From positions 1-64,000 of the forward strand of contig JBEWZL010000272.1 in NCBI GenBank assembly GCA_045837725.1: a stretch of 64,000 bases of DNA. The letters are read 5' to 3'. Positions 1 through 64,000 of this stretch are shown one piece after another. The notes under the pieces were generated by a model. That model ran no database searches, was not told the DNA's origin, and saw nothing but the letters and a program-made list of their open reading frames with translations. Made by a program: the position numbers and the translations under genes. The DNA comes from Vermamoeba vermiformis. Lineage: Eukaryota. How positions within the stretch are numbered: the first letter of the stretch is position 1; each line of letters opens with the position of its first letter.

Positions 1-838
1 GTACAAGCCATGGAAAACTAAAATAATTAATTAGTACACCGTCAAATACAATTAAATTTACTTGCGTAGGTGAACATATAAAAGGATCGGAGCAAAAGTT
101 CCGCGAGTACTTTGGGGATCTGGGTTGAATGTGCTATTTTGCCAGATCCCATTATCGTAGAAGAACTTCATTGTGCTCTTCACGTTCATGTCTCTGGATT
201 CAGCTGTTAACACGTTAGTTAAATCGTGCTTTAACCGTAGCAGGTACTTACGATCTTTTTCTCGGCGCAACCGGCACCATTCTTGCACATCAACGACAGT
301 TTCACCAAGTCGGCGGCGCTTTGGTTGGCGCTCGTTGTCTGCCTGATCACTGCCACGCTTTCGGCGTGGGCGCTTTGGAGCATCTGTCAATTTATTACTT
401 ACTAACATCAGCATTAATAAACTAACCAATACATACCACTACCCATTACTAGCTCCTCCTCATACAAGTTATCTTCAGTCGCAATACCTTCGTTGACACT
501 TAATTCTCTGGATTCAACTGCCAAAACTTAGCACAGAGTTTTAATTCGGTTTGGGCAACTTACCTTCATGTGACGATGATTTGTCAGTGCTAAAACGATC
601 TCGGTAAGTAATGGTGCTAATATTAATGTGTTTACTTACCTTTTAATCTGATCAGATTCACCGCTATCTTCATTTGAGGCGACACTTGATCTGTATTCAA
701 CGAATAAATAAAAAAAAGCAATAAAGAGCATTACTTACAATTCAATTCTCTCTCCATCGCTCGTAAAACTGGATGAACACTTAGCAACGACAAAAATAAT
801 ATCTAAATTAACCGAAATAAAAATAAAATGCATACCAT
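1..838 (-). CDS. Hypothetical protein (element A gene Z), multi-exon, 3' end outside window
   Basis: ATG|GTATGC at 838. Several short Ser/Asp/Glu-rich exons with GTAAG donors. Main exon is within ORF 58..429 (PKRPRRKR NLS-like, then EWCRLRREKDRKYLLRLKHDL). Splices again into 1-18. Confidence 0.6.
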
Positions 839-1163
839 AATTCCGAGTCTATTGTGCGATTGTTATCTGTAATTAATAGTAATTATTAATGTTATTGCCA
901 AAGCTGCGCTAGATTTGATTTTTTGTAATGCAATAAAAATGTCACAAACAGCACAAAAAAGATTATTAAAACACTTACTTCTTTTATTATGAGCCATTAC
1001 AATAACTAACGGTCCGTGGTCACTTATTTGAAGTGATTGTTGCAATAAGTCAGGTTTTTTTCTGATCAAAAAAGTTCGCGCGTCGAGAACATCACGCTAT
1101 TGAAGGCCCACCACCACATTCCCACCTGCGAACTAATTCGCAGGCCCTTCAATGACGTTCAGG

Positions 1164-4100
1164 CTACTTGCCAAAGTATTGGCGATACTTCGATACCCAA
1201 ATCCCTTCATCCACGGGCAAGATCGGAGCGCGCCTTCCGGCTTGAGAGAATAACTGTGTGTCCAGCATATCTTCGATCTTCATGCCGTGGTACTTTATAG
1301 TAGCCTCGGGATTGGACTTGGTCAGGTGAAAGATGCAAACCGTGCGTAGTTCTGTCTTGTTCTTGCACTTCTGTACCAGCGGCGTTTGCTTGATTACGTA
1401 GTCGATAATCTGACAACTCATTAGTAACGAAATGAGGTGAAATTGAACACCCACCTTAATTTTTGCTTCTAAGTCCAACATTGAGTCGCTTCTTACTAGT
1501 ATAGGCTGGCCTTCATCTCCGACAGTCATAATAGACGTAGGAGCAGCAAGCGTTGAAATGCGGACAAACTTGAAGATTCTAATGTCCGTGTCATTTTTGG
1601 GTGGTTTTCCCCAAAATGAATCGTTCGAGATGAGCGGGAACAACTTCAAACCAAGCTTCGCCAATAACTGCTCGATCTTCTTCTTCAAACCTCCGACAGT
1701 GACAACAGCAGCAGCGGTGTTCTTGTTTGTCAAGTACTGAACGGTTTGAACTGCTTTTGTTTTTCCCACCTTAATGTTGTCGTTAAGCTGGGCTATTACT
1801 TTCTTTTGCGCGAGTCGCCAGTGGTTGAAGTACTCGAGAGTAATCGGATAACGTTTGAAGCTGCGAGTGGCATCAGAAGGAAAGGCACTTTCACACACAC
1901 TCTCAAACGCGACAGTATCTCTAATTTTTACCTGTTGCAATAATTCGATTAATATTCATGCAAGTCGTGTGATAATACTTACAGTGCAGCCGGGGTGGCG
2001 AGTGTCGAACAAAGAGCGAAGCGCCTCACGTCCTCGACGCAAAGCATCGATAAATTGTTGCTTCTGTGTGGGACTACGGAAGCCGCCAGCGGTACATAGT
2101 GCAGCTAATAGCCCATTTACGAGGTTGGCTGCAATAGTACCGCAAATCGACTTGTCTCGGGGAGTAACAAAGCCATCTTGAGGACGAAGACAAAGTCTAA
2201 TTCTTGCACTAATGTCCATCATTTGTTCCTTATCTTTGACGTGTTGTGGGAACAGGCTGTGGAGAAATTTCGGAGGCAATGCAAGAATCAGGTCGTCTCC
2301 AGCCTGCAAGTCAGCAAGATCGGCCTCTTCAGCTTCACGGGCAGCGTCGTCAAGTGGTAACAGGCATTTAACTTGGTCGAAGTTGGAAGTAAATTCCACC
2401 AAGTCAGGCATGAAGTGTAGGCGACCATAAGTGAAGACGCTTTCTTTCAGTTTGTACCGGTTGAATAACTTCGGATGCGCTAATTGCAAGACCGCACTGC
2501 TCCAGATAAATGTCAAGCAATCTTGAAGCAAAAAGGCGGCACGTAGCAAGTCGTCATTGTAATCCAGAGCGTCCAAATGGCGTGCTGATAATTTGTTAGT
2601 GTAAGACCTTAAATTGTGTTGTTGTACGCACCTTGGACGACATGATCCAAAAGGAGGTAGAAATACGTTCCAATGCTGTCGGTGAACTTCCGTGGGAATA
2701 AACACATCGTCTCGGTGAGCACAGTCTGAAGTGGGCTGCAGCGCATCATTTCTAACGGTATTAAGCCGCATTGATACAGAGCTTTCAACATATTGAATAG
2801 CTCAGTCAGCGTTTCCCCAAGCCTAGCCATTTCATGATACGCGTCAAGCAGTTGTTGCATAGTCGGATTTTGTAGAGTGATTTCAAGACGCGGTCCGTAT
2901 GCCTTCTGAGGCATGATGGTTGAATAGTATTTTTCCGCTCGCTTCAACTCCTTTCGAGAATTAACGTCATTGATCTCTTCTTTAAGTCTAAGCACATTCA
3001 TTAGGATACAATTAACAATAAATTATAATAATCAAACTTACCGAGAATGAAGTTTATCGGAGACTCTAACATCCGCTCCGATAAGTTGTTTGACTTTCTC
3101 AACTGGGAATGCTAGGACCGCATGATAAGAGTTCGAGAACGGAATTTGGTGTCGGAAATCCTCACTTCCTTTGTGATAAGCTTTGACACGCGCCAACAAC
3201 AAATGTTGTTTTGAGTACTCGATCATAGTACTGGTGCACGTGCCAATTCCAAAGTTGGGATATTCCGTGATTCTGCAGCAAGAGTAAGTTGAAATTCGCT
3301 TAAGATTAACTACGCTTACTTAGGTTTTAAGTAGTCTTCGTCAAACTTGTTGCAACGAGCATGCTCAAAGATTGTTGTGTTGCGAGTCATTAGACCTTTT
3401 AATGGCGAGTTGTGCATGTCAGCAAGAAGCGAGGTGAAGTTTCTGGTAAAGAACATTGTAACGTTGCTATCGTCCCCGCATCTGTACACAAAAGAATTAG
3501 GACAAATGTCACGTGTCATAATGTCAATTCCTGACACGTGTCAAGAATTCTCAGATCACTTACTCTAAATCCAACCCAATATCTTGCATGAACATCACTC
3601 TATTCCCTGGAGTGTGGTAGTAGACTTTGTCCATATCAAATAGATCGTTCAGCTTGTCGCTTAATTTGCTGATGTCATCGGCAGATGTTACTGGATCTTT
3701 GCGGCCAAAGTGCTGGATGACAAATACTGGCTTGAATCTGTAAGCACGATTAGTATTTAATTAAATAATGGTGAAAAACCTTACTTGGGTTCTTTTTCGA
3801 CAAGTTTTTTAATTCGGCGCTGAATGTGACGAGTAGTTTCGGGTAAAATTCTTGTCGTTTCCCCTGGCCTTCTTTCTTCAGAGACTGCTACGAAGGGTAA
3901 TGCGACTGGTGTGGTTCTGCCTTGTTCGGGAGCGTCTACAACACCTAATGGGAACAGTTAACAAGTTGAATTCAACGCTAAGTTTCCGTACCTTGATATG
4001 CGCATTTCTCAAAAAACATTGTGATTGCTTCAACTGACCTTTCCCAAGGACAGTCCGGAAACACCGCAAATACGGGAATATTCCCGTCAACAAATCTTGG

Positions 4101-5404
4101 CAATTAACATTAGTAAGTATCAGAATATGACTTCGAAAACTTACCCTATACCAATGCTGGGACAAGTGTGCAATGATTTGCCTTTGTAACGCATCTTGCA
4201 AGACTTTAAAAGGACATTGTGGTTTGGGCGAATTGACATTTCCCAAGAGCCACGAATAACCTTAAGGGTCTCACTGACGAAGCCGGTGAAGTCGATATCC
4301 AAGCGAAAGCTTATTCTTGTATCTTTGGCTTCGGTGAAGTAGTAGTTGGGTCCATAGTAAGTGGTCGAAGTCAGCCAGTCAATGCTTTTGAAGTCATCAT
4401 CAAAATCTTCTTCTTCTTGAATAATTCTAGCACCTTCGATTAGGTGCTGCGTGAACAAATTCGTTTTCAAAGCCCCAACAGCCTGCGCATGACGAATCTC
4501 GTCAAGCAAATTGACGTCGTAGACTGTGCGACCGTCATCGTCTTTTAAGTGATGTTCCCTAAGAAGTACTTCATTAATGACATGTACGACACGATAACAT
4601 TTACTTACTGGTCTAATTTTACCAGAAGCTGCATCTTTTCTTTTGTTGTCAGCGCATGGTAGTCTTTCCAGTTTGCGAGAATCGCTGCTGCACCATCTCG
4701 TCGTAGCAACCGAAGCAACGAATAGTACTCGTCTGAAAGGGTTGCCGGGTCAACAGAAACTTCTTCTGAAGATGTCTCGAGTGGTGGCACGGGATCGGCG
4801 CAAGCTGTTATAACATAAGTACCGTATTTAGCATTTTTTAACGAAAACCTTACCATCAGAATTGTACGAAATAGGTGAAGAAGGAGGGGAACAATCCGAA
4901 GACGAATAAGACCGCGGAGAAGATAATGGAGAAGGGGAACGAGACCTTGGAGATCGTGGAGATGGTGGGGATCGCGGAGAAGATAGTGGAGATCGCGGAG
5001 AAGACGGCGGAGACGGAGATCGTGGACGAGGACATGAACGTGAGGACAAAGGCGAGGGAGGCGTTCTAAGAGCCTTCCTTGAACCTAACTAATAGTTAAA
5101 TCCAATGCTTCAGAAAAATAAAACAATAGTGCTTACGCTGGGACTTCGGCGTTACAAGCCAATCATTTACGTCCACTGAAGAGCCCAAAGACTCCTCATA
5201 GTTGGCGAGGTCTTCGTCAGTGGCTAGTTGCGTGGCTTCTTGGGTGAATTCTGAAAACGAGTCACCGGGGAAGTTATTCTCCTTTGAGTCAAGATTGAAA
5301 GCAGAATGCAAAAGCTTATCAAATCTTTTTGTTGGAGAAAGAGCTTCTGTTTTTTTTATAAGTCAGTGTCCAGCGAAGCATTTATATATAAATGAACTTA
5401 CCAT
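1164..5404 (-). CDS. Large spliced protein with Rep_trans-like rolling-circle initiator motifs (element A gene Y)
   Basis: ATG|GTAAGT at 5404. ORFs 4141..4509, 3316..3537, 3038..3226, 2609..3001, 1956..2771 and 1164..1940 join at canonical GT-AG introns (most junctions frame-checked). Motifs: RLDID, QDIGLDL (3569-3583), RVKAYHKGSEDFR (Tyr ~3176-3178), YGPRLEITL (RLE 2882-2890). Full-length paralog at 12286-16326. Gene existence is well supported; family call is moderate. Confidence 0.7.
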
Positions 5405-5471
5405 CGATCGAGGAGTTGAGAAATTCGTTGTTGGTAATATCGCGAAGGCTAATGGAAGTCTACAAAATTGG

Positions 5472-7937
5472 TTAATGCAACCAATCAGGAAATTCATCAC
5501 TGTGTGCCTTAATATATCTAAATATGCGATTTGTAGATTCTAAATCAGGAAACACTCTCGTCAAGAACGAGAACGGTAAATCAGTAAATATTAATTTCCT
5601 TTCGGTGCAGCAGATTTCGTAAAACTTTAGGATACGAAATTTCCATTTGCGAAAGAATTCTCGTCGGGCTGGAGAAGCGCTGGAAGGGCCTGTGTCTTTC
5701 CCGTCAAAGTCGTCGCTCATAGCAGCCGCCAACTTGGTCACATTGATTTTGCCCAGGATTTTAAACAACTTGTCGTTGACTTCGATCTCCACCGTCCTTA
5801 GGGCCATATTCGGTTTCTCCTCCATAATTTCGGTACGAAAACCTCCACAGAGGGTGCTAACAATCCCACCAAGGTAGAATAGTTTCAACTTGATGATTAC
5901 GTGAAGCCCCAGCTGAGTTTGAAAAAGTACTGACATTCCGTCTAAGCCATCGGTTAAATGCTGCACCAACGTGTCTCTTGCAACCAAACTAAGACTGAGG
6001 TGTGACGAATTGAAAAATTTGACAGCCACAGAGTCAGCTCCTTCTTTGACACCAGCCACATCAAGTTCCATCGAAGAGACGACCAAATCGTATGAAGACT
6101 GTGCAAATTCGCAATTACGGAGGCCAGAAAGTAGTTGACTGGAGGCACCTGCAGCGACAGGTAAGAAAGCTTCATAAAAAAGTTGCAAAAACCTTACCGG
6201 ATTCGTGTGTTATCAGGTCAGTTCCCGTTAGCTTTGGTTTGATCTTTACATCAGCCTTGACCTTATCTCGAAGAAGAAATTGCTTGTTTTCGTAAGTGAG
6301 TGCAACGATCATTGGGCGCTCGTTTGCATTTTCCACATCGATGCCAATCCCGTGAACGTGAAGTCTCTCCAGATGTTCTCGCAATGCAATGATATATCGA
6401 TGAGTCCGCCTTGCAACAGAGTCAGGAGAGAGGTCTTTGTTGTCCAAAAACCGTTCTCTCCTTTCTAATTTTAGGAGTTGCTCTAAATAGAAATACGTTA
6501 AAACCGGTATTACTATTTTTGGATTTGTTTTCGAAACTTACCTTCTCTTTTAGTTCTCTTGCTCTCGCGAGAGCTGTTTGACTTTGAACGATTGGATTTT
6601 TTCTTTTTCTTCTTTTTTTTGTTCTTCGTATCTTTGGCATTGTTATCGCTCAAATCTGGCTCTGATTCTGGCTCATCTTCCTCGGAAAGGACGGTACGGA
6701 CATTTCTTGGAACATTCGCTTGTGTATCACTTAATAGCTCTGAAAATGGTCAGTGATAAATAAAGGAAGACTGCATAATAGCTTACCAGGGGAGGTTTCG
6801 TGATCGGCTGATTTTTCTTCTTCACTTCGATTTGTATTGTTTTGGTCTTCAAATGAGATGAATCAATAAATAAACATTAAGCCAAGGTAAATACTTACTC
6901 TCACTGAGGACCGACTCTGGATCCGGCTCACTTTTTTCTCTTTCATTATCGTCAATTTCCTCTTTGTCCTCGTCCTCTTCGTCGTCCTCTTCGTCCTCCT
7001 CTTCGTCTTCTTCTTCTTCTTCCTCCTCCTCCTCTTCATCTTTGTTTTGGTCGTAGTCTTCGTCGGTGGGAGGAGGGACATCTTCGGAGTTATCAATAAA
7101 GGCAAGGTCGTCGGCATTTGGCTCTTCATGCTGGTTCAAATCATTCCAATCTTCTATCATGCCACGTACCGATGTAAGAGATATTTTCTTGGTTCCTTCT
7201 GGGACGTCATCTTCGACGTCACTTTCGGCTTTCTCACGAGAAAGTTGCGAGGTCTTCTCCTTGGTTTTTGTCTTTGTTTTCGTGACTATCGCCTCTGTGG
7301 CCTCACCGTCTTCATCAGAGAGATCAATATCACTAAAATCTGCATCGATGTCAGAAAACAAGAGTAAAATTTTGCTTAGGCAAATTCTAAGTACCTTTAG
7401 GTTCGTGAGTAGCGGCTCGCCGAGGCATAACTCTTGTTTTTGCACTCTAATATAGATGGGTTAGTCATATTTTGGCGCGAATTGGTCTGTCATTAGCTTA
7501 CCTCAGTACTGTTTGAGGGTTTGTTCCGTGAGCCTTTGGCCAACTTTTTCGGCGGTGAATTATTCGATTCCAAAGCCTTCTGAGGTGACGATTTGTTGGA
7601 TATTGACTTCTTGGGCGAGGACTTCTTGGGCGAGGACTTCTTGGGCGAGGACTTCTTGGGCGAGGACTTCTTGGGAGGGGGCTTCTTGGGCGAGGGCTTC
7701 TTCGAGGATTTCTTTGGCAACTTCTTGGATGATAGCTCGCTTGAAGCAGATTTTTTTGACACTTTGGGGGATTGTTGCTTCGACCCAGAAGCAACAGTGC
7801 TGGAGCGTGAAGGAGACGTTCGAGAGCGAGTTGCGACACCGGGAAAGAACATGCCCTTAACAGCAGCCATACAATCCAAGCCCGACTAAGTGATTGAATT
7901 TAGTGCGATATGATTGCCAAAGCAAAAAACTTACCAT
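5472..7937 (-). CDS. Conserved element protein X (copy A): SPKK repeats, acidic tract, conserved C-terminal helical domain
   Basis: ATG|GTAAGT at 7937. Exons in ORFs 7493..7879, 6849..7445, 6172..6447 and 5472..6188. C-terminus KLKLFYLGGIV...FFRKWKFRILKFYEICCTERKLIFTDLPFSFLTRVF aligns with ORF 16383..18437. Confidence 0.7.
7605..7705. repeat. 15-bp coding tandem repeat (GACTTCTTGGGCGAG)n encoding SSPKK
   Basis: 4 perfect and 2-3 degenerate units visible. Translates KKSSPKKSSPKK on the minus strand. Confidence 0.9.
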
Positions 7938-8078
7938 TGTTGCAAGTACGAGAAGTTGATGAGTTACGTTTCGATTCTGAATAAGTAACAATTAACTTAA
8001 AATCGCGCTGGCTTTAAAAAGAGCGGGCTTACACACTATTGGTCAAATAAACATTTTTTTTCTATATCTTTTAAACAA

Positions 8079-10660
8079 TCACACACTAAACTTGATAAAT
8101 TCCTCTCGCAGCAAATCAATGGCCTTCTCGTCTTCTATGTATATGACTTTGGCTCTTCTTGGTAGGACCCTGCGTTGAACTGGCGTCAATTGCTTTGAGG
8201 GCGGGATGATAGCAGGATAGAAAAAGGGTCCAAAGCTGTCAAGCGGGAGGTCTCTGCGGGGTCGTTCATGAACTTGCGCTAACAATTCGTTGTTCCATTC
8301 ATAAGAAAATAGGCTTGGAGGATAAACGTTTTGCGGAGTAATAGCTCGTGGATGGAAGCGAAACCTGCGTAAGAAAATAAGTATCTTTGCGCAAAAACTT
8401 TGAGAGTTAACTTACGGGCGATGAGCTAAGATATGCTTCATGATACTGATGGTATTATCGATGCCGTATCCTCCTAGATATAGGCGTGGCCCCGTCGTGT
8501 TGAGAGAGACATTGCGCGGATCCACCTCCTCGAAGAAATCAAGAGGAGATATAAATATATTGACCAGGCAGAGGTGACGTAATGCAAGCTGGTTTAAACC
8601 ATGCAAGTCTACGTATACACCTGGACAGTGCGATTCAAGCTCTAGCAGGTGAAATTCGGCAGGAAAGTTTACACCACGCAAAGATATTTCCCAGGCCCTT
8701 GTTGATTTGTCTTCTCTGGGAATTGGCAGACGCAACCCAACCAATCGCGGAGAAGCTGCAAAAATCTTGTTGATCACGGCAACAGTTGTGGCTCCCATCG
8801 TGTTGTACAGATCAAGTTCTTGCCCAAGAGCAAGATGGAAGTGAAGAAAGCGCAGGTGCCTCCACTCGTGACTGGCAAATCCATACGACACTAATTGAGT
8901 TCTAATGTCGACGATAGCCAGGGCTTGAAGAGAAGCGACACAAGCCGGAAACATCTTTGCGGCAACAGGAGGATCAACATCCTCAAAGCGGAGTTCGAGC
9001 AATTGACCGAAACTGGGAAGTGTTAGTTTAACGTACCAGTAAAAATTAATTATTTACTTACAAGGCACTCGCAGAATTGTTCATTGACTTGCCTGTCGGA
9101 TCCAAGCTCACTCGGGTCAGGTAGCAACCACGACACGCTGTCGAATCAATAGGGTGGATCGCACCAAAGTCGGAAAGGCGAATGATACAATCTTCAACTT
9201 CTAAAACCGAATACACGTGGTTGTTAACGGTTCGGTAGACGTGCCTTGGATCGTTGACAATGTTGATGGCATTAACCGGCTTGGGCTTAGTTTTCGGTGG
9301 GATGGCACCTTCATTAAGCAGAATGTTAGAAAGATGTAAAATAAATTAAGGACTTCATACTTAATTGGATTGGCTTGCCAACAGGTTCCTTGTCAGGAAC
9401 TGTTAGAACTTCAAGTGTTTCGGGTTCACTGTCTTGGATCGGTGAAGCAACGTAAGTCGGTGATTCCTGTACCACTAGATTAATCATGGTAAAAATAATT
9501 TTAAATTACTTACCGGCATTTCTTGTGCCGGGCTGGAAATTGAGGATGGGCTGATAGGGCTACTAGGGCTGGAATGTGACGCCTGAGAATGATGGGGGCT
9601 GGCATGGACTTCGAAGAGATCAATCGAATTTGAAACTTCTTCGCCCGCCGAGACAAAACTTTGCTTCTCTTGGGGTACTTCGACGCGAGCTTTCTTCGTG
9701 ATGGTTTGTGCCAATTCCTCTCCCTTTCTCTTAGGGTGGTACGTAGGACATGAATACAGGAGGTCGCAATTCGAGTGCTGGAAGATGAAACGCCTCGTAG
9801 CCAAATCCGTTGATATTCGGCAGGAAGTCTACCTCGGTGAATTTATTGGCATCAGGAATTTCGGTCGTAGCGCCATCAGTGCCTAATAACATATTAGAAC
9901 GCCGTATTAAAATCGCTATTGTACTAGCCGTTACTTACCTTTACTTTCGAATTTGGTTTCCTTTGCTGTGTATTGCGAGAACAAAGGGACATCATAGCGA
10001 CAATTTTCGGTTGAAATGACCGCCAAAAGGGATTCCAAGGACTTGGTGGAAGTCCAGTGACCGTAGTGGTAACGCATCGCACACCAGAGTTTTGCGTGCT
10101 CGGTGTGGGTCACGTCTCCGCCTTCCGCGCGACTGGCGCCCTTAGTCATGTTGGGAATGATTACGTTGTCTCGGGCTGACCGCAATATCTCGGGAAACGT
10201 GCGCATGAACTTGACGAATCTCTGCCAGGCGACGGATGCGAGGCTAATGCCGAGGTGTTGAGCTATGGCAGCGCGGTACGACTTATACCAGCGAGGGTAC
10301 ACCATTGTGCGCTCTGGACGGGGGGCTAGCATTCCGTGGAAGTCAAAAACAACGTAGTAGAAGAGGAAATCCGCTCGGCTGCTGAACATGAAGTATTCCA
10401 AGCTATCGTGGAGTTTCTGCACGTAAGCATTGAAATCTCCTCCAGGCACTGACCGGTTTCTAGCTAGTACAAGGAACTCTACAAAGGTCACGATGTTCTG
10501 TTTCACATCCGGTGACTTTTTGTTATTCTGTAAATAAATAAAGTATTAGTATATAGTTATAACGATTTAATATATAAATACGCGAAATAATATTCGGGCT
10601 TATTACATTCGTGTGCACAGTAATAGTAATAAATAAAATTTTTAAAACAGATTTTACCAT
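8079..10660 (-). pseudogene. Element A gene A1, multi-exon hypothetical protein with one apparent frameshift (~9735); Leu-rich C-terminal half
   Basis: ATG|GTAAAA at 10660. Exons in ORFs 9931..10506, 9484..9804, 8412..9002 and 8079..8285. Frame breaks at GTACCACCCTAAG; removing one C gives VPPKRKGEE. Confidence 0.5.
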
Positions 10661-10877
10661 TTCAGATTTAATTGCAACAAGAAGGATATAATAAATATAT
10701 ACTACGGTAATTCGTAGTATCGATAATATTACAAGCGGATTTAAGCTCTTTTGGAGACTCAAATCCGGATTTGCAAGTACGAGCAGCTTTTGGCCGCAAG
10801 GAAATTACTAACGAAGTCTTGTGGACTCGCAAGCAATTAAAAAAATAGGTGCGGATCACTTTTGTAGTCAACTGATA

Positions 10878-11080
10878 GTAACGTGCCACGGCATCAAAGC
10901 CGCTCCAGCGCGAGTTATTTCGGATTCAGCCGATGCGTGAAGTTCGCATGCGTCAGCATGCATTTAAGCTCAACAGCGCGACCACAAGGGTCTTATTTGC
11001 ATTGATTATACAGCCGACAGTAACGTGCCACGGTCGCCAGCGCCGTTCAGCGCGAGTTATTTGGATTGAAGCTGATGCGA
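10878..11080. repeat. Two ~60-bp direct repeats upstream of the element A genes
   Basis: GTAACGTGCCACGG...CAGCGCGAGTTATTT...GATGCG at ~10878 and ~11020. Confidence 0.75.
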
Positions 11081-11351
11081 CTTTAGATGACGCATCAGTT
11101 CTACTCAAAGGGTCAATTTATATACCAGCATAATGGATCAAACATGAATTTTGGTAAGTGCACTAGATAATTGTTTGATCCAGGATTTGGATTTGAACGA
11201 ATAAATTAATTTAAATAAATTAAACATTAATACAGATGACTAACGATTTTATTAGGTTTTGCATGGAAATAGATCACGATCCCGACTGTTCGCGCGCGCA
11301 ATTCTGTAATTCGGTAATAAATAAATAAATTTTAGTAACTTGCACAGTATT

Positions 11352-11733
11352 TTTTAGGAGATCGTCTCCGCGCTGGAGACGACCTTTACGGACTTGGTTT
11401 TTTTAGGAGATCGTCTCCACGCTGGAGACGACCTTTACGGACTTGGTTTTTTTAGGAGATCGTCTCCACGCTGGAGACGACCTTTACGGACTTGGTTTTT
11501 TTTTGCAGATCGTCTCCGCGCTGGAGACGACCTTTACGAACTTCGTTTTTTTTTGGAGATCGTCTCCACGCTGGAGACGACCTTTACGAACTTAGTTTTT
11601 TTCGCAGATCGTCTCCGCGCTGGAGACGACCCTTACAGACTTAGTTTTTTTTTGCAGATCGTCTCCGCGCTGGAGACGACCCTTACAGACTTAGTATTTT
11701 TCCCAGATCGTCTCTGCGCTGGAGACGACCCCT
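11352..11733. repeat. Palindrome array 1: 8 units, 49-50 bp period, TCGTCTCC-N5-GGAGACGA plus GGACTTRG(T)n linker
   Basis: Stems start at 11362, 11411, 11460, 11510, 11560, 11609, 11659 and 11708. Confidence 0.95.
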
Positions 11734-11792
11734 GGGTACATTGGGTTTTATTGCAGGTTGTCTTGGATGTGAGTGTGGGTTTGGGTACGGGA

Positions 11793-11820
11793 TTACCTAA
11801 GCAAAATTTTGCTTAAGTAA
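11793..11820. other. 28-bp near-perfect palindrome at the A/B junction
   Basis: TTACCTAAGCAAAATTTTGCTTAAGTAA, one mismatch. Confidence 0.8.
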
Positions 11821-12285
11821 AATTCTACCAGGACTTTTGTTTATTTCTGTAACTTTTTAAGGCTAGCCCTATATGGCCAGGCCCTTTTACATATATGAAT
11901 AGTAACATAACAATATGAAAGAGATTCATCAATATGATATCATGGCTCTGAGATCCAGAAGCTAGCCAGATGCGTCAAAGCATGTAAATATGCCATCTTT
12001 GCAAATATGGTATGGATCAATAACAATTCACATGAATATGCTATGGTTCAAGTATGAGCTGATTCTAAAATGTATGAGCTGAGATCCAGAACTGGTGCCA
12101 TGCACACTGCCTTACATTCTCAAGAGTTGAACTTTTTAGTATTTTTTACAATGATAGCCCTTCACATTGTTGCATTCACAAAGTCTACTAAGTGATGCTA
12201 GGTCTTTGATAGGAATCTTTAAATACTTGGGTAATCTGCAGAGTAAAGCAACAGATTTGTTTATTTTTGAAAGTTAGCCACAGTT

Positions 12286-15200
12286 TTAATGTTTATTTTC
12301 AAATTTGAGATACAATTGCCATAATTCACTGTCTGACTTTGGCATAAACCCCCCACGCTTCTTTGCTGAACGCGTTTCATCGAACAAACCAGTTTCAAGA
12401 ATTTTGTCACGTAAACTTCCTTGTGAGTACCTTGGTTTCTTGGCCTTGCTTCCTGGGTGTGATATCAAGTGAAACAAACAGTGCAGGGCCAACTCTTTTT
12501 TTGCTGAAAACTTGCTGAAGTGAGGGTTATTGTAGACAACAGTGTGCACCAAAGCGCGGTAAAACGTGAAGTCAAATATTGGCTGATCTCCAAAAAGGCT
12601 GATTGTTTGATCATCTGTCAGTGTTTCGAGTTTAGTTGTGGAATCATTGTAACAATAACACCAAACTAAAGTTGAGCTATCGTTCATGCGATGCGTCCAA
12701 AAATGGTTGATGCCAGGGTAAGGCAAAATCCTCAAATCAAGCTTTGTTATTTGTTTTGCTAATTGTATCTTGATGAGCTGCTCACTAAGATAAGGAATAC
12801 GGCTATCTGCCTGAGGGCAAACTAATTTTGCTTGTTTGTTCATCTCGGGAATGACTTCTTCACGTATTGATTTCCATGCTTTCAAATAGTGAAGGCTGTG
12901 AGAATTGAAACTTTGTGGTCCAGAGTAACTGCAAATCAAATTAATGAACTTCATTGGGGTGATGCTGCTGTAATCCACGATGTGTTGCACTTTGGATCCA
13001 GGGAAACAAGGCATTGTTTCTTTGCTGGCAGCAACACTGAGCCATGTGTTATTTTCTGCACCAATAATTGACGAAATATCTTTCCATAGCAAATTGAGCA
13101 GGTTGGCAGCGATAGTTTGCAATTCAGATTCAGGCATTGATATGTTTGAAATATTTTGGGGATTGGCAATAACAATGGTCATTCTTTGAAGCACAGTTGG
13201 TAGTGCATCCCACATCTTATCAGGTAGAAGTAGTCGCAGGTACTTTCTAGGCAGAGGGAAGCATCTAGCTCCAATGACAGGGCTTGGATCAATGGCACCA
13301 ATTGCATCATCACCGTCTTGAGGGTCATTTAGCATATCAATGAAGTCTCGTTGAGGGTAAGGTGACTTTAGAACACTGTACTGGACAGGATCTGCAATCG
13401 TTATCATTTCAGGGGCAATGTAGAAGTGACCATATTCATTCAAAGCTTGCGCCATGTTCATTTCAGAAAATAAAGCAGGGTGCTTCAAAAGGGAAACAAA
13501 TCCACACCAAAGAAATCGCAAGCAGTCCTCCAGAATTATTGCAAGTCGTTGTAAGCCCTCTGAGAAGAAATCTGCACAAGCAAGAGCATTTCTTGTTCCT
13601 TTAAATCAGTCAGCACTTAAGCTACTGCCTAAAAAAAAATATTAACTTACCATCAGGCATGAATACTGAAGAATAGATGGAGAATAAGAAGGAGTCAATG
13701 GCAGTATACTGGATTTTTGCTGGAAGGACAACGCTTTTTGATGGGATGACTTGCAACGGACTAAATTGAATGCACCACTCTGGGATTTGCTTTTCTGCTA
13801 TCAATTCCGAGAGCCAGTTGTGCACATTAATAAATTCCTTTGCTGTTGATTGAAGGAAATCATAGACGTCCTCAATTCTCTCCTGTGATGGATCTGCCAA
13901 CGTCACTTCAAGACGGCAACCATAGTTCTTGGAAGCTATGTTGCTGAGATATAAATTGGCTATGTCTTTTTCTTCTCGAGCAAACAGTTGTTCAGATTGA
14001 CCTTTCAACTTCTGACGCAAATGTGATGGAAATTCAGTGTTCTCTGGGCATGAGGCATTTACTCTTTCAAAGGGAAATAGCAGAGTAGCATATGAACTTT
14101 GACTCATGGGCATGTTGTATCTGAATTCTTGGCTGCTTCTTGCATAGGCTTTGATTTCTGAAATTGGTGATTCTTTTGACTTATGTTTCACATCCAAGCT
14201 CTGCAGTAATGGAGATCCCAAGTTCGAGAAGCTAGTGTTATGTTGACCTGGATTCTTTTTGTTGTACAACCAACAGAGAGGGGATGTAGAGATCTTCTTC
14301 AAGCTTTCGAGAAACAAAGGATTCCATGAAATGTTTAAGCAACTGTCATTTTCCAGCTCAGGATCAGGGCTAAAAGAACATATTAGCTTTTTGTCTATCT
14401 TACAAACACGTTGCTTACAAAATATCAAATGCCAAGTCTTGCAGGTAATGCAAATCAGATAGCTTTACTCGATCTATCTCAAAGGAAGCAGATAGATCTC
14501 TTAAGAATGCAGTGGCATCTTCTTTACTATGCAGAGTTTCTTTATCACCATAAATCTGCGTGACAAAAAGAACTTCAACTCTGTTACCAATAATTTAGCA
14601 AAAGGGCAATATATTCGCAAGCTAGAACTCACTTTTTTGCCTTCCATTTGAAATTTTTAACAGCTGCATCAATAGCTTGATAAACTCCTGCATGAATTGC
14701 AGTAGAGAAGCCAGGCACACCAGCAGCAAAAGCGATGTCAACTTTATCAGCAGTTACTTTTGGTGCTGTTGTTGGAACAGCCAATTTGACCGAATTAATT
14801 GCTGCGTTAAAACATTATTCTATACTCTAGCTGGTTGCAGGCACTTACACTGCCATATAACTTCGTGCCAAAAAGAGCGGAGGAAATCCTGATCATAATC
14901 TTCATGGCTCAATGCAGGAAAGCACACCCATATTATAAACCTGTTTTTAACCTCCCTACCAAACATTAACATTGTTATTATTAATTCAACCATGCAAGCA
15001 TTAACATACCCAAGCTTGAAATTTAATTTCGAGGACAATAGACCTTGCTTCACAGTTACTTTGGAACTGGGCATCCTTAAGTTTGGCTTTGGATAAAGGC
15101 ACACTGACATTTTTTCTTTGACGAAGGAAAGCTTTGAAGAATACAGAACTGTTGCATCAGCATCAAGTTGGCTGTAAACAGTGACTGGAGTTTTGATGTA

Positions 15201-16326
15201 TGGTAAGCCAAAGAAACTGCCATCATCACTAATCCAGGTTCTAATATCATTTTGGTAATCCAATGCCTCTGCAGCCTAAAACATGAATTAAGTCAAAAAA
15301 CCTTTAAAACTATTTAGTACCTCTAGAGACGTCACCATATGGTGATGTTCCAAAGTGTAGACTGAAGGAGGCCAAGTTGTTGGAGGAATAAACTCTTTAA
15401 GCATCTCTACACGTGCAACCTCATCATCACTAGCATAGCCTCCATCATCATTTTGTACCCTTGAAGGTGCTGTTATTTACTTGGCTTGACATGTAGTTTA
15501 ACACTTACAGTATTAAAGGCACCAATGCATCCATCAACGCCTCTTTTGAGTGGAATGCCTTGTTTGCCCAGTCTAAAAACATAGGAACATCATGCACAGG
15601 ATTATCCTTCTCTGTTTCCAAAGCTGGAAGGGCAGCCTGCTTGCTAAATGCTTTGTTTTGGTCACTGCCAGCAGATCTCTCCTCAGCGTCAGATTCCTTG
15701 CTTACTCTGCGTCCTGCCGGTGCTATTAATGGGTAGCATATTGAGGATTGGCTTTGACTGCAAGAGGAGCCTTTAGGATCATCATTACTTTCATCGGAGA
15801 AGATGGTGCTTGCAGATCGGATCGAAACATCATCAACAAAAAAATCAGTGGAAATATTGCTGCTGTCACTAAATATGGTGCTCGCAGAGCTGTCCTCTGG
15901 ATTGCTATCAAAACTAGCCACCTACAAAGCAAGGATAAGTAACTGAAACTTAATAAAGTTGATAAAATTCTACCACAGAAGATTTTATTAATTTTATCGA
16001 AGGAAATTTCACCTTTGTCTCTGGCTCAGTTTGCTGTGTGTCTATCTGGATAGCTTTCTGTTAATATTTCTTGTTGCAGCTACTACAAAGATAAAAAAAA
16101 ACTTTTTCCAATTACTGCCTACCTCACTAAATATCGTGCTTGTTGAACTTTCGTCTTGATTGGTACCACTAGCAGCTTGCTACAATGCAGAGGTAAGTAA
16201 TTGAGACTAAGGAAATCTCCCAAGATTAAAATTAATAAAATCTACTGCGGTAGATTTTTGTAGCTGACCTCTCTTTCGATGCGAAGGCGTGCAATGCGTT
16301 CCACCAAGCTTTCAAATGGCTCGTCC
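12286..16326 (-). CDS. Large spliced protein with Rep_trans-like motifs (element B gene Y); exact start uncertain (~16326-16383)
   Basis: ORFs 15505..15921, 14820..15263, 13622..14428 and 12286..13521 linked by introns. Motifs: QLDAD, LQDLAFDI (14424-14438), EIKAYARSSQEFR (Tyr 14144-14146), YGCRLEVTL (RLE 13907-13915). C-terminal KKELALHCLFHL matches KTELRTVCIFHL of copy A. Confidence 0.7.
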
Positions 16327-16382
16327 TATTAAAAAAAATAATAAGCAAACAGAGATATTAAAAATTTTGCATTACTTGCACA

Positions 16383-18437
16383 TTAACAATTTTCTGGATG
16401 CGTCCAAAAGCTGGGACTAAAGTTAATCTGTTCTAAATGCTTAAAAACATCCTCAACTTGATGGGGTTGCACAAAGTAACGTGCTAAGAATGAATAGGAC
16501 AGTGAAGAGAACAGCAAAATAGGTCTTTTCTCACAGACAGCGTAAAACCTAGTTAGCTGGTTCTTCCAGTGCCTGAATACATCCTTTCCTTGTGTTACTT
16601 TCGATATTGCAGCAAGAATTTCAGAGTCATGACCACTGAAGACGCGTTTATACTTGAGATCATTGACGGTGGTTTTGAAGAAATCCAAAAGTGCAGCATT
16701 TACTGCAGGTTTAATCTCCTTAGCAACTTCATTGTTGATCTCTTCTGCATTTTGACGGTTTTCCACTGCCTTTGCTTCATTTTCAATTGTTTTCTTGCTG
16801 GTAAGCTTTGCAGTCAATTGAGTGTGGAAGTCTTTTGCCTTCTCATGAATGATCCAACCGATTGCAAAGAGTCTTAGTTTCTTTGCTGCAAGAATTTCAT
16901 GCTCAACCTTGCAAGCACCATGTGATTTTTCAAGAACACCTGCAAGAAATTCATTGATTTTCACTTCTGTGGACAGCTCATCTTTCAAGAACTTGTTCTT
17001 ATCCGTGGATTTGAATAGATTATGGAGAAGATCAGGAGAAAATGCCAGAGTTTCAGCTTTCTCTGCATCAATGGTCAGTTTATCCTTGCCTTTCATTACT
17101 TGAGCATAAAGCGACTTGGCAAACACAGCTGATTTCAGCTGTTTTACTTGCTCTGCATTGAGAAGGTTGTTTGTTGCTGCAGATAGGATACTATCTGCTT
17201 CTTCTTCCTCCTTGTTAACAATCTTCTTCACCACAGAAGAGGCTGGAGGCTTTTTTCCACAAGCAACCATAATATCAATGTTCTCATGCGGTAAAAGGTT
17301 AAGGTAAGACTCAGAATACATATTGCCAATTCCAAGCAGCGAATATTTGGCAGATCTCTTCTGAATTCGAAGGTATATGCCAAATTTGGAGAAACTTCGA
17401 AGAATGTCAATAGCAACCTTGGAGGCTCTCTGTGCAACAGTTGCCTCCTCACCTTGGCTCTGAAAGGCTTCAAGGGTAGATAATTTCTGGCTTTGCTTAA
17501 TAATCTCTTCGAGGTGTTGCAATGGCTCGGTCGCGTTATCATGAACAATAGTTGAAGTTTGTCTTCCACTATTATCAATGCCAAAGTCGAGCTGCAGGCC
17601 ATCATCCTCAAGGGCATCATCATCATCCTCCTGAACTGACTCCTGACTTAACTCAATGGTAACTGGACGTTTAGATCTTGCAGCTGCCATTGCATCCAGA
17701 TTCGCCTTTCGCTCAGCAATTTCATCTGTCTTTTGTCTCTTGGATGGAGGCTCGTCATCAGAGGGTTCAGAAGAATCACGAGACCTTTTGCGGGATGTCT
17801 TTTGCTCATTACTAAGTGCAGATTTGCACTCAACAAAGAATTTTTTCATTTCCGCAATGATTTCAGCATGTTTATCAACAAAGTCCTTCTGCAACTTAAA
17901 TTGCTCGACTAAAACATTTGCAATTTGACAATTTTTATCTTTGCACAACATAAATAATGAAGAGTAGCGAACGAGCGAATTTGCACTCATTTTCGCTGCT
18001 TTAACGAGGGATGTAACATCTGAAGGTTTTTGAATATCATCTTCAGCAAGTCTTTTTTTAATTTGAGCTTTTTTGCTCCTTAATTTTGTATATAAATTAT
18101 AAAGAGAATAATTTGACACCAAAGGGGAATTTTTTGACGTGACATCCAGGTAAAAACCCAAGATGGAAAATAAATATACAACTTTAATGGTCTCTTTACA
18201 GTAATATAACTGTAAAATAGGCACAATCGTTGTGGTAAATATATTATCATATAATTTGCTTACTTGGTCAAATGAGTCATCCACATCTGAACTTGTTGAA
18301 GATGCCATCTGCTCGGAGAAGCTTATTTCTTCGCTGGAACTGGAGGACATTGTTGCGTGAGTGTTGAATAATGCTTTGTGTGTGATAATATCAATATAGA
18401 GATACAAACAGGATTGGATTCTAAAAACCCATGACAT
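16383..18437 (-). CDS. Conserved element protein X (copy B), 684-aa ORF, helical/coiled, NLS-like PPSKRQK
   Basis: Uninterrupted ORF (alternative ATG at 18350). C-terminal KKLRLFAIGWII...VFRHWKNQLTRFYAVCEKRPILLFSSLSYSFLARYF is homologous to 5472..6188. Confidence 0.75.
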   Translation of the reverse strand: MSWVFRIQSCLYLYIDIITHKALFNTHATMSSSSSEEISFSEQMASSTSSDVDDSFDQVSKLYDNIFTTTIVPILQLYYCKETIKVVYLFSILGFYLDVTSKNSPLVSNYSLYNLYTKLRSKKAQIKKRLAEDDIQKPSDVTSLVKAAKMSANSLVRYSSLFMLCKDKNCQIANVLVEQFKLQKDFVDKHAEIIAEMKKFFVECKSALSNEQKTSRKRSRDSSEPSDDEPPSKRQKTDEIAERKANLDAMAAARSKRPVTIELSQESVQEDDDDALEDDGLQLDFGIDNSGRQTSTIVHDNATEPLQHLEEIIKQSQKLSTLEAFQSQGEEATVAQRASKVAIDILRSFSKFGIYLRIQKRSAKYSLLGIGNMYSESYLNLLPHENIDIMVACGKKPPASSVVKKIVNKEEEEADSILSAATNNLLNAEQVKQLKSAVFAKSLYAQVMKGKDKLTIDAEKAETLAFSPDLLHNLFKSTDKNKFLKDELSTEVKINEFLAGVLEKSHGACKVEHEILAAKKLRLFAIGWIIHEKAKDFHTQLTAKLTSKKTIENEAKAVENRQNAEEINNEVAKEIKPAVNAALLDFFKTTVNDLKYKRVFSGHDSEILAAISKVTQGKDVFRHWKNQLTRFYAVCEKRPILLFSSLSYSFLARYFVQPHQVEDVFKHLEQINFSPSFWTHPENC

Positions 18438-18637
18438 TTTTGGCGGGTTTATTTTTGGGTGTCAAATTATTAGGTTTTGAGTGTCAAAAGTCCCTTTGTG
18501 GACTAAAAACAGACATAATTAAATGAGAATAGGCCAAATCAGAGTCAATATAGCTGAAAAACTACTATTTATGTAAAACAAAACAAAAACAACAAAAGTG
18601 CCAAAAAAAATGATTGAAGCAGCGTCTCCCTTGGGCT

Positions 18638-21600
18638 TTAGTTCTCTTTTGCCTTCTTTGCTGCAGGCTCTTCATCAGCTTTTGGTGGTGGACGCACTGG
18701 CTTTGTCTTGGGTTTAAGAAGGCGCGTGAGAGGAGCAATACTAGGAGGTGCCAGTTTTGGAGGGGAAAAGATGAAATTTTCTGCTCGTGCTGCCGACTTG
18801 CAGGCTTTGACCAATTCTTCATTAGTAAGACCATGTGCAGCCAATAGTGAGAGTAATTTCCTTGCAAAAATGGTTAATACTTGAAAACATTGCAGCTAAA
18901 ACTTACTCGACAATTTTAATCCAAAAATCAAGATGGACAGTCTGCTTTGAAGAGCAGCACACCTCCACACCCTCAAAGCCCCACTCTGCAGAGCATTCCA
19001 AGCAGCGAGATTCCTGATCTTTTCTGAACAAGAGATGGATAAGAGGAACATAGCACTTGCTGCAATGAACGTATGCAAGGGAAGAAGCAGCAAACTTTGT
19101 TTCAGGAGCAGTGGAAAGATATGCCAACCACTCTGCTAAACAGTGGCCAAACCCGACAGTCTCAGCATTTGCAGGAAGTGCATGGTCCTGCACTTGCAAC
19201 CAAAATAACCACGATCCAAGATCCACAACTGGAGATGCTGTGAATCGCTTGAAAAATGATGTCCAAGGGTAATAACTATACCCAAGGACAGTGGCATTTT
19301 GGTTGATTCCCTCCTGTAAACATTACTCCAGTTAGTAGAGACAAAACAATGTTAACTAATTGCTTACATCAGTGTCAGGGTAGTAAGCAAGCCAAAATGG
19401 GTTAGCAGTAGCAGGGATGTGAAGCACTTCACCAGGCTTAGCAGTAACTATGTTGAAGTTGTTTGCTGGATCATCCTTGGCTTCCTGGGCTGAATTTTTT
19501 GGTAATTAAGAAACAGGCTCCACATAAAATATGTTTAAAACTTACACCAAGGGTTTAATGACTTAGATTCAGCAAAAATGAGCCGCCCATTTGCTGTTCC
19601 TGCATGAAACAAAACAAGTGGAGCTTTGTGTGGCACCATCAAAACTGCTGAAAAGGCATGGAAGTTGAGCCACGTGAATTCATTGACACAACCAGCCAAT
19701 GCACTTGTGTTGGAAGCCATTTGCTGTGGAAGAACACCATGACTCAATGGAGAACCAAAAAAGATTGCTTGGCAGCGCTTGATTAGCATCTCAGGCAGCA
19801 CTTCACCCTCTAATTAGCAAAGGGTGTTAATAATAGTAAAAATAAAGATAATAATTAGTAAACTAAGTACTTACGAGAGACACAGCCAATCCTGGGTTCT
19901 TCACCTGCTGGCACTTCCTTTGTGAACAAAATGCTTTCATTACCCGTGTTCACAAAGGTAACTGCACTTGAAGGCTTGTAACTCTCGTATAATAAACGAG
20001 GAAAGACCTCTGGCTTCACAACACTGGTGTGCTGCAGATTTAAAGCCTGAAAAAAAATAATTAATTGGTTTTTTTCAAATTCATTAACTTAATTATGATT
20101 ACCTCTTCCCACGTTACAACAGCTTTCTCCCCAACTGCATTGACCAGTGTGGTGCACAGGCAATGCACATCAGCCAAAGCCTCCTGTTGGGGTCGAGAAT
20201 ATGCTTTGAAATCTTTTTCTCCTCCCTCAGCAGCAACTTGCTCACCATAGTACATGATGATCTGGGAACCTTCCCCGTAGAAGGTCATGTCATCGAGTTC
20301 AAGGAGACCAATAATCATGTCATTTGCTGTAGAATGAGGTGAGATTAGAAGCAGAGGAAGAAAAGTTTGTTCAAAACTTACGTGAGGCAATGAACCTTTG
20401 AAGGCAGTAAAACACTGCTGCCAAGCGTTTGGTTTTGAGTGGGGGATACTCCTGTACAAGCTAGAATTAGTACGCTGTAAATCTAATGATAAAATCTACT
20501 GCAGAAGATTTTTATAAATTTTATTAAAAGGAAATTTCAATCGCATTTGATTGTTATTTAGCCTCTATTGCTGGCAATATAAATATAAAGAGCTGTATTA
20601 TAAGGCAAACAAATAAAAGAAACAAAAAAAAACTGTTTTGGATCTGGTTTTGGATCTGCACAAACAGGTTTCTATCCTTACCTCAATAATCAGCGAGACT
20701 TTCTCATGCAAGCCTTTGAAACTTGGCTCAGTAAATTCAAAATTGCCAGCCAAGTAGTACGCTGTCGATTCACTAGTGCTGACGAGAATGCTTTTGAATG
20801 GTAAAAGCAATTGGGTGCCCAGTCTTGCTTCAACTTTGAAAAGAAATTAGCCAATATGTATATAGGGTCATTAATAACTTACTAAGAAGCAAGTATTGCC
20901 CCAAAGAGGCAATAAAATCACTTCGCCATGCCTTGTCCACCAAGGATAGAAGCAGCACATCAAGCTTTGCGTCTTTCAACGCTGCTATTGGCAGGGTTTT
21001 TCCTTTGACAGTGAAAATTTTAAGGGCAGGCTTGGCATCCTCTTCAAACAAGTCCACAGAAGCTGATTCGTCATCTTCATCTTGCTTCTGCGCATCTGCT
21101 TTTTTCTGGATTGGGGTGCCTGCTGTGTTGAAACGGCCTGGTTGACCATCATCAGGCTCTTGGCTGTTGTCTTCTGTGTTGGAACTGCCAACATTTTTTT
21201 TAGGTGTTCTTCTGGCACGACCAGGAGTTCCACCATCGTACTTTCTTTTTTTCACTCTCTTTTTTGGAGTTGAGCTGGTCTCTCCAGCTTCAGCTTCCTC
21301 CTCATCATCAACATCTATCGGGGTCCCTGGAGGGGTGTTATTGTTGGCAGGAGGTAGAGTTTGGACTTGTTTTTGCGGAGTCTGTGCATCCACTTGCAGC
21401 TGCTGATTTGTTACTTGTTGATCAGCAACAACCTGCTGTTGCTCCTGGACTGATGGCTGTTGCTCCTGGCGAGTCGCCTGATTTTCCACCGGCTGTTGGA
21501 CTTGTGCAGCAGAAGCTAACTGCTGCTGAGGCTGCACTGCTCCTCCTTGCTGTTGCCCAGCAACTGCTTGTTGCTGAGGCGGAGCAGCAACTTGTTGTTC

Positions 21601-23097
21601 CTGCTGAGCAGCCACAGGAACTGCAGGATTTTCTGCAGCCAGTTGCTGCAGCTCAAGTTCAGAAAAAGTGAAGTTGTCCATCTTCTTTTCCCATGCAGAC
21701 CAACTTAACTGTTGGTCAACTCGAATTTGGCACAGTTTCCTTTTAAATGCAGCAAGGTCTTTGCCTTGTGCCTCCTATGTGCGAATCATTCAGTTTTTTT
21801 TTTAATAATTTAAAATTGAAAAGGAACTCACCAGCGCATTGTAATGCTTGCGAAGCTTGTCAAAGGCCTTCACCGCATGATCAACAAACAATTCAGCCAT
21901 AATGCTAACATTTTGGGCTGAATTAACATCAGCACCTAAAAAAAAGATTTAGAATGGTGAAATACCTCACACTATTTGCTTACGTTTGTGGTGAACCTCC
22001 TGCCACTGTGCTTGCTGTCGCTCCATGAAAATCTTCTGATCTTTCCTTGGCAATTTTGCCAAGCACTGCAGGTCAGTTTTCAGAAAAGGGCTAAAAGAAT
22101 ATGTTATTCTTAGTTTTAGAGGTTTAATATTGGTTATTACTTACACTTGGAAGAACTTTTTCCTTGCCTCATGGTTGGCATGGTAAGTTGAAAGCTCTTT
22201 GAGGACATTATAATCCAACGACCTCAGCTGCCATTCAACATCTTTTAACAAATGGTTAAAAAAGATCTAATTAAAACAAAAATCAACTTACCATGAAGTT
22301 TGCGACCAGCAATAGCATCCCAATAGTTTTTGGTTCGATTGCCTGCGAACCAATTATCTTGGGTATCCCCATAAGCTTCATGAGCCAAATGCTGCACCTG
22401 GAGGATCTTTTCCAGGTAGGACATCTTACGCACAGTCTGTTCTTTAGACTGGATGCTGTGTCCTTCAGCTCGCATCTCCACCTCGGAGTCAAAAGCATAA
22501 AGAAGGATTTGATGCTCCAAATTCTTCTTGTGCAGATCACACAAGTAAATCAGAGCTTCAAATCGATGCTGACCTACAATAAACTGTTAATAACCTAAAT
22601 AAAGCAAAAAAAACAACTACTTTTACTTACCTGCGAAGATGGCAACCTTTTTTATCTTGCCATTTGTCACAATGACACCATGGAGGGATCCTTGGTTCGA
22701 ATCCCAACCATGCTTCTCTATTTTGTTGATCACTCGATTGAGACCAACACGGTTTAGAGTGCGGATGTTGAACCTAACACGAAAGGAAATTAGAGTCAAT
22801 AATATATTTAAACTGACAATACTTACGCTCTACCAACAATAACTGACTCCTTCTTATTTAGTGGGTGGCAGCTTTGCGTGATGGTGAAGCGTCTGAGGTG
22901 GTTTTTGCACACTGCTGCGCCATCATCAATTATTGACGTGGGGATGCTACAAGGGATTAGTTAGGCTTGAAAACAATAGATTGGAGTTACTTACGAGTAC
23001 TGTGCCTTCTCTTTGCAGTCTGGGACGCAGCAATTTGCCTTGTTGAAGACCTTGGGATTTGCCTTGAGTTCGGCACACGTGACCATTTTCCACTCAT
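18638..23097 (-). CDS. Multidomain protein: C3H zinc finger, ParB/Srx-like domain, Gln-rich linker, degenerate JmjC/cupin, C4 zinc finger
   Basis: Manual splicing of ~16 exons stays in frame from MSGKMVTC (23097) to the stop at 18638. Reads CCVPDC..CKNH; FNIRTLNRVGLNRVINKIEKHGWD..VAIFAG|QHRFEAL; RKMSYLEKI; LAKLPRKDQ; AKPGEVLHIPA..FW; CSKCYVPLIHLLF..CLEC. Confidence 0.7.
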
Positions 23098-23669
23098 TAG
23101 AGAGTTGGTGTGACTATTTAAAAAGCTATTAATTTATATGTAAAAATATATAGGGAATATTGTTTAATTAAAATACATTGAATTAGGAGGAGCTGTGAAA
23201 AGAAAAAAGTCAAATCTGACACAAAAAAATTAAATTGCAATTTTACCCTCCAAAATAACCTTGTAAAGGTTAAAATATTATTATTAAAATTATTACATAG
23301 TTAAATTAATTATTTGAGCAATACTTACCAGAACATTCTGTTTCCAATACTGATCTGAGATCTCCACGTAAGATCTCTGTTGACTTTGCACAGCAGCTGC
23401 AAGGTCTGCTGACATAACACGTATATTTGTGTTACTCATGATAACAGCAAAATATTGAAATGAAATAGAACCGTTGGAAAAAAGATTTTGTTTGGTTGTG
23501 AAATCTCCCTAGAGAGAAAAAATTATTCTGGGGAGATTTTGTCAACCTTCTGCAACAGTTATACCCCCCTTATATTGACTCAGTTGTGTGGGTTTTCACT
23601 CTCAAACCTTTTCACTAATTTTGCACATTGCAGTCAGCAGGGCCATTGTGCAACCTGCATCCAGAATAC

Positions 23670-24790
23670 CTTTGGATGCGAGTTCAGATCGGGGACTCAT
23701 GTTGCTCATCTCGTGCCTGTTGACCTGTTCTATTGAATGATACTGCAGATAGCTCAATATGAAGCACACATCACAATTTAAGCCACATGAAATCTCACAA
23801 CACTAAAAATAATAAAATTCTACTGGGGAAGATTTTTATTAAGTTTATTAACCCGAAATTTCTCCTTTCTACTGGCCCAGCTACTTATGCTTTAATATAG
23901 AGAGCTCCACATCAATTCATATTATTTCTGCCATCAGGTATAGTAAGCAAAGCAAATAAAAAATTGACTTTGGATCGGATTCAGATCTGTGCTCACCTTG
24001 CTAGTTTGGTGCCTGTTGACCTTCTCTTTGCCCATATATTGCAGACAGCTTGATATGAGGTATTGGCAACCCATTTGAGCAGCATTAAATCTCAAAGTAA
24101 GCGCAAGAAAAATCTACTGCAGAAGAATTTTATAAATTTTATTCGAATGAAATTTCTCGTTGCTGTTGGCTTTGTTTATTACCTAGTGACTCTAATTTGT
24201 TGGTGCTCGTGAGTTTAACTATACTGATGCTTTCTATTAGGCAGATTTAGTCATTGGTTGTGAAAAAATATCGGATCGGTTTTCGAAGAACACTGGAATG
24301 TGTCAACTTTCATAGCTATACTTCCCTTAATACCCAGTGCTTACCAGCAATGGCCTAACTTGTGAGTGTTCCTATTCCTGCACAATTCCACCCTGTGAGA
24401 TTCACAGCAGGCTCTCTGGGATTGGTCCAAAAACTTTTTGTTTCACAACTTTGGTTCACAACAAAAAAAAAATAATTACACACGGGCTTCCTTGTGCATT
24501 CATTTGGTTGCCTTTCAACTAACAACTGCAGGGACCGGGTGGAGAGTTGCAGAGCTTCTACTTAATAGGATGCCTAAGTCTCGGACCTTCTTTCTAAAAC
24601 TTAACTTCCCCGCCAAGATCTTGCTGCATGGTGGTCTTTGCACTAGTAGATCGACAGTGTGGTGCCTTGCGTTGCCTCTAGCACTGCTACTGCATGCTAG
24701 GGTCCTGGAGCCCTAGACTAACACTTCCTGTGATGTGATTGGTCCAAAAAGTTTTTGTTCACTCTTTGAACCACAACAAAAAAATTTCGC
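23670..24790. repeat. Degenerate ~300-bp-period repeats in the upstream non-coding region of element B
   Basis: TGGAT..TTCAGATC..GTGCCTGTTGACC..TGCAGAYAGCT at ~23672 and ~23971. AAAAT(T)CTACTG..GAAGA at ~23815 and ~24110. GATTGGTCCAAAAA..CACAACAAAAAA at ~24420 and ~24737. Confidence 0.65.
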
Positions 24791-25244
24791 AAAAGATTTT
24801 GTTTTTGTTTATCTATTCTTGCAGCCACAACACCACCACTCTCATGCACAGACAAGCACAGTGTGTTTCCCATGGTCGATTGCTTGGTGCACTCCTGTGT
24901 GGTAATACACTCTGCGTGTCTGTGCACTCCTGCGTGAGACTGTTTGCCCATCTGAGCCACGGTTGCCAGGTAAGTCACTTTTTAATTTCTTGAGCAGTGG
25001 CTATACCTGAAATAGTATGCCACTGTTTTCCCATTAATTACATGATTGGTTTCAATTTTTTACGACACCAAGGCTAATTTTTGGATGTCAAAATTTTTTA
25101 TTCCAGATTAGCTCAAATTTATTTCTTTTACTTGATTTTTTCACTTGTGCCACTAGGCACTTGCCCAATTAATTGTTTTATGGGCCAAATTCATTATACA
25201 GCCTTTTTTTCTGAACTGGCACCTCGATGTGCTAATCCTGGATG

Positions 25245-26040
25245 AGCTGTTCCAAGTGGAACCAGCCCTTTCAGACTTAGCCTGCCCCAGTACTATGTTT
25301 CTGCGGGGAACTAGCCTCAATTGGGCTTTGTTTCCTCACCCCTGGTTCCTTGTGGAACCGACCCTAGTTTGGACTTTGTTTCTTTCCAAGGGTCGGTTCC
25401 TCATGGAACCGGGGTTTGCAGGACTTAGTTTTTTTTCACCCCCGGTTCCTTGAGGAACCGACCCCTGTAGGACTTAGTTTTTTTCAGGGGTCGGTTCCTC
25501 GCCGAACCGGCCCTTTTTGGACTTTGTTTTTTTTTGACCCCGGTTCCTTGAGGAACCGCCCCCTCTTGGACTTTATTTTTTTTCAAGGGTCGGATCCTCA
25601 TGGAACCGGGGTTTGCAGGACTTAGTTTTTTTTAACCCCCGGTTCCTTGAGGAACCGACCCCTGTAGGACTTAGTTTTTTTTAACCCCCGGTTCCTTGAG
25701 GAACCGACCCCTCTTGGACTTTATTTTTTTTCAAGGGTCGGTTCCTTGCCGTACCGGCCCCTCTTTGGACTTTATTTTTTCCCAAAGGGCAGTTCCTCAC
25801 AGTACCGGGGTTGCTGGACTTAGTTTTTCTTGCCCCCCGGTTCCTTGAGGAACCGCCCCTTGTTTGAACTTCAATTTTTTTAACAGGTTGGTTCCATGCG
25901 ATACCTCCCCCTGTTAGACTTTGTTTTTACATAGGACCAGCACCACACAAACCAGTCTTCCATGTGTCTGTACCCCTGGCTCCTTGTAGAACCACCCCTT
26001 GTTCAACTTTAGCTTTTCAAAGGGGATGTTCCACATTGCA
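25245..26040. repeat. Palindrome array 2: ~12 clear units plus degenerate flanks, ~49-50 bp period, CGGTTCCTTGAGGAACCG plus GGACTTWG(T)n linker
   Basis: Cores near 25343, 25394, 25443, 25492, 25541, 25591, 25640, 25689, 25739, 25790, 25838 and 25889. Confidence 0.92.
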
Positions 26041-26461
26041 CCAGGCAATGTTTAACTTAACATTACTTAACTTACTTTAGTCTACAGCCTATCTTTGGAC
26101 CGCAGAGCTTTGCTTTCACTGCCTTGCCAAATAAAAACACCAGTTGTAACTGTTTTATGTAAAAATAAAAAAAACTTCAAACAAACTCTTGCTGTTCTTT
26201 TCTATTTATTGTTTTTCATACATTTATTCTAAGTAAATTAAAGTTAAACTTGTCTCTTAGTGTTTTTATTTTGGCATGCTTTTCGATGCAAAAGTGACGG
26301 CAAAAAGACAAAAAAAGTCAAAAATTTAACAAAAAAGGGGTTTAACTGGACTTTAAACTCTATAACCCTTAAATTTCTATAACCCAGAAGCCTACTATAA
26401 TACTTAGTCTTACGACTTGAATTATATGAGTACTAGAGGATAGGTCCGTTCATGGCGGCAT

Positions 26462-26532
26462 TTCCATGCATGGAGCTACGATGGGAGCATGGCCCATTTG
26501 GTCACCCATGTCATGCGCCTCCATGCATGGAA
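26462..26532. other. GC-rich hairpin: 14-bp inverted repeat TTCCATGCATGGAG / CTCCATGCATGGAA
   Basis: Arms at 26462-26475 and 26519-26532. CATG-rich loop within AT-rich surroundings. Confidence 0.75.
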
Positions 26533-27323
26533 TTATTTTTTTCAGGGGGAGCCCAGTTGGCCTGGTATCCTGATTTGCAACGGATCGGGATCGGGATTTT
26601 TCTTCCTGATTGGTGCCCAATCGGGATGTTTTCAAATTTTGAGCAAAGCCATTAACTTTTTTCTGTGTTTTTCATGAAATTTACAGGCTTTTTATTTTTA
26701 CATCGTTTTTGCTGGAAAATACAAGGTTTTAAATATTGCCCTTTTTCGACAAAAACACCTATTCCTATATCCCTAACTCCTAGGAAACAGTAATATGTCA
26801 GTATTAAATTTTCCATTAATACGACCAATCAAATATTCATAAATCATTAAATATAAATCACCAAAGATTGATCCATAGCATTATTTTAATTCGTAATCAA
26901 TTTTAAATTCGAATGTATAAATCCAAATCTTTGCTTAATTATGGTTTTTATTTAAATTACAATATACTGACATATTATTTATCATTACAGAAACATGTAA
27001 CAATTGATTTGCACGATCAAATTGCCTTGGTTATTGGTAAAAGAACGAGAACTGCAATCACGTAAGAGTTATTAATCTGTTCGTTTTATTATATATGGCA
27101 CTAATTTAGTTAGCATACAATTCTTTGAGATCTGTCGCGTATTCCAGCTCGTAAGTCGTAACAAATTACTATCAGCACTAATTAATAGAATTCATAGCAC
27201 TCAAAAATGATAATGATCACGTTCATGCATTAAGTCGGCTCACTCGAACAACCGCAACGGTCAGTAGAGGTAATTTTTAATGGTTCGAATTTTGTTTAAC
27301 GGGCAATATTAGTTGCTATGGGT

Positions 27324-27610
27324 CGCATTGTCCAGTCATTGGACGGACCCTCTGTGCCGTGCCTTCAACGTCCTCTTCTTCTCAAAACCTGCGTGACTTG
27401 ACTTGCACTGTCCAAGACTTGGACGCTTAGTGTTGCGTGGCTCGCACCTCCCGGTTATTGGTATCCTCTACACCGTGCCATCAGTGTGCCACTGTCCAGT
27501 TATTGGACGGTCCCTCAGCGCGTGGCTCGCACCATCCAGTTATTGGACGGTCCTCTCAGTGCGTGGCTCGTACCGTCCAGTTATTGGACGGTCCTCTCAG
27601 TGCGTGGCTC
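27324..27610. repeat. Palindrome array 3: ~40-41 bp unit, ACCGTCCA-GTTAT-TGGACGGT plus CTCAGTGCGTGGCTC
   Basis: 3 clean units at 27490-27610 and 3 degenerate units to the left. Confidence 0.9.
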
Positions 27611-27910
27611 TCCTATCATAAAGTTTAGTACACTTTATTTAATATTTTTGTTTCATACCATGCCATCTGGAAAATAGGCCAACCAAAATGGAGATGAGCC
27701 TGCTGGAATGTGCAACACTTCCTGATTTTTAACTCCAATCATGTGGAGGTGCTCTGCATGTGCAAGATTTTCATTTACATCTAAAGTTTAGAAAATCAGC
27801 ACACATAATGCTAATAATAGTAACACTTACCCCACTTGTTTGCATCCTTTGGTTGGGCAAATAAAAGCATGCCATTAGCACTGCCACCAAAATAGTATAG
27901 CAGCATTGAA
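27611..27910 (-). pseudogene. Truncated paralog of the JmjC-like part of the ParB-JmjC gene (third element remnant)
   Basis: Exons read YYFGGSANGMLLFAQPKDANKW | DVNEN..KNQEVLHIPAGSSPFWLAYFPDGM, versus LFHAGTANGRLIFAESKSLNPW | ..KPGEVLHIPATANPFWLAYYPDTD in copy B. Intron positions and phases are the same. Confidence 0.8.
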
Positions 27911-28573
27911 ATCAGTTTTGATGTCCAATAGTGGAGTAACTGCCTGCACAGACTGAGGAGTTACACTGACTTTACTTAGGCACATGACTCACAACACAGT
28001 TGAACTTCATGATCAGGTTGAAGCTGACTTCACCTGATACATGTCATAACAGTGGCAAGGTCATGAACAACCCCTACTCCCCAGGTCACCACCATCAAAT
28101 ATGCCCATTGGCAACCAGGAGCCCTAGTCATACATCCAAATTTTTTGTCTTCATTGAGCAAGACTAAGTGAGAAAAATCAGCACCAACCAGGTACTTGCA
28201 GTGAGAATCCTTCAACGACAATTATCTTGGCTCTCACTTCCCAGGATGAGTTGCCAGCTGGACCATATATCAGGTTCAACCACGTCAGGCTGCAATTACT
28301 GCCCAGACAGACATGTAAAGGCCTTCAAAATGGTCAGATACAATCCATGGGTTTGCCAACAATCTGCACACCAGTGGATGCCATACTAGGAGACTTCAAT
28401 AATCCTTAACACGTACAGTCTCTACAGATTCTGTCATTTAATTATAAAAGAAGTATTCCACTGGTGTTCCAAGACCATGCTGGGCAAAACGTAAATTGGA
28501 TCTACAGAATACAATCAGGTTGGCTCTACATGTAGACACAAACTAAATTTAATTCAAAATTTAATGTACAATT

Positions 28574-31500
28574 TCAAAAAGTGTAATCATAATACATGTC
28601 AGTCATTTCTTTGTTGGAGTTCTCACGCTTGTTCACTTCCTTGCGAGTACCGCTCAAAAACGCTTCCTTGCTGGCATTCTTCATCTTGAAAACCACCTTG
28701 GCTTTTTTGTCTTGCTTGGATTTGAATTTGCCTTCATCTTCACCGCCGCTAGAGTCGTCACCGTCGAGCAGTTGATCGTTCAATTCTTGAGCTTGTTCAA
28801 CAAAGTTGTAGTACTCTTCTTTCTGTGTCATTGAACTCGCAGCCTTGGAGAGCAAACGATCAGCAGCAACCAGCTTCTTTTTGACTTCTTGTTTGAGTGC
28901 TTTAATGGCTTTAGGATCGTTGGCTTGAAGAGCAAGCTTAGCAGTCTGTTGCATGGTCGTCAGGCCCAACACTGCCGCATCGACTTTCGCCTCAGCTTCT
29001 GCGCGGTTCGTAGTCAAAGGACGTTGTTTTGTAATAACTCGCAAATACCGATAGCCATCTAGAACACTCAGTCAGATCTACTGTAGTAAAGGATGAACAT
29101 AGTACTACATACCTAGACGTGTATAATAGATTTGAGCCTGGAAATTGCCAAACTTCTTTTTGGACTTCTTTTCATTGTTGTCTTCGTCTTTTGCAACGTA
29201 CTCGAACTCAAATGTCAAATCTGTTTTCTGCGTAGCATTGCCGACCACTTGCTCAGTAATGTGCGGTCGGATGGACGGTGCGCTGCTTGGAACGTTGCTC
29301 GCACTATCCTTATCCTGGTGCTTTGATTTCTTCTTTTTGTCTGGCATGAGGTTGGAGTTGTTGTTTGACGCGATATCAGCAGTGAGTTCGGGAATGATCC
29401 AGCGGAAATTTCTCGGCGCCAACAGCTTCAAGCTGGTGTTCGTGGCAATCACGGGATTTTGCGAGATTCGCACAATCTGAGTGATGAGTTCAAGTGGGTG
29501 CAACACGTTCACTGTGCCCGAGGTCACGTCAGATATGATACCGAGTGTCTCTAAAGCGCAGCCACTGTCTTGATTCTCGATGCCAATGATGGACACTTTG
29601 GTTTGTTTCTCTTTGGCTAAGTTGCCGAGTCTCGTGTAGAACTGCTTGTTCTTTTCGTCAAATTCGGCGATCAACTTCGCATTGTCCTAGTGAAGCTGTA
29701 AGTTCTTTGTACGCGATCACAATACAAAAGTTGCCTTACCTTCTTCTTGCCCTTCTTCTCCAAATCATCCTTATCAAAGCTGCCAACACCGACATTGCTC
29801 AAGCCGTCAGTGCACAGAATGATTTCAGTGCCAGGTACTTGGGAAGCCAGACCGAGGGACACTTCATTGAACAATTAGTGCGAGTTCAGCAACAACATAA
29901 CTGCGTGCACTTACCAACAAGAGCGGGACCCAAAGCCGTAGAACCTCCTTCAGCCAAGCTCATTAATTGCTCTTGCAACTTCTCACGCGTGTCATTGAGT
30001 GGTTTAATCGAATCAGCTTTGAATTCTTTGGCACCAAAGTTGAACAAGAACTCTTCGTTGGACAACTTGTCGCCAGCAATGATCACCGACGAGTCTTTCT
30101 TGGAGTCCAAACCCACAACTGTTACTTCGTGGTTAACTGCACAAGCGGAGTTAGTTATCAATCTTCGGTAATAGACAGAGGTCATATTAACTCACATGTT
30201 ATCAATACCACGCGCTTGTTCGGGTTCTCCAACAGCAAACGTGACAACTGCCAGTCAAGCGCACCTTTCAAGCACTCGAGGCGTGACACGTACAAAGCAC
30301 CACGCTTTTCGCCAGGCAAGTATTGATTGCCCTCGTGAATGTGCTCACCGCCTTCAGCCCCGACAATAGACATCTTGTACGCCTTGCTCTTCTTCTTGGC
30401 GGCATCAGGGTTGTTCTTTTGTTGCAACTTCTTCCACTCGTTCATTGAAGGCGGCAAAGGCTCCGTGACGCACATGCTGCCACTGATGTCAACGCACAGC
30501 ACGAGGAGTCCGTGCTCGTTCAACTTCTTTTGTTCTTCGGACGGCACTTCGATCAAGTAATCAACCGTGTCGTTCTTTTTGAAATCGAGTTCTTCCTCCT
30601 CGGCATCAACTCGATTCTTGTGGCGACAAAAGTCACAGCGCCAGTATTTGACTGTCAATACAGCATTAATCATTCATTACGAATCCACGAGTGCGACGTC
30701 AGTGACGTACCTTTCTCGACCGTTTTGATCTCCGAGTACATGGACAGTGCTCCACTGCATTTAGTGCACAGAATGGGCTCACCTGTCATTGGCACGACTG
30801 CATCGCCCAACGAGCCTGAAGCACAGTGTTAGTACTAGTGTGGCGGAATTGAATGTTAACGTGCGTACCTAATCCCATGGCAATCACGTTGGTGCCAGCC
30901 TTCTTGATTTTGACTGGATCTTTGATTTTGACCTCTTCGGGCTGCTCTTCTTCGTCCACTTTGTCTTTGTTGTCCGTGCTCTCAGCAGGCACTTTTTGTT
31001 TTTCTTTCTTGCCTTTGGGTGTTTTCTTGCCTTTCTTTGAGGGTTTTTGCGCAAATTCAAGATCGAACTCGTTCAACTTGCGATAACTAATGAAGTAATT
31101 GTTGTTATTATCGACCCGTTGATCATCACAGAGCTAATAATACTTACGAGTCCTCGATGGTCGGATCGTACTTCTCGACGAACACACCTTGCACGTACTG
31201 CACAGTTAGTGCACTCTTGCCGACACCACCGTTGCCCATCACGATCACTTTGAAGTCCGTTGCTGTTCACGCGATATTAATAGGCTGCCATTGCAGCTGA
31301 CAATAGGAAACTTACAATCTTTCTCGGTGCGTCCTTGCAAATTGACTGCTTCTTGAACAGCGAGTCTGAATGCTTCGGAAACATTTTGACCAGTCTTAGC
31401 AGAGGTCTGAGGCGTTGCCATAGTTAGCAAAAGAAACTAAAAAATATTAATGAGACCGCGTACCTCGATGAACGGCAATCCGAGCTTTTTTGCCAACTCT

Positions 31501-32094
31501 TGCCCTCTTTCAGTACTGATAAGACGCTGCTCCTCCAAGTCTATCGCAAGTACGTTTAAATATAAATGAGCGAGAAGGTTTGATGGCAAACTTACCAGCC
31601 TTGTTGCCGACGATAACGGCCGCTATCCGATCCGTGTCTTTAACTCGGGCAATGCAGTCATATAATAGCTGCACAATATTATAAGTATAATTTATGCAAT
31701 AATTACTCGTGCAAGGACACGTACCGGAATGTTATCGAAACCACTGCCAGAATTAATCATGTAGACCAACAAAAAACAGTCACCATTTTTCATGTATAAA
31801 TCTCGCATGGCAGTAAATTGTTCGGTACCAGCTAGTTAAAAGGGCGTTAAAATAATTTTAAAAATTAAATTTGAATTTCCAATCCGAGTCTTTGGTTGTG
31901 CGCTTACCAGTATCCAAGATTTCCAGCATGCATTGGGCCGTAGATTCTTTGCCATTATTTTTTCTTCGGACTGCGCGCCTGTTTTGCGCCTTCAGTGCCG
32001 GATTGAAAGCCTGATTCGGGGCAAGATCAGTTTTTTCTACCTCCTCGAACTCTTCGGCATTACTGCACAGGACATATTCACTACCAAACTCCAT
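28574..32094 (-). CDS. cpras1: Circularly permuted Ras protein with Sec23-type zinc finger and vWA domain
   Basis: [20 protein letters not shown]-x-D and ETSAK precede [18 protein letters not shown]. Then WRCDFC and [18 protein letters not shown]. Matches the Dictyostelium CPRas architecture. Confidence 0.85.
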
Positions 32095-32251
32095 TGTGTT
32101 CGTAATCGGTATTGTTATTGGCTAGAACTGTCGTGGCGATATTTTTGGCTCCACGCGTTGGTTTTTATTTGAAAAATTCACCGAACGCTAAACTAATAAA
32201 GGAATCTTTTAATATTATTCAATCGATATTTATTTGAAATAATGACATACT

Positions 32252-33614
32252 TCACGCAGAATCATGTTGGCGATTCAAGGGCCTATCAATCTCGTCGAAA
32301 AATAACGAGATGAGCGCTTGTACCACATCCGAACCTTTGTACCTAGTAGCATAAATATATTTAGAAACGTGCACATTCTAGTATAGCACTTACCTCGCTC
32401 TTAATAGCATTGAGTCGTTGACTGAGGCATAATGATTCATTCCCTCTACTGTCACGCTGTACGCACCTGCATAAAGAGTCATTTAATTAATCCACGCAAA
32501 TCCCACGCCGTATCGTCACATACCAGGCAAGTACTGATCTTTCAACACCACCATGCCGTCATTATTCTCGCCGAGGGTGTTCTTCATGTACTTCCAGAAC
32601 GGATAAAAGTACGTCGCACTCTCTGAGGAATAGAACCGTAGGCATTAGAGAAGTCACTTCACCAACTGACTCTACTCACCAGCTGTGCAATAAGCACCAA
32701 AATTGAGCACGGGGATCTTTAAACTCTTCGTGATCATGTGCTGTTGAAAGAACTGTTTCTGGCTCTCGTACGTCAAGTCACGCACACTCGACACGTCACC
32801 GCGCATCAGTCCTTGCACGAAGAGTGTTTCAAATGCGTAGCTCCAACGCTTGTTACCAAGAAAGAAATTCTAATCGAGGTGGTGAGGTCTGGAATTTCGA
32901 ATAATTCGTAATATAATTACCGCTATCGGAGACCCTCCGAAGGGTGTCTGCAAAGTGATCAAGCCGTGCACTTTGTCTTGCAGCTCGGGACTGTTCAACA
33001 GCGCTGCGAGACTGTCAATGCCTCCTGCAACAAAATTACGTATTAGAGTCACGTGCCGTTCGATTGCAGCGTCAATAATCTCACCTTTACTGTGGCCTAT
33101 GACGATTACTTTTCTCTTCGTAGTGTCAAAGCTGCTATTGATGTGTTGCGTGACAATTTTAGCGTTGTGCGCGATACCATTGCCCGTGTCAACTGGAGCA
33201 ATTTCAGTGTACAGGCCAAACTTCTTCAGGCGATTGATACTTTGCGTGAAATAGAATGGACCAAAGCTGCCAAATAGTCCGCGGACGAAGACGTAGGAAT
33301 ATTTGTGCGCATCTCCGTGCAACTCGTCGATCGTCTCTTTGTCGGACGATTTGCGCGCATCAACGATGCGGGTAATTATTGGCATAAATTTTGCGGTCAA
33401 ATCTCTAACAGTTAATTTGTTACTAAAGCGTCCAGAATTTTTTCCTGCATCCATACTTGGTTGGCGGGGCTCCTTCGCGCGATAATAACCATCCAGCATT
33501 ACCACCCATGCTGAACAAATTTAAAATGAGAGCTCAATATTTTTGCGTATTCGTTGCAGAAAGAAAAAATTATTATTATCGAAATTACGCTGTTGCTTAC
33601 TCAGAAACTGCCAT
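32252..33614 (-). CDS. Alpha/beta-hydrolase (lipase-like)
   Basis: FVRGLFG oxyanion motif; IGHSK|GG nucleophile elbow across an intron; QTPFGGSP; NDGMVV. Confidence 0.8.
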
Positions 33615-34089
33615 GGGACTGTCTTCTTTTAGCGTGGCATAATTATGTGACTTAAAAGCGGCTCGTTGAGCTCGAGCAACTCGCGGGAGCTGGAATACAA
33701 CGTCAATTTTGATCGGATCCGTAGGATTCAATCTTTTGCCTTACAGTACGGAAAAACATGATGGTGTACTCAAATAATTACAATTAATTAATAACATGTT
33801 GCAACATCAATCTCCGTTTACTTGAAACAAATCCTCGCGACAGTTCACAAGGGAACACGTGGGTAGAAGCCACGCGACTGGTCCGATCAAAAGGGAAAAT
33901 TTTTGTTACCCAGTTAGTTTATTCATTCAATTTAGCGTGTTATGCAACACATATCCCGTGTTTTACAACGCACTACTCGATTATTGAAGAAAACTCAGTT
34001 TAAAGGTAAAGATCGGTGTTAGTCCTCACCAAACTGTTAGAAAATTACTAAAAATTACATAGAATAGCTTATTCACTAGTGCAAAAAAT

Positions 34090-36400
<2,311 letters not shown>

Positions 36401-36498
36401 GAAGCGGACCGAATTTCTATCTGTACAGTTTAATTTAAATTTTCCTTATTATAATATATATTACACTACTTTTTTTACAAGTTATTCTACGTCTTATT

Positions 36499-38681
36499 TT
36501 ACATATTGTCTTCAGATTGAGTGCTCGTACTGAATGGGCCCATTGTATTGGTCTGCCCGTTTTGACCAGTCCTGTTCGAGCCCGATGATTGACCGATGCT
36601 CTTGTTAGGCATGAAACTAACTTGCATAGCTACAATAATGCCCAAAAATAACGATTCTTCGAGCAAAGTAGCCACACCAATGTATGCGTTGATGTTGATG
36701 AAAGTGTAGCGCAAGCTGAAACTGATCACGGGATAAGTGCACGCAAAGACAGTAGATATGATCACTGACAGACGACTCTGTAAATCGATAGTATATTAGT
36801 ATCACATTTATCATAATTGATTTCCAGTTACCTTTTCCAAAGAGCGGATGCGACTCTTTTTGTCTAAGTTGACCTTGCGAGATCTATTCAACACTTGCAT
36901 GACCTTGACGGCTAATGAAAGGCAGGATAAGGACATGTACTAAAGACCTCCGTCAAATTTGTATACTTACCGACAATAACGTAGAATACTGCGACTACAA
37001 CACCACCGACCAAAGTGACGCAGAGCAATGCAATGTAGGGCTCGAAGGTGAAGTAAATGACAATAGAGCTAGCAATAGGAAGCGAAACAATAGCAGCGGT
37101 GGCGACCCAGAATGGAATTTGAAGCCTGGAATGGAAGCGGTTAGAATTGGCAATAAATTGAAATGAATCGCGAGACTGACTTTCGACTGAGGAATGGCGT
37201 GACTTTGGTGTTCGCAAATTGATTGATGACTTCGAACCAGAAGAAGGCCATCAATAACAAAGCGGCGACTACATTGAAGTTAAGGAAATCAATATAAAGT
37301 AAAAATGAAATTGAACCGGATCGGGTCCGAAAATTAAAATTTTAAGTGTAAAAAGGATACAGGCCCAAGAAACTGGAGCAGCTTCGATAAACTGGTCGAT
37401 TTCAAGGATGTAGAATCCTCTTGCGTTGAGGGGATCGATCCAGCGCACAATCATAACTAAAAATAGCACGAGCCAAAATTAGCAACCGATGCCGATAGAA
37501 GAGCACTTCGTTAATTAAATTACTTACGAGAACAAAACACGGTTTGAAGCATCAAGTATACAAAGCTAATGTTGAGAATGAAGCCAGAAGTTCTAACCTT
37601 GAGAACGAACTTGCGGATCACAAGCCCCAAAAGGAACAAGTACACGAGACCAAAGAAAATGTTCAAAGTAATGAACCACCCAGTATTAAATACAAGTGCG
37701 TGAAACTCGCTCGGATCTATTTTTGTAAAACAAAAATAAGTTGAGGATAAAACTCCAATTCAATTTGTGACACAAATTACCTGGTGAGATTTCTACAATT
37801 ACGGTACCGTTTTGAAGCATACCACCGAGCGTTAAGAAATCTTTGAAGACAATCTATAATATGACGCGGTTAGTTTCAGCAAGGAGAAAAATGACAGATC
37901 GATTTACGTACGTTTACCACGGGCAAGGTAATTACGGTATCGCTAATTGGAATGCGGCTATGATGACCCAGTGCTCTTTCGTACAAGTGGACAATTATTC
38001 CGGCTGCACCAGCTGTCGACACGCGGAACAACGTTAGTGAATTAATTAACGGTCACGTCAGTCTTGTGAGGTCTTACATTCGAGAGCCATTTGCACCTTT
38101 TCTTTGATACTGCAGGGTCCTAATGACACGACAACCCATTGTCCGGGGGCCTCGAACGGACCACAGTAATTACCGTCCTGTTTAAAGCGGTTAGTAATTT
38201 GATTTTCTAATTTTGGAAAAATTTGATTGAAAAGCCGATTCCTTCGTATTAATGACGAATGTAAAATTTAGTATAATGCAGTTGTTGTGCCGATACTCAC
38301 GATAATTGTCAAATTGGCAGTGAGGGTAAATTCAGTTGGTGGACTTCCAACAAAGCTGTTGGTCATGTAAGGCGTGCCAAATTCGAAGCTGTGAGCAATA
38401 CATATTAGTTATATTGTCCTTACAATATTATCTCTGCAGTAGAGTATCAGAGTGTTGCAGAAGTTGGATGTAACAATAATTGTTTGCCGACAATTCCATT
38501 CAATTGTAGAATTGATAATGCGCCGATAGTTTAAAAAATATCGATTAAATAACAAACTATCGCCATTACAGTTGACTTACTCGGTACCTGGAGGATACAC
38601 GACGGTTCCTTTCGCGCTGACGTATGTCAAAAAGATCAATGCCGTTATTAGTACCAATGAGAGGACCTTATGAGGAGACAT
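36499..38681 (-). CDS. Signal peptide, PA-like domain and multi-pass (about 7 TM) membrane protein
   Basis: N-terminal MSPHKVLSLVLITALIFLTYVSA; VVVSLGPCSIKEKVQMA (PA-like); several hydrophobic exons at 36.5-37.7 kb. Confidence 0.6.
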
Positions 38682-38927
38682 GTTGTTGTATCTTCGAGTC
38701 GAGATTTAAAAAATGATTGCTGTTGCACGTTTCGAATCGTGACGTCTTTTCTGTCTGTTCAAAATTCTGACTTTTCCAAATAAGGAAATTAATCAGGTAT
38801 CGTACGATATGGATTAAAATGCCAGCGATGACATACCAACGTGGAATTGTGGTGTTGTTAGCCTCAATCAGGGTAGATCGAGGCCGGATGTGACCCGAAA
38901 AATGCAGATTTATTTTCCATCAAGAAG

Positions 38928-40459
38928 CTAGAAGTAATAATTCCAGTCAGCTTGATGGTTGCTTGAATTATTTACATTGCTATCAGGAATTGTTTCGAGA
39001 GAAACGGCATTAGTATTCACAGATGTGTTCGCAAATCCGTAATCGCCATTGTAACTGTACTGTGCTTCATTCTGCTGTTGCTGTTGCTCGCTCATAGCCT
39101 GATAATATTCTTGTGCATTATCTGGCGTAAAAGAGTGCTGCATGTAGACTTGTGTTGGCGGCATCTTTGGTGTCTCGTTTGGTGGATCCAACGGGATAGG
39201 TAGTATTTCCGCTGCTTCGGTCGCCGGAAGAATTCCTCGATCAGCGATATTCTTATTGACCCAAGCTTGCAGCTTTTCCTCGAGCCCTTGCCAACCCTTG
39301 GTCCTATAACCGCGATTTAAATACTGGCTCAGCTTCGTTTGACTGGCAAAGAATCGAAATTAGCGTAAATTCTCTAAGTTTACAGAAATATTATTATAGC
39401 AAACGCTGTTAACCAACTTACCTGACTTTGACCTCGCGGGCGAGCTCCTTTTGTGATTTAGACTTGGTCTTTAGTATGTCTTTAACTCTTTGGAGTAATT
39501 GCTCGTCAGGTTTTGTCGTGTTGTGGGCAAGAGTCATCTCGTGGAACAGCTCACCGCGCTGTGCATAAATTCTCCGTCGCTTATTCGCTGGATAACTCAG
39601 ATCCGCGACTTCGGACTTTCTTTTTTGTGGCAACTCGGTACCAACCTGTTGTGGATCTCCCCTGTTTTGGCCCGGAAATATAACAGAAAGGGCAGGTCTA
39701 GCTTTTCGTGCCCCTAAATTAGCATCGATTGGCGGGCACAGTTCACTGGACTACGAAATAGTTAGCAGCCTATTGGTTTAATTTCGTTTCGGATATCTCG
39801 TTGGTCCATACCACACTGCCAGGACAGCAAACAATAATCACTTCATCGCCCTTCTCCTGTACGATCATCATACTGCTCTGTAGCTCACTTCTATGGAAGA
39901 AAAGTACGGTCAAAACTCCGATTTTATAGATGGTCGTTCATCTTTCAATTAGCCTACTTATTATATGTTCTGTTGCAGTTCATACATCTGTATATGCGCG
40001 GAATCTTGTTGTTTCTCTTTCTAATAAGAAGATTAGCGCCACGTGCTAATAATCCGGATGGATTTTGAATTTATACCTCCGTGGGACGGTCGTGGATGCA
40101 GGATTTTGTTTCTTTTTGTACGTTTTAAATTCAACGCTGTCACCTCCACTTGATATCTAAAGTAAGAGTGGATGCATCAGTCATCAAAGCTTTCACTGAA
40201 GCGAAAATCGAAATAATCATTATTTGTTTTTGAACCTCGACAGCTGAAATCGTGATTTTACTCGAATACAATATATAGATTAGAAAATGTTAGTTATTAA
40301 GCTTACTTCTGCTTCATCTGAATAATACGAAGATTCGCAATCGGATGCTTCATCGTTGGATTGCTTCCCTTCATTATATACCGCTTGGTAATGCTGTAAA
40401 GATGAAAATTAATCAAAGTAATCAAAATATCGGACGCTTACGGAGTTAATTGGTTGCAT
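38928..40459 (-). CDS. Putative transcription factor with Cro/CI-type HTH, NLS and Gln/Asn-rich tail
   Basis: Spliced KSQKELAREVKV|SQTKLSQYLNRG..LEEKLQAWV; PANKRRR. Confidence 0.65.
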
Positions 40460-41078
40460 TTTACAGATCAGAAACGAAAACTTTAAATTTGCCACGCTCT
40501 CGTTTGGCAAAATTTATATTGCGCTTTGCAAAGGCGTAATCTTGATTAAAATATTTGATGAGCTGCTGTAGCCTTGCTGGTGAAAAAATTAAAACTACTG
40601 CAAGCTACCGGGCAGGGTTCAGTATCGGGATTACTACACAAATTTGGCCAAAGCAAATGAAATTTCTCACTTGCTCGTGAACAAATACAGTAAAAGAGTT
40701 GCGAGTGGTGAATATACAAAGGATAGTTGAGTATTTAGCGGAATGTCCGCGTCAAAGCATAGTAGAGTTGAAGTTCAAGCGGATCAACTCGCTGGAAAAA
40801 AAACTGCTTGCTAAAATTATATATCAACTTATATTCCGAGCGCATTGATCCAAAGACTATGCTGTATATTTAGTGCATATATTTGTAAAGATTCATTCTA
40901 ATCTCGCAATTACTTCGTCGTTCAGTGAATACGGGATTGCTAAAAATACACGTCATGCGTGGACGAATCAGATTATAGGGCGTTCATGAACGAGCACACT
41001 ATTGGTATAATAATTTTAAATAGAGAGAGGTGCTCAATTCACCGAAACGTAGAGGAGTGTAAAACAGATCTACTTACG

Positions 41079-42954
41079 TTAGTGGAGGATGTCGATCCGA
41101 TCCCATTGACCAACAATGGCATTCTCACGCAACGACTTGGCCTTATCTAGACCTCCACCACTTCTCTTCATAAATCTATTTTTGAGGTTGCACTCGCCTC
41201 TAGCAACGAGATATTTTTGGAAGGTATCTAAAGTTGCATCCAAATCGAAATAGACAGTTCTTCCCCACGTTGAACCAAGAGGAAGAAATTCGAAATTCGA
41301 GCTTGCTTTCGCGCTCTCGTATACGAAGCAGATATTCTCGGCCAACAACTGACGTTCTTTCGAGTAAGTATCTCCGATCGGTTCATCATCTTTTCCATCC
41401 AGATTAACAATGTAGCTCTTAGTTGGATCAGTGCCTGTTACTTGATGCACTTTCTCTCTAAATGCCTTTCGTGTCATAGTTGACTTGATGGTAATAGTGG
41501 TAACCTTGTTATCGATTTGATACCTGTTGGTGACGTGGATCAGACGCGTGCTCAGTACAAGTATTGCGATACGTACACATTAATAGGAATCACATCGGGG
41601 TGGGATATATCCAATCGCAGCCAACTGAAGTTAGTGATTCCGAGCTGAACAAATGTTTGATCCGCATGTGAAAAATCCAACCGTTTGCCGTTGTGACGCA
41701 GTTTGAACTTCATCTCGTGTGATTTGATAGAAGGCCATTGCTGATTCAATAAGGAGAATAGCGTTGCAAATTTATCTGTTGGAACAACCTCCACTGATTG
41801 GATGTGCCTTCTTTTCGTCGTAATAACAGATACTACGATGGAGTTCGCGGCTATAGGCTTGCAAAATACAAAAGTCACGGCCCTATCCCGTAAGTCCTAT
41901 TAAATAATGTGATTTGATGACGGAGTATTATTCTTACGAAGGTACACCACATTGCAATAGTTTCTCGCGCACATCCACAGGCACAAGCATGGCACGATCC
42001 TGCTTCAATAGGAAACTAGTTCGTATATAACTTGTAAGTCGCTCCAATTCGATTTATCGCCGCAGCCACTTCTCCGCCCGACTTGACAAAGGTAGTGTAG
42101 ATGTGATCCTCTGACCTGATGTCAGAGCCCTGCCACTGCAAAAATCGAGCCAGCAGGATCTAATCCACAACAATAAGACTTTAAAAATGGCATTAATTGC
42201 ACTTACCATACTCTTGTGGAATTGCAGAGGGAGTCTCGTTTACCTTGATACACCAACAGTTCGTGCTACGATCAGCTGCTCTGCAACTAGTTTCTTTCGG
42301 CTCCACATATACCACTCCTGGGAGAGTGACACTGTGGCCATACATCACATTGCGCCATGCTTTGCAAACACTACTCGCGTGCTCTCGACGCTCGTCAAAT
42401 GTCATGTACGAAAAGATGTTTTCGAGTAGCTCTGTCGGTAGCGAAGGCGCAGAATAACCTGAGTCACCTTGAACAGGTTGAAAAACACGTGCCAGCATTC
42501 GAAAAGTGGCTATTTGGCCTGGTGGAATTGTGACTTCAAAGGCGACACGTGGGCTTGACTCATCATAACTGCTAACTACGCGCATTAGTTTACTCTTAAG
42601 CATCAAGGAGACATACCATATTTTACACCGTCAAAATATCGTTGTAAGTTGTCTGCTTTCAAGGGTCTGTTGTCGCTGGAAAATAATTAGTTAAAAATAT
42701 TAGAATAATGCTGAATTAATTTACCCAGAGATTTCATGCCAATAATTGTTACAGTCTGCATTTGTTTTGTATAACAGTTTGTATTGAATCAGGTTTTGTT
42801 TGGGTAAAACGAACGAGTTACTGGTCTTGATCGCTAATCCGACAGAGATAGTGGCGCGTGCATCTTCCCGGTTAGAATTCACTAATGTACATTCAATATC
42901 ACGAATCTCGTAGTCTGACGCGGAGAGGGGTGTAGTCGTGCTTTCCATTTTCAT
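41079..42954 (-). CDS. F-box protein with ubiquitin-like domain(s); 3' end approximate
   Basis: SLPTELLENIFSYM..SSVCKAWRNVM; Ubl-like LRHNGKRLD..TFVQLGI. Confidence 0.65.
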
Positions 42955-43095
42955 GAAAAATCTAGTTTTTAGTAAACCACAATGATTGCCAACGGCCAAT
43001 AAAAATCTCGTATCGCTGTAGTGTACTCTCAATGAATACTCAAGCCGATTACATTCGAAGTCGACTACAACAGAAAGAAAGGAATCTGTCTGGAT

Positions 43096-44373
43096 TTATA
43101 CGCACAATATTACAAGGTCGCTTGAGTCAAAGGCAGTCAAGTTGGCCAAGAACTCGTCAGTCACTTCAGTGCCCTGAGTTGTGTTTGCTTTCTTCGGTTT
43201 AGTGCGTAATTTCTTGCCAGCCTCGTTTAACAGGCACGACAAGGTACGTTCTTTCAACACAACGGCTTTCTTCACGCCCTTGTTGTTAGTCACCGAGAGC
43301 GTCAACGGTGCTTGTCGCTTGACCTCATCGCCGGGAATAATGGGCTCGTGCTTCATGGTCTCTTTGAGTTGTGGCGGCAGTTCGTTGGTATTGAAGTGGG
43401 TCAAGTCGTGTTCTTGGTACAGTTTTGACGTGCCACATAAATACAGATCTGCAGACGAATGATCGATGTTGTCTAGCCTAAATGATCGCGCATATTCATT
43501 AGATACTCGGCTACTATAACGTCTTTGTATGTGACTTACATTCGTAGTCGTTGTTCGCTAAACTTGTTGGGTTTAAAAGGTGGCAGGACATAAATTCCCA
43601 AGTCCTCAGCAGCCTTCAACAAGTCTCTATAGTGGTTGTAGAACACAGTATCGTGATCTGAATGAGCTTTACAGAACTTTTTCACTTTTTTGCGACGCAT
43701 ATCTTTGTCCTCAAAGGCGCGGTGTACTTCGGTAAGTACGTGGGCGAATCTGGCGAGTGAATTAGTTTTATTTGCTTAAGCGCTCAACAATAACTTACTC
43801 GTGTAACAGGGTCGGAAGTAAGCGGAAAATGGGCAAAAACTTATCGTGGTCATCGAGCAACTGGACTTCAACTCGATCGACCTGCGGATTCGAATTAAAT
43901 ACCATTCATAAGCACCCACACAAGAAAATACTTACAGTTTGATACAATTTCTTTCCCTTTGTAGTTTCAGCATCAACCTCTGCGCACAAGTTAAAGTAGG
44001 TCATGCCAATAAAGTTGCTCGTTTCTTCAGCACGCGGCATTTCTTTGATAGGGAACGGCGCAGCAAGGTCTGCGTTACTTATTATTAATAACGGCGTTGC
44101 TAATTCCTTATGTTCTAGCATACCCTTAAAACCGTGCTCGATCAACCGTTGGCGCACGTCGTGGAATATACGCAAGATTTTCCATTCTATTTTATAATTA
44201 ATTCGCGTACTACTAATTGATAACTGCTAATTCAAATAAACAGCGCAAGCAATTATACTTTATAAAATAAAAATAGTCGTTGTAGGTTGCTTACTATGAT
44301 CAGCAGTTTCATCGTCAGTAATATGTAAGTTTACTAAATCAGTTCCATTAATTTCGGTGGCAGGTTCAACCAT
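43096..44373 (-). CDS. WLM/SprT-like zinc metalloprotease
   Basis: Spliced TLLH|EFAH...HSDHDTVFY. Confidence 0.7.
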
Positions 44374-44677
44374 AATACAAAGGGTTCGGTAGGTCAGATT
44401 GAGAAGAAATACACAGAACGAGGGGGTGATTAGTTAGAGGCGCCAGCTTTAAATAATAAAAGTAGCTATGTAGGTATGTGCCTTTAGCGAGAAATGATGA
44501 ATAATGGCGCTGTTGGAAAAATTTAGGGCACGAGGTCTTGCGAATTTCATCAGAATAAATTGTAATGGTTTTTTTTTGTTTTTTTTAATCAGCCAAGTTT
44601 TTCGAGCCAACAATGTGCAATAAATAGCACTCGAGCAACAGAACCATTATTCGAAAGCTTGTTGGAGAACAACAACA

Positions 44678-46935
44678 ATGGCGTCACTATACGTAAGTTT
44701 TTAGTCTGCTACATCTGAAAACGGAAATTTTAATGACGCGATCCGTCAGATCTTACACCATTTATTACAAAATTTTTCTTTAATTTTCTTTATAATAAAT
44801 GAATTTCTTCTTCAGCACAAAACGACCTGGATCGTGATCCTAATTTATTGCAATTTAGGAAATTATGCGAGAGCAAGAGGACGAGAAACTAGCCCGTCAA
44901 CTTTACGCTCAAAATTCTGCTTACGAAAATGAAGAAGACTTATTCAACTCTGACCTCAGTAACTAAATTTAATTTCTGATCTGCGAAAAGTGCTAACAAT
45001 AAAAAAGGTGATGAAGAGTTAGCACGACGATTGCAAGAACAATACGGAGGCTATATCGAACAACATATGCAAGAAAAAGAAGAGAAAAAACCAGCCCAAG
45101 AAGAAAGTAAGTTTTTTTAAAGAGCCAAATGAGTCCGTTGTTAATTCTCCGTGAATTTAGCCGACGAAGAGCTCGCTCGTAGACTGCAAGAAGAGTTTGA
45201 TCGTCTTGATAATGGCCAGCAGAGTGCCGAAGATGACACAGCTGCGCAAGTAGATCCTGCTGAGTTTGAACTCAAAGACGACGAGACCGCCGCACTGCAA
45301 TACGAAGAAGATGAACGACTAGCGTATGAAATGCAAAACATGGAGCGCAGCGAAGTGTTGAACGTACATCCGCGCCAATTCAACGCTGTTGAAGAGCGAT
45401 ATGCCAGCTTGAAGCCAATGCACTTTAACGAGGACGGCGAGGAGCCCGATGACGAGTACTATCAAGAGCTCGAGGACCAAGACATCGGCTACGTGTACAG
45501 ACGTATCCCTGAGAAGCTCAATGCGCAGTCTGACGAGCCCAAAGCCCTGCACTATCAGACCTACTCGACACGCAACACGGGCAAGAAAGAGACCAAGGCC
45601 AAGAAGAAGATCACCAAGGCCGGCAAAGAGCTCATCAAACAATTCCGCGTCAAGGAGGAAGGCTTTGGTACGTAGTATAATCGCCTTTCATTACGTTATT
45701 AGTCGCTAATTCACTCGTTAGAATACGGTGTCGTGTTGGGCAAAAATCACGATCAAGCTTACTGCTACGACGGTGTCGTGCGCAAAGTTCACTTCTACAA
45801 GAAAGTGCGCGAGACCACTTACATTACACGAGGGTATGTAGGCCGTTAGCTGAATTAATTGATCGGTCGACTAACGTTTTGATAGCGTGTTGGTGCTACT
45901 CAAACTCCGCCCGTACCAAGATGAAATCGCCGATGTGGTACACATCTACGAGAAGGACGAAGTGAGTCGATTGTACGAGATGGGTGAGATCGCGCAACTC
46001 GATCCTGTCTTGCACTTGCCTCCTGAAGTCTTGCGCACTGTGCTCGACTTCGTGCAAGACGAACATTCGAACGCCTCGCTCAGTTTAGTAAGTCGAGAAT
46101 TTAAGTCTTACTTAATTAGTACTAACCACACAAACAGCTCAACAAGGCGTGGAATGCTATCGCGGCTAAAGAGTCGCCTGACACAACCAATCAACGGCCT
46201 TTCGACTTCGACACACAGCTCAGCAAGGTCTATTGGGGTAATTTGCGAGACTTTCATAGGCGATTCGTGCGACATAATGTCACTGACGGTGTCACTCATT
46301 CGGAATTCTTTTGCGGTAAACTCAGAACTGCTGTGAGTGAATCTCACTTCGTAAAGTGTGGTTTGACACACGAGGTGTTGCGTGTCGCCGAGGAGGTGTG
46401 GAATGAAATTCAAGCCTGGAGAGGTGCGGACCCTGAAGACAAAGTGCACAGTGAGGAGTCGAGTGAAGACGAGGAATCAAGCGAAGAGGAGGTGTTGGGC
46501 ATCGGACTTCCCTCCGACAAACCACGTGAAGCACGTTCAGTGGAGCGTCTATTCATGGCTAACAAGATCCTGGGCCTCAAATACAATGACGACGAGCTCA
46601 TCAACTACGCATCTACAGTGCTGTGGACTTGGTGGATCATTCACAAACGAAAGGACTTGGATCAACGACCCGAGTCCATTGACGTGCCCATCCGCGCGGC
46701 TTTGCTCCGCATGCTCCATCGAGGTGTCTCAACAACGCTGGACAACTACGAATATGAGTTGAGAGGCCTGGACAAGAAGGACCCGAAGTACTTGACTATC
46801 AAGCGGAAATTGGCCGCTTTCAAGCACCGGTGGACTTTAGTGGTGAATCCGCCCAAGCCAGTCGAAGAATTGTTAGACGATGAACTCCTTCTGGATGAAG
46901 ATACCGTCGACAGCACGAATGTTGGACAACAGTAG
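44678..46935 (+). CDS. UIM-like repeats, eIF1A-like S1 domain and F-box protein
   Basis: DEELARRLQE repeats; KEEGF|EYGVV..CYDGVVR..RPYQDEIADVVHIY..EVSRL..GEI; LHLPPEVLRTVLDFV. Confidence 0.65.
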
Positions 46936-47148
46936 TAATATACGCGTTTCCTTGTACTAAGTCTACCGTGATCTAAAAAAATATGATTTTGCGCAAGATT
47001 CTTTCGGAAAATCTGCCAGTTGTGTCAAAGTGTCAGAAAATGGTGTGGGACACAGGATACTCGATTTTACGACCCTTGTGAATATAACAACAGCACCACC
47101 AAGAGTACTTTGGTTGTTAGTTTCAGATTTGCGTTATTTACAGATACA

Positions 47149-48300
47149 ATGGCACAACAAGGAGGAGCTGAAAAGACTCAACACTGCAAATTAGTCGTCG
47201 TTGGTACGGACACGAATAATAATTGTAGAATATTATTAGTATAACTGCAGGAAATTGGTTGCAGATGTGGTTAAATTCCATAAGCTGACTCAGTTTTCAT
47301 GAAAATAACGAATTATTATTCTTAGGTGACGGTGCCGTAGGAAAAACATGTTTATTAATTGCATACACAACTGGTATGAGTTATTTGAGCATTATTAAAT
47401 GGTGTATTTCCAGATCTTTGCGAATAATACTGGATTTCTTCAACAAAATCATTCTTATGACTAAATATATTCTTTTTATTAGTAATATAACTTGATTATT
47501 GATTTACACGAGGAAATACACCTTTGTACTCGCTAGAATTATTATTTTCCATTGACAGCGTCAAATCTACTTGCCGTTATAACAACACGCTAATTAACTT
47601 CTGCTTATAGGCAAATTCCCCGAGGGCGAATACGTACCTACAGTAAGTAATTCCTCAAATAGGCGAAGATTTTGGCTGCGTTAGCTGAATCTTCTGTTGG
47701 AGTGGAAGTTTAGAAAACTAATTTTGCTGCAGGTTTTTGATAACACTAAATGCCGTATACTGTGCGATAATCAACGTAAGTATTATGCGCGCCCTGCTCG
47801 ATCAGATCAGGAGAATTTTCTAGTCAATTCTAGAATCAATGGAAGCCATAGATATTGATATCAAAATACATCATATTAATTTAATATTATTAATTACTTA
47901 TTTGTGGATAAATTTAATTGCAACTGCTGTTCGCTACAATTCACTTACGTAAAATTGATCAGATGTGACACTGGATCTTTGGGATACTGCTGGTCAAGAA
48001 CAATATGGTACGTAAATTACTATTAGCGCAATCATATCGATTGATTTACTCGAATAATTGTATTCATTGCATTACTTTGTACCTGAAACAAAGAACCAAA
48101 TGGCGCGATCCTGCTTAAAACTCGTGCCACAACAATTCATTCTATTAATATACTCGTATTTACGGACTGATATTAATATTATGATATTTAGATCGATTGC
48201 GACCTTTGTGCTATCCTAAAACAGATGTGTTTTTGCTTTGTTTCTCAGTAGTCAACCCTGACTCTTATGAAAACGTTCGTGATAAGGTAAGAAAAACGCA

Positions 48301-48335
<35 letters not shown>

Positions 48336-49075
48336 ATAAAAATCGGCGGCTTAAGAGCGATTCAAACGTCTACAAAACCCAATACATGGCGCGTGTCAAC
48401 AACACGCCATATCCACTTAAAAAGTTGCAGAATAGAGCAATATTAATTTACCTTCGCACTATAGTGGTACCCTGAAGTGCGTCACCACAACAAGGACGCT
48501 CCTATTGTTTTGGTCGGAACCAAATCCGATCTGCGAACAAACGAAGAAATTTTGGCCAAGCTCGAAGCCAAGGGCGAAAAAGCATTGACTGCTGAACAGG
48601 CTGAGAAGTTGAGAAACGATATTAAGGTACTTAGCAGTGTTACTATTCTAGAGAAGCTATTTATGCAAAAATATTTTTAAGACTGCTTATTGCTTTCTTA
48701 GTCCCTTATTATATTTTATCCTAATATTAATTAAAAATATTTGCTAATTATTATTCTCACTAAATAGGCACTTAAATACTACGAATGCTCAGCACTTACC
48801 GGTCAAAATATGAAAGAAGTCTTCTTAGTACGTATCTCTCTCCATGAAGTGTTGCTAGAGACAACAAATATGACGTTGCTAATGTGCTATTACCATCAAA
48901 ATATTTACCATCAATCATTAATTTAACGGTCACATTTTTGTTTGGCACGTACTTTGCGCGACATTTCTAACGAGCCTATTAACAGGACGCTATTCGCTCT
49001 GCTTTGACTCTCCGCAACCAGCCGGCTACTAACAGACCTCCTCCCAAGAAGCGCAGTGGCTGCACTCTGCTCTAA
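47149..49075 (+). CDS. Rho-family GTPase (Rac-like), many introns
   Basis: [56 protein letters not shown]-terminal KKRSGCTLL CaaX. Confidence 0.92.
48305..48331. repeat. (TA)n microsatellite in a Rac intron
   Basis: Visible dinucleotide run. Confidence 0.9.
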
Positions 49076-49307
49076 GAAAAAGGAGTGGATTCGATCTAGA
49101 TCGAGCTGTTTAAACTATCTTTATTTTGTTTCATAATTATTGTATTTCAATACCAATAGGTGCGTATTGTTATTTGTTGAAGAATAAATAACTGTAAGCA
49201 CCACCAAAATCTTTTGTGATCAGTCCTGGTTGATTTTTCAATTAATTAAAGTCGGAAAAAACCTTGTTTGATTAAAGCACCATTACCACACAAAGAGCCA
49301 CTACATA

Positions 49308-50199
49308 ATGAATATTGATTTAAATAACGAAGAGCAATTACAAGCACTGCTGCGACAGCTGATCGCGCAAAAGGAAGCAGGTACCGCTGGTGGTGTCCCT
49401 GGCTTCTCCCTTGCGCAAGATGATGACGAAGAAAATTCAGGTATAGATCATAGCATTACTAGTATATTGCTAGCACAGCAAACTCGGAAAAAGATCCAGT
49501 TTTATTTGAAAATTGAAAAATTAATTTAAAATTATTGACCGTAGTTATGTTGTTGCAATATTTCACTAATAATTACAGCGCATTATAAACATGCCGAGTT
49601 ATTTTAACGCGAAAAATCGTTATAACACGTCACATCTCTTACAGAGGCTTGCGTGGCTCAAAAATGCGATCCAACAGTGTGTGTCGCAGCATTGCAACAG
49701 GTTTTCTCGAAAGAATTGTCGTGGATAATGTTTGAATATGGCACCTTGATCTTGATCCCTCCTAACGACGATGGAACTTTATTCACTGAAGAACAGTTGC
49801 GCACTCGTGCTTTAGAATTATTAGAAAAATACGGCAAGGTAATTACAGATAACATTAGGATACGCGAAGAGCGTAGAAGTAACCTGTCACATCCGCTAAC
49901 TTGATCTACTTGCACAGGTCGTTCCTGGTGGAATTTTGAGTGATTTTAGCTTATCTACATTTGCACCTCACGGTAATGATCTAGTTATATAATAATGATA
50001 GCTTTCAAGTGCTCACACGTGGAGTTTAGGTTGGATGATTCAGTACCCGCACAGCGAAGAGATCGTGACTTTTGTGTCGTTTGAAGAAAAGAAAACACCG
50101 TCAGGCCCCGCTGAGGTCGGTTATTATGGCCGCAACAAACGTCACGCCGATTGGTCCTCCAAGGCGATTGTGCACGTGCAAGTGGGCATCAAACAATAA
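49308..50199 (+). CDS. Hypothetical protein, spliced
   Basis: Exons in ORFs 49308.. and 49653.. plus downstream exons with GT-AG ends; SWIMFEYGT and VGYYGRNKRHAD. Confidence 0.6.
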
Positions 50200-50293
50200 A
50201 CTCTCGACTTGTTTGTACATAACTCTTGTACCATACGCTGTAGGTAAAACGAACCTTTAATACTGTTTATATTACAAAGAGCGTATTAATCAC

Positions 50294-53200
50294 TTAGAAA
50301 TCGCCGCGCAATCTGGCAGTCAGATAATGTCGAGCCACATCCATCGCTTCAGGACTGGTCAAAGCTTTCTCAGCGTTCTTCTTCAAGAATTCAAAGCTGC
50401 TGTGCAAGACGTGTACGAGACTATTCTCCACAGCGATGTTGTATATCTCGCTAACGGTCTCCAAGGTCAATCTACGAGTCAGATCCAGCTCGAGGAAATC
50501 GCTGAACGAATCCGAGAAAAACACTTCGGCGACTTCGATTAATTTGGGAATGTCTTTAGTGCTCCTATTAGAGATATCCAAAGCTTTGCCAATATGCAAG
50601 AACTCCAAGAACAAGAAGGTCAAATCGTAGTTGAAGTTTTGAATGGGAATGGAGCTCTGCGTCGCCTCTTTCATATTGCTGCCGAACATGGCGCTGAAAT
50701 AGTCGCAGTGTTGATCCACCAGCTCTGTTCATGCACCGAATGAGACATACGAACTTGGCATCGCTAACAACACTTACCTCGCGTCGCATAAATTTCTTTG
50801 CCGTCCACAACAAACGTCACGTTCTGGCGAGATAGGTCAACGAGTGACACGTGTCAAAAGCAGCTCGAGGGTACTTACAGATTGATCTTTGTTGTTGAAC
50901 TTAGCCTTGTTCTCCGGTGCTTCAAACACGTCGAGCTGTGTGATGTCGGCAGCTACAATTAGCGGTGAGGAACAATTAATTGACGTTAATGTCAGTGCTG
51001 TCAACGTACGAGGCAGTATGCGGTCAATGAGAGTCAACAGCGAGGCATTGGTCGAGGGCACTACGACAGTGAGATCAGTGGCTTCGTGCTCGAGCAGTAC
51101 CAGGACGGTTTCATCTTTCATCTTCTCCGAGTGCATGGTTTGCAGTGCTACGAGCAGAGCAGTTTGATTGGCTGGTGTGCGGAGATTGGCGTCGGCGTGG
51201 TGCTCGAGCAACAGCTTCACGCACTTGTCGTTGCCTTTGACCGCGGCATAGTGCAAGGGCCTGATCGTAAAGTGAGCACAGTGAACTCGCAGATGTGATG
51301 GATACTTACGCGTAACCCTTCTTGTTGAGGATGTTCGGATCTGCACCTCCGCGCAACAGTGCGGCCATGCAGTGGTCAGCATTGCTACACGCAGCCCAAT
51401 GGAGCGGCGAGTGACCGAAGCAATCAGGCTCGTTGATAGCTGTGCGCAGTACGTCGTTTGACAGCAACAGTTCCATGACACCTGTCAAAAGTGTCAGACT
51501 GAGACTCACGATGTATTTCAGTCGCACTTACCAACAGCATTGAAGTCACTTGCCAAGTGCAGCGGAGTCACAATTTTATCCTTATCTAGGTGTGCAATGT
51601 CAATCACGTGATGTCATGATAGTCGTATCTCTCATAGCGTACCTGGCTCTTCCTCTTTTTCTGTTTTGGCAGCAAACAACTCGATTTCAATCTCCACAGC
51701 GTTGTTGTTAATGACTTTCTGCGACGGATGCAAAAACTTGGTGTAGCCCAGCCAGTTGTCAGCGTTGTATGTCAACGTCGTGTCTGTCAAAGTGTCAAAG
51801 TGTCAGTCACAGTCGCACTAGGCAAAACGGATTTCCATTTGCTGTCTTACATCTGCTGACTGAGATCGATCGATCGGCTGGATTGTAGGCCTTGATAAAG
51901 GCTTCAGCAGTGACGGGTGTGACGGCAGTGCAGCCAATGTAGAGCGAGACCGAGTGGTCGTAGAGGTAGTACATCATGACCTGCCACTGCGAGCCCATGA
52001 ACAATTGGCCCTTTGACACGAACGGTGCTTCGTGCGTGCAGTTCTCAGGCAAGACCACGTGACACTTCAACGTCGTGCGTTGACCGTCCACGATGACGCT
52101 AATCTCGTCTGATTCGAGGACGTGGCCGGGGACTTTGGTCAACACTACGCGATCGAGAACTGTCTTGGCGCAGATGGGCGAGGCCAGTGTGCGCATCAAT
52201 ATGCTAAATTTGGAATTTGTTAAAATCGTTGATTTGTGTCGTAAATTTTTGCAAAGCTTACTGATCATTTTCGATTTCCATTGGAGCGCCCTATCGTCAT
52301 GAAATATTATTAATTTATCGTTACTATTATCGCTTATATGTTATATACGTACGTGATCTAACAGCACTTCAAGGCACTTGTTGTATTTGTTTTTCAACGT
52401 GGTAAATGTAACTCGGCCCAATGCTTTTGGATCGGTCGGCAAACCCAATTTTTGTCTGTTTTGCAACAAAAAGTCTAAGCAGTCATAGTAACCTAATCGC
52501 GCTGCTTCTAAAATAGGATTGTCTTGATGTTCCGCGGGAATTCGTCCGAGTTCAACTAATTTCTGCAAAGCTAAGAACTTTCCCGTGCACGCTTCACTGA
52601 ACAGTGAAATCGACCAGGCGCGCACATCGGTGTCAGCTCCGAACTCGTTCACTAACATTTCGATCACTGCGGGGTTGTCTGCACCGACTGCGTAGAAAAT
52701 GGGTGTTTTTTCTTCGTCCTCTTCTTCGTCTGTCGAAAAATCAGGGCGTTACACCAAGAAAAATTGTTGCAATGTTATAATAGGCAATATGATTTGATAG
52801 GGCATTTTGACCTTGGATCTCGAATGTAAATATTTCACGTACCAGCGTAAGTGACAAAATTATCTTTGAGCACTTTCAGCGCATTCATGTCGCCACCAAG
52901 CACAGCAAAGTGCAGCGAATTTTCGTGTGATTTGCTGTGTTGTGTCAACAGCGCCTTGCACTCGTGATAAAGGTAGTGGAAACAACGGTCGGATCCTGCG
53001 CGCAGTGCGAATTGAATGGGCGTCATATCGTGATCGGAGAGAGCTTCAATATCACCGCCCTGATCATATCATAGTATTAGCGTTAGTATTACTTTTTATG
53101 GTATGGTAATTCAGTGAACTGACCTTTTGCACGAGTAATTTTAGCGAATTTATCGCGTCGAAGTGTGCAGCTTGGTGAAGCATTTTGCCTGTTGAAAAAT

Positions 53201-54556
53201 AAATTCTTTAAGTTTCCTTATTTGGAAAATAACGAGACTGGCGGCCCTACCAGTGATCTTAGCTCCAGCGTCCAATAACAGCGCTACAATCTCGTGCGCA
53301 TCTCGCACAATGGCCGCGGTCAGCAAGTGCGTGCCGTGATCGGTCACCGTGGACAATTCATCTTTGTTCATTGTGGACAGCAGCGTGCGGACATTGTCCA
53401 CTTGATTCTTTTCAATTGCCCAATAGCTAAACAACTGTTAATAAAATTGATAAAAATAATGCGATTGTGTTTGGCCGTACATTAGAGGTCGATCCAACTC
53501 GCTTTGCAGCCAATAGTTCTTGACGTAGTAATCGACATCGACATCTATCTCGAGGCCTTTGTAATCACCGGGTGGGGCATATCTAATTAAATATTAGTAT
53601 CGGAGTTTTCAATCGCTGAACAGGATCTCGCTCGTACTTGAAAGGAGTGGCGCCAAAATTGACAGTAGCGGACTGCAACCAATCGCAGCTGATTGAAGGT
53701 GAAACACCCTTCACTGGATCAATAGTGGTCGTGAATATAATGCCCAAATCAACACCATTTTGCGTGTAGCCAACGCGCGTTTGATTCAGATCCGTTAAGT
53801 CGATGTAACAGCCAATAACGTCTCCAACGTGCCATCTATATAAAACATACGTGAGATATTGCTAAGGGGTTTAATAAACTCGCTAAGACGATAGGGATGT
53901 CTCGAGAAAACAAATCTGGTCCTTAAACTTGTCAGATCTTACCCCGTGCCGTAATTCAGACAAAAATCGTTCCAAGCCAAACACCTCTTGCCATCATAGC
54001 CGTATGATTCCTTATCGTCGCCTGTGCCACTACCGTTCTGTTACGAGACGAGACGATTAGCCCACAAACAGGGAATTCCGCATCTGATGGCTCTAGCAGT
54101 CCTACTTACGTACTTTTTTACCAACGAATTTAAAGTGCTGCGACCAGCCTATTTGAAACAAATGTTCTGTAATCAGCGTGACCTCGTAGTACCATTTTCC
54201 ACTGCAATTTTAATTTGAAATTAGTTATCTTGAAAATTAATGAATGATCATTTAAATATAAAGCAACAAAATATATTGTTGGAGGTATTTTATTAATTTT
54301 GTTCTTACCCTCGCAGTGTGACATTTGCGCCAATAGATTTGAAATAATGCGTTGCATTAAAGAACTAGATGAACATATCGTCATTAAGTATTATTTTAAT
54401 AATTATGCACATTTTATTTACCGTTAAATCATCGCCAAACAGCACCAAGTCGGGATCTTGAAGGTCTCTGCTTAACCGAACGTGGCGTGGTCCCTCTCGT
54501 TCTTTAATAGCCTTAACATCCACACTTTCTCGTAGACTGTGCGAAGGAGATTCCAT
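50294..54556 (-). CDS. SPRY, ankyrin repeats, MATH, ankyrin and BTB/BACK protein
   Basis: GTGDDKESYGYDG..WHVGDVIGCYIDL (SPRY); TPIQFA, SPLHWAA, PLHYAA (ANK); QWQVMMY..VSLYIGC..WLGYTKF (MATH); CDYFSAMFGSNMKE (BTB). Confidence 0.8.
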
Positions 54557-54643
54557 AGTGCTACTATTCTGGTCCTATTCTGAGATCAGAAAGAAAGGTG
54601 CGAAAAAAAGTGAAATTTTTTCTTTTTACGATTTGAATTAGAA

Positions 54644-56075
54644 ATGAGTCGAGGTGACATCAACAAGGACGTTATTTATAACAGAAAGCGAACGTTTAAC
54701 GAAGGTCCAGAGGTCCCTAATGTGTACGTATCGCCAAAGCGAATAAAGTTGGGTCCATCCCCTACAAAGAATATAGCCGTGCCTTTTGCGACCGAAGATG
54801 CAGACCTTATTGCAGGTACATATATTTTACACTCGAATTACTCTTTGATAGTATAATTAGCGACAGATCTGACGAAATAATTACTCAAAAATTAGTAAAT
54901 AATTTTTCTCACGCAACAAATTTTAATAATTGCGTTGTATTTATTTTATTAAGCAATGTGGAAAATATTGACATACCTCACGCATTTTTTTGATAGCGCT
55001 ACCTAGCGATACCGAAACAGCCGTGCAAATTTTATACAGGGACTTCCCTCGCGACCCAAAAATTAAAACACCGCCAATAATATTACGTTCGCAAATATAC
55101 TCAATGATTAAAGAAAAGACAATGGCCGATAAGGAATTAGTGAGTACAAAAACGAATAATTTTTTGGTGGATCTGATCTGTTGACAGCTAACAATCAATT
55201 TCAATAGAGTACGTTGCAAAGCCAAGGAAAAATACGATTATTTCAAATACCGTCGACAGTAAATGAATATTATGCTGTGATGATGAGCGACTACGAGAAT
55301 TTAATTAATCATGCGAAAACTGAAGTTGAAACTGAAAAAGAGAAGAAATTAATAGGCAAGACTTATTATACGACGAAAAGTATTGCTATTTGTTATTAAC
55401 TTATGTCATTAGATGATTTTTATAACAAAGTAGTGAAGAAGCATTTAGACGTGCTGATAACAAAAGACAAAATGATCGAATTGATGCTCGATTTTGTGCC
55501 TGGGAACAATCCCACAAAAATATCTCCGACGAAACAAGAGAAACAGAAATTAGACTTTAGGTACGGCATAACGATAACGCTCTTTACTTCTGATCCAAAC
55601 TAACTCGTTCGTGTTAGTTTGCTAATTACGCTAGGGTTTATAAATTATCGTGATTCAAATACTTATTGGTTCGCTACACCCAATTTTGGAAGTTTTTGGA
55701 TCGAGTGCTCGAAGGGAAGAAAAGAAATCATTCTAACCATCAAACGATTGCAGTTTAAAGAGATATTACTCGAAGTATGTCTTATAGTACATTTCTTAGA
55801 TTATTTTGTCTAATTTTCACTATTAAAAATACAGACGCTGGAAAAACGGAAATTGAAAAAGTCGGTGTTAGGCATTCCATTTCATTTAAGTGACATGACA
55901 GGCCTTGAAATCATTCAAAAGTAAGTGTGTCGTAATAAGTATAGCTTGGTAGTAACACTTAACTATCAGGGTTGCAACGACATCCGGGCCGTTGATTAAA
56001 TTTGCACCAACTTTCAACCCAAATGAAAAGAAAATTAATCCGCGAACAAATTCTACGACGTCATCGTATGTGTAA
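54644..56075 (+). CDS. STK19: STK19-like winged-helix protein
   Basis: PPIILRSQIYS, GKIRLF, YWFATPNFG..KGRKEI, LGIPFHLSDMTG, TTSGPLI. Confidence 0.8.
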
Positions 56076-56374
56076 TTAGTGTACAGAATTACTTGTAAAT
56101 AGAAGCGAAGACAAAAGAAGGATCCAAATTTTATTAACAAAATCGTGATTTTTGCAATTCCGAGGACTTGCAAGAACTCGAGCTCGATTCTGCGTTATTG
56201 CATATGCCGATCTGTTGCGTGTTGCTGGTTTGACGGAATACGTAACACGAAAAAACTAAGGTCATACTAAGTCTTGTCAAAAAGGAGGGAATTTAAATCG
56301 TTGTTGTAAAGGGATGGTGCTCGCCGGCGAGGGATAAACGAGGAGGCTCGCGAGGGCAAGAGGCAAAAAGCAAT

Positions 56375-56447
56375 CGCTCCCACCTGGGTTCGAACCAGGG
56401 ACCTTTCGGTTAACAGCCGAACGCTCTGCCGACTGAGCTATGGAAGC
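56375..56447 (-). tRNA. tRNA-Asn (GTT)
   Basis: GCTTCCATAGCTCAGTCGGCAGAGCGTTCGGCTGTTAACCGAAAGGTCCCTGGTTCGAACCCAGGTGGGAGCG forms a cloverleaf; followed by a T-run. Confidence 0.97.
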
Positions 56448-56913
56448 TTGTTGAAGGGACAAATCAAAGACAAAGCCACGCGGTCAAAAAGGACCAGAGG
56501 GCAGGAAGTCGATACCAATAAATTAAGGATTGCCACTGTTTATAACAAGCGGCGTCGTTGAAACTTTTTCCCCTCTGTATTCCTGGTGTACGCAAGTCAT
56601 CGTCTGAACCATTCGCGGATTCGTAGTCGTTACTGCTTGCTGGAATGCACGCCCCTTCAGTGCACAACGTTGGGCATAATATTGTCTAATTTTGCAAGTA
56701 TAAAGAAATCCAATCGGTGGTGCTATCAAATAATCAGGATCGAACGCGCAAACAAGCTAATCGGCAATTAGATTAATGATGGCCAATTCGGCGAAATTAC
56801 GCTAGTATTTCTTTAGGCAAGTCCATAATTAATTCATTGGCTGTTGTTGGGTTCTGAAAGTTTGTTAGAAACAAAATTAATCTCGATTTCAACGCAACGG
56901 TCAACACAAATGA

Positions 56914-58541
56914 ATGGAGCAAAATACTGATTACCCTCGCAGTTGCTATGATGCCAAAACAATTATTATCGAACCATTTTATGGCGGCTCTCACAAACAA
57001 ATGATCCAACAACTGACGACTTTGTGGTTTGACGAAACACAATACGCTTTATTTACTACACCCGCTAAAAAATGGAAATGGTAACTATTACTTGTAATAT
57101 TTGGCTTAATATTTATTTTTTGAATTTTTGGACGTCAAGTTGTTGCGGATTCTAACCTCTTTTGGAGAATCAAGCTTTGGACATCGTAAATATAATTTTA
57201 ATTAATTGCATTAAGGAGATTACGAGCCAGTTCACTGCATTTCGCATCAACAATTCCTCAGTCAACGAGTTTCACAACTTTATTCTGCAGTTCAATGCTC
57301 AATTTGGCTGAATTAGTTGGTAACTTCGTATATTAGTGTTATTACTTATTCTTAATATTTTTTTCAGCGGTGCGACCAGATCTAGCTCGACTACGCAAAG
57401 TTTTGTACTTTCACGAAAATCAAATGAACTATCCAGTGCGCCATGAACAAGAACGTGACATTCAATTCGCGTGGAATCAAATAGTACGTTTAAATATTCC
57501 CAGCAGCAGTGTCCGATGTGCTGACACTCCACGTAGCTCTCGTGCATGGCCGCGGATGTCGTACTCTTCAACTCGCAATACAACATGACTTCATTTTTAC
57601 ATTCAATGGACTCCTTATTCAAACTCATGCCGAAGGACCAATGCCCACCAATCAACAACTTGCGTTCGCTCATTGGCTCCAAATCACACGTGCTTTATTT
57701 TCCTATTGATTTCAGCATCATGCGCGATAGCCTCCAGCGGGTAAATAATACTGCGTTACATTTTATAGCCCCCAAGATAAAACTGATAATCTCCTTATTT
57801 AAATAGACTAAAATAACATCAGAACTGAAAACAGGTCCGATGCACGTATTGTGGAATCATCGCTGGGAGTGGTAATGGCTGCAACCATTAATTAGGTATC
57901 AATAGTCTATATATTAATGTGTTTTATAATAGGGACAAGCGGCCAGATATTTTTTTCGAGGCGCTAATGTCACTCGTACAAGACAAAGTACCCTTCGTCG
58001 TGTCAGTCCTCGGCGAGCAATTCGGTGAAGTGCCTGAGGAGTTCGCAAAGTACAAAGACCTGTTGACAGATCATATCAAACACTGGGGCTACGCTGAGTC
58101 ACGTGACGAGTATTTCAGAGTCTTAGGTACGAAATTTTTGTCGCCACATCGTACTTTACCCGCAGATTTCTAATTCAAGTGTTGCTTAGGCTCAGCGGAC
58201 GTCGTAGTATCCACTACTGATCATGAGTTTTTTGGCGTGTCGATAATCGAAGCGATTTACAGCGGGTGTTATCCGATCTGTCCTAACAAACTCGTATTTC
58301 CGGAGTATTTAGGCGAAGAACACTTGTATAATACAGTGCCACAAGTAAGTGACCTCTATTCTGTTTCATATGAGATAACGAGAATTGACGGTTGTTACAG
58401 TTAGTCAAGAAATTGAGGTACTACGGAAAAAATATTGAGAAGAGCCGTCAGAAGACAGTGTGGAAGAGTCAAATCAATTTGGAGCGATTTGATTGGTCCA
58501 ATCTCAAATTAGAATTCGATAAATACCTCAATTGTAAATAG
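56914..58541 (+). CDS. GTDC1: GT4 glycosyltransferase, DUF3524/GTDC1 (queuosine-tRNA mannosyltransferase-like)
   Basis: IEPFYGGSHKQ, YFHENQMNYP, ADVVLFNS, WNHRWE|WDK.P, HEFFGVSIIEA. Confidence 0.88.
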
Positions 58542-58717
58542 ATCAATTCGTTCTGTTCGTTCAATTTGCGCTGTGATGAGTAATGATATCGAATAGAGTC
58601 AATCGGATATTGGAACTTTTGAATTAAATTAAGTAATTTTTGGCGGTGAACGCGTGTGCGTTGTCCGATCGACATTTTTTTTGTCGTGCATTTGCAACAA
58701 CACGAAAGCACTTAATA

Positions 58718-60934
58718 ATGGCAAGCAAGAAGGAAGAAAAGGTTGAAGAGAAGCCTTTGTTGGGTCGTGTCAGCCACCACCTCAAGATGGGTATTGTCGG
58801 ATTGCCCAACGTCGGTAAATCCACCACCTTCAACTTGCTCACCAAGCTTGAAGTACCTGCTGAAAACTATCCTTTCTGCACTAAGGACCCCAACAAAGAT
58901 AAGTAGTCTTGATAACGAAATATTTTTTCATTATTTTTATTTTGGTAATATTTGTGGTTAATTTAACCGATAACTAATAACATTAAATTACTGTATTTTA
59001 CGATAATTATTGCCATACGAAAAACATTTTCTCGAGAATGGCACCAGAAAAAATACATCCAGTCAGATCGTCCCTTTGTAATACGAATAATTGAAGCTAT
59101 AGAATAGAAATATTATCATGTAGTCATATTCAACCGGTAGTTAATTCTTGTCTTTTTCTCGGATTACCTCGTGTAACTATGCCCGATGAGAGATTCGACT
59201 TCCTTTGCAATGCTTTCAAGCCTGTCAGCAAGGTGCCTGCTTACTTAGAGGTACGTTGTATTATAAAAAGATGCCAACATACGAATATTAAATGCGCTCA
59301 CGTAGGTTGTCGATATTGCCGGTTTGGTCAAGGGTGCATCCCAAGGTCTTGGTATGGGTAACGCTTTCTTGTCCAACATTCGTGCCGTCGACGGTATCTT
59401 CCACGTCGTCCGTAAGTACTTGAGCGAATTCTATTGTGTCTTGAAAGCTTAAATCGCGAAATGTGCATCCGCTAAATTTCTCTAACTCAATGCACATCGC
59501 TATTTAATCAATTATCGAGGAATATATTGCATTATACTAACCCTTCCATGCATAGGTGTTTTCGAAGACGAGGCTGTTATGCACGTTGAGAACTCAGTCG
59601 ATCCCGTTCGTGATCTCGAAATTATTAGCGACGAGTTGTTGCAAAAGGACATTGAAATTATGACCTCACACATTGAACCTATTCGCCGTGTCGCCAAGGC
59701 CGATAAGACCAAGCGCGGTGAATTGGACATTGCTGAGAAGATCTTCAACTGGTTGAGCGTCGAGAAGAAGGAAATTCGTCTCGGTAACTGGAACGCTAAA
59801 GAAGTAAGTTACGAACATTAGTAGCGAGTGCAAATGGGCACGGCAACCTTTGAGTGACGTAGGAACTAACACGAGTATTAGATTGAGTATTTGAACACAC
59901 TCCAATTGTTGACTGCCAAGCCTGTTATCTACTTGTTGAATATGAGCGAAGAAGACTTTGCTCGCCAAAAGAACAAATTTTTGGTCAAGATCAAGGCTTG
60001 GATCGAAGCCCGCAGCAAGGACCCGATCATTCCTTACTCTGCCGCCCTCGAACTTACTGTAAGAACAAACATATGACATATATATATTATTTCAATCATA
60101 TAACGCTGCTGAGGCAATATTAATAACGGATCTACTCCAACTAGTTGTTCAAGATGAGCCCCGAAGACCAAATCAAGTACTGCAATGACAACAAGGTGCG
60201 AAGCATGTTGCCCAAGATCATCACTACTGGTTACAACATGTTGCACTTGATCACTTTCTTCACTTGCGGTGCTGATGAAGTTAAGGCTTGGACCGTGCAC
60301 GTAAGTACTGACCGACCTTCCTTCACCATATTCTATATTCAAGCATTGCCGCTATATTGTCAATATAATATACCCAACACCTTCTTTAATACAATGCCGT
60401 ATGAGCATATTACGTATATTATCATCACCGGAAATATCGCTTGAAACCAGCGGCCAAAAGGCAATGTTGACTTTCGTAGCAAGTTTCCGAATATCTTTTC
60501 ATCTTATTTACCGAGTCGAGTCAGCCCTATATATCAATGCCATTCGGTATTAACCTTCTTTTTCCTCTTACAGAAAGGTGCCAAGGCCCCTCAAGCCGCC
60601 GGTACTATTCACAGCGACTTTGAAAAGTTCTTCATTCAAGCTGAAATTCAAGCATACGCTGACTTTAAAGAATTGGGTTCTGAAGCCGCTGTTAGGTATG
60701 TAAAATACGAGCGAATATTAAGACTTTCCTTTTTGTGAAAACTCGTTCGGTTCTCATTTATTAACGTTTGCTCGTAGAAACGCTGGTAAATTGAAGACCG
60801 CTGGTAAAGAACACATTGTACAAGACGGTGATATTATTTTCTTCAAGGTAAGCTAGATCGGTTATCGAATCTGAACTTTCGCTGATTTTGTTTTTATTTA
60901 GCACGCTGCTGGTGGTGCAAGCAAAAAGAAATAA
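58718..60934 (+). CDS. OLA1: Obg-like ATPase 1 (YchF family)
   Basis: [69 protein letters not shown]. Confidence 0.96.
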
Positions 60935-61474
60935 AATTGCTTCAAGGAGGGTGTATCAACACTTTGCAAACAATTCAATAAAGTTCCGAAACCAGATCCG
61001 CGTTCCACGAGTCGTTGCGGTCGATCGCGACAGGAACTTAGTTAATTACTGATTACAACCCCATACAATTATACCACATTGCTTGATTAATGTGCTAACA
61101 TATTTATGCTCAAAAGGAATCAGCGTTCGCGTTGAATTTGTAGTAGGTAATTCTCTGAACCTGTTCGGAAATTCGCAATTCTGTTCTTGGTGCCAAACCT
61201 TCATTGCCTCTTAATTGTTGTACAAGTAACCTCATTCAAGCTCTCAGGTGGTAAGTAAATACTGGTTCTAATTTTAGAATTTCTTTTCCTTTTACTAGTA
61301 AAAGGAACGAAACAGAAGATTATTCTTTATTCACTATTATTAATAACCATTAAACGACTCTAGAAAGAGCTCGGGGTTGCGTCGTACTTACGAGCGTTCG
61401 ATCTACGCGTTTTTCCGACCTGCATTCCCGCACCATCAAAAAGGAAAAGAATCGACTTAATTGCATTATAGTCA

Positions 61475-64000
61475 ATGGATAATCGTAAGTGGCTAATGAC
61501 CAAGCTCAGTGCTTCGTAAATTATAAAAAAAATTAATTTGTACCGACCCGCAGTATTGGTCTAAAATTGTGTTGTTTTTAATCCATATTACGATTGTAGG
61601 AGTTAAAGTCATTATTATATTTGAATTATTTCCTTTACAAGAATATTATTAACCAGAAAAAATTCGGATTCAGGTTTGAAAAGGGTTTCCAGCAATCCTG
61701 GGCCTTCAAAGGTCATATTTACTAATCCAAACGTAAGTGGTGCTAATAACTATTTTAATATCGACTGTCGCTGAGCTTATAATTTGAACTAGGCAAAACC
61801 ATCAAACGCAATTGCGAATGGCAGCGATAGCATAGCCAATAACAAGATAGGCTCGGCGCCGTTATTGCACAACAAAATAAATTCAGACCAGCTGCTTTCA
61901 GTTCCGAGTCGCAACAAAGTCACCGACAATCCAACTGCTCCAGCAGCCCCGAAGAAAGAAGCCAATAGGCACACGATGGAACTTGATTCGAAGAAACTCA
62001 TCTCTCCGAAACCAAACAATCGGTCGGTATCTACTGGGCCAATCTCTCCACTTGTAAATATTCAACTGCCTCCCGTGGCCCCGCGTAAAGTTGCATCAGT
62101 GTCGCCTCCTGGCTCGGGAGAATTTGCTGCTGCTGCACGCGATGCAAAAGCCAACAATAGTGCACAAGCGTCTGTTCCTCCCCCTACAGCGCCACGTAAA
62201 GTTGGAGTGGCCGTAGAGAGCGGACCACCAAAGGTGTCACCTGTCCCACCTCCAACCGCGCCTAGAAATATACCCAGCACGCCCACAGACCCACGACCGC
62301 TATCAATGTCACCCTCAACAACAAGACACGCTCTCACTGTAGACTCACGCCCAGCATCAACGTCTCCATCACTGCCAAGAAACAAGCCCGCAGCAGTTCC
62401 CCCTCCGACTGCGCCAAGGAATATACAAAGCACTGAACAACGACCAATGTCTCCACCACCAACAAGAAATACACCTAACAACAGGCCCGAAACACCGCCT
62501 CCCGCACCACCTGCCCTAAGAGACTCTACGCCCAAACTTACCGTGCTACTGACCTCGCCTCAAAATTCAAATGACAGCGACAAGTCTCCATTACCCCCGC
62601 GTGAAGGCAATGTACCACCCCCAGTCGCTCCGCGAGTAAATGCTACGCAGATCCAAACAACAACCGAGGAGCTACCTACAGTACCCTCCCGGAACCTACC
62701 CGTCTCGAATAACAGTGCTACGACCAGACCCATGTCACCTGTTCTGGGTCGAAATAATCCTGCGGCTGCAGCGAAAAAATCAAGCAATCCGTCGACCCCA
62801 TCATCTTCGGGAGAGTTTGTCATTCCTAAATCCAACAGTGGACCCACGATACCGCGCGTCAATACTCCGCCACCTGTTGCTCCAAGAACCACGGGAGATG
62901 CACCCTTAAATCCAACAACAGTCATCGACCAACCGCCTAAAACTACTGTTCTGCCTCCTGTCGCCCCGAGGAAGGTTGGAGAGCGTGTCGCTACAACCGA
63001 AGAAACGGACCAGCCAACAAAGATTGGTTCAAATCCCAATTTGGTACAGCCTGCCGTTCCAAAGAAAAGTTCAGAAGCGGGCACTGAGTCTGTTGCAGCA
63101 CATAGTCACGGTGTATTAGCTAGCAGCATGCCAACTCGAAGTCAGCCGCACACTGAACTTCGATCATCCACTCCAATTACAACACCGGACAATAAGAAAG
63201 TACCTTTATCTGCTCCCTCGAAGCTTTCATCGAGTCCCGTTGTCGTTGTTCAGACTTCCCAGCCGAAAGGTCCCCCACCAGCACCACCAAAAGTACGAGC
63301 TGAACCTGAGAACGTTGGTGCGGTACCAAAGGAACCACCTCCAGCAACAAAGGAAAGCACGGAGACAACGGACAAGGAGGATGGCACTAAGCTGACCGGT
63401 CCCAGACCCAAATCCGCACCTATAAAAGTTCCAGTTATTCAGGCCAACGTGCAAAGGAAGACAGTGGACGATTCATTGTCTCCACGAAGCGTTATATCAC
63501 CGAGATCTAAATCCCCACCACTCCTCAGCCCAAGATCAATTCAAACAAACCAACAATCTGTACCAGCAATTCTAATCAACGAAGAGCCTAAACCACAGCC
63601 AGCCAGCTTCACGTACTCAAAGCCACTGGTGTCCTTACCACTTGGAGGAACTGACCAAGGAGTAACTCGCTATACTAAGAATGTTCGTCCACCAACTCCA
63701 CCACTCGAAGATGATGCATTAGACCAAGAAGATCAAGGAGTGAGTCATTATTCAAAGAACGCTCAACCGCCGAATCCACCAGAAGATGACACGCAAGACG
63801 TCAAAGATCAAGGAATCACTCGCTATTCGAAGAATGTTAGGCCACCAAGTCCGCGAGGGGACGATGATGGTCCGACAGGCTTAGCTCCTCCGGATACCGA
63901 CACGAAGCGAATATCAGTCGAAGTTGACATCGACCCAATTTCGCTCACACTATCACCAAGAACTCTGCAACAAAAAATACAAGAAGTCGATGAAGGATTC
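61475..64000 (+). CDS. Pro/Ser/Thr-rich protein, partial (runs off the window)
   Basis: Short 5' exons, then an open frame from ~61793 to the end with repeated PP(V/T)APR motifs and three DQG(V/I)xxYxKN repeats. Confidence 0.7.

What the first reader, a model, noticed from the sequence alone, without database searches (positions are those of the whole stretch)
1..27910. Candidate new eukaryotic plasmid-like mobile element family: Rep_trans-like initiator, ParB-like protein and cognate palindrome arrays, in tandem diverged copies
Seen in the sequence: two co-oriented blocks (A: <1-11.8 kb; B: 11.8-26.6 kb) share the order [palindrome array]-[variable gene]-[gene X]-[gene Y], and the protein homology is visible by eye. 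A third remnant follows at 27.3-27.9 kb. Most genes carry host-type spliceosomal introns, so this is not bacterial contamination. Established knowledge: Rep_trans initiators and ParB/parS systems are hallmarks of bacterial plasmids and ICEs. Inference: this is an integrated nuclear plasmid, virus or transposon with its own replication and partition-like module. I recognise no DDE transposase, tyrosine recombinase, Helitron Rep-helicase, PolB or capsid.
Basis: partly seen in the sequence, partly recalled or inferred. Interest (0 to 1): 0.95.

Follow-up and report, generated by a model that had tools for sequence, protein, structure and literature searches.

The report
Orphan gene cassettes with palindrome arrays
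Two full copies and one decayed copy of an unknown multi-gene cassette, each headed by its own array of palindromic repeats, sit in tandem in a eukaryotic chromosome; no protein matches a known family, so the plasmid reading is unproven but the architecture is unusual.

Summary
Two co-oriented minus-strand blocks (A about 1-11.9 kb, B about 11.9-26 kb) share the order array, variable gene(s), gene X, gene Y. The X and Y pairs are deeply diverged paralogues (23-27% identity). Each block has a 49-bp tandem array: a block-specific palindrome plus a shared GGACTTNGT(7) motif. A decayed third unit lies at 27.3-28.0 kb. Introns are real, and one position is conserved between paralogues and relatives, so these are nuclear eukaryotic genes.

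- Rep_trans: no support from Pfam, a home-made profile on spliced models, or a fold model of the Y C-terminus.
- ParB: the canonical domain is not matched. An AGQHR motif split by an intron gives only a weak DGQHR/GmrSD-type signal (p about 0.01).
- No recombinase, transposase, ATPase or terminal inverted repeat was found.
- Y belongs to a rare unnamed family: 18 hits among 1.84 billion proteins, in three clades. Its last 100 residues look weakly winged-helix-like.
- One RNA run shows no expression (no positive control).
- Mobility rests on one indirect depth step.

Best reading (0.4): integrated selfish cassettes whose arrays are multimerised sites for a cassette-encoded DNA-binding protein. 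The main rival (0.33) is a lineage-specific host gene cluster.

The parts
1164..5100 (-). Gene Y_A, multi-exon. The C-terminal ~640 residues (exons 1164-1931, 1983-2584, 2632-2987, 3042-3272 and so on) are homologous to Y_B. The 5' end and start codon are uncertain.
   Evidence: My intron-aware model; blastp and tblastn against Y_B.
5472..7936 (-). Gene X_A. It has an N-terminal Lys/Ser/Pro-rich repeat (15-nt coding repeat at 7605-7702), an acidic tract, and a C-terminal ~250 residues homologous to X_B. The start is either ATG 7870 or an ATG directly behind the block-A motif at about 7936.
8082..10660 (-). Variable gene V_A, multi-exon. No homologue in block B and no known domain.
   Evidence: Pfam, NCBIfam, PHROGs and PDB searches negative.
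7940..7955 (.). Block-A upstream motif TTGCAAGTACGAGMAG, copy 1, upstream of X_A.
   Evidence: 2 exact sites in the window, 0.16 expected; context.
10771..10786 (.). Block-A upstream motif, copy 2, about 110 nt upstream of the V_A ATG.
10869..11079 (.). Two copies of a 69-nt direct repeat (10869-10937 and 11011-11079, 72% identical) between the V_A promoter and array A. Contigs of three runs break here.
11346..11740 (.). Array A: 7 clean units plus 1 degenerate unit of 49-50 bp. Each unit has the palindrome GATCGTCTCC-N5-GGAGACGA(C)C followed by ACGGACTTGG-T(7).
12286..15900 (-). Gene Y_B. Exons 12286-13598 (437 aa) and 13651-14437 (262 aa) are firm; the upstream exons (14.5-15.9 kb) are uncertain. 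In the model, the last ~100 residues are weakly winged-helix-like.
16383..18437 (-). Gene X_B, a single exon (684 aa ORF). The likely true start is Met30 at 18350, where the 59%-identical relative P0001 begins.
18565..20546 (-). Variable gene V_B1, multi-exon (~500 aa model). No known domain. A partial paralogue lies at 27656-27960.
20598..23439 (-). It has an AGQHR core split by the intron 22574-22630, a Gln-rich middle and an unknown C-terminus.
15966..24129 (.). Block-B leader motif, a palindrome AAATCTACTGCAGAAGATTT inside a ~48-nt conserved segment. Sites are at 15966-15985, 16238-16257, 20492-20511, 23816-23835 and 24110-24129, with a weak copy at 11818-11845. Upstream of Y_B and V_B1 it spans a CAG|GTAGAT donor-like junction.
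   Evidence: 8 strand hits at 5 sites, all in block B, 0.02 expected..
25331..26025 (.). Array B: about 11-13 units of 49-51 bp. Each has the core CGGTTCC-N4-GGAACCG with asymmetric CCCC/GGGG flanks in alternating orientation, followed by GGACTT(A/T)(G/A)-T(7-8). Units are degenerate at both edges.
27310..27610 (.). Array C: about 5 units of 41 bp with the palindrome CCGTCCA-N5-TGGACGG. It lacks the GGACTT-T-run motif.
27656..27960 (-). Fragment of a V_B1-like gene: two short ORFs with the intron place kept. A decayed third unit.
   Evidence: 53% over 34 aa, E 1e-10; 46% over 26 aa, E 2e-4.

Best explanation
The region holds two complete copies and one decayed copy of a lineage-restricted, intron-bearing multi-gene cassette integrated in tandem in a nuclear chromosome. 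Read on the minus strand, each cassette has four parts:
1. An array of 8-12 units of 49 bp. Each unit joins a cassette-specific palindrome to a motif shared by the family (GGACTTNG plus a T run).
2. Its own short upstream or leader motif in front of its genes.
3. One or two variable genes.
4. The conserved pair X (basic SPKK-like and acidic N-terminus, helical C-terminus) and Y (about 1,100-1,200 aa, with a possibly winged-helix C-terminal end).

Proposed working (inferred, not shown). The arrays are multimerised binding sites for a cassette-encoded, sequence-specific dimeric DNA-binding protein. The candidates are the Y C-terminal domain, X, or the AGQHR protein V_B2. The arrays would act in cis to keep, tether or silence the cassette, as sopC/SopB, STB/Rep1-Rep2 or viral maintenance repeats do for episomes. 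Divergence of the palindrome between cassettes would then reflect specificity that co-evolves with the binder. The cassettes behave as selfish, non-essential DNA: orphan fast-evolving proteins, several deep clades, a decayed copy next door, and no transcripts in the one RNA run. Whether they still move, and how, is unknown.
For: Shown:
- The repeated architecture and the paralogy of X and Y.
- The arrays share period and flank motif but differ in palindrome. A contig of a related organism (run X6) carries GGTTAC...GTAACC-type cores where the window has GGTTCC...GGAACC (tables 5c and 7).
- Block-specific motifs upstream of genes: B at 5 sites (0.02 expected), A at 2 sites (0.16 expected).
- Y is a real, conserved but very rare family. 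A Y-profile search gave 18 hits at E<=1e-3 among 1.84 billion representatives, all unnamed fragments of 74-439 aa. A tree of 15 rows has three starred clades, with Y_A and Y_B in different ones.
- Relatives at about 60% identity exist for X_B and Y_B and at 64% for Y_A.
- A decayed third unit is present.
- In RNA run X12 (organism A label), only 23 of 12,966,262 read records were laid on 8001-28000, and 22 of those only partly, at A-rich stretches.
- In DNA run X2, single contigs over V_A have k-mer depth 800-1150, against 355-540 over all of block B. The change falls near 11.86-11.96 kb, where contigs of X2, X3 and X6 all break.
- By analogy, sopC of plasmid F is 12 tandem 43-bp repeats, each with a 16-bp inverted repeat bound by SopB (PMC3597684, passages read). 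Rep1/Rep2 bind the STB repeat of the 2-micron plasmid (PMC11962162, passages read).
Against: - No protein has a demonstrated DNA-binding, replication, recombination or partition domain. 0 of 30 distinct ORF translations reach a Pfam cut-off. NCBIfam and PHROGs gave nothing for 10 ORFs each.
- No terminal inverted repeats, no similarity between block flanks outside the arrays, and no circular joint.
- A and B are only 23-27% identical and keep an ancient intron position. Nothing shows recent movement.
- GC content equals that of the neighbouring host genes, and SelO lies 8 kb away.
- The depth step comes from summed contig depths of one run, without a single-copy baseline. One bin (12003-12669, depth 1092) does not fit the step. 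In X3 the V_A region is not deeper than block B.
- The RNA blank has no positive control, and the RNA strain may simply lack the region.
Confidence: 0.4

Rival explanations
1. Ordinary, non-mobile host DNA: a lineage-specific gene cluster that was tandemly duplicated long ago. The arrays are promoter-distal regulatory, insulator or terminator repeats placed between co-oriented units. The genes are condition-specific, for example expressed only in a sexual or resting stage.
For: - Spliceosomal introns of host type and length, with one position conserved across paralogues and relatives.
- Relatives at about 60% identity imply purifying selection.
- Very deep A/B divergence.
- No transposase, recombinase, TIR or viral gene.
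- Host GC content and host neighbours.
- The arrays sit exactly between the 3' end of one unit and the 5' end of the next.
Against: - It does not explain why each unit keeps its own palindrome while the flank motif and 49-bp period are conserved.
- It does not explain why each unit has its own leader motif.
- It does not explain why gene content varies around a fixed X-Y core, or why a decayed unit follows.
- The Y family has three deep clades yet is found in only 18 protein clusters of 1.84 billion.
- There is a depth step at the block border in X2.
Confidence: 0.33
2. A large DNA transposon of an undescribed superfamily. Y is the transposase, with its C-terminal DNA-binding domain recognising the array. 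The array is a subterminal binding-site cluster, X is an accessory chromatin protein, and the V genes are captured cargo.
For: - Size, introns, a core plus variable genes, a multi-clade orphan family, silence in RNA, and a decayed copy.
- Several eukaryotic transposase superfamilies have no Pfam model (my recollection, not from a call).
- Possible winged-helix end of Y.
Against: - Only one array per unit, in direct rather than inverted orientation between units. No TIRs and no similarity of the two block ends.
- No catalytic motif was recognised.
- The modelled Y C-terminal 436 residues show no RNase-H-like or other nuclease fold. The Y N-terminal half was not modelled.
Confidence: 0.12
3. One reading: an integrated plasmid-like element that replicates by a Rep_trans-type rolling-circle initiator (X or Y) and is partitioned by a ParB-type protein on parS-like arrays.
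For: - Array anatomy resembles sopC.
- V_B2 has an AGQHR core that aligns in register with DGQHR-domain and GmrSD_N profiles, which I recall as ParB/Srx-fold relatives. It scores 13.7 bits, rank 1 of 3068 sequences; 11 of 2000 and 22 of 2000 motif-preserving shuffles reach the real score.
Against: - No Rep_trans signal in any ORF (Pfam) or in spliced models.
- No canonical ParB_N signal.
- The candidate ParB gene is in block B only, so it is not part of the conserved core.
- No ParA-type ATPase.
- tblastn of the Y exon against 72,556 plasmids gave no match.
- Ancient conserved introns argue against a recent bacterial-plasmid origin.
Confidence: 0.05
4. An endogenised virus or virophage-like element, with shared promoter-like motifs as viral promoters and arrays as a maintenance or packaging site.
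For: - Gene-specific shared upstream motifs.
- Orphan proteins and silence in RNA.
Against: - No capsid, polymerase, packaging ATPase or integrase.
- The Y model has 0 matches at E<=0.001 in BFVD.
- No relatives of Y or X_B in IMG/VR at the sensitivity of the pattern scan.
- Conserved spliceosomal introns.
Confidence: 0.03

Closest known systems
sopC/SopB-type plasmid centromeres (type Ia partition; F plasmid)
   Same: Both are a tandem array of about 10 direct repeats of 40-50 bp, each holding one inverted repeat. sopC is 12 x 43 bp with a 16-bp inverted repeat (PMC3597684, passages). Here the arrays are 8-12 x 49 bp with 7-10-bp arms.
   Different: This is a eukaryotic nuclear locus with introns. 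There is no ParA ATPase and no canonical ParB_N or HTH match. Each unit also carries a second, family-wide motif (GGACTTNG plus a T run). Binding has not been tested.
Eukaryotic nuclear plasmids: yeast 2-micron (STB with Rep1/Rep2, Flp) and Dictyostelium Ddp plasmids
   Same: Both have poorly conserved, family-specific proteins acting on a repeated cis locus, with a small core plus variable genes. The paper read (PMC11962162, passages) states that only these two families are clearly characterised, so a third would be notable.
   Different: Here the DNA is chromosomal and in tandem. No circular form was seen, and there is no Flp-like recombinase or long inverted repeats. The genes carry introns. 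I had no Rep1, Rep2 or Ddp Rep sequences to compare, so homology was not tested.
DGQHR-domain (DndB) and GmrSD_N (DUF262) members of the ParB/Srx-like fold
   Same: The V_B2 core (a hydrophobic strand, then AGQHR, then a helix) aligns in register with the DGQHR/DGQQR core of profiles built here from 22 and 30 bacterial sequences.
   Different: Scores are weak (13.7 and 6.4 bits). The invariant Asp is Ala. The Pfam and NCBIfam models do not report the two exon halves. The rest of the protein is unrelated.
Winged-helix DNA-binding domains (MarR/Fur/IclR/TFE-alpha type)

Membership tests
Rep_trans (PF02486) rolling-circle initiators | Significant match to the Rep_trans profile | tested here: not met
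   No PF02486 hit at E<=0.1 in 30 distinct ORF translations covering the X, Y and V genes. A 6-sequence Rep_trans profile built from bacterial loci, run with --max on 1067 window ORFs and spliced models, placed no X or Y model among its top 10; the best decoy scored 3.4 bits.
Rep_trans (PF02486) rolling-circle initiators | RepD-like fold with a catalytic tyrosine | tested here: inconclusive
   The model of the Y_B C-terminal 436 aa (pLDDT 65.7) has 0 PDB matches at Foldseek E<=0.001 and no Rep-like row in VIA-wide. The N-terminal half of Y was not modelled, and the X model is unusable (pLDDT 48.4).
ParB/ParB_N (PF02195) centromere-binding proteins | Match to the ParB_N profile with a GERRxRA-type arginine patch | tested here: not met
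   Pfam gives 0 families at E<=10 for the two exon halves. A 13-sequence ParB profile gives no hit at the AGQHR region of the spliced V_B2 model.
ParB/Srx-like superfamily, DGQHR (DndB) / GmrSD_N type | Strand-DGQ(H/Q)R-helix core | tested here: inconclusive
   The DGQHR profile scores 13.7 bits, rank 1 of 3068 (best decoy 10.0). With GQHR held fixed, 11 of 2000 shuffles reach the real score. GmrSD_N scores 6.4 bits, rank 3, with 22 of 2000 shuffles reaching it. I picked both the profiles and the target for the motif, so this is biased.
ParABS partition system | ParA/SopA-type P-loop ATPase encoded beside ParB | tested here: not met
   No ATPase family in any of 30 ORF translations.
ParABS partition system | Centromere made of repeated inverted repeats | tested here: met
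   Arrays A, B and C. This is an anatomical likeness only.
ParABS partition system | The cognate protein binds the repeats | not testable with these tools
   Needs EMSA, DAP-seq or ChIP.
Eukaryotic nuclear plasmids (2-micron, Ddp) | Extrachromosomal circular form | not testable with these tools
   Only Logan contigs of DNA runs could be laid, and no circular joint is listed. Contigs cannot show absence. No genome was held.
Eukaryotic nuclear plasmids (2-micron, Ddp) | Flp-type tyrosine recombinase and long inverted repeats | tested here: not met
   No recombinase family. The longest inverted pairs are 33 nt or array units.
Known eukaryotic DNA transposons (DDE superfamilies, Crypton, Helitron, Maverick) | Transposase, recombinase, Rep-helicase or PolB domain | tested here: not met
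   Pfam is negative on 30 ORF translations. Superfamilies without a Pfam model are not excluded.
Known eukaryotic DNA transposons (DDE superfamilies, Crypton, Helitron, Maverick) | Terminal inverted repeats or defined common ends | tested here: not met
   No inverted pair at the block ends. Only the arrays align between the A and B flanks.
Winged-helix DNA-binding domain | Three-helix bundle plus beta wing superposable on solved wHTH domains | tested here: inconclusive

The most novel reading that the evidence does not exclude
These cassettes are integrated members of a third, undescribed family of eukaryotic nuclear episomes or selfish elements. Each carries its own centromere-like or tethering array and a cognate binder, and the palindromes have diverged between co-resident lineages under incompatibility-like pressure. 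The tandem order with arrays at every junction would then be the footprint of integration by recombination within the shared part of the arrays.
Probability: 0.18. Interest if true: 0.9.

Novelty: categorically new. Interest (0 to 1): 0.6.

Why it matters
According to the paper I read (PMC11962162), only two families of nuclear plasmids are clearly characterised in eukaryotes, and none has bacterial-style arrays of palindromic sites. A cassette family that carries its own multimerised, lineage-specific binding sites next to a conserved orphan gene pair would be one of two things: a new kind of selfish element, or a new cis/trans specificity system in a eukaryote. It would also offer a natural pair of orthogonal protein-DNA recognition modules (arrays A and B). 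If it is merely a host cluster, it still defines a conserved orphan family (Y) with no detectable relative among 1.84 billion protein representatives outside 18 fragments.

Tried and rejected
- Whole genome: none held, so copy number, flanks and empty sites could not be examined.
- Earlier findings of the scan: nothing by place, sequence or words.
- Word-based protein search: one relative each for X_B and the Y_B exon. The third search was wasted: the 'shorter' option looked only at proteins of 30-50 aa.
- ESM Atlas: no usable hit for the Y_B exon or X_B.
- PDB sequence searches: nothing below E 1 for the Y profile (best 1.6), the X profile, the Y middle exon, two V_A exons or the V_B2 exon.
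- Foldseek of the Y model: 0 matches at E<=0.001 in PDB and in BFVD.
- X_B C-terminal model: pLDDT 48.4, so it was not searched.
- Metagenome contigs: peptide patterns from Y found 286 stretches, none confirmed. The array DNA pattern found 120 loci, all single chance hits or microsatellites.
- IMG/VR pattern scans with Y and X_B: none confirmed.
- tblastn of the Y exon against plasmids: no match.
- Rfam and tRNA scans: nothing in 1-28 kb.
- RNA holders: no RNA holder was listed for the stretch in the run index.
- Complex prediction of the X_B C-terminus with the Y_B C-terminus: 'no answer', score 0.00. This is no evidence either way.
- Literature: three full-text searches found no description of such an element. 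This does not show that none is in print.
- EBNA1/E2-like beta-barrel DNA-binding domain in X: considered and dropped, because the poor model is all-helical.
- Helitron-type 3' hairpin ends for the array units: considered and dropped, because there is no Rep-helicase and the unit end is not CTRR.

Full report
**What the window is.** GC content is about 0.38-0.45 over 1-60 kb, with no step at the finding. Most genes lie on the minus strand and are broken by 44-82-nt GTAAGT...CTRAY...AG introns. I built rough intron-aware models with a script of my own. SelO is encoded at 35360-35851 (PF02696, E 3.5e-21) and an ankyrin-repeat ORF at 50840-51484. A tRNA-Asn lies at 56375-56447. The region is therefore nuclear chromosomal DNA of a eukaryote. 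No whole genome is held.

**Checking the observation.** Three tandem arrays are real.
- Array A is at 11346-11740 (49 bp, 92% matches).
- Array B is at 25331-26025 (49/99 bp).
- Array C is at 27310-27610 (41 bp).

Units of A and B share the period and the motif GGACTTNG followed by seven or eight T. A two-unit pattern built on that motif hits 11 times, only in A and B, against 0.00 expected. The palindrome in front of the motif differs: GATCGTCTCC/GGAGACGA(C)C in A, and CGGTTCC/GGAACCG in B. In B the asymmetric CCCC/GGGG flanks appear in both orientations. Outside the arrays, the flanks of A and B do not align.

On the minus strand each array is followed by variable gene(s), then X, then Y. 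ORF-level blastp and tblastn show that X_A/X_B and Y_A/Y_B are paralogues at 23-30% identity, with E values down to 1e-38 for Y. Two short ORFs at 27656-27960 are a fragment of a V_B1-like gene. Nothing in 30-64 kb is related.

**Introns and age.** The two large Y_B ORFs are in different frames and are joined by a 52-nt intron. The relative P0002 begins at that boundary. Y_A, P0003, P0005 and P0006 break at the aligned place. This intron therefore predates the split of the Y clades. Y_A has further introns where Y_B is uninterrupted. X_B is one exon, and its likely start is Met30, where P0001 starts.

**What the proteins are.**
- 0 of 30 distinct ORF translations from the X, Y and V genes reach a Pfam cut-off; the best E is 0.018.
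- NCBIfam and PHROGs give nothing below E 0.05 for 10 ORFs each.
- PDB sequence searches are empty.
- The ESM Atlas gives no usable hit for the Y_B exon or X_B.
- The word-based search of 5.8 billion proteins finds one relative each: P0001 (59% to X_B) and P0002 (61% to Y_B), both unnamed.
- A Y C-terminal profile read against 1.84 billion representatives finds 18 proteins at E<=1e-3 (11 at <=1e-10, 4 at <=1e-30). All are fragments of 74-439 aa. Of the 10 relatives scanned (nine of these fragments plus P0001), none reached a Pfam cut-off.
- A tree of the 15 rows that cover the best-shared region has three starred clades: Y_B with P0002 and P0004; a second of P0011, P0013, P0014 and P0017; and a third of eight rows containing Y_A (nearest relative P0003, 64%). 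I left out 6 of the 21 alignment rows because they had fewer than 100 residues in that region.

I therefore built local profiles from bacterial loci and searched my spliced models inside the script box.
- ParB_N (13 sequences): no hit at the motif.
- DndB, whole length (30 sequences): right register but -0.4 bits.
- A 22-sequence DGQHR-core profile: 13.7 bits, rank 1 of 3068 sequences (2000 shuffles, 1067 window ORFs and models, and the query domain); the best decoy scored 10.0.
- With GQHR held fixed, 11 of 2000 shuffles reach the real score. For a GmrSD_N core profile (30 sequences) the real score is 6.4 bits and 22 of 2000 shuffles reach it.
- Profiles and target were chosen for the motif, so this is suggestive at best.
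- Rep_trans (6 sequences used, from 7 hits in 301 genomes): no X or Y model among the top hits; the best decoy scored 3.4 bits.
- tblastn of the Y exon against 72,556 plasmid records: no match.

**Regulatory motifs.** A palindromic 20-mer (AAATCTACTGCAGAAGATTT, up to 3 mismatches) occurs at 5 sites, all intergenic in block B, against 0.02 expected. It lies inside a conserved segment of about 48 nt. Upstream of Y_B and V_B1 that segment ends in a CAG|GTAGAT donor-like junction followed by a short intron-like stretch. Block A has its own 16-mer at 7940 and 10771, upstream of X_A and V_A, against 0.16 expected. Each block thus seems to have its own leader or promoter element.

**Public reads.** The 10-kb stretch 12001-22000 is held by two runs of 'organism A' (0.71 and 0.68 of the sampled words) and by water-metagenome runs of one study (X3-X5, 0.35-0.49). 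A fourth water-metagenome run and runs of 'organism B' hold smaller shares, 0.16, 0.17 and 0.05. I laid four runs on 8001-28000.
- RNA run X12 gave 23 laid reads out of 12,966,262 records read, 22 of them only partly, at A-rich places. There is no expression signal, but I had no positive control in the same call.
- In DNA run X2, single contigs over V_A have depth 800-1150. The bins there sum to 1300-1800, and array A sums to 4771. All long contigs over 12189-24789 have depth 361-583.
- The change lies near 11.86-11.96 kb (depth 355 at 11960). Contigs of X2, X3 and X6 run on into unlike sequence there, at 11861 and 11900, and also at 10868-10924.
- The bin 12003-12669 (depth 1092) does not fit, and X3 shows no excess over V_A.
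- In X6 and X2 the array-B region carries other palindrome cores, for example GGTTAC...GTAACC.
- These data fit fast-evolving arrays and possibly different copy numbers of the blocks. They prove neither.

**Interpretation.**
- Shown: the modular, repeated anatomy; the eukaryotic and old nature of the genes; the orphan status of every protein; and the lack of support for Rep_trans and canonical ParB.
- Inferred: the arrays are multimerised protein-binding sites. Their anatomy is that of sopC (12 x 43 bp, each with a 16-bp inverted repeat bound by SopB; PMC3597684, passages read). It recalls STB with Rep1/Rep2 (PMC11962162, passages read).
- The block-specific palindrome beside a conserved flank motif suggests a cassette-specific binder plus a common factor.

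**Novelty.** No searched library or paper describes this. Three full-text searches found nothing, which does not prove that none is in print. All membership tests for known families failed or were inconclusive. I therefore file it as far from every known kind, with the caveat that its being a 'system' at all is not shown. Supplements of papers were not consulted and are unlikely to bear on this.

Noticed in passing
window 10869-10937 and 11011-11079: A 69-nt direct repeat (72% identical, cores AGTAACGTGCCACGG and CAGCGCGAGTTATTT exact in both) lies between the V_A promoter and array A. Contigs of three runs (X2, X3, X6) keep about 50 nt of it but run into unlike sequence on both sides. It may be a conserved or repeated cis element.
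   Followed up: partly
window 23696-24759: The 1.9 kb between the V_B2 start and array B holds two tandem segments of about 296-317 bp. Each has a copy of the block-B leader motif (23816, 24110). I could not model an ORF there. They may be alternative non-coding first exons.
   Followed up: no
window 7605-7702: A 15-nt coding repeat (6.5 copies, 93% matches) gives a KKSSP-type (SPKK-like) basic repeat in the X_A N-terminus, followed by a long Asp/Glu tract (6967-7031). X_B has an acidic and Ser-rich region instead.
   Followed up: partly
window 26010-27343: In DNA run X2 this non-coding stretch between arrays B and C has summed contig depth 1100-1400, against about 540 for the neighbouring array-B bin. 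Several indels relative to the window are listed at 27002-27172. It may be another repeat.
   Followed up: no
window 12003-12669: The depth bin of run X2 is 1092, although the contigs listed on either side (at 11960, and 12189-13341) have depth 355-383. Unexplained.
   Followed up: no
window 58-1000 (-): A small multi-exon gene lies downstream of Y_A, with a basic Arg/Lys-rich N-terminus in my model. It is unclear whether it belongs to block A or to the host.
   Followed up: no
window 33942-36400 (+), 50840-51484 (-), 56375-56447 (-): Ordinary host features: a SelO gene (Pfam E 3.5e-21), an ankyrin-repeat ORF and a tRNA-Asn(GTT).
   Followed up: yes

Follow-up and report, generated by a model that had tools for sequence, protein, structure and literature searches.

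Two arrays of palindromic units close to a chromosome end of Vermamoeba vermiformis appear to be the subterminal repeats of DNA transposons that have one fixed end, carry a telomere and are mobilised by a tyrosine nickase, a reading to which we give a probability of about 0.55. The window, meaning the whole stretch analysed (64,000 nucleotides, positions 1 to 64,000 of contig JBEWZL010000272.1, assembly GCA_045837725.1), is a eukaryotic contig end. Its elements belong to a set that are 12-15 kb long and contain introns, with genes that read toward the chromosome tip and one base-exact terminus on the centromere side. The features are as follows.

1..11898, minus strand: element A (family A), distal end beyond the contig start, same gene order in its copies
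1164..5362, minus strand: gene X of A, spliced, 5′ limit approximate
5472..7900, minus strand: gene Y of A, limits approximate, clustering with Y of other elements
8079..10545, minus strand: two more genes of A, common to the C family and absent from B
11350..11730, plus strand: array A, 49-50 bp units with dyad GATCGTCTCC-N4/5-GGAGACGACC and a T-run linker
11860..11898, minus strand: fixed terminus of family A, ending ...ATATATGA on the plus strand; the gene strand starts TC
11901..26399, minus strand: element B (family B), 14.5 kb
11901..12097, minus strand: telomere-adjacent remnant of element B, matching distal segments elsewhere
12286..15921, minus strand: gene X of B, with its motifs and an open splice path
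16383..18461, minus strand: gene Y of B, a 692-aa frame
18903..20495, minus strand: cupin-like and Cys-rich gene of B, named by eye, no Pfam match above cut-off
20830..22830, minus strand: Gln-rich and ParB-like frames of B, GQHR motif by eye
25336..about 25928, plus strand: array B, 49-51 bp units with dyad CGGTTCC-N4-GGAACCG and the linker of array A
26360..26399, minus strand: fixed terminus of family B, ending ...CTACTATA on the plus strand; the gene strand starts TA
26402..27900, no strand given: older remnants beneath B, three fragments

Element A has a 99% identical copy on contig C21, and its exon identity is 68-82% on C56 and C270; for element B there is a 97% copy on C265 and a partial one on C123. 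Gene X of A carries DxD (4144-4749 exon), QxxGxK and DIGxD (3563-3760), KAY (3041-3319) and RLE (2612-3022). Gene X of B carries DAD (14823-15275), DLAFD (14418-14594), and KAY with RLE (13625-14464), on an open GT-AG splice path of ~1100 aa that is one of several possible. Gene Y of A combines a conserved C-terminal domain with an acidic N-terminal part; Pfam and PHROG scans of it gave no match, nor did the family scan of the two extra A genes. Element B is nearly silent, with 7 and 11 reads mapped on 11770-25320 in two RNA runs of ~13 million records each.

The target dinucleotide is AT next to both termini (11899-11900 for A, 26400-26401 for B). Immediately beyond the first, 11901..12097 is 76-86% identical to distal segments of C226, C50, C163, C149 and C205; it is the leftover of a common ~1 kb telomere-adjacent segment of B, truncated when A arrived. 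Beneath B lie a fragment of another family (to ~26809), a piece of the family that has a 41-bp array (27490-27610) and part of a cupin/Cys gene of B type. Runs X2 and X3 contain loose ends at 11900/11901, and in X3, a water metagenome, the terminus of another family is joined to element B at GT, 19709.

The one-ended telomeric architecture is seen at contig ends across the genome, and our confidence in it is high. None of the 68 A/B termini found is farther than 26.4 kb from a contig end, the 57 on contigs of at least 60 kb all have the expected polarity, and the flanks are all different (32/32 for A, 16/16 for B). At 34 of 39 junctions the dinucleotide is the one found in the unbroken target, the third base also agreeing in 17 and the fourth in 9; in 5 of the 39 the RT match is broken. 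Six further families obey the RT rule at every junction (7/7, 3/3, 9/9, 10/10, 6/6 and 6/6). The RT dinucleotide comes from the target, and the DNA once distal to it has been replaced. Some termini fall within genes of older elements (C145, C239, C260). The terminus differs between all of the ~10 families and the palindromic array between most of them; every family that was mapped has both gene X and gene Y.

Where it was traced, the distal boundary is either the telomere or a point at which another element has cut in. Families D, F′, C149-type and B have one specific end and the telomere as the other boundary, and a telomere-adjacent distal end is common to 5 aligned copies from several families. 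Telomere repeats follow immediately on C8, C209, C164, C32 and C226, those on C209 and C32 having been added at broken points. Most contig ends are without these repeats, and assembly breaks may account for some of them. A 9-mer terminus search gave background level only. In automatic clustering of termini, arrays and short motifs dominated the output and masking helped only in part, which makes it less than rigorous to say that no further distal termini exist. Shuffled sequences fold as well as the termini do (z about 0), in contrast to the hairpins usual at Rep nick sites, and a terminal hairpin suspected by eye was thereby rejected; several termini contain CCCTAA-like words.

A preliminary description of this DNA had reported both arrays, with a 49-50 bp period and a common linker in one orientation, and all of this holds. 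Array A has 7.7 copies at period 49 with 92% matches, and array B has ~70% matches at the same period. The linker GGACTTDGTTTTT, allowing at most one mismatch, has 17 matches where chance predicts 0.61, every one on the plus strand: 5 in array A, 11 in array B and one stray at 39613. The dyads had been described as different cores. Their sequences are as given, but the arms GATCGTCTCC/GGAGACGACC of A and GGTCGGTTCC/GGAACCGACC of B are two adjacent compensatory pairs apart, and judged by sequence the cores are homologous rather than unrelated. The N5 spacer ascribed to A occurs in 67 of 231 units genome-wide, but N4 is commoner (163/231). The ~30-bp core of array B is found in either orientation (identity 27/32 when inverted versus 18/32 direct), with the linker orientation constant. 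Against shuffles, unit hairpins reach z of -5.2 and -4.3 in A and -2.1 and -2.7 in B.

Gene maps confirm that each array stands upstream of its own gene cluster, 0.2-0.6 kb inside the base-exact terminus of its element. As had been supposed, the dyads are tied to these clusters rather than scattered: 36 of the 38 A arrays and all 9 B arrays lead to a terminus of their own family. The co-variation of array and gene X that had been put up for testing is borne out in that array and terminus are both particular to each gene X clade, but the scaffold shared by arrays A and B is discordant with the gene X tree, where A's X clusters with the family bearing a different array, of 41 bp, and B lies across a long branch, a placement open to long-branch error.

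That swapping of scaffold between A and B implies recombination, and together with copies that are subtelomeric, polar and 97-99% identical on different ends, and arrays upstream of the first gene, it would suit subtelomeric repeats of the Y′ kind, dispersed through break-induced replication or recombination, with arrays that are passive minisatellites or promoter elements. We consider this very unlikely. Recombination leaves the donor breakpoint unfixed, which weakens the explanation, since donor ends are base-exact in ~10 families and have just 2 nt in common with the target.

The setting originally envisaged, plasmid-like elements with iteron or parS arrays that define incompatibility groups, is the least probable of the readings weighed. 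It draws on the family-specific dyads and on the ParB-like motif seen by eye in B-type elements. The location is eukaryotic subtelomere at chromosome ends, with introns and TTAGGG telomeres, and the elements are joined to varied chromosomal DNA. Family scans of the ParB-like frames, including Pfam and PHROG, gave no match, and the motif is found in element B but in no frame of A, so parS cannot account for both arrays. The iteron idea survives as an analogy only, that of binding sites beside an initiator's nick site.

Yeast Y′ and HeT-A/TART are large elements that likewise stack head to tail, in one polarity, at telomeres. Terminons/Athena, as far as the available text of PMC6431247 describes them, are likewise intron-bearing giants stacked head to tail at telomeres, and that likeness and the CCCTAA-like words of the termini suggest terminon-like retroelements, in which an RNA would be copied onto the chromosome end, its 3′ end becoming the fixed end, and the hairpin and T-run arrays would be RNA structures. 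Of 55 RVT_1 matches, 0 fall within mapped gene X elements, attachment is at RT dinucleotides instead of telomere repeats, and no hammerhead or other Rfam family reaches cut-off in 10500-28600 (the 13 matches there are hairpin noise below it). As the genes point to the tip, the template of a retroelement would be a 15 kb antisense RNA. We rate this explanation below Y′-like spread and above plasmid-like elements. In contrast to terminons, Y′ and HeT-A/TART, the present elements have no reverse transcriptase or hammerhead, their genes read outward, their DNA end is exact to the base, and a rule of 2 nt governs the target.

The enzyme is more difficult to place. Across families, X keeps D, D, K-x-Y and R-x-E invariant at 25-55% identity, and thereby the invariant D, D, Y, E order of Rep_trans initiators (PF02486; pT181 RepC, RepDE), whose motifs run D, DxAxD, (K/R)xY, RxE. 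RepC has FDAM, LDLAFD, RIYNK and RVE in matching order, and the catalytic set of RepDE is D46, D142, Y191 and E214 according to the available part of PMC13107129. An AF2 model was obtained for the second half of the X domain only, from a relative 61% identical to X of B (pLDDT 81.8); an earlier model was discarded (pLDDT 41). The best structural matches of the half-domain model are helix-grip folds (Z 6.3), and RepDE (4cwe) matches weakly at rank 11 of 311 (Z 4.4, rmsd 4.1, 104 aligned), scores of Z 4-6 that may reflect merely a common arrangement.

Searches by sequence or profile gave no family assignment. PF02486 has 0 matches in the genome (a B. subtilis control was positive), and profile comparison of X with Rep_trans scored 14.9, within controls of 12-24, another giving E 0.36. 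Foldseek with the X model returned nothing at E ≤0.001. Two word-seeded searches found no longer relatives of X, which is weak evidence; for other relatives the Atlas and phage tblastn gave nothing, PDB sequence searches nothing significant, and a metagenome contig scan with one exon no match. PF14214 (RepHel) gave 0 matches, its control being equally silent, and none in the element exons scanned. Pfam and PHROGs over these exons matched no family, including no transposase, and no helicase, reverse transcriptase, DDE, HUH or tyrosine recombinase was recognised in the elements.

The invariant D, D, E triad is also compatible with a DDE-like enzyme, and the junctions fit tyrosine and DDE-like chemistry alike. 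X could then be a new metal-dependent DDE-like transposase of one-ended telomeric elements, by which the 3′-OH of the C-rich strand would be joined to the target and a fork would copy to the tip, with the arrays as transposase binding sites. Identical junctions and polarity are predicted, the termini are unstructured, and enzymes of this kind serve the one-ended telomeric elements of bacteria (bioRxiv 2024.11.13.623437, in the text available). Against it stand the invariant K-x-Y between the second D and E, the helix-grip sheet of the modelled half, match lists of which none is headed by the RNase H fold, and the missing transposase family match. We judge the DDE-like enzyme unlikely and lean slightly towards tyrosine, Rep_trans-like chemistry for X.

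Several known systems resemble these elements in part. Bacterial telomeric transposons (PAST, Tn7-like, type I-E CAST; available text of bioRxiv 10.1101/2024.11.13.623437) likewise have one specific end, use the telomere as second boundary and replace native ends. Theirs are Tns/DDE-type proteins, bacterial telomere systems and two ends bridged in transposition, whereas the present host is a eukaryote whose telomeres are TTAGGG repeats, and its elements have spliced genes, an unassigned enzyme, palindromic arrays and RT as target, with no Pfam/PHROG match in the scanned exons to a Tns/DDE transposase with protelomerase or terminal proteins. The telomeric Helitrons of Paramecium, of rolling-circle type, are also found nowhere but at chromosome ends, always in one polarity, and comprise many families with internal satellites, but they have RepHel, two termini (LTS, RTS) and insertion in telomere repeats (available text of PMC13085455); here we find no RepHel, a single terminus and an RT target in any DNA.

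Helitrons and Replitrons more generally show oriented dinucleotide insertion and an exact end upstream of the gene (available text of PMC13085455 and PMC10288648). Helitrons start with TC at an A|T target; here family A starts TC after AY, a point in common, and family B starts TA, the target being AY on the gene strand; no HUH/RepHel, CTRR end with hairpin, terminal direct repeats or internal copies were detected. The archaeal Rep-Arvir proteins also have KxY and are likewise without a sequence-level link to Rep_trans, a family termed bacterial and extended to archaea in the same source (PMC13107129, available part). X differs from both in its ~1100 aa, long inserts, lack of HMM or profile match, and place at linear chromosome ends of a eukaryote.

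Under the tyrosine nickase reading, X would introduce a nick into the gene strand (the TTAGGG strand) at the donor's fixed end and would stay attached to the 5′ end through the KxY tyrosine. The nicked strand would be displaced until it ran off the chromosome tip, so that no terminator or second end would be necessary. Its 5′ end would then be joined to a target 3′-OH following 5′-AY-3′, and the C-rich strand would be filled in as at any telomere. Incoming elements are seen to join at RT in older elements or host DNA, with everything distal replaced; polar stacks would result because only near-tip jumps with outward polarity are survivable. The arrays might serve, as dyads or extruded hairpins, as family-specific loading sites for X or Y, and such specificity would keep co-resident families apart. 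The N4/N5 spacer variation is poorly suited to a rigid dimer site, and we put even odds on the arrays as putative family-specific recognition sites near the nick.

The main texts of the open-licence literature yielded neither a Rep_trans element in eukaryotes nor an account of the present elements, which a genome paper may list as subtelomeric repeats. Tentatively, and at slightly under even odds, we propose a new class of eukaryotic DNA transposon: ~10 co-resident families with the first eukaryotic TBP-fold (Rep_trans-like) tyrosine nickase, each copied from one nick, with its telomere, onto other chromosome arms, so that chromosome ends are continually turned over and the arrays act as address codes. 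As end, array and X allele differ from family to family and the families are many, specificity could be tested by swaps, and an enzyme able to attach a long strand with its telomere cap at a dinucleotide might find use in chromosome truncation or capping. The one-ended telomeric architecture holds even if X is not Rep_trans-like. If the proposal is true, a class would be added to the eukaryotic transposons, the second rolling-circle enzyme superfamily would reach beyond bacteria and archaea into eukaryotes, and the telomere-replacing transposons of bacteria would have a eukaryotic counterpart, with transposition by one end feasible where the chromosome tip terminates copying.

The arrays fall within two stacked subtelomeric elements, A (1-11898) and B (11901-26399), both on the minus strand with their genes reading towards the chromosome tip. 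The common period of about 49 bp and the common linker were confirmed:

Array A, 11350-11730: 49 bp period, 7.7 copies, 92% matches
Array B, 25336 to about 25928: 49 bp period, about 70% matches

The linker has 17 matches (at most one mismatch; 0.61 expected), 16 of them within the arrays, every one on the plus strand. The cores, at first taken for different palindromes, are distinct dyads but homologous ones, and two adjacent compensatory pairs set them apart. In hairpin folding, individual units outperform their shuffles (z -5.2 and -4.3 in array A; -2.1 and -2.7 in array B). The A dyad spacer is N4 in 163 of 231 units and N5 in 67, and B cores occur in either orientation while linker orientation stays constant; since spacers vary and cores invert, these data suggest at least occasional formation of hairpins or cruciforms. 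A relative of a dispersed palindromic word, TCGACC-N5-GGTCGA, lies at 10860-11120; with its neighbours, the word recurs, in dozens of copies, in the non-coding DNA that separates arrays from first genes at many chromosome ends (e.g. L073, L059, L079).

The host assembly is eukaryotic (43 Mb, 309 contigs), with short GT-AG introns, read by eye, and the telomere repeat TTAGGG; the window covers the initial 64 kb of its contig C272. A two-linker pattern gave 112 matches in the genome (control, 0); 20 minus-strand array regions taken from the matches listed all lie within about 14 kb of the contig right end. Each element has a terminus, its fixed centromere-side end, and genome-wide we found 47 A and 21 B termini (controls, 0). 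All 68 are at most 26,399 bases from a contig end (median 5,375), and where the contig has a known length of 60 kb or more, all 57 point to the near end; C272 and shorter contigs hold the other 11. Of 38 A arrays, 36 are followed by an A terminus and two by none, and all nine B arrays are followed by a B terminus, so the arrays are tied to element type, not scattered. Moving inward from the stack, the first host-like gene (28574-31133, minus strand) has vWA-like frames by eye and a weak zf-Sec23 hit (E 0.033). Further inward, a 33-nt inverted pair (46897-46929 and 59369-59401; 97% complementary, 12.4 kb apart) possibly marks the ends of another element.

Similarity between copies breaks off at one exact base on the centromere side of each array, and the flanks beyond are all different (A, 32/32; B, 16/16). 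Among the 39 junctions whose flank occurs unbroken elsewhere in the stretches compared, the final two bases (AT or GT, hereafter RT) equal those of the unbroken target in 34, the third base in 17 and the fourth in nine; this dinucleotide match places the element's end before RT, which is the target's own. On the gene strand, family A starts with TC and family B with TA, each after 5'-AY-3'. The RT rule holds in six further families (7, 3, 9, 10, 6 and 6 sites) with no exception, and at one of two sites in family E; families C and D have an A run of variable length. A loose A-terminus pattern has two of 49 hits on the opposite strand. Sequencing runs X2 (possibly not independent) and X3, a water metagenome, show alternative flanks behind 11900/11901. 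In X3 a loose end at 19709 carries the terminus sequence of the C302 family joined at GT, a junction that is not in this assembly yet obeys the rule.

Newer termini are located within genes and arrays of older elements. Distal DNA is replaced rather than displaced outward, because the distal part of the struck element is missing at the telomere-anchored ends C8 and C209. A distal-end segment of about 1 kb is common to the C226, C205 and C149 elements, C50 and C163; in the window, 200 bases of it are left at 11901-12097. Telomere repeats start at the identical point in C226 and C50, and the C205 contig ends with two repeats. In families with this segment, a scope outside which families A and C stand, the element spans from fixed end to telomere. 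On C209 and C32, telomeres sit at points of breakage. At the C44 right end (L044, about 9715-9912), about ten bases of F-type terminus plus AT link the telomere tract to unique DNA, either as a minimal terminus-plus-telomere unit or through healing at a CCCTAA seed within the terminus. At C163 (L077, about 1345-1430), a stretch of about 90 bp, which contains a G6/C6 hairpin and the word CTCACTTCGTTCG, features typical of Helentron-type small elements, precedes the internalised telomere-adjacent segment.

Only genes X and Y are common to all mapped families. Gene X has 26 matches on 17 contigs in 19 elements, all near ends and oriented outward. Among complete or near-complete elements, each X clade has a private array and terminus:

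Array periods by family
Family A: 45-50 bp
Family B: 49-50 bp
Family C (C209, C164): 41 bp
Family D (C226): 32 bp
C205 family: 38/37 bp
C221 family: 41 bp, GTCCA/TGGAC
C149 family: 42+51 bp
C267, C302, C251: 51 bp
C260-left element: no array found

In the X tree, which omits C251, C267 and C302 as too short, A falls in one group together with C, C240 and C32; a branch of 1.97 (94/99), subject to a long-branch warning, separates B from it. The suggested co-variation of array and gene X is seen in the private arrays and termini, but the A/B scaffold spans clades that the tree separates, which points to exchange of array regions or retention of an old form. In element B, 33-nt inverted arms 230 nt apart occupy the 5' part of gene X (15964-16259), and a related AT-rich motif recurs at 20491, 23815 and 24109. 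Two further frames were noted on other contigs: one, in the subtelomeric stack of C260 (L049:7939-8853, plus strand), resembles by eye a TET/JBP-type 2OG-Fe dioxygenase with an HxD motif and has no Pfam hit; the other, a single frame of 508 aa within a B-type element of C62 (L089:2472-3995, minus strand), carries a DGQHR ParB-like motif and has no hit in Pfam, PHROG or PDB.

Protein X has no match in family libraries, PDB sequences or phage records. A profile search of 1.84 billion representatives yielded 30 relatives; of ten looked up, one was named, as 'hypothetical protein'. D-x-D, Q-x-x-G-x-K and D-[IL]-[AG] are kept over 12 elements, and K-x-Y and R-x-E over 40 rows. For one relative, P0002, the second half of the domain was modelled (pLDDT 81.8); the model has no Foldseek hit at E 0.001, and VIA places START/Bet v1 proteins at the top (Z 6.3, rmsd 3.5, 124 aligned), against Z 4.4 for RepDE 4cwe. 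Bet v1 and TBP form a common fold class. The pT181 protein RepC has the motifs FDAM, LDLAFD, RIYNK and RVE, ordered as in X, and X of element B has LQDLAFD. The best 12 columns of one X-RepC profile comparison align RLE with RVE; comparisons with Rep_trans were not significant, the RepC profile being shallow, and PF02486 (Rep_trans) has no hit in the genome. In the accessible part of PMC13107129, Rep_trans is bacterial, the RepDE catalytic set is D46, D142, Y191 and E214, and archaeal Rep-Arvir has KHY, with a link to Rep_trans visible by structure alone. PF14214 gave 0 hits, its control being likewise silent, and Rfam no family at cut-off in 10500-28600. None of 55 RVT_1 hits lies within a mapped element; one, within a frame of 1396 aa adjacent to the left C260 stack on its inner side (G000:C260:38546-39028), probably belongs to an unrelated retrotransposon.

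The gene strand is also the one that reads TTAGGG. A tyrosine nickase, putatively X, would cut it at the fixed end, freeing the strand from terminus to the telomere's own 3' end; the freed 5' end would be joined to a target 3'-OH after AY, and no second end would be necessary. Such nicking and joining would yield the observed junctions, polarity and replacement. The main rival, a DDE-like enzyme working on the opposite strand, predicts identical junctions. Module B, a stretch of element B outside which the arrays lie, is nearly silent in two RNA runs labelled with the same species, at just 7 and 11 reads. Because they sit on a constant side, near the candidate nick site, in about ten families whose dyads differ, the arrays are best read as putative family-specific loading sites; they may have a promoter role. 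The preliminary description had likened them to iteron or parS arrays of diverged specificity; family specificity stands, and the setting is eukaryotic chromosome ends.

Bacterial telomeric transposons work alike (bioRxiv 10.1101/2024.11.13.623437), and Paramecium telomeric Helitrons (PMC13085455) share similar polarity and internal satellites, as far as the accessible parts of these sources go. By the definitions in such parts, our elements differ in enzyme or terminus from Helitrons, Replitrons (PMC10288648) and terminons (PMC6431247). Searches of openly accessible main texts found neither such an element nor a Rep_trans protein in eukaryotes. The array observation is borne out, its first interpretation is upheld in part only, and the elements are most likely one-ended telomeric DNA transposons of a new class.

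Follow-up and report, generated by a model that had tools for sequence, protein, structure and literature searches.

The window analysed here, a 64,000-nt stretch of Vermamoeba vermiformis DNA (contig JBEWZL010000272.1, positions 1 to 64,000), carries on its minus strand an intron-rich gene whose spliced product contains a putative, highly divergent member of the ParB/sulfiredoxin (ParB/Srx) fold. The gene is real and protein-coding, comes from a eukaryote rich in introns, and belongs to a very small orphan family that is otherwise known only from fragments in three further assemblies. The domain in question, about 90–100 residues long and split by the intron 22574–22630, weakly resembles the nucleotide-binding ParB/sulfiredoxin fold, and we hold with about even confidence that the encoded protein is nuclear and that this domain, a divergent one of the ParB/Srx-like type, binds nucleotides. 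The nearest kin of the domain would be the phage and prophage proteins with a 'ParB-like nuclease domain' which have GW before the G-x-x-R helix, together with the DGQHR/DndB proteins.

Gene structure and splicing

The gene runs from 23439 to at least 20682 and comprises ten exons; of its nine introns, all of them GT..AG, eight measure 48–57 nt. Across the ten exons 709 codons are open and free of stops, giving a product of at least 709 residues. The parts of the gene model are:

23329–23439, minus strand: exon E1 (tentative), from the ATG at 23439–23437, codons 1–37, open frame up to a GTAAGT donor
23114–23328, minus strand: intron I1 (tentative), 215 nt, GTAAGT..AAATAG, far longer than the other introns
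22995–23113, minus strand: exon E2, bearing with E3 the Cys/His pattern C-x3-C ... C-x2-H
22827–22946, minus strand: exon E3, with neighbouring introns of 48 and 53 nt, both GTAAGT..AG
22631–22773, minus strand: exon E4, encoding the N-terminal half of the putative domain of the ParB/Srx-like type
22574–22630, minus strand: intron I4, 57 nt, GTAAGT..TTGTAG, in frame, with 3 stop codons, splitting the G codon of G/QHR (the slash marks the junction)
22292–22573, minus strand: exon E5, beginning GQHRFEAL.., where conservation within the family is highest (..VRKMSYLEK.LQ.., WF..R..YW)
22145–22241, minus strand: exon E6, its junction with E5 supported by the alignment with P0007
21984–22090, minus strand: exon E7, containing ..LAKLPRKDQKIF.., 19 residues resembling helix 1 of sigma-70 region 4
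21832–21935, minus strand: exon E8
20883–21774, minus strand: exon E9, with a Q-rich stretch, an acidic run, a basic KKRVKKRK.. cluster and a hydrophobic C-terminal region
20682–20833, minus strand: exon E10, the last exon placed, with three options for the 3′ end

The tentative exon E1 connects in phase with the open frame starting at 23113; the ATG at 23439 is the preferred start and the ATG at 23086 the alternative one. At the other end of the gene, translation may read through from E10 to a stop at about 20598, pass to a mini-exon from 20592 with a stop after 12 codons, or cross a 230-nt intron to 20451 and go on to the stop at 18641–18643. The downstream exons 20451–18641 of the last option were taken by eye for cupin-like, which would have echoed the ParB-activated dioxygenases known from phages (PMC13229309); they have neither a Pfam match nor a visible H-x-D/E motif, and this lead was rejected.

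An earlier note on this DNA had placed short exons in the region 21985–23097, and they are indeed there on the minus strand with GTAAGT..AG introns between them, but the region does not cover the full extent of the gene. The same note proposed the intron 22574–22630, which is correct: two alternative acceptors inside it both lead to stop codons, so that only removal of this 57-nt intron keeps the frame there; the joined sequence reads ..AIFAG/QHRFEAL... The intron parts the N-terminal half of the domain (22631–22773), in which exon E4 supplies N-I-R, a helix that closes with HGW, a pair of hydrophobic strands and ..AIFA with the first base of the G codon, from the GQHR half (22292–22573). The stretches quoted in the note, namely FNIRTLNRV.., ..AIFAG/QHRFEAL.., RKMSYLEKI and LAKLPRKDQ, are all found in the spliced product. 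It was mistaken in calling GQHR invisible in the open reading frames, since the last bases of the intron also form a G codon and the unspliced frame 22245–22586 already reads ..IVGQHRFEAL...

The product thus assembled carries first a possible Cys/His zinc motif, then the domain and a helical region that is conserved, and after these a linker rich in Q, an acidic run and a basic cluster resembling an NLS. The Cys/His pattern of E2 and E3, which matches no Pfam family, may bind zinc. In E9 there are 36 Q within codons 400–499, the KKRVKKRK.. cluster looks like a nuclear localisation signal, and all Pfam families are at noise level. The stretch LAKLPRKDQKIF of E7, the only hint of an HTH, was also considered as a sigma-70 region 4 domain, and the domain call was rejected, leaving a lead: Pfam Sigma70_r4_2 gave E 0.16 and 12.1 bits with a cut-off of 25.7, hhalign against 11 region-4 sequences gave P 0.0094 over 19 columns, and the likeness did not extend after splicing.

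Relatives of the gene

The search of 1.84 billion representatives with E5 yielded three relatives (E 1.3e-10, 1.1e-9 and 2.5e-8), which are gene fragments from three other assemblies; the relatives show 35–51% identity in protein sequence. The alignment of the E5 family (A1) contains 15 invariant columns. P0006 has an unconserved in-frame insert of 19 residues at the position of I4 and aligns with E4 from GW on, and P0007 has an in-frame insert of 17 residues at the E5/E6 junction, which starts with GK, the translation of G/GTAAG, and across which the alignment continues once the insert is removed. The inserts in P0006 and P0003/P0007, which begin with GK, mark two intron positions, the alignment being continuous after their removal; as these intron-derived inserts are in frame, unconserved and located at two matching junctions, they support the gene model.

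GQHR is conserved in P0004 and is replaced by GKHW in P0006, while in P0005 and P0002, the sister calls of P0006, the frame is closed at the arginine codon. No homologues were obtained in the 'longer' search with the E5 open reading frame or in the search with the alignment of the N-terminal exon, and locus scans of metagenome, viral and genome collections found no DNA of the relatives. Within the window, tblastn detected no paralogue. The only tblastn match of the exon among phages, a tail protein at E = 9, was discarded as noise.

Comparison with ParB, DndB and other families

Curated HMM libraries were run on the separate exon products, P0006 and P0004, and the spliced domain was compared with custom profiles. 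On these sequences Pfam gave no ParB (PF02195), DndB, DUF6551 or fungal DUF3723 (PF12520) match at E up to 10. NCBIfam, PHROGs and PADLOC, applied to two exon products, P0006 and P0004, gave no ParB-type match either. Sequence searches of the PDB matched no ParB-type protein, and the best PDB profile match of the exon family was an unrelated Plasmodium DBL protein with E 0.012.

The profile-profile comparison was performed with a five-sequence family alignment of the spliced domain as a query, the N-terminal half of which is nearly a single sequence. With hhalign it aligned to 120 phage and bacterial ParB_N proteins with P 0.019 over 54 columns (probability 2.4%), to 23 ParB_N proteins of the GW type with P 0.0052 over 48 columns with 33% identity (probability 7%), and to 26 DndB/DGQHR proteins with P 0.0027 over 39 columns (probability 11%). 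In all three alignments N-x-R, GW and AGQHR fall on the target families' own motifs. The locus had been chosen by eye for its ParB pattern, so these P values overstate the case, and the target sets were motif-filtered, the GW type comprising 23 sequences from 61 loci and the DndB set 25 of 27 loci.

Two kinds of shuffles were used as a control. Of the 200 column shuffles none reached the observed scores of 23.0 or 25.2 (null maxima 19.2 and 19.5), and none of the 250 shuffles with GQHR kept fixed reached the observed scores. For the GW type the null maximum with the motif fixed was 17.2, which means that the flanks carry a signal of their own; for DndB it was 24.9 compared to the observed 25.2, so the DndB score is almost wholly due to the motif. 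Reversed targets scored 15.6, 10.3 and 17.6.

In HMMER the custom ParB_N HMMs of 120 and 23 members gave the spliced domain 0.4 and 1.6 bits, respectively. With the custom DndB HMM (26 members) the spliced domain ranks first of 1605 sequences with 9.6 bits and E 0.054, splicing having lifted the score from the 5.9 bits of E5 alone. In unbiased six-frame scans with the exons as free open reading frames, E4 was the 4th of 1604 segments for the GW-type ParB HMM (4.1 bits, E 3.2) and E5 the 2nd of 1604 for the DndB HMM (5.9 bits, E 0.71). Thirty-one canonical ParB/Spo0J proteins gave no in-register alignment in hhalign, the best one having P 0.046 over 16 unrelated columns, and the 52 IMG/VR members of DUF6551 (PF20188) aligned over 12 columns with P 0.032.

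In the ESM Atlas the top match of the GQHR exon was a DUF6551 protein at 0.93, the DUF6551 set making up 9 of the 30 matches, and there was a cluster of DndB fragments at 0.86. The DUF6551 match has 157 features in common with the exon, whereas true members of a family typically share 170; a sampled DUF6551 protein reads ..VFNGQHT.. and is plainly ParB-like. P0006 had no ESM Atlas neighbour at or above 0.85.

AF2 models, with a pLDDT of 48 for P0006 and 60 for the GQHR exon, were of insufficient quality for use, and Foldseek found nothing in the PDB at E <= 0.001 (best E 4.4). Co-folding of two exon products as two chains scored 0.00, which gives no answer either way.

These data leave a real gene with a lineage-specific fold unrelated to ParB/Srx, in which GQHR and its flanks are due to chance and to selection by eye, as the main competing explanation, to which we give rather less than even confidence. 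The lack of matches to the exon products in all four HMM libraries, the hhalign probabilities of 2–11%, the near-zero HMMER scores for ParB_N, the ranks and E values of the six-frame scans, the loss of the arginine in P0006 and the Plasmodium protein as the top PDB profile match are all in line with it. It is harder to reconcile with the alignment of three separate ParB-clan profiles in one register, with the GW-type score that none of the 250 motif-fixed shuffles reached, with the first rank in the DndB HMM search after splicing and with the ParB-clan families to which the ESM neighbours belong. The G-x-x-R P-motif (Box II) of PF02195 is present in the spliced product, following a predicted strand and opening a predicted helix. 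Of the claims in the earlier note, the splice and the motif hold, but the ParB pattern as such stands only weakly above chance, a remote N-domain of the ParB/Srx type being plausible.

Similarity to known systems

The motif of sulfiredoxins consists of a small residue followed by G-x-H-R, with the catalytic cysteine in G-C-H-R. The protein described here resembles them in being eukaryotic and in having the small residue and G-x-H-R at the same predicted position of the fold, but it has a glutamine in place of the catalytic cysteine, and it is large and multi-domain, whereas sulfiredoxin has just one domain, some 100 residues long.

The phage and prophage proteins with the ParB N-terminal domain (PF02195; about 190–200 aa, for example Microbacterium phage proteins) are similar in the order of elements: N-x-R comes first, then a helix that closes with (F/H)GW, a pair of short hydrophobic strands, and a small residue with G-x-x-R at the start of a helix. 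They differ in that the domain described here has 7–10 extra residues between GW and the strands and Q-H instead of H-T in the motif, shows no match to them at the HMM level and is part of a eukaryotic multi-exon protein of at least 709 residues with Q-rich and NLS-like parts. DndB/DGQHR proteins (PF14072) likewise have G-Q-H-R after a hydrophobic strand and before a helix, with a strand to follow. Here, in contrast, four of the five motif residues are present, with alanine replacing the aspartate of D-G-Q-H-R, the likeness barely reaches past the motif, there is no Pfam or NCBIfam match, and the context is not of the dnd type. Canonical ParB/Spo0J/Noc proteins with parS are similar only in the G-x-x-R motif and the nearby palindromes; apart from the failure to align in register, there is no match to the ParB HTH or C-terminal domain, no ParA-like partner was seen, and the gene has a eukaryotic nuclear structure.

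According to a 2025 survey (PMC12704722), sulfiredoxin is the form in which the ParB fold commonly occurs in eukaryotes, and ParB-fold fusions, including those of the DUF6551, DndB-like and Sigma70-domain types, bind ATP, CTP or GTP outside chromosome segregation. The fold is now known to bind CTP, ATP or GTP in many contexts. In the proposed mechanism the ParB/Srx-like module would bind a nucleoside triphosphate via the loop and helix with G-Q-H-R, and the bound nucleotide would be a switch or a cofactor in a role related to chromatin or transcription; the product would be located in the nucleus and would not be a canonical CTP-dependent sliding clamp. The data show the gene model, the motif, its conservation among relatives and a weak profile likeness in register, whereas the fold, the binding of nucleotides, the nuclear location and any target on DNA are inferred. 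If true, a divergent module of the ParB/Srx type in a large protein that looks nuclear would give this fold a further eukaryotic architecture. With its putative fold and tiny family, it is a testable lead rather than a discovery.

Transcript reads and soundness of the gene model

Three raw-read RNA runs with the same species label gave 5, 15 and 11 reads on 18500–24800, all of low complexity and fitting only in part, and no reads across joints, which is uninformative as to splicing and expression. The absence of transcript evidence, the uncertainty of the first intron (215 nt) and of the 3′ end, and the frame seemingly closed at the arginine codon in one relative would suit a non-functional, decaying or mis-assembled stretch whose splice model is an artefact. 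We consider this very improbable in view of the 709 codons open across nine canonical introns and of relatives that retain 35–51% protein identity while the intron-derived inserts diverge.

Palindrome arrays

25336–25928, no strand: array 2, in which a 49-bp unit recurs about 12 times, every unit with a palindrome of the CGGTTCC-N4-GGAACCG type, then GGACTTAG and a T-run

The palindrome CGGTTCCTNNNGGAACCG is confined to 25343–25855 of the window, with 15 strand-wise matches at no more than one mismatch and 0 expected, and this region lies 1.9 kb upstream of the preferred ATG, in agreement with the distance of about 2 kb given previously. A search of IMG/VR with the array-2 palindrome gave a single match, which was dismissed as chance. 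The window contains three arrays, starting at 11346, 25336 and 27490, with three different palindromes, and a single gene of this kind.

The earlier note saw in array 2 a loading site for the product as a CTP-dependent clamp of the ParB type, that is, a eukaryotic ParB–parS pair, an explanation which agrees with the G-x-x-R motif, with the nearby palindromes and possibly with their 49-bp spacing, as it would suit a dimeric binder, but which we regard as the least probable of all because canonical ParBs do not align in register, no Box III of the ENLQR type is visible by eye, Pfam detects neither a ParB HTH nor a dimerisation domain, three arrays with different palindromes face one gene with no tblastn paralogue, the T-run that ends every array-2 unit points to other readings, and one relative has W, or a closed frame, in place of the arginine. 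Nothing in these results ties the arrays to the gene or supports their binding by the product. A bolder version of the ParB/Srx-like reading is a long shot: a eukaryotic nuclear ParB-fold nucleotide switch other than sulfiredoxin, joined to a zinc motif and to a region that is Q-rich and activation-like, would recognise the adjacent tandem palindromes and form a counterpart of ParB–parS for the control of chromatin or transcription, not for segregation.

One more palindrome lies just past the possible stop of the gene:

20491–20538, no strand: copy of a repeated intergenic element, palindrome AAAATCT.CTGCAG.AGATTTT with AATAAA

It may be a 3′-end element, and further copies of it (repeat family D7) are located at 15965, 23815 and 24109.

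Gene structure and splicing

Open frames read on the minus strand between 23500 and 20700 were joined by a script, which resulted in a model of ten exons:

23439-23329, minus, exon E1
23113-22995, minus, exon E2
22946-22827, minus, exon E3
22773-22631, minus, exon E4
22573-22292, minus, exon E5
22241-22145, minus, exon E6
22090-21984, minus, exon E7
21935-21832, minus, exon E8
21774-20883, minus, exon E9
20833-20682, minus, exon E10

The nine introns all have GT donors (seven GTAAGT, one GTAAGC and one GTGAGT) and AG acceptors, and eight are 48-57 nt long, with the first one (215 nt) being tentative. The joined frame comprises 709 codons with no stops and is still open at 20682. The intron 22574-22630, which parts the N-terminal half of the putative ParB/Srx-like domain (E4) from the GQHR half (E5), had been drawn exactly in the earlier note, and both alternative internal AG acceptors are read as leading to stop codons. 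The splice falls within a glycine codon, the product reading ..AIFAG|QHRFEAL.., though GQHR is not hidden by the intron as was claimed, since ..IVGQHRFEAL.. is present even in the unspliced frame 22245-22586. The DNA looks like nuclear DNA from an intron-rich eukaryote.

There are two options for the 3′ end of the gene, namely a stop near 20556-20598, right before a palindromic AATAAA-bearing element of repeat family D7, or continuation through a 230-nt intron, reaching 18641. More minus-strand exons, split by short GT..AG introns, occupy 18641-20451 and finish in a tail rich in lysine and proline, with the stop at 18641-18643. They belong either to a separate gene with its ATG near 20322 or to the ParB-like gene as its C-terminal part; no Pfam matches were found for the exons 3′ of the 230-nt intron.

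Relatives of the GQHR exon

A HMMER search of 1.84 billion representatives with the GQHR exon (94 residues) matched exactly three proteins, all of them short (E 1.3e-10, 1.1e-9 and 2.5e-8; identity 40-53%). These and their cluster members were called as prokaryote-style genes on short contigs that look eukaryotic (NCBI, JGI/IMG, Logan). In the relative P0006, an E4-like stretch is followed by 19 unconserved residues starting with GK and then by KHWFEAL.., the insert having the position and length of the 57-nt intron. Likewise, at the E5/E6 junction the reading of P0003 and P0007 continues through 17 inserted residues starting with GK; such a start is what reading through G|GTAAG gives. With the inserts cut out, the relatives align gap-free to the spliced model over both junctions. 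Conserved exons, unconserved in-frame inserts and common intron positions thus provide good comparative support for the splice model, and judging by these alignments the gene is real and its splicing in the earlier note correct. No paralogue was found within the window by TBLASTN.

GQHR is present in the gene and in P0004, that is, in two of the three lineages with the site visible, vs GKHW in P0006, where either the arginine is dispensable or the copy is decaying. P0005 corresponds to residues 1-55 of P0006 and ends just before the W at the arginine position, and P0002 restarts at residue 66, so the frame is closed on their contigs exactly there, which suggests that this lineage has a stop/W polymorphism at the arginine codon or that its copy is decaying there.

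The putative ParB/Srx-like domain

Searches of Pfam, NCBIfam, PHROGs and PADLOC (E up to 10) with the two separate exon products, P0006 and P0004 gave no ParB, DndB, DUF6551 or DUF3723 match, and PDB sequence searches with the exons apart found no ParB-type protein. The structures predicted for P0006 and the GQHR exon are of low confidence (pLDDT 48 and 60), and Foldseek against the PDB found no match at E <= 0.001. The ESM Atlas neighbours of the GQHR exon include DUF6551 (0.93; 9 of 30 hits) with 157 shared features, fewer than usual for true members, and a DndB fragment cluster at 0.86; P0006 had no neighbour at or above 0.85.

The five-sequence family alignment of the spliced domain was then compared by hhalign with phage/bacterial ParB_N proteins (n = 120), GW-type ParB_N (n = 23 from 61 genome loci, the others removed by a motif filter), DndB/DGQHR proteins (n = 26 from 27 loci, two motif-less loci left out), DUF6551 proteins from IMG/VR (n = 52) and canonical ParB/Spo0J (n = 31).

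Table. hhalign comparisons of the spliced domain. Selection of the locus by eye for a ParB pattern inflates these P values.
ParB_N: P 0.019; 54 columns; probability 2.4%
GW-type ParB_N: P 0.0052; 48 columns, 33% identity; probability 7%
DndB: P 0.0027; 39 columns; probability 11%
DUF6551: P 0.032; 12 columns; probability 1.6%
Canonical ParB: P 0.046; 16 columns, unrelated; probability 1.2%

The first three comparisons reproduced the register proposed in the earlier note, with N-I-R on N-P-R, ..KIEKHGW on ..S(I/L)xEFGW, coinciding hydrophobic strands and AGQHR on GHTR or DGQHR. None of 200 full column shuffles (N-terminal 110 columns) reached the observed scores of 23.0 (GW type) and 25.2 (DndB), the null maxima being 19.2 and 19.5. 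The same was true of 250 shuffles with GQHR fixed; the DndB maximum rose to 24.9, so that score is almost entirely due to the motif, while the GW-type maximum was 17.2, which indicates real signal from the flanks. Reversed targets scored 15.6, 10.3 and 17.6. In a six-frame scan of 1604 window segments, the E4 frame ranked fourth for the GW-type HMM (4.1 bits, E 3.2) and the E5 frame second for the DndB HMM (5.9 bits, E 0.71); the spliced domain, when added, ranked first of 1605 for the DndB HMM (9.6 bits, E 0.054) and scored only 1.6 bits with the GW-type HMM.

The claim of a ParB/Srx-like domain therefore stands in part: there is a weak in-register profile likeness above shuffles, but the libraries are silent and hhalign probabilities for the in-register targets are 2.4-11%. 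A ParB/Srx fold is a reasonable, unproven lead, and the balance tips slightly towards the domain being of a remote ParB/Srx type.

Sulfiredoxin is ruled out, as the gene product has Gln at the position of the catalytic cysteine of the sulfiredoxin motif. Canonical ParB is also ruled out: there is no in-register alignment, and unlike canonical ParB the product has no Box III type motif visible by eye and no match to a Pfam ParB HTH or dimerisation domain. According to PMC12704722, the common eukaryotic ParB-fold form is sulfiredoxin, and the fold binds CTP, ATP or GTP across many fusions, including DUF6551, DndB-like and Sigma70 ones. In PMC13229309, a ParB-like protein is described as the activator of phage dioxygenases; no dioxygenase signature was found adjoining the gene. 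No literature joining DUF3723 with ParB was found.

Over the C-terminal two thirds of E5 (22292-22500), the profile of the exon family matches Plasmodium DBL-domain proteins (3vuu, 7yg2 DBLMSP2) at E 0.012; the 65 aligned columns take in Y-L-E-K-x-L and W-(W/F)-x-x-x-R-x-x-x-W. The match is limited to one DBL subgroup, Pfam has no family for E5, and the likeness is probably due to chance.

Other parts of the protein

A C-x3-C ... C-x2-H pattern lies upstream of the putative domain. Downstream are the most conserved stretch of the family (15 invariant alignment columns), a Q-rich segment (36 Q per 100 residues), an acidic run and a KKRVKKRK.. cluster. This layout suggests a nuclear, chromatin- or transcription-related protein. 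A sigma-70 region-4-like piece downstream was rejected as a domain, since the likeness covers 19 residues and does not extend.

Palindrome arrays and repeats

Three tandem arrays lie between minus-strand genes, each with a palindrome of its own (about 18-26 bp):

11346-11730, array 1, 49-bp units, GGACTTAG and T-run in common with array 2, palindrome different
25336-25928, array 2, about 12 units of 49 bp, palindrome, then GGACTTAG, then T-run
27490-27610, array 3, 41-bp units, third palindrome

The array 2 palindrome is absent from the rest of the window, and the units of arrays 1 and 2 look like a hairpin with a T-tract. Loading of the gene product as a clamp at array 2, as the earlier note proposed, is unsupported, there being three arrays, three palindromes and one ParB-like gene; binding to the array 2 palindromes would be free speculation.

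Between the gene start and array 2, about 295 bp are duplicated in tandem at 23690-24290 (families D9 and D7; spacing 294-296). An intergenic element of about 48 bp (families D7 and I2), with the palindrome AAAATCT.CTGCAG.AGATTTT and AATAAA-like words, is repeated at:

15965-16012
16227-16259
20491-20538
23815-23862
24109-24156

Its copies lie a short way 3′ of where minus-strand coding stretches end, possibly serving as a common 3′-end or regulatory signal.

Other genes in the window

Two large genes on the minus strand, 1959-3319 and 12289-14464, match no family and are mutual paralogues (identity 26-30%, E 3e-10 to 3e-11). None of ten large frames scanned in the left 28 kb has a significant Pfam family, which suggests that the genes of this region are lineage-specific. 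Beyond about 28.5 kb, on the right, there are ordinary cellular genes, including:

34794-36400, plus, exons resembling a SelO-type protein by eye
56375-56447, minus, tRNA-Asn (GTT)
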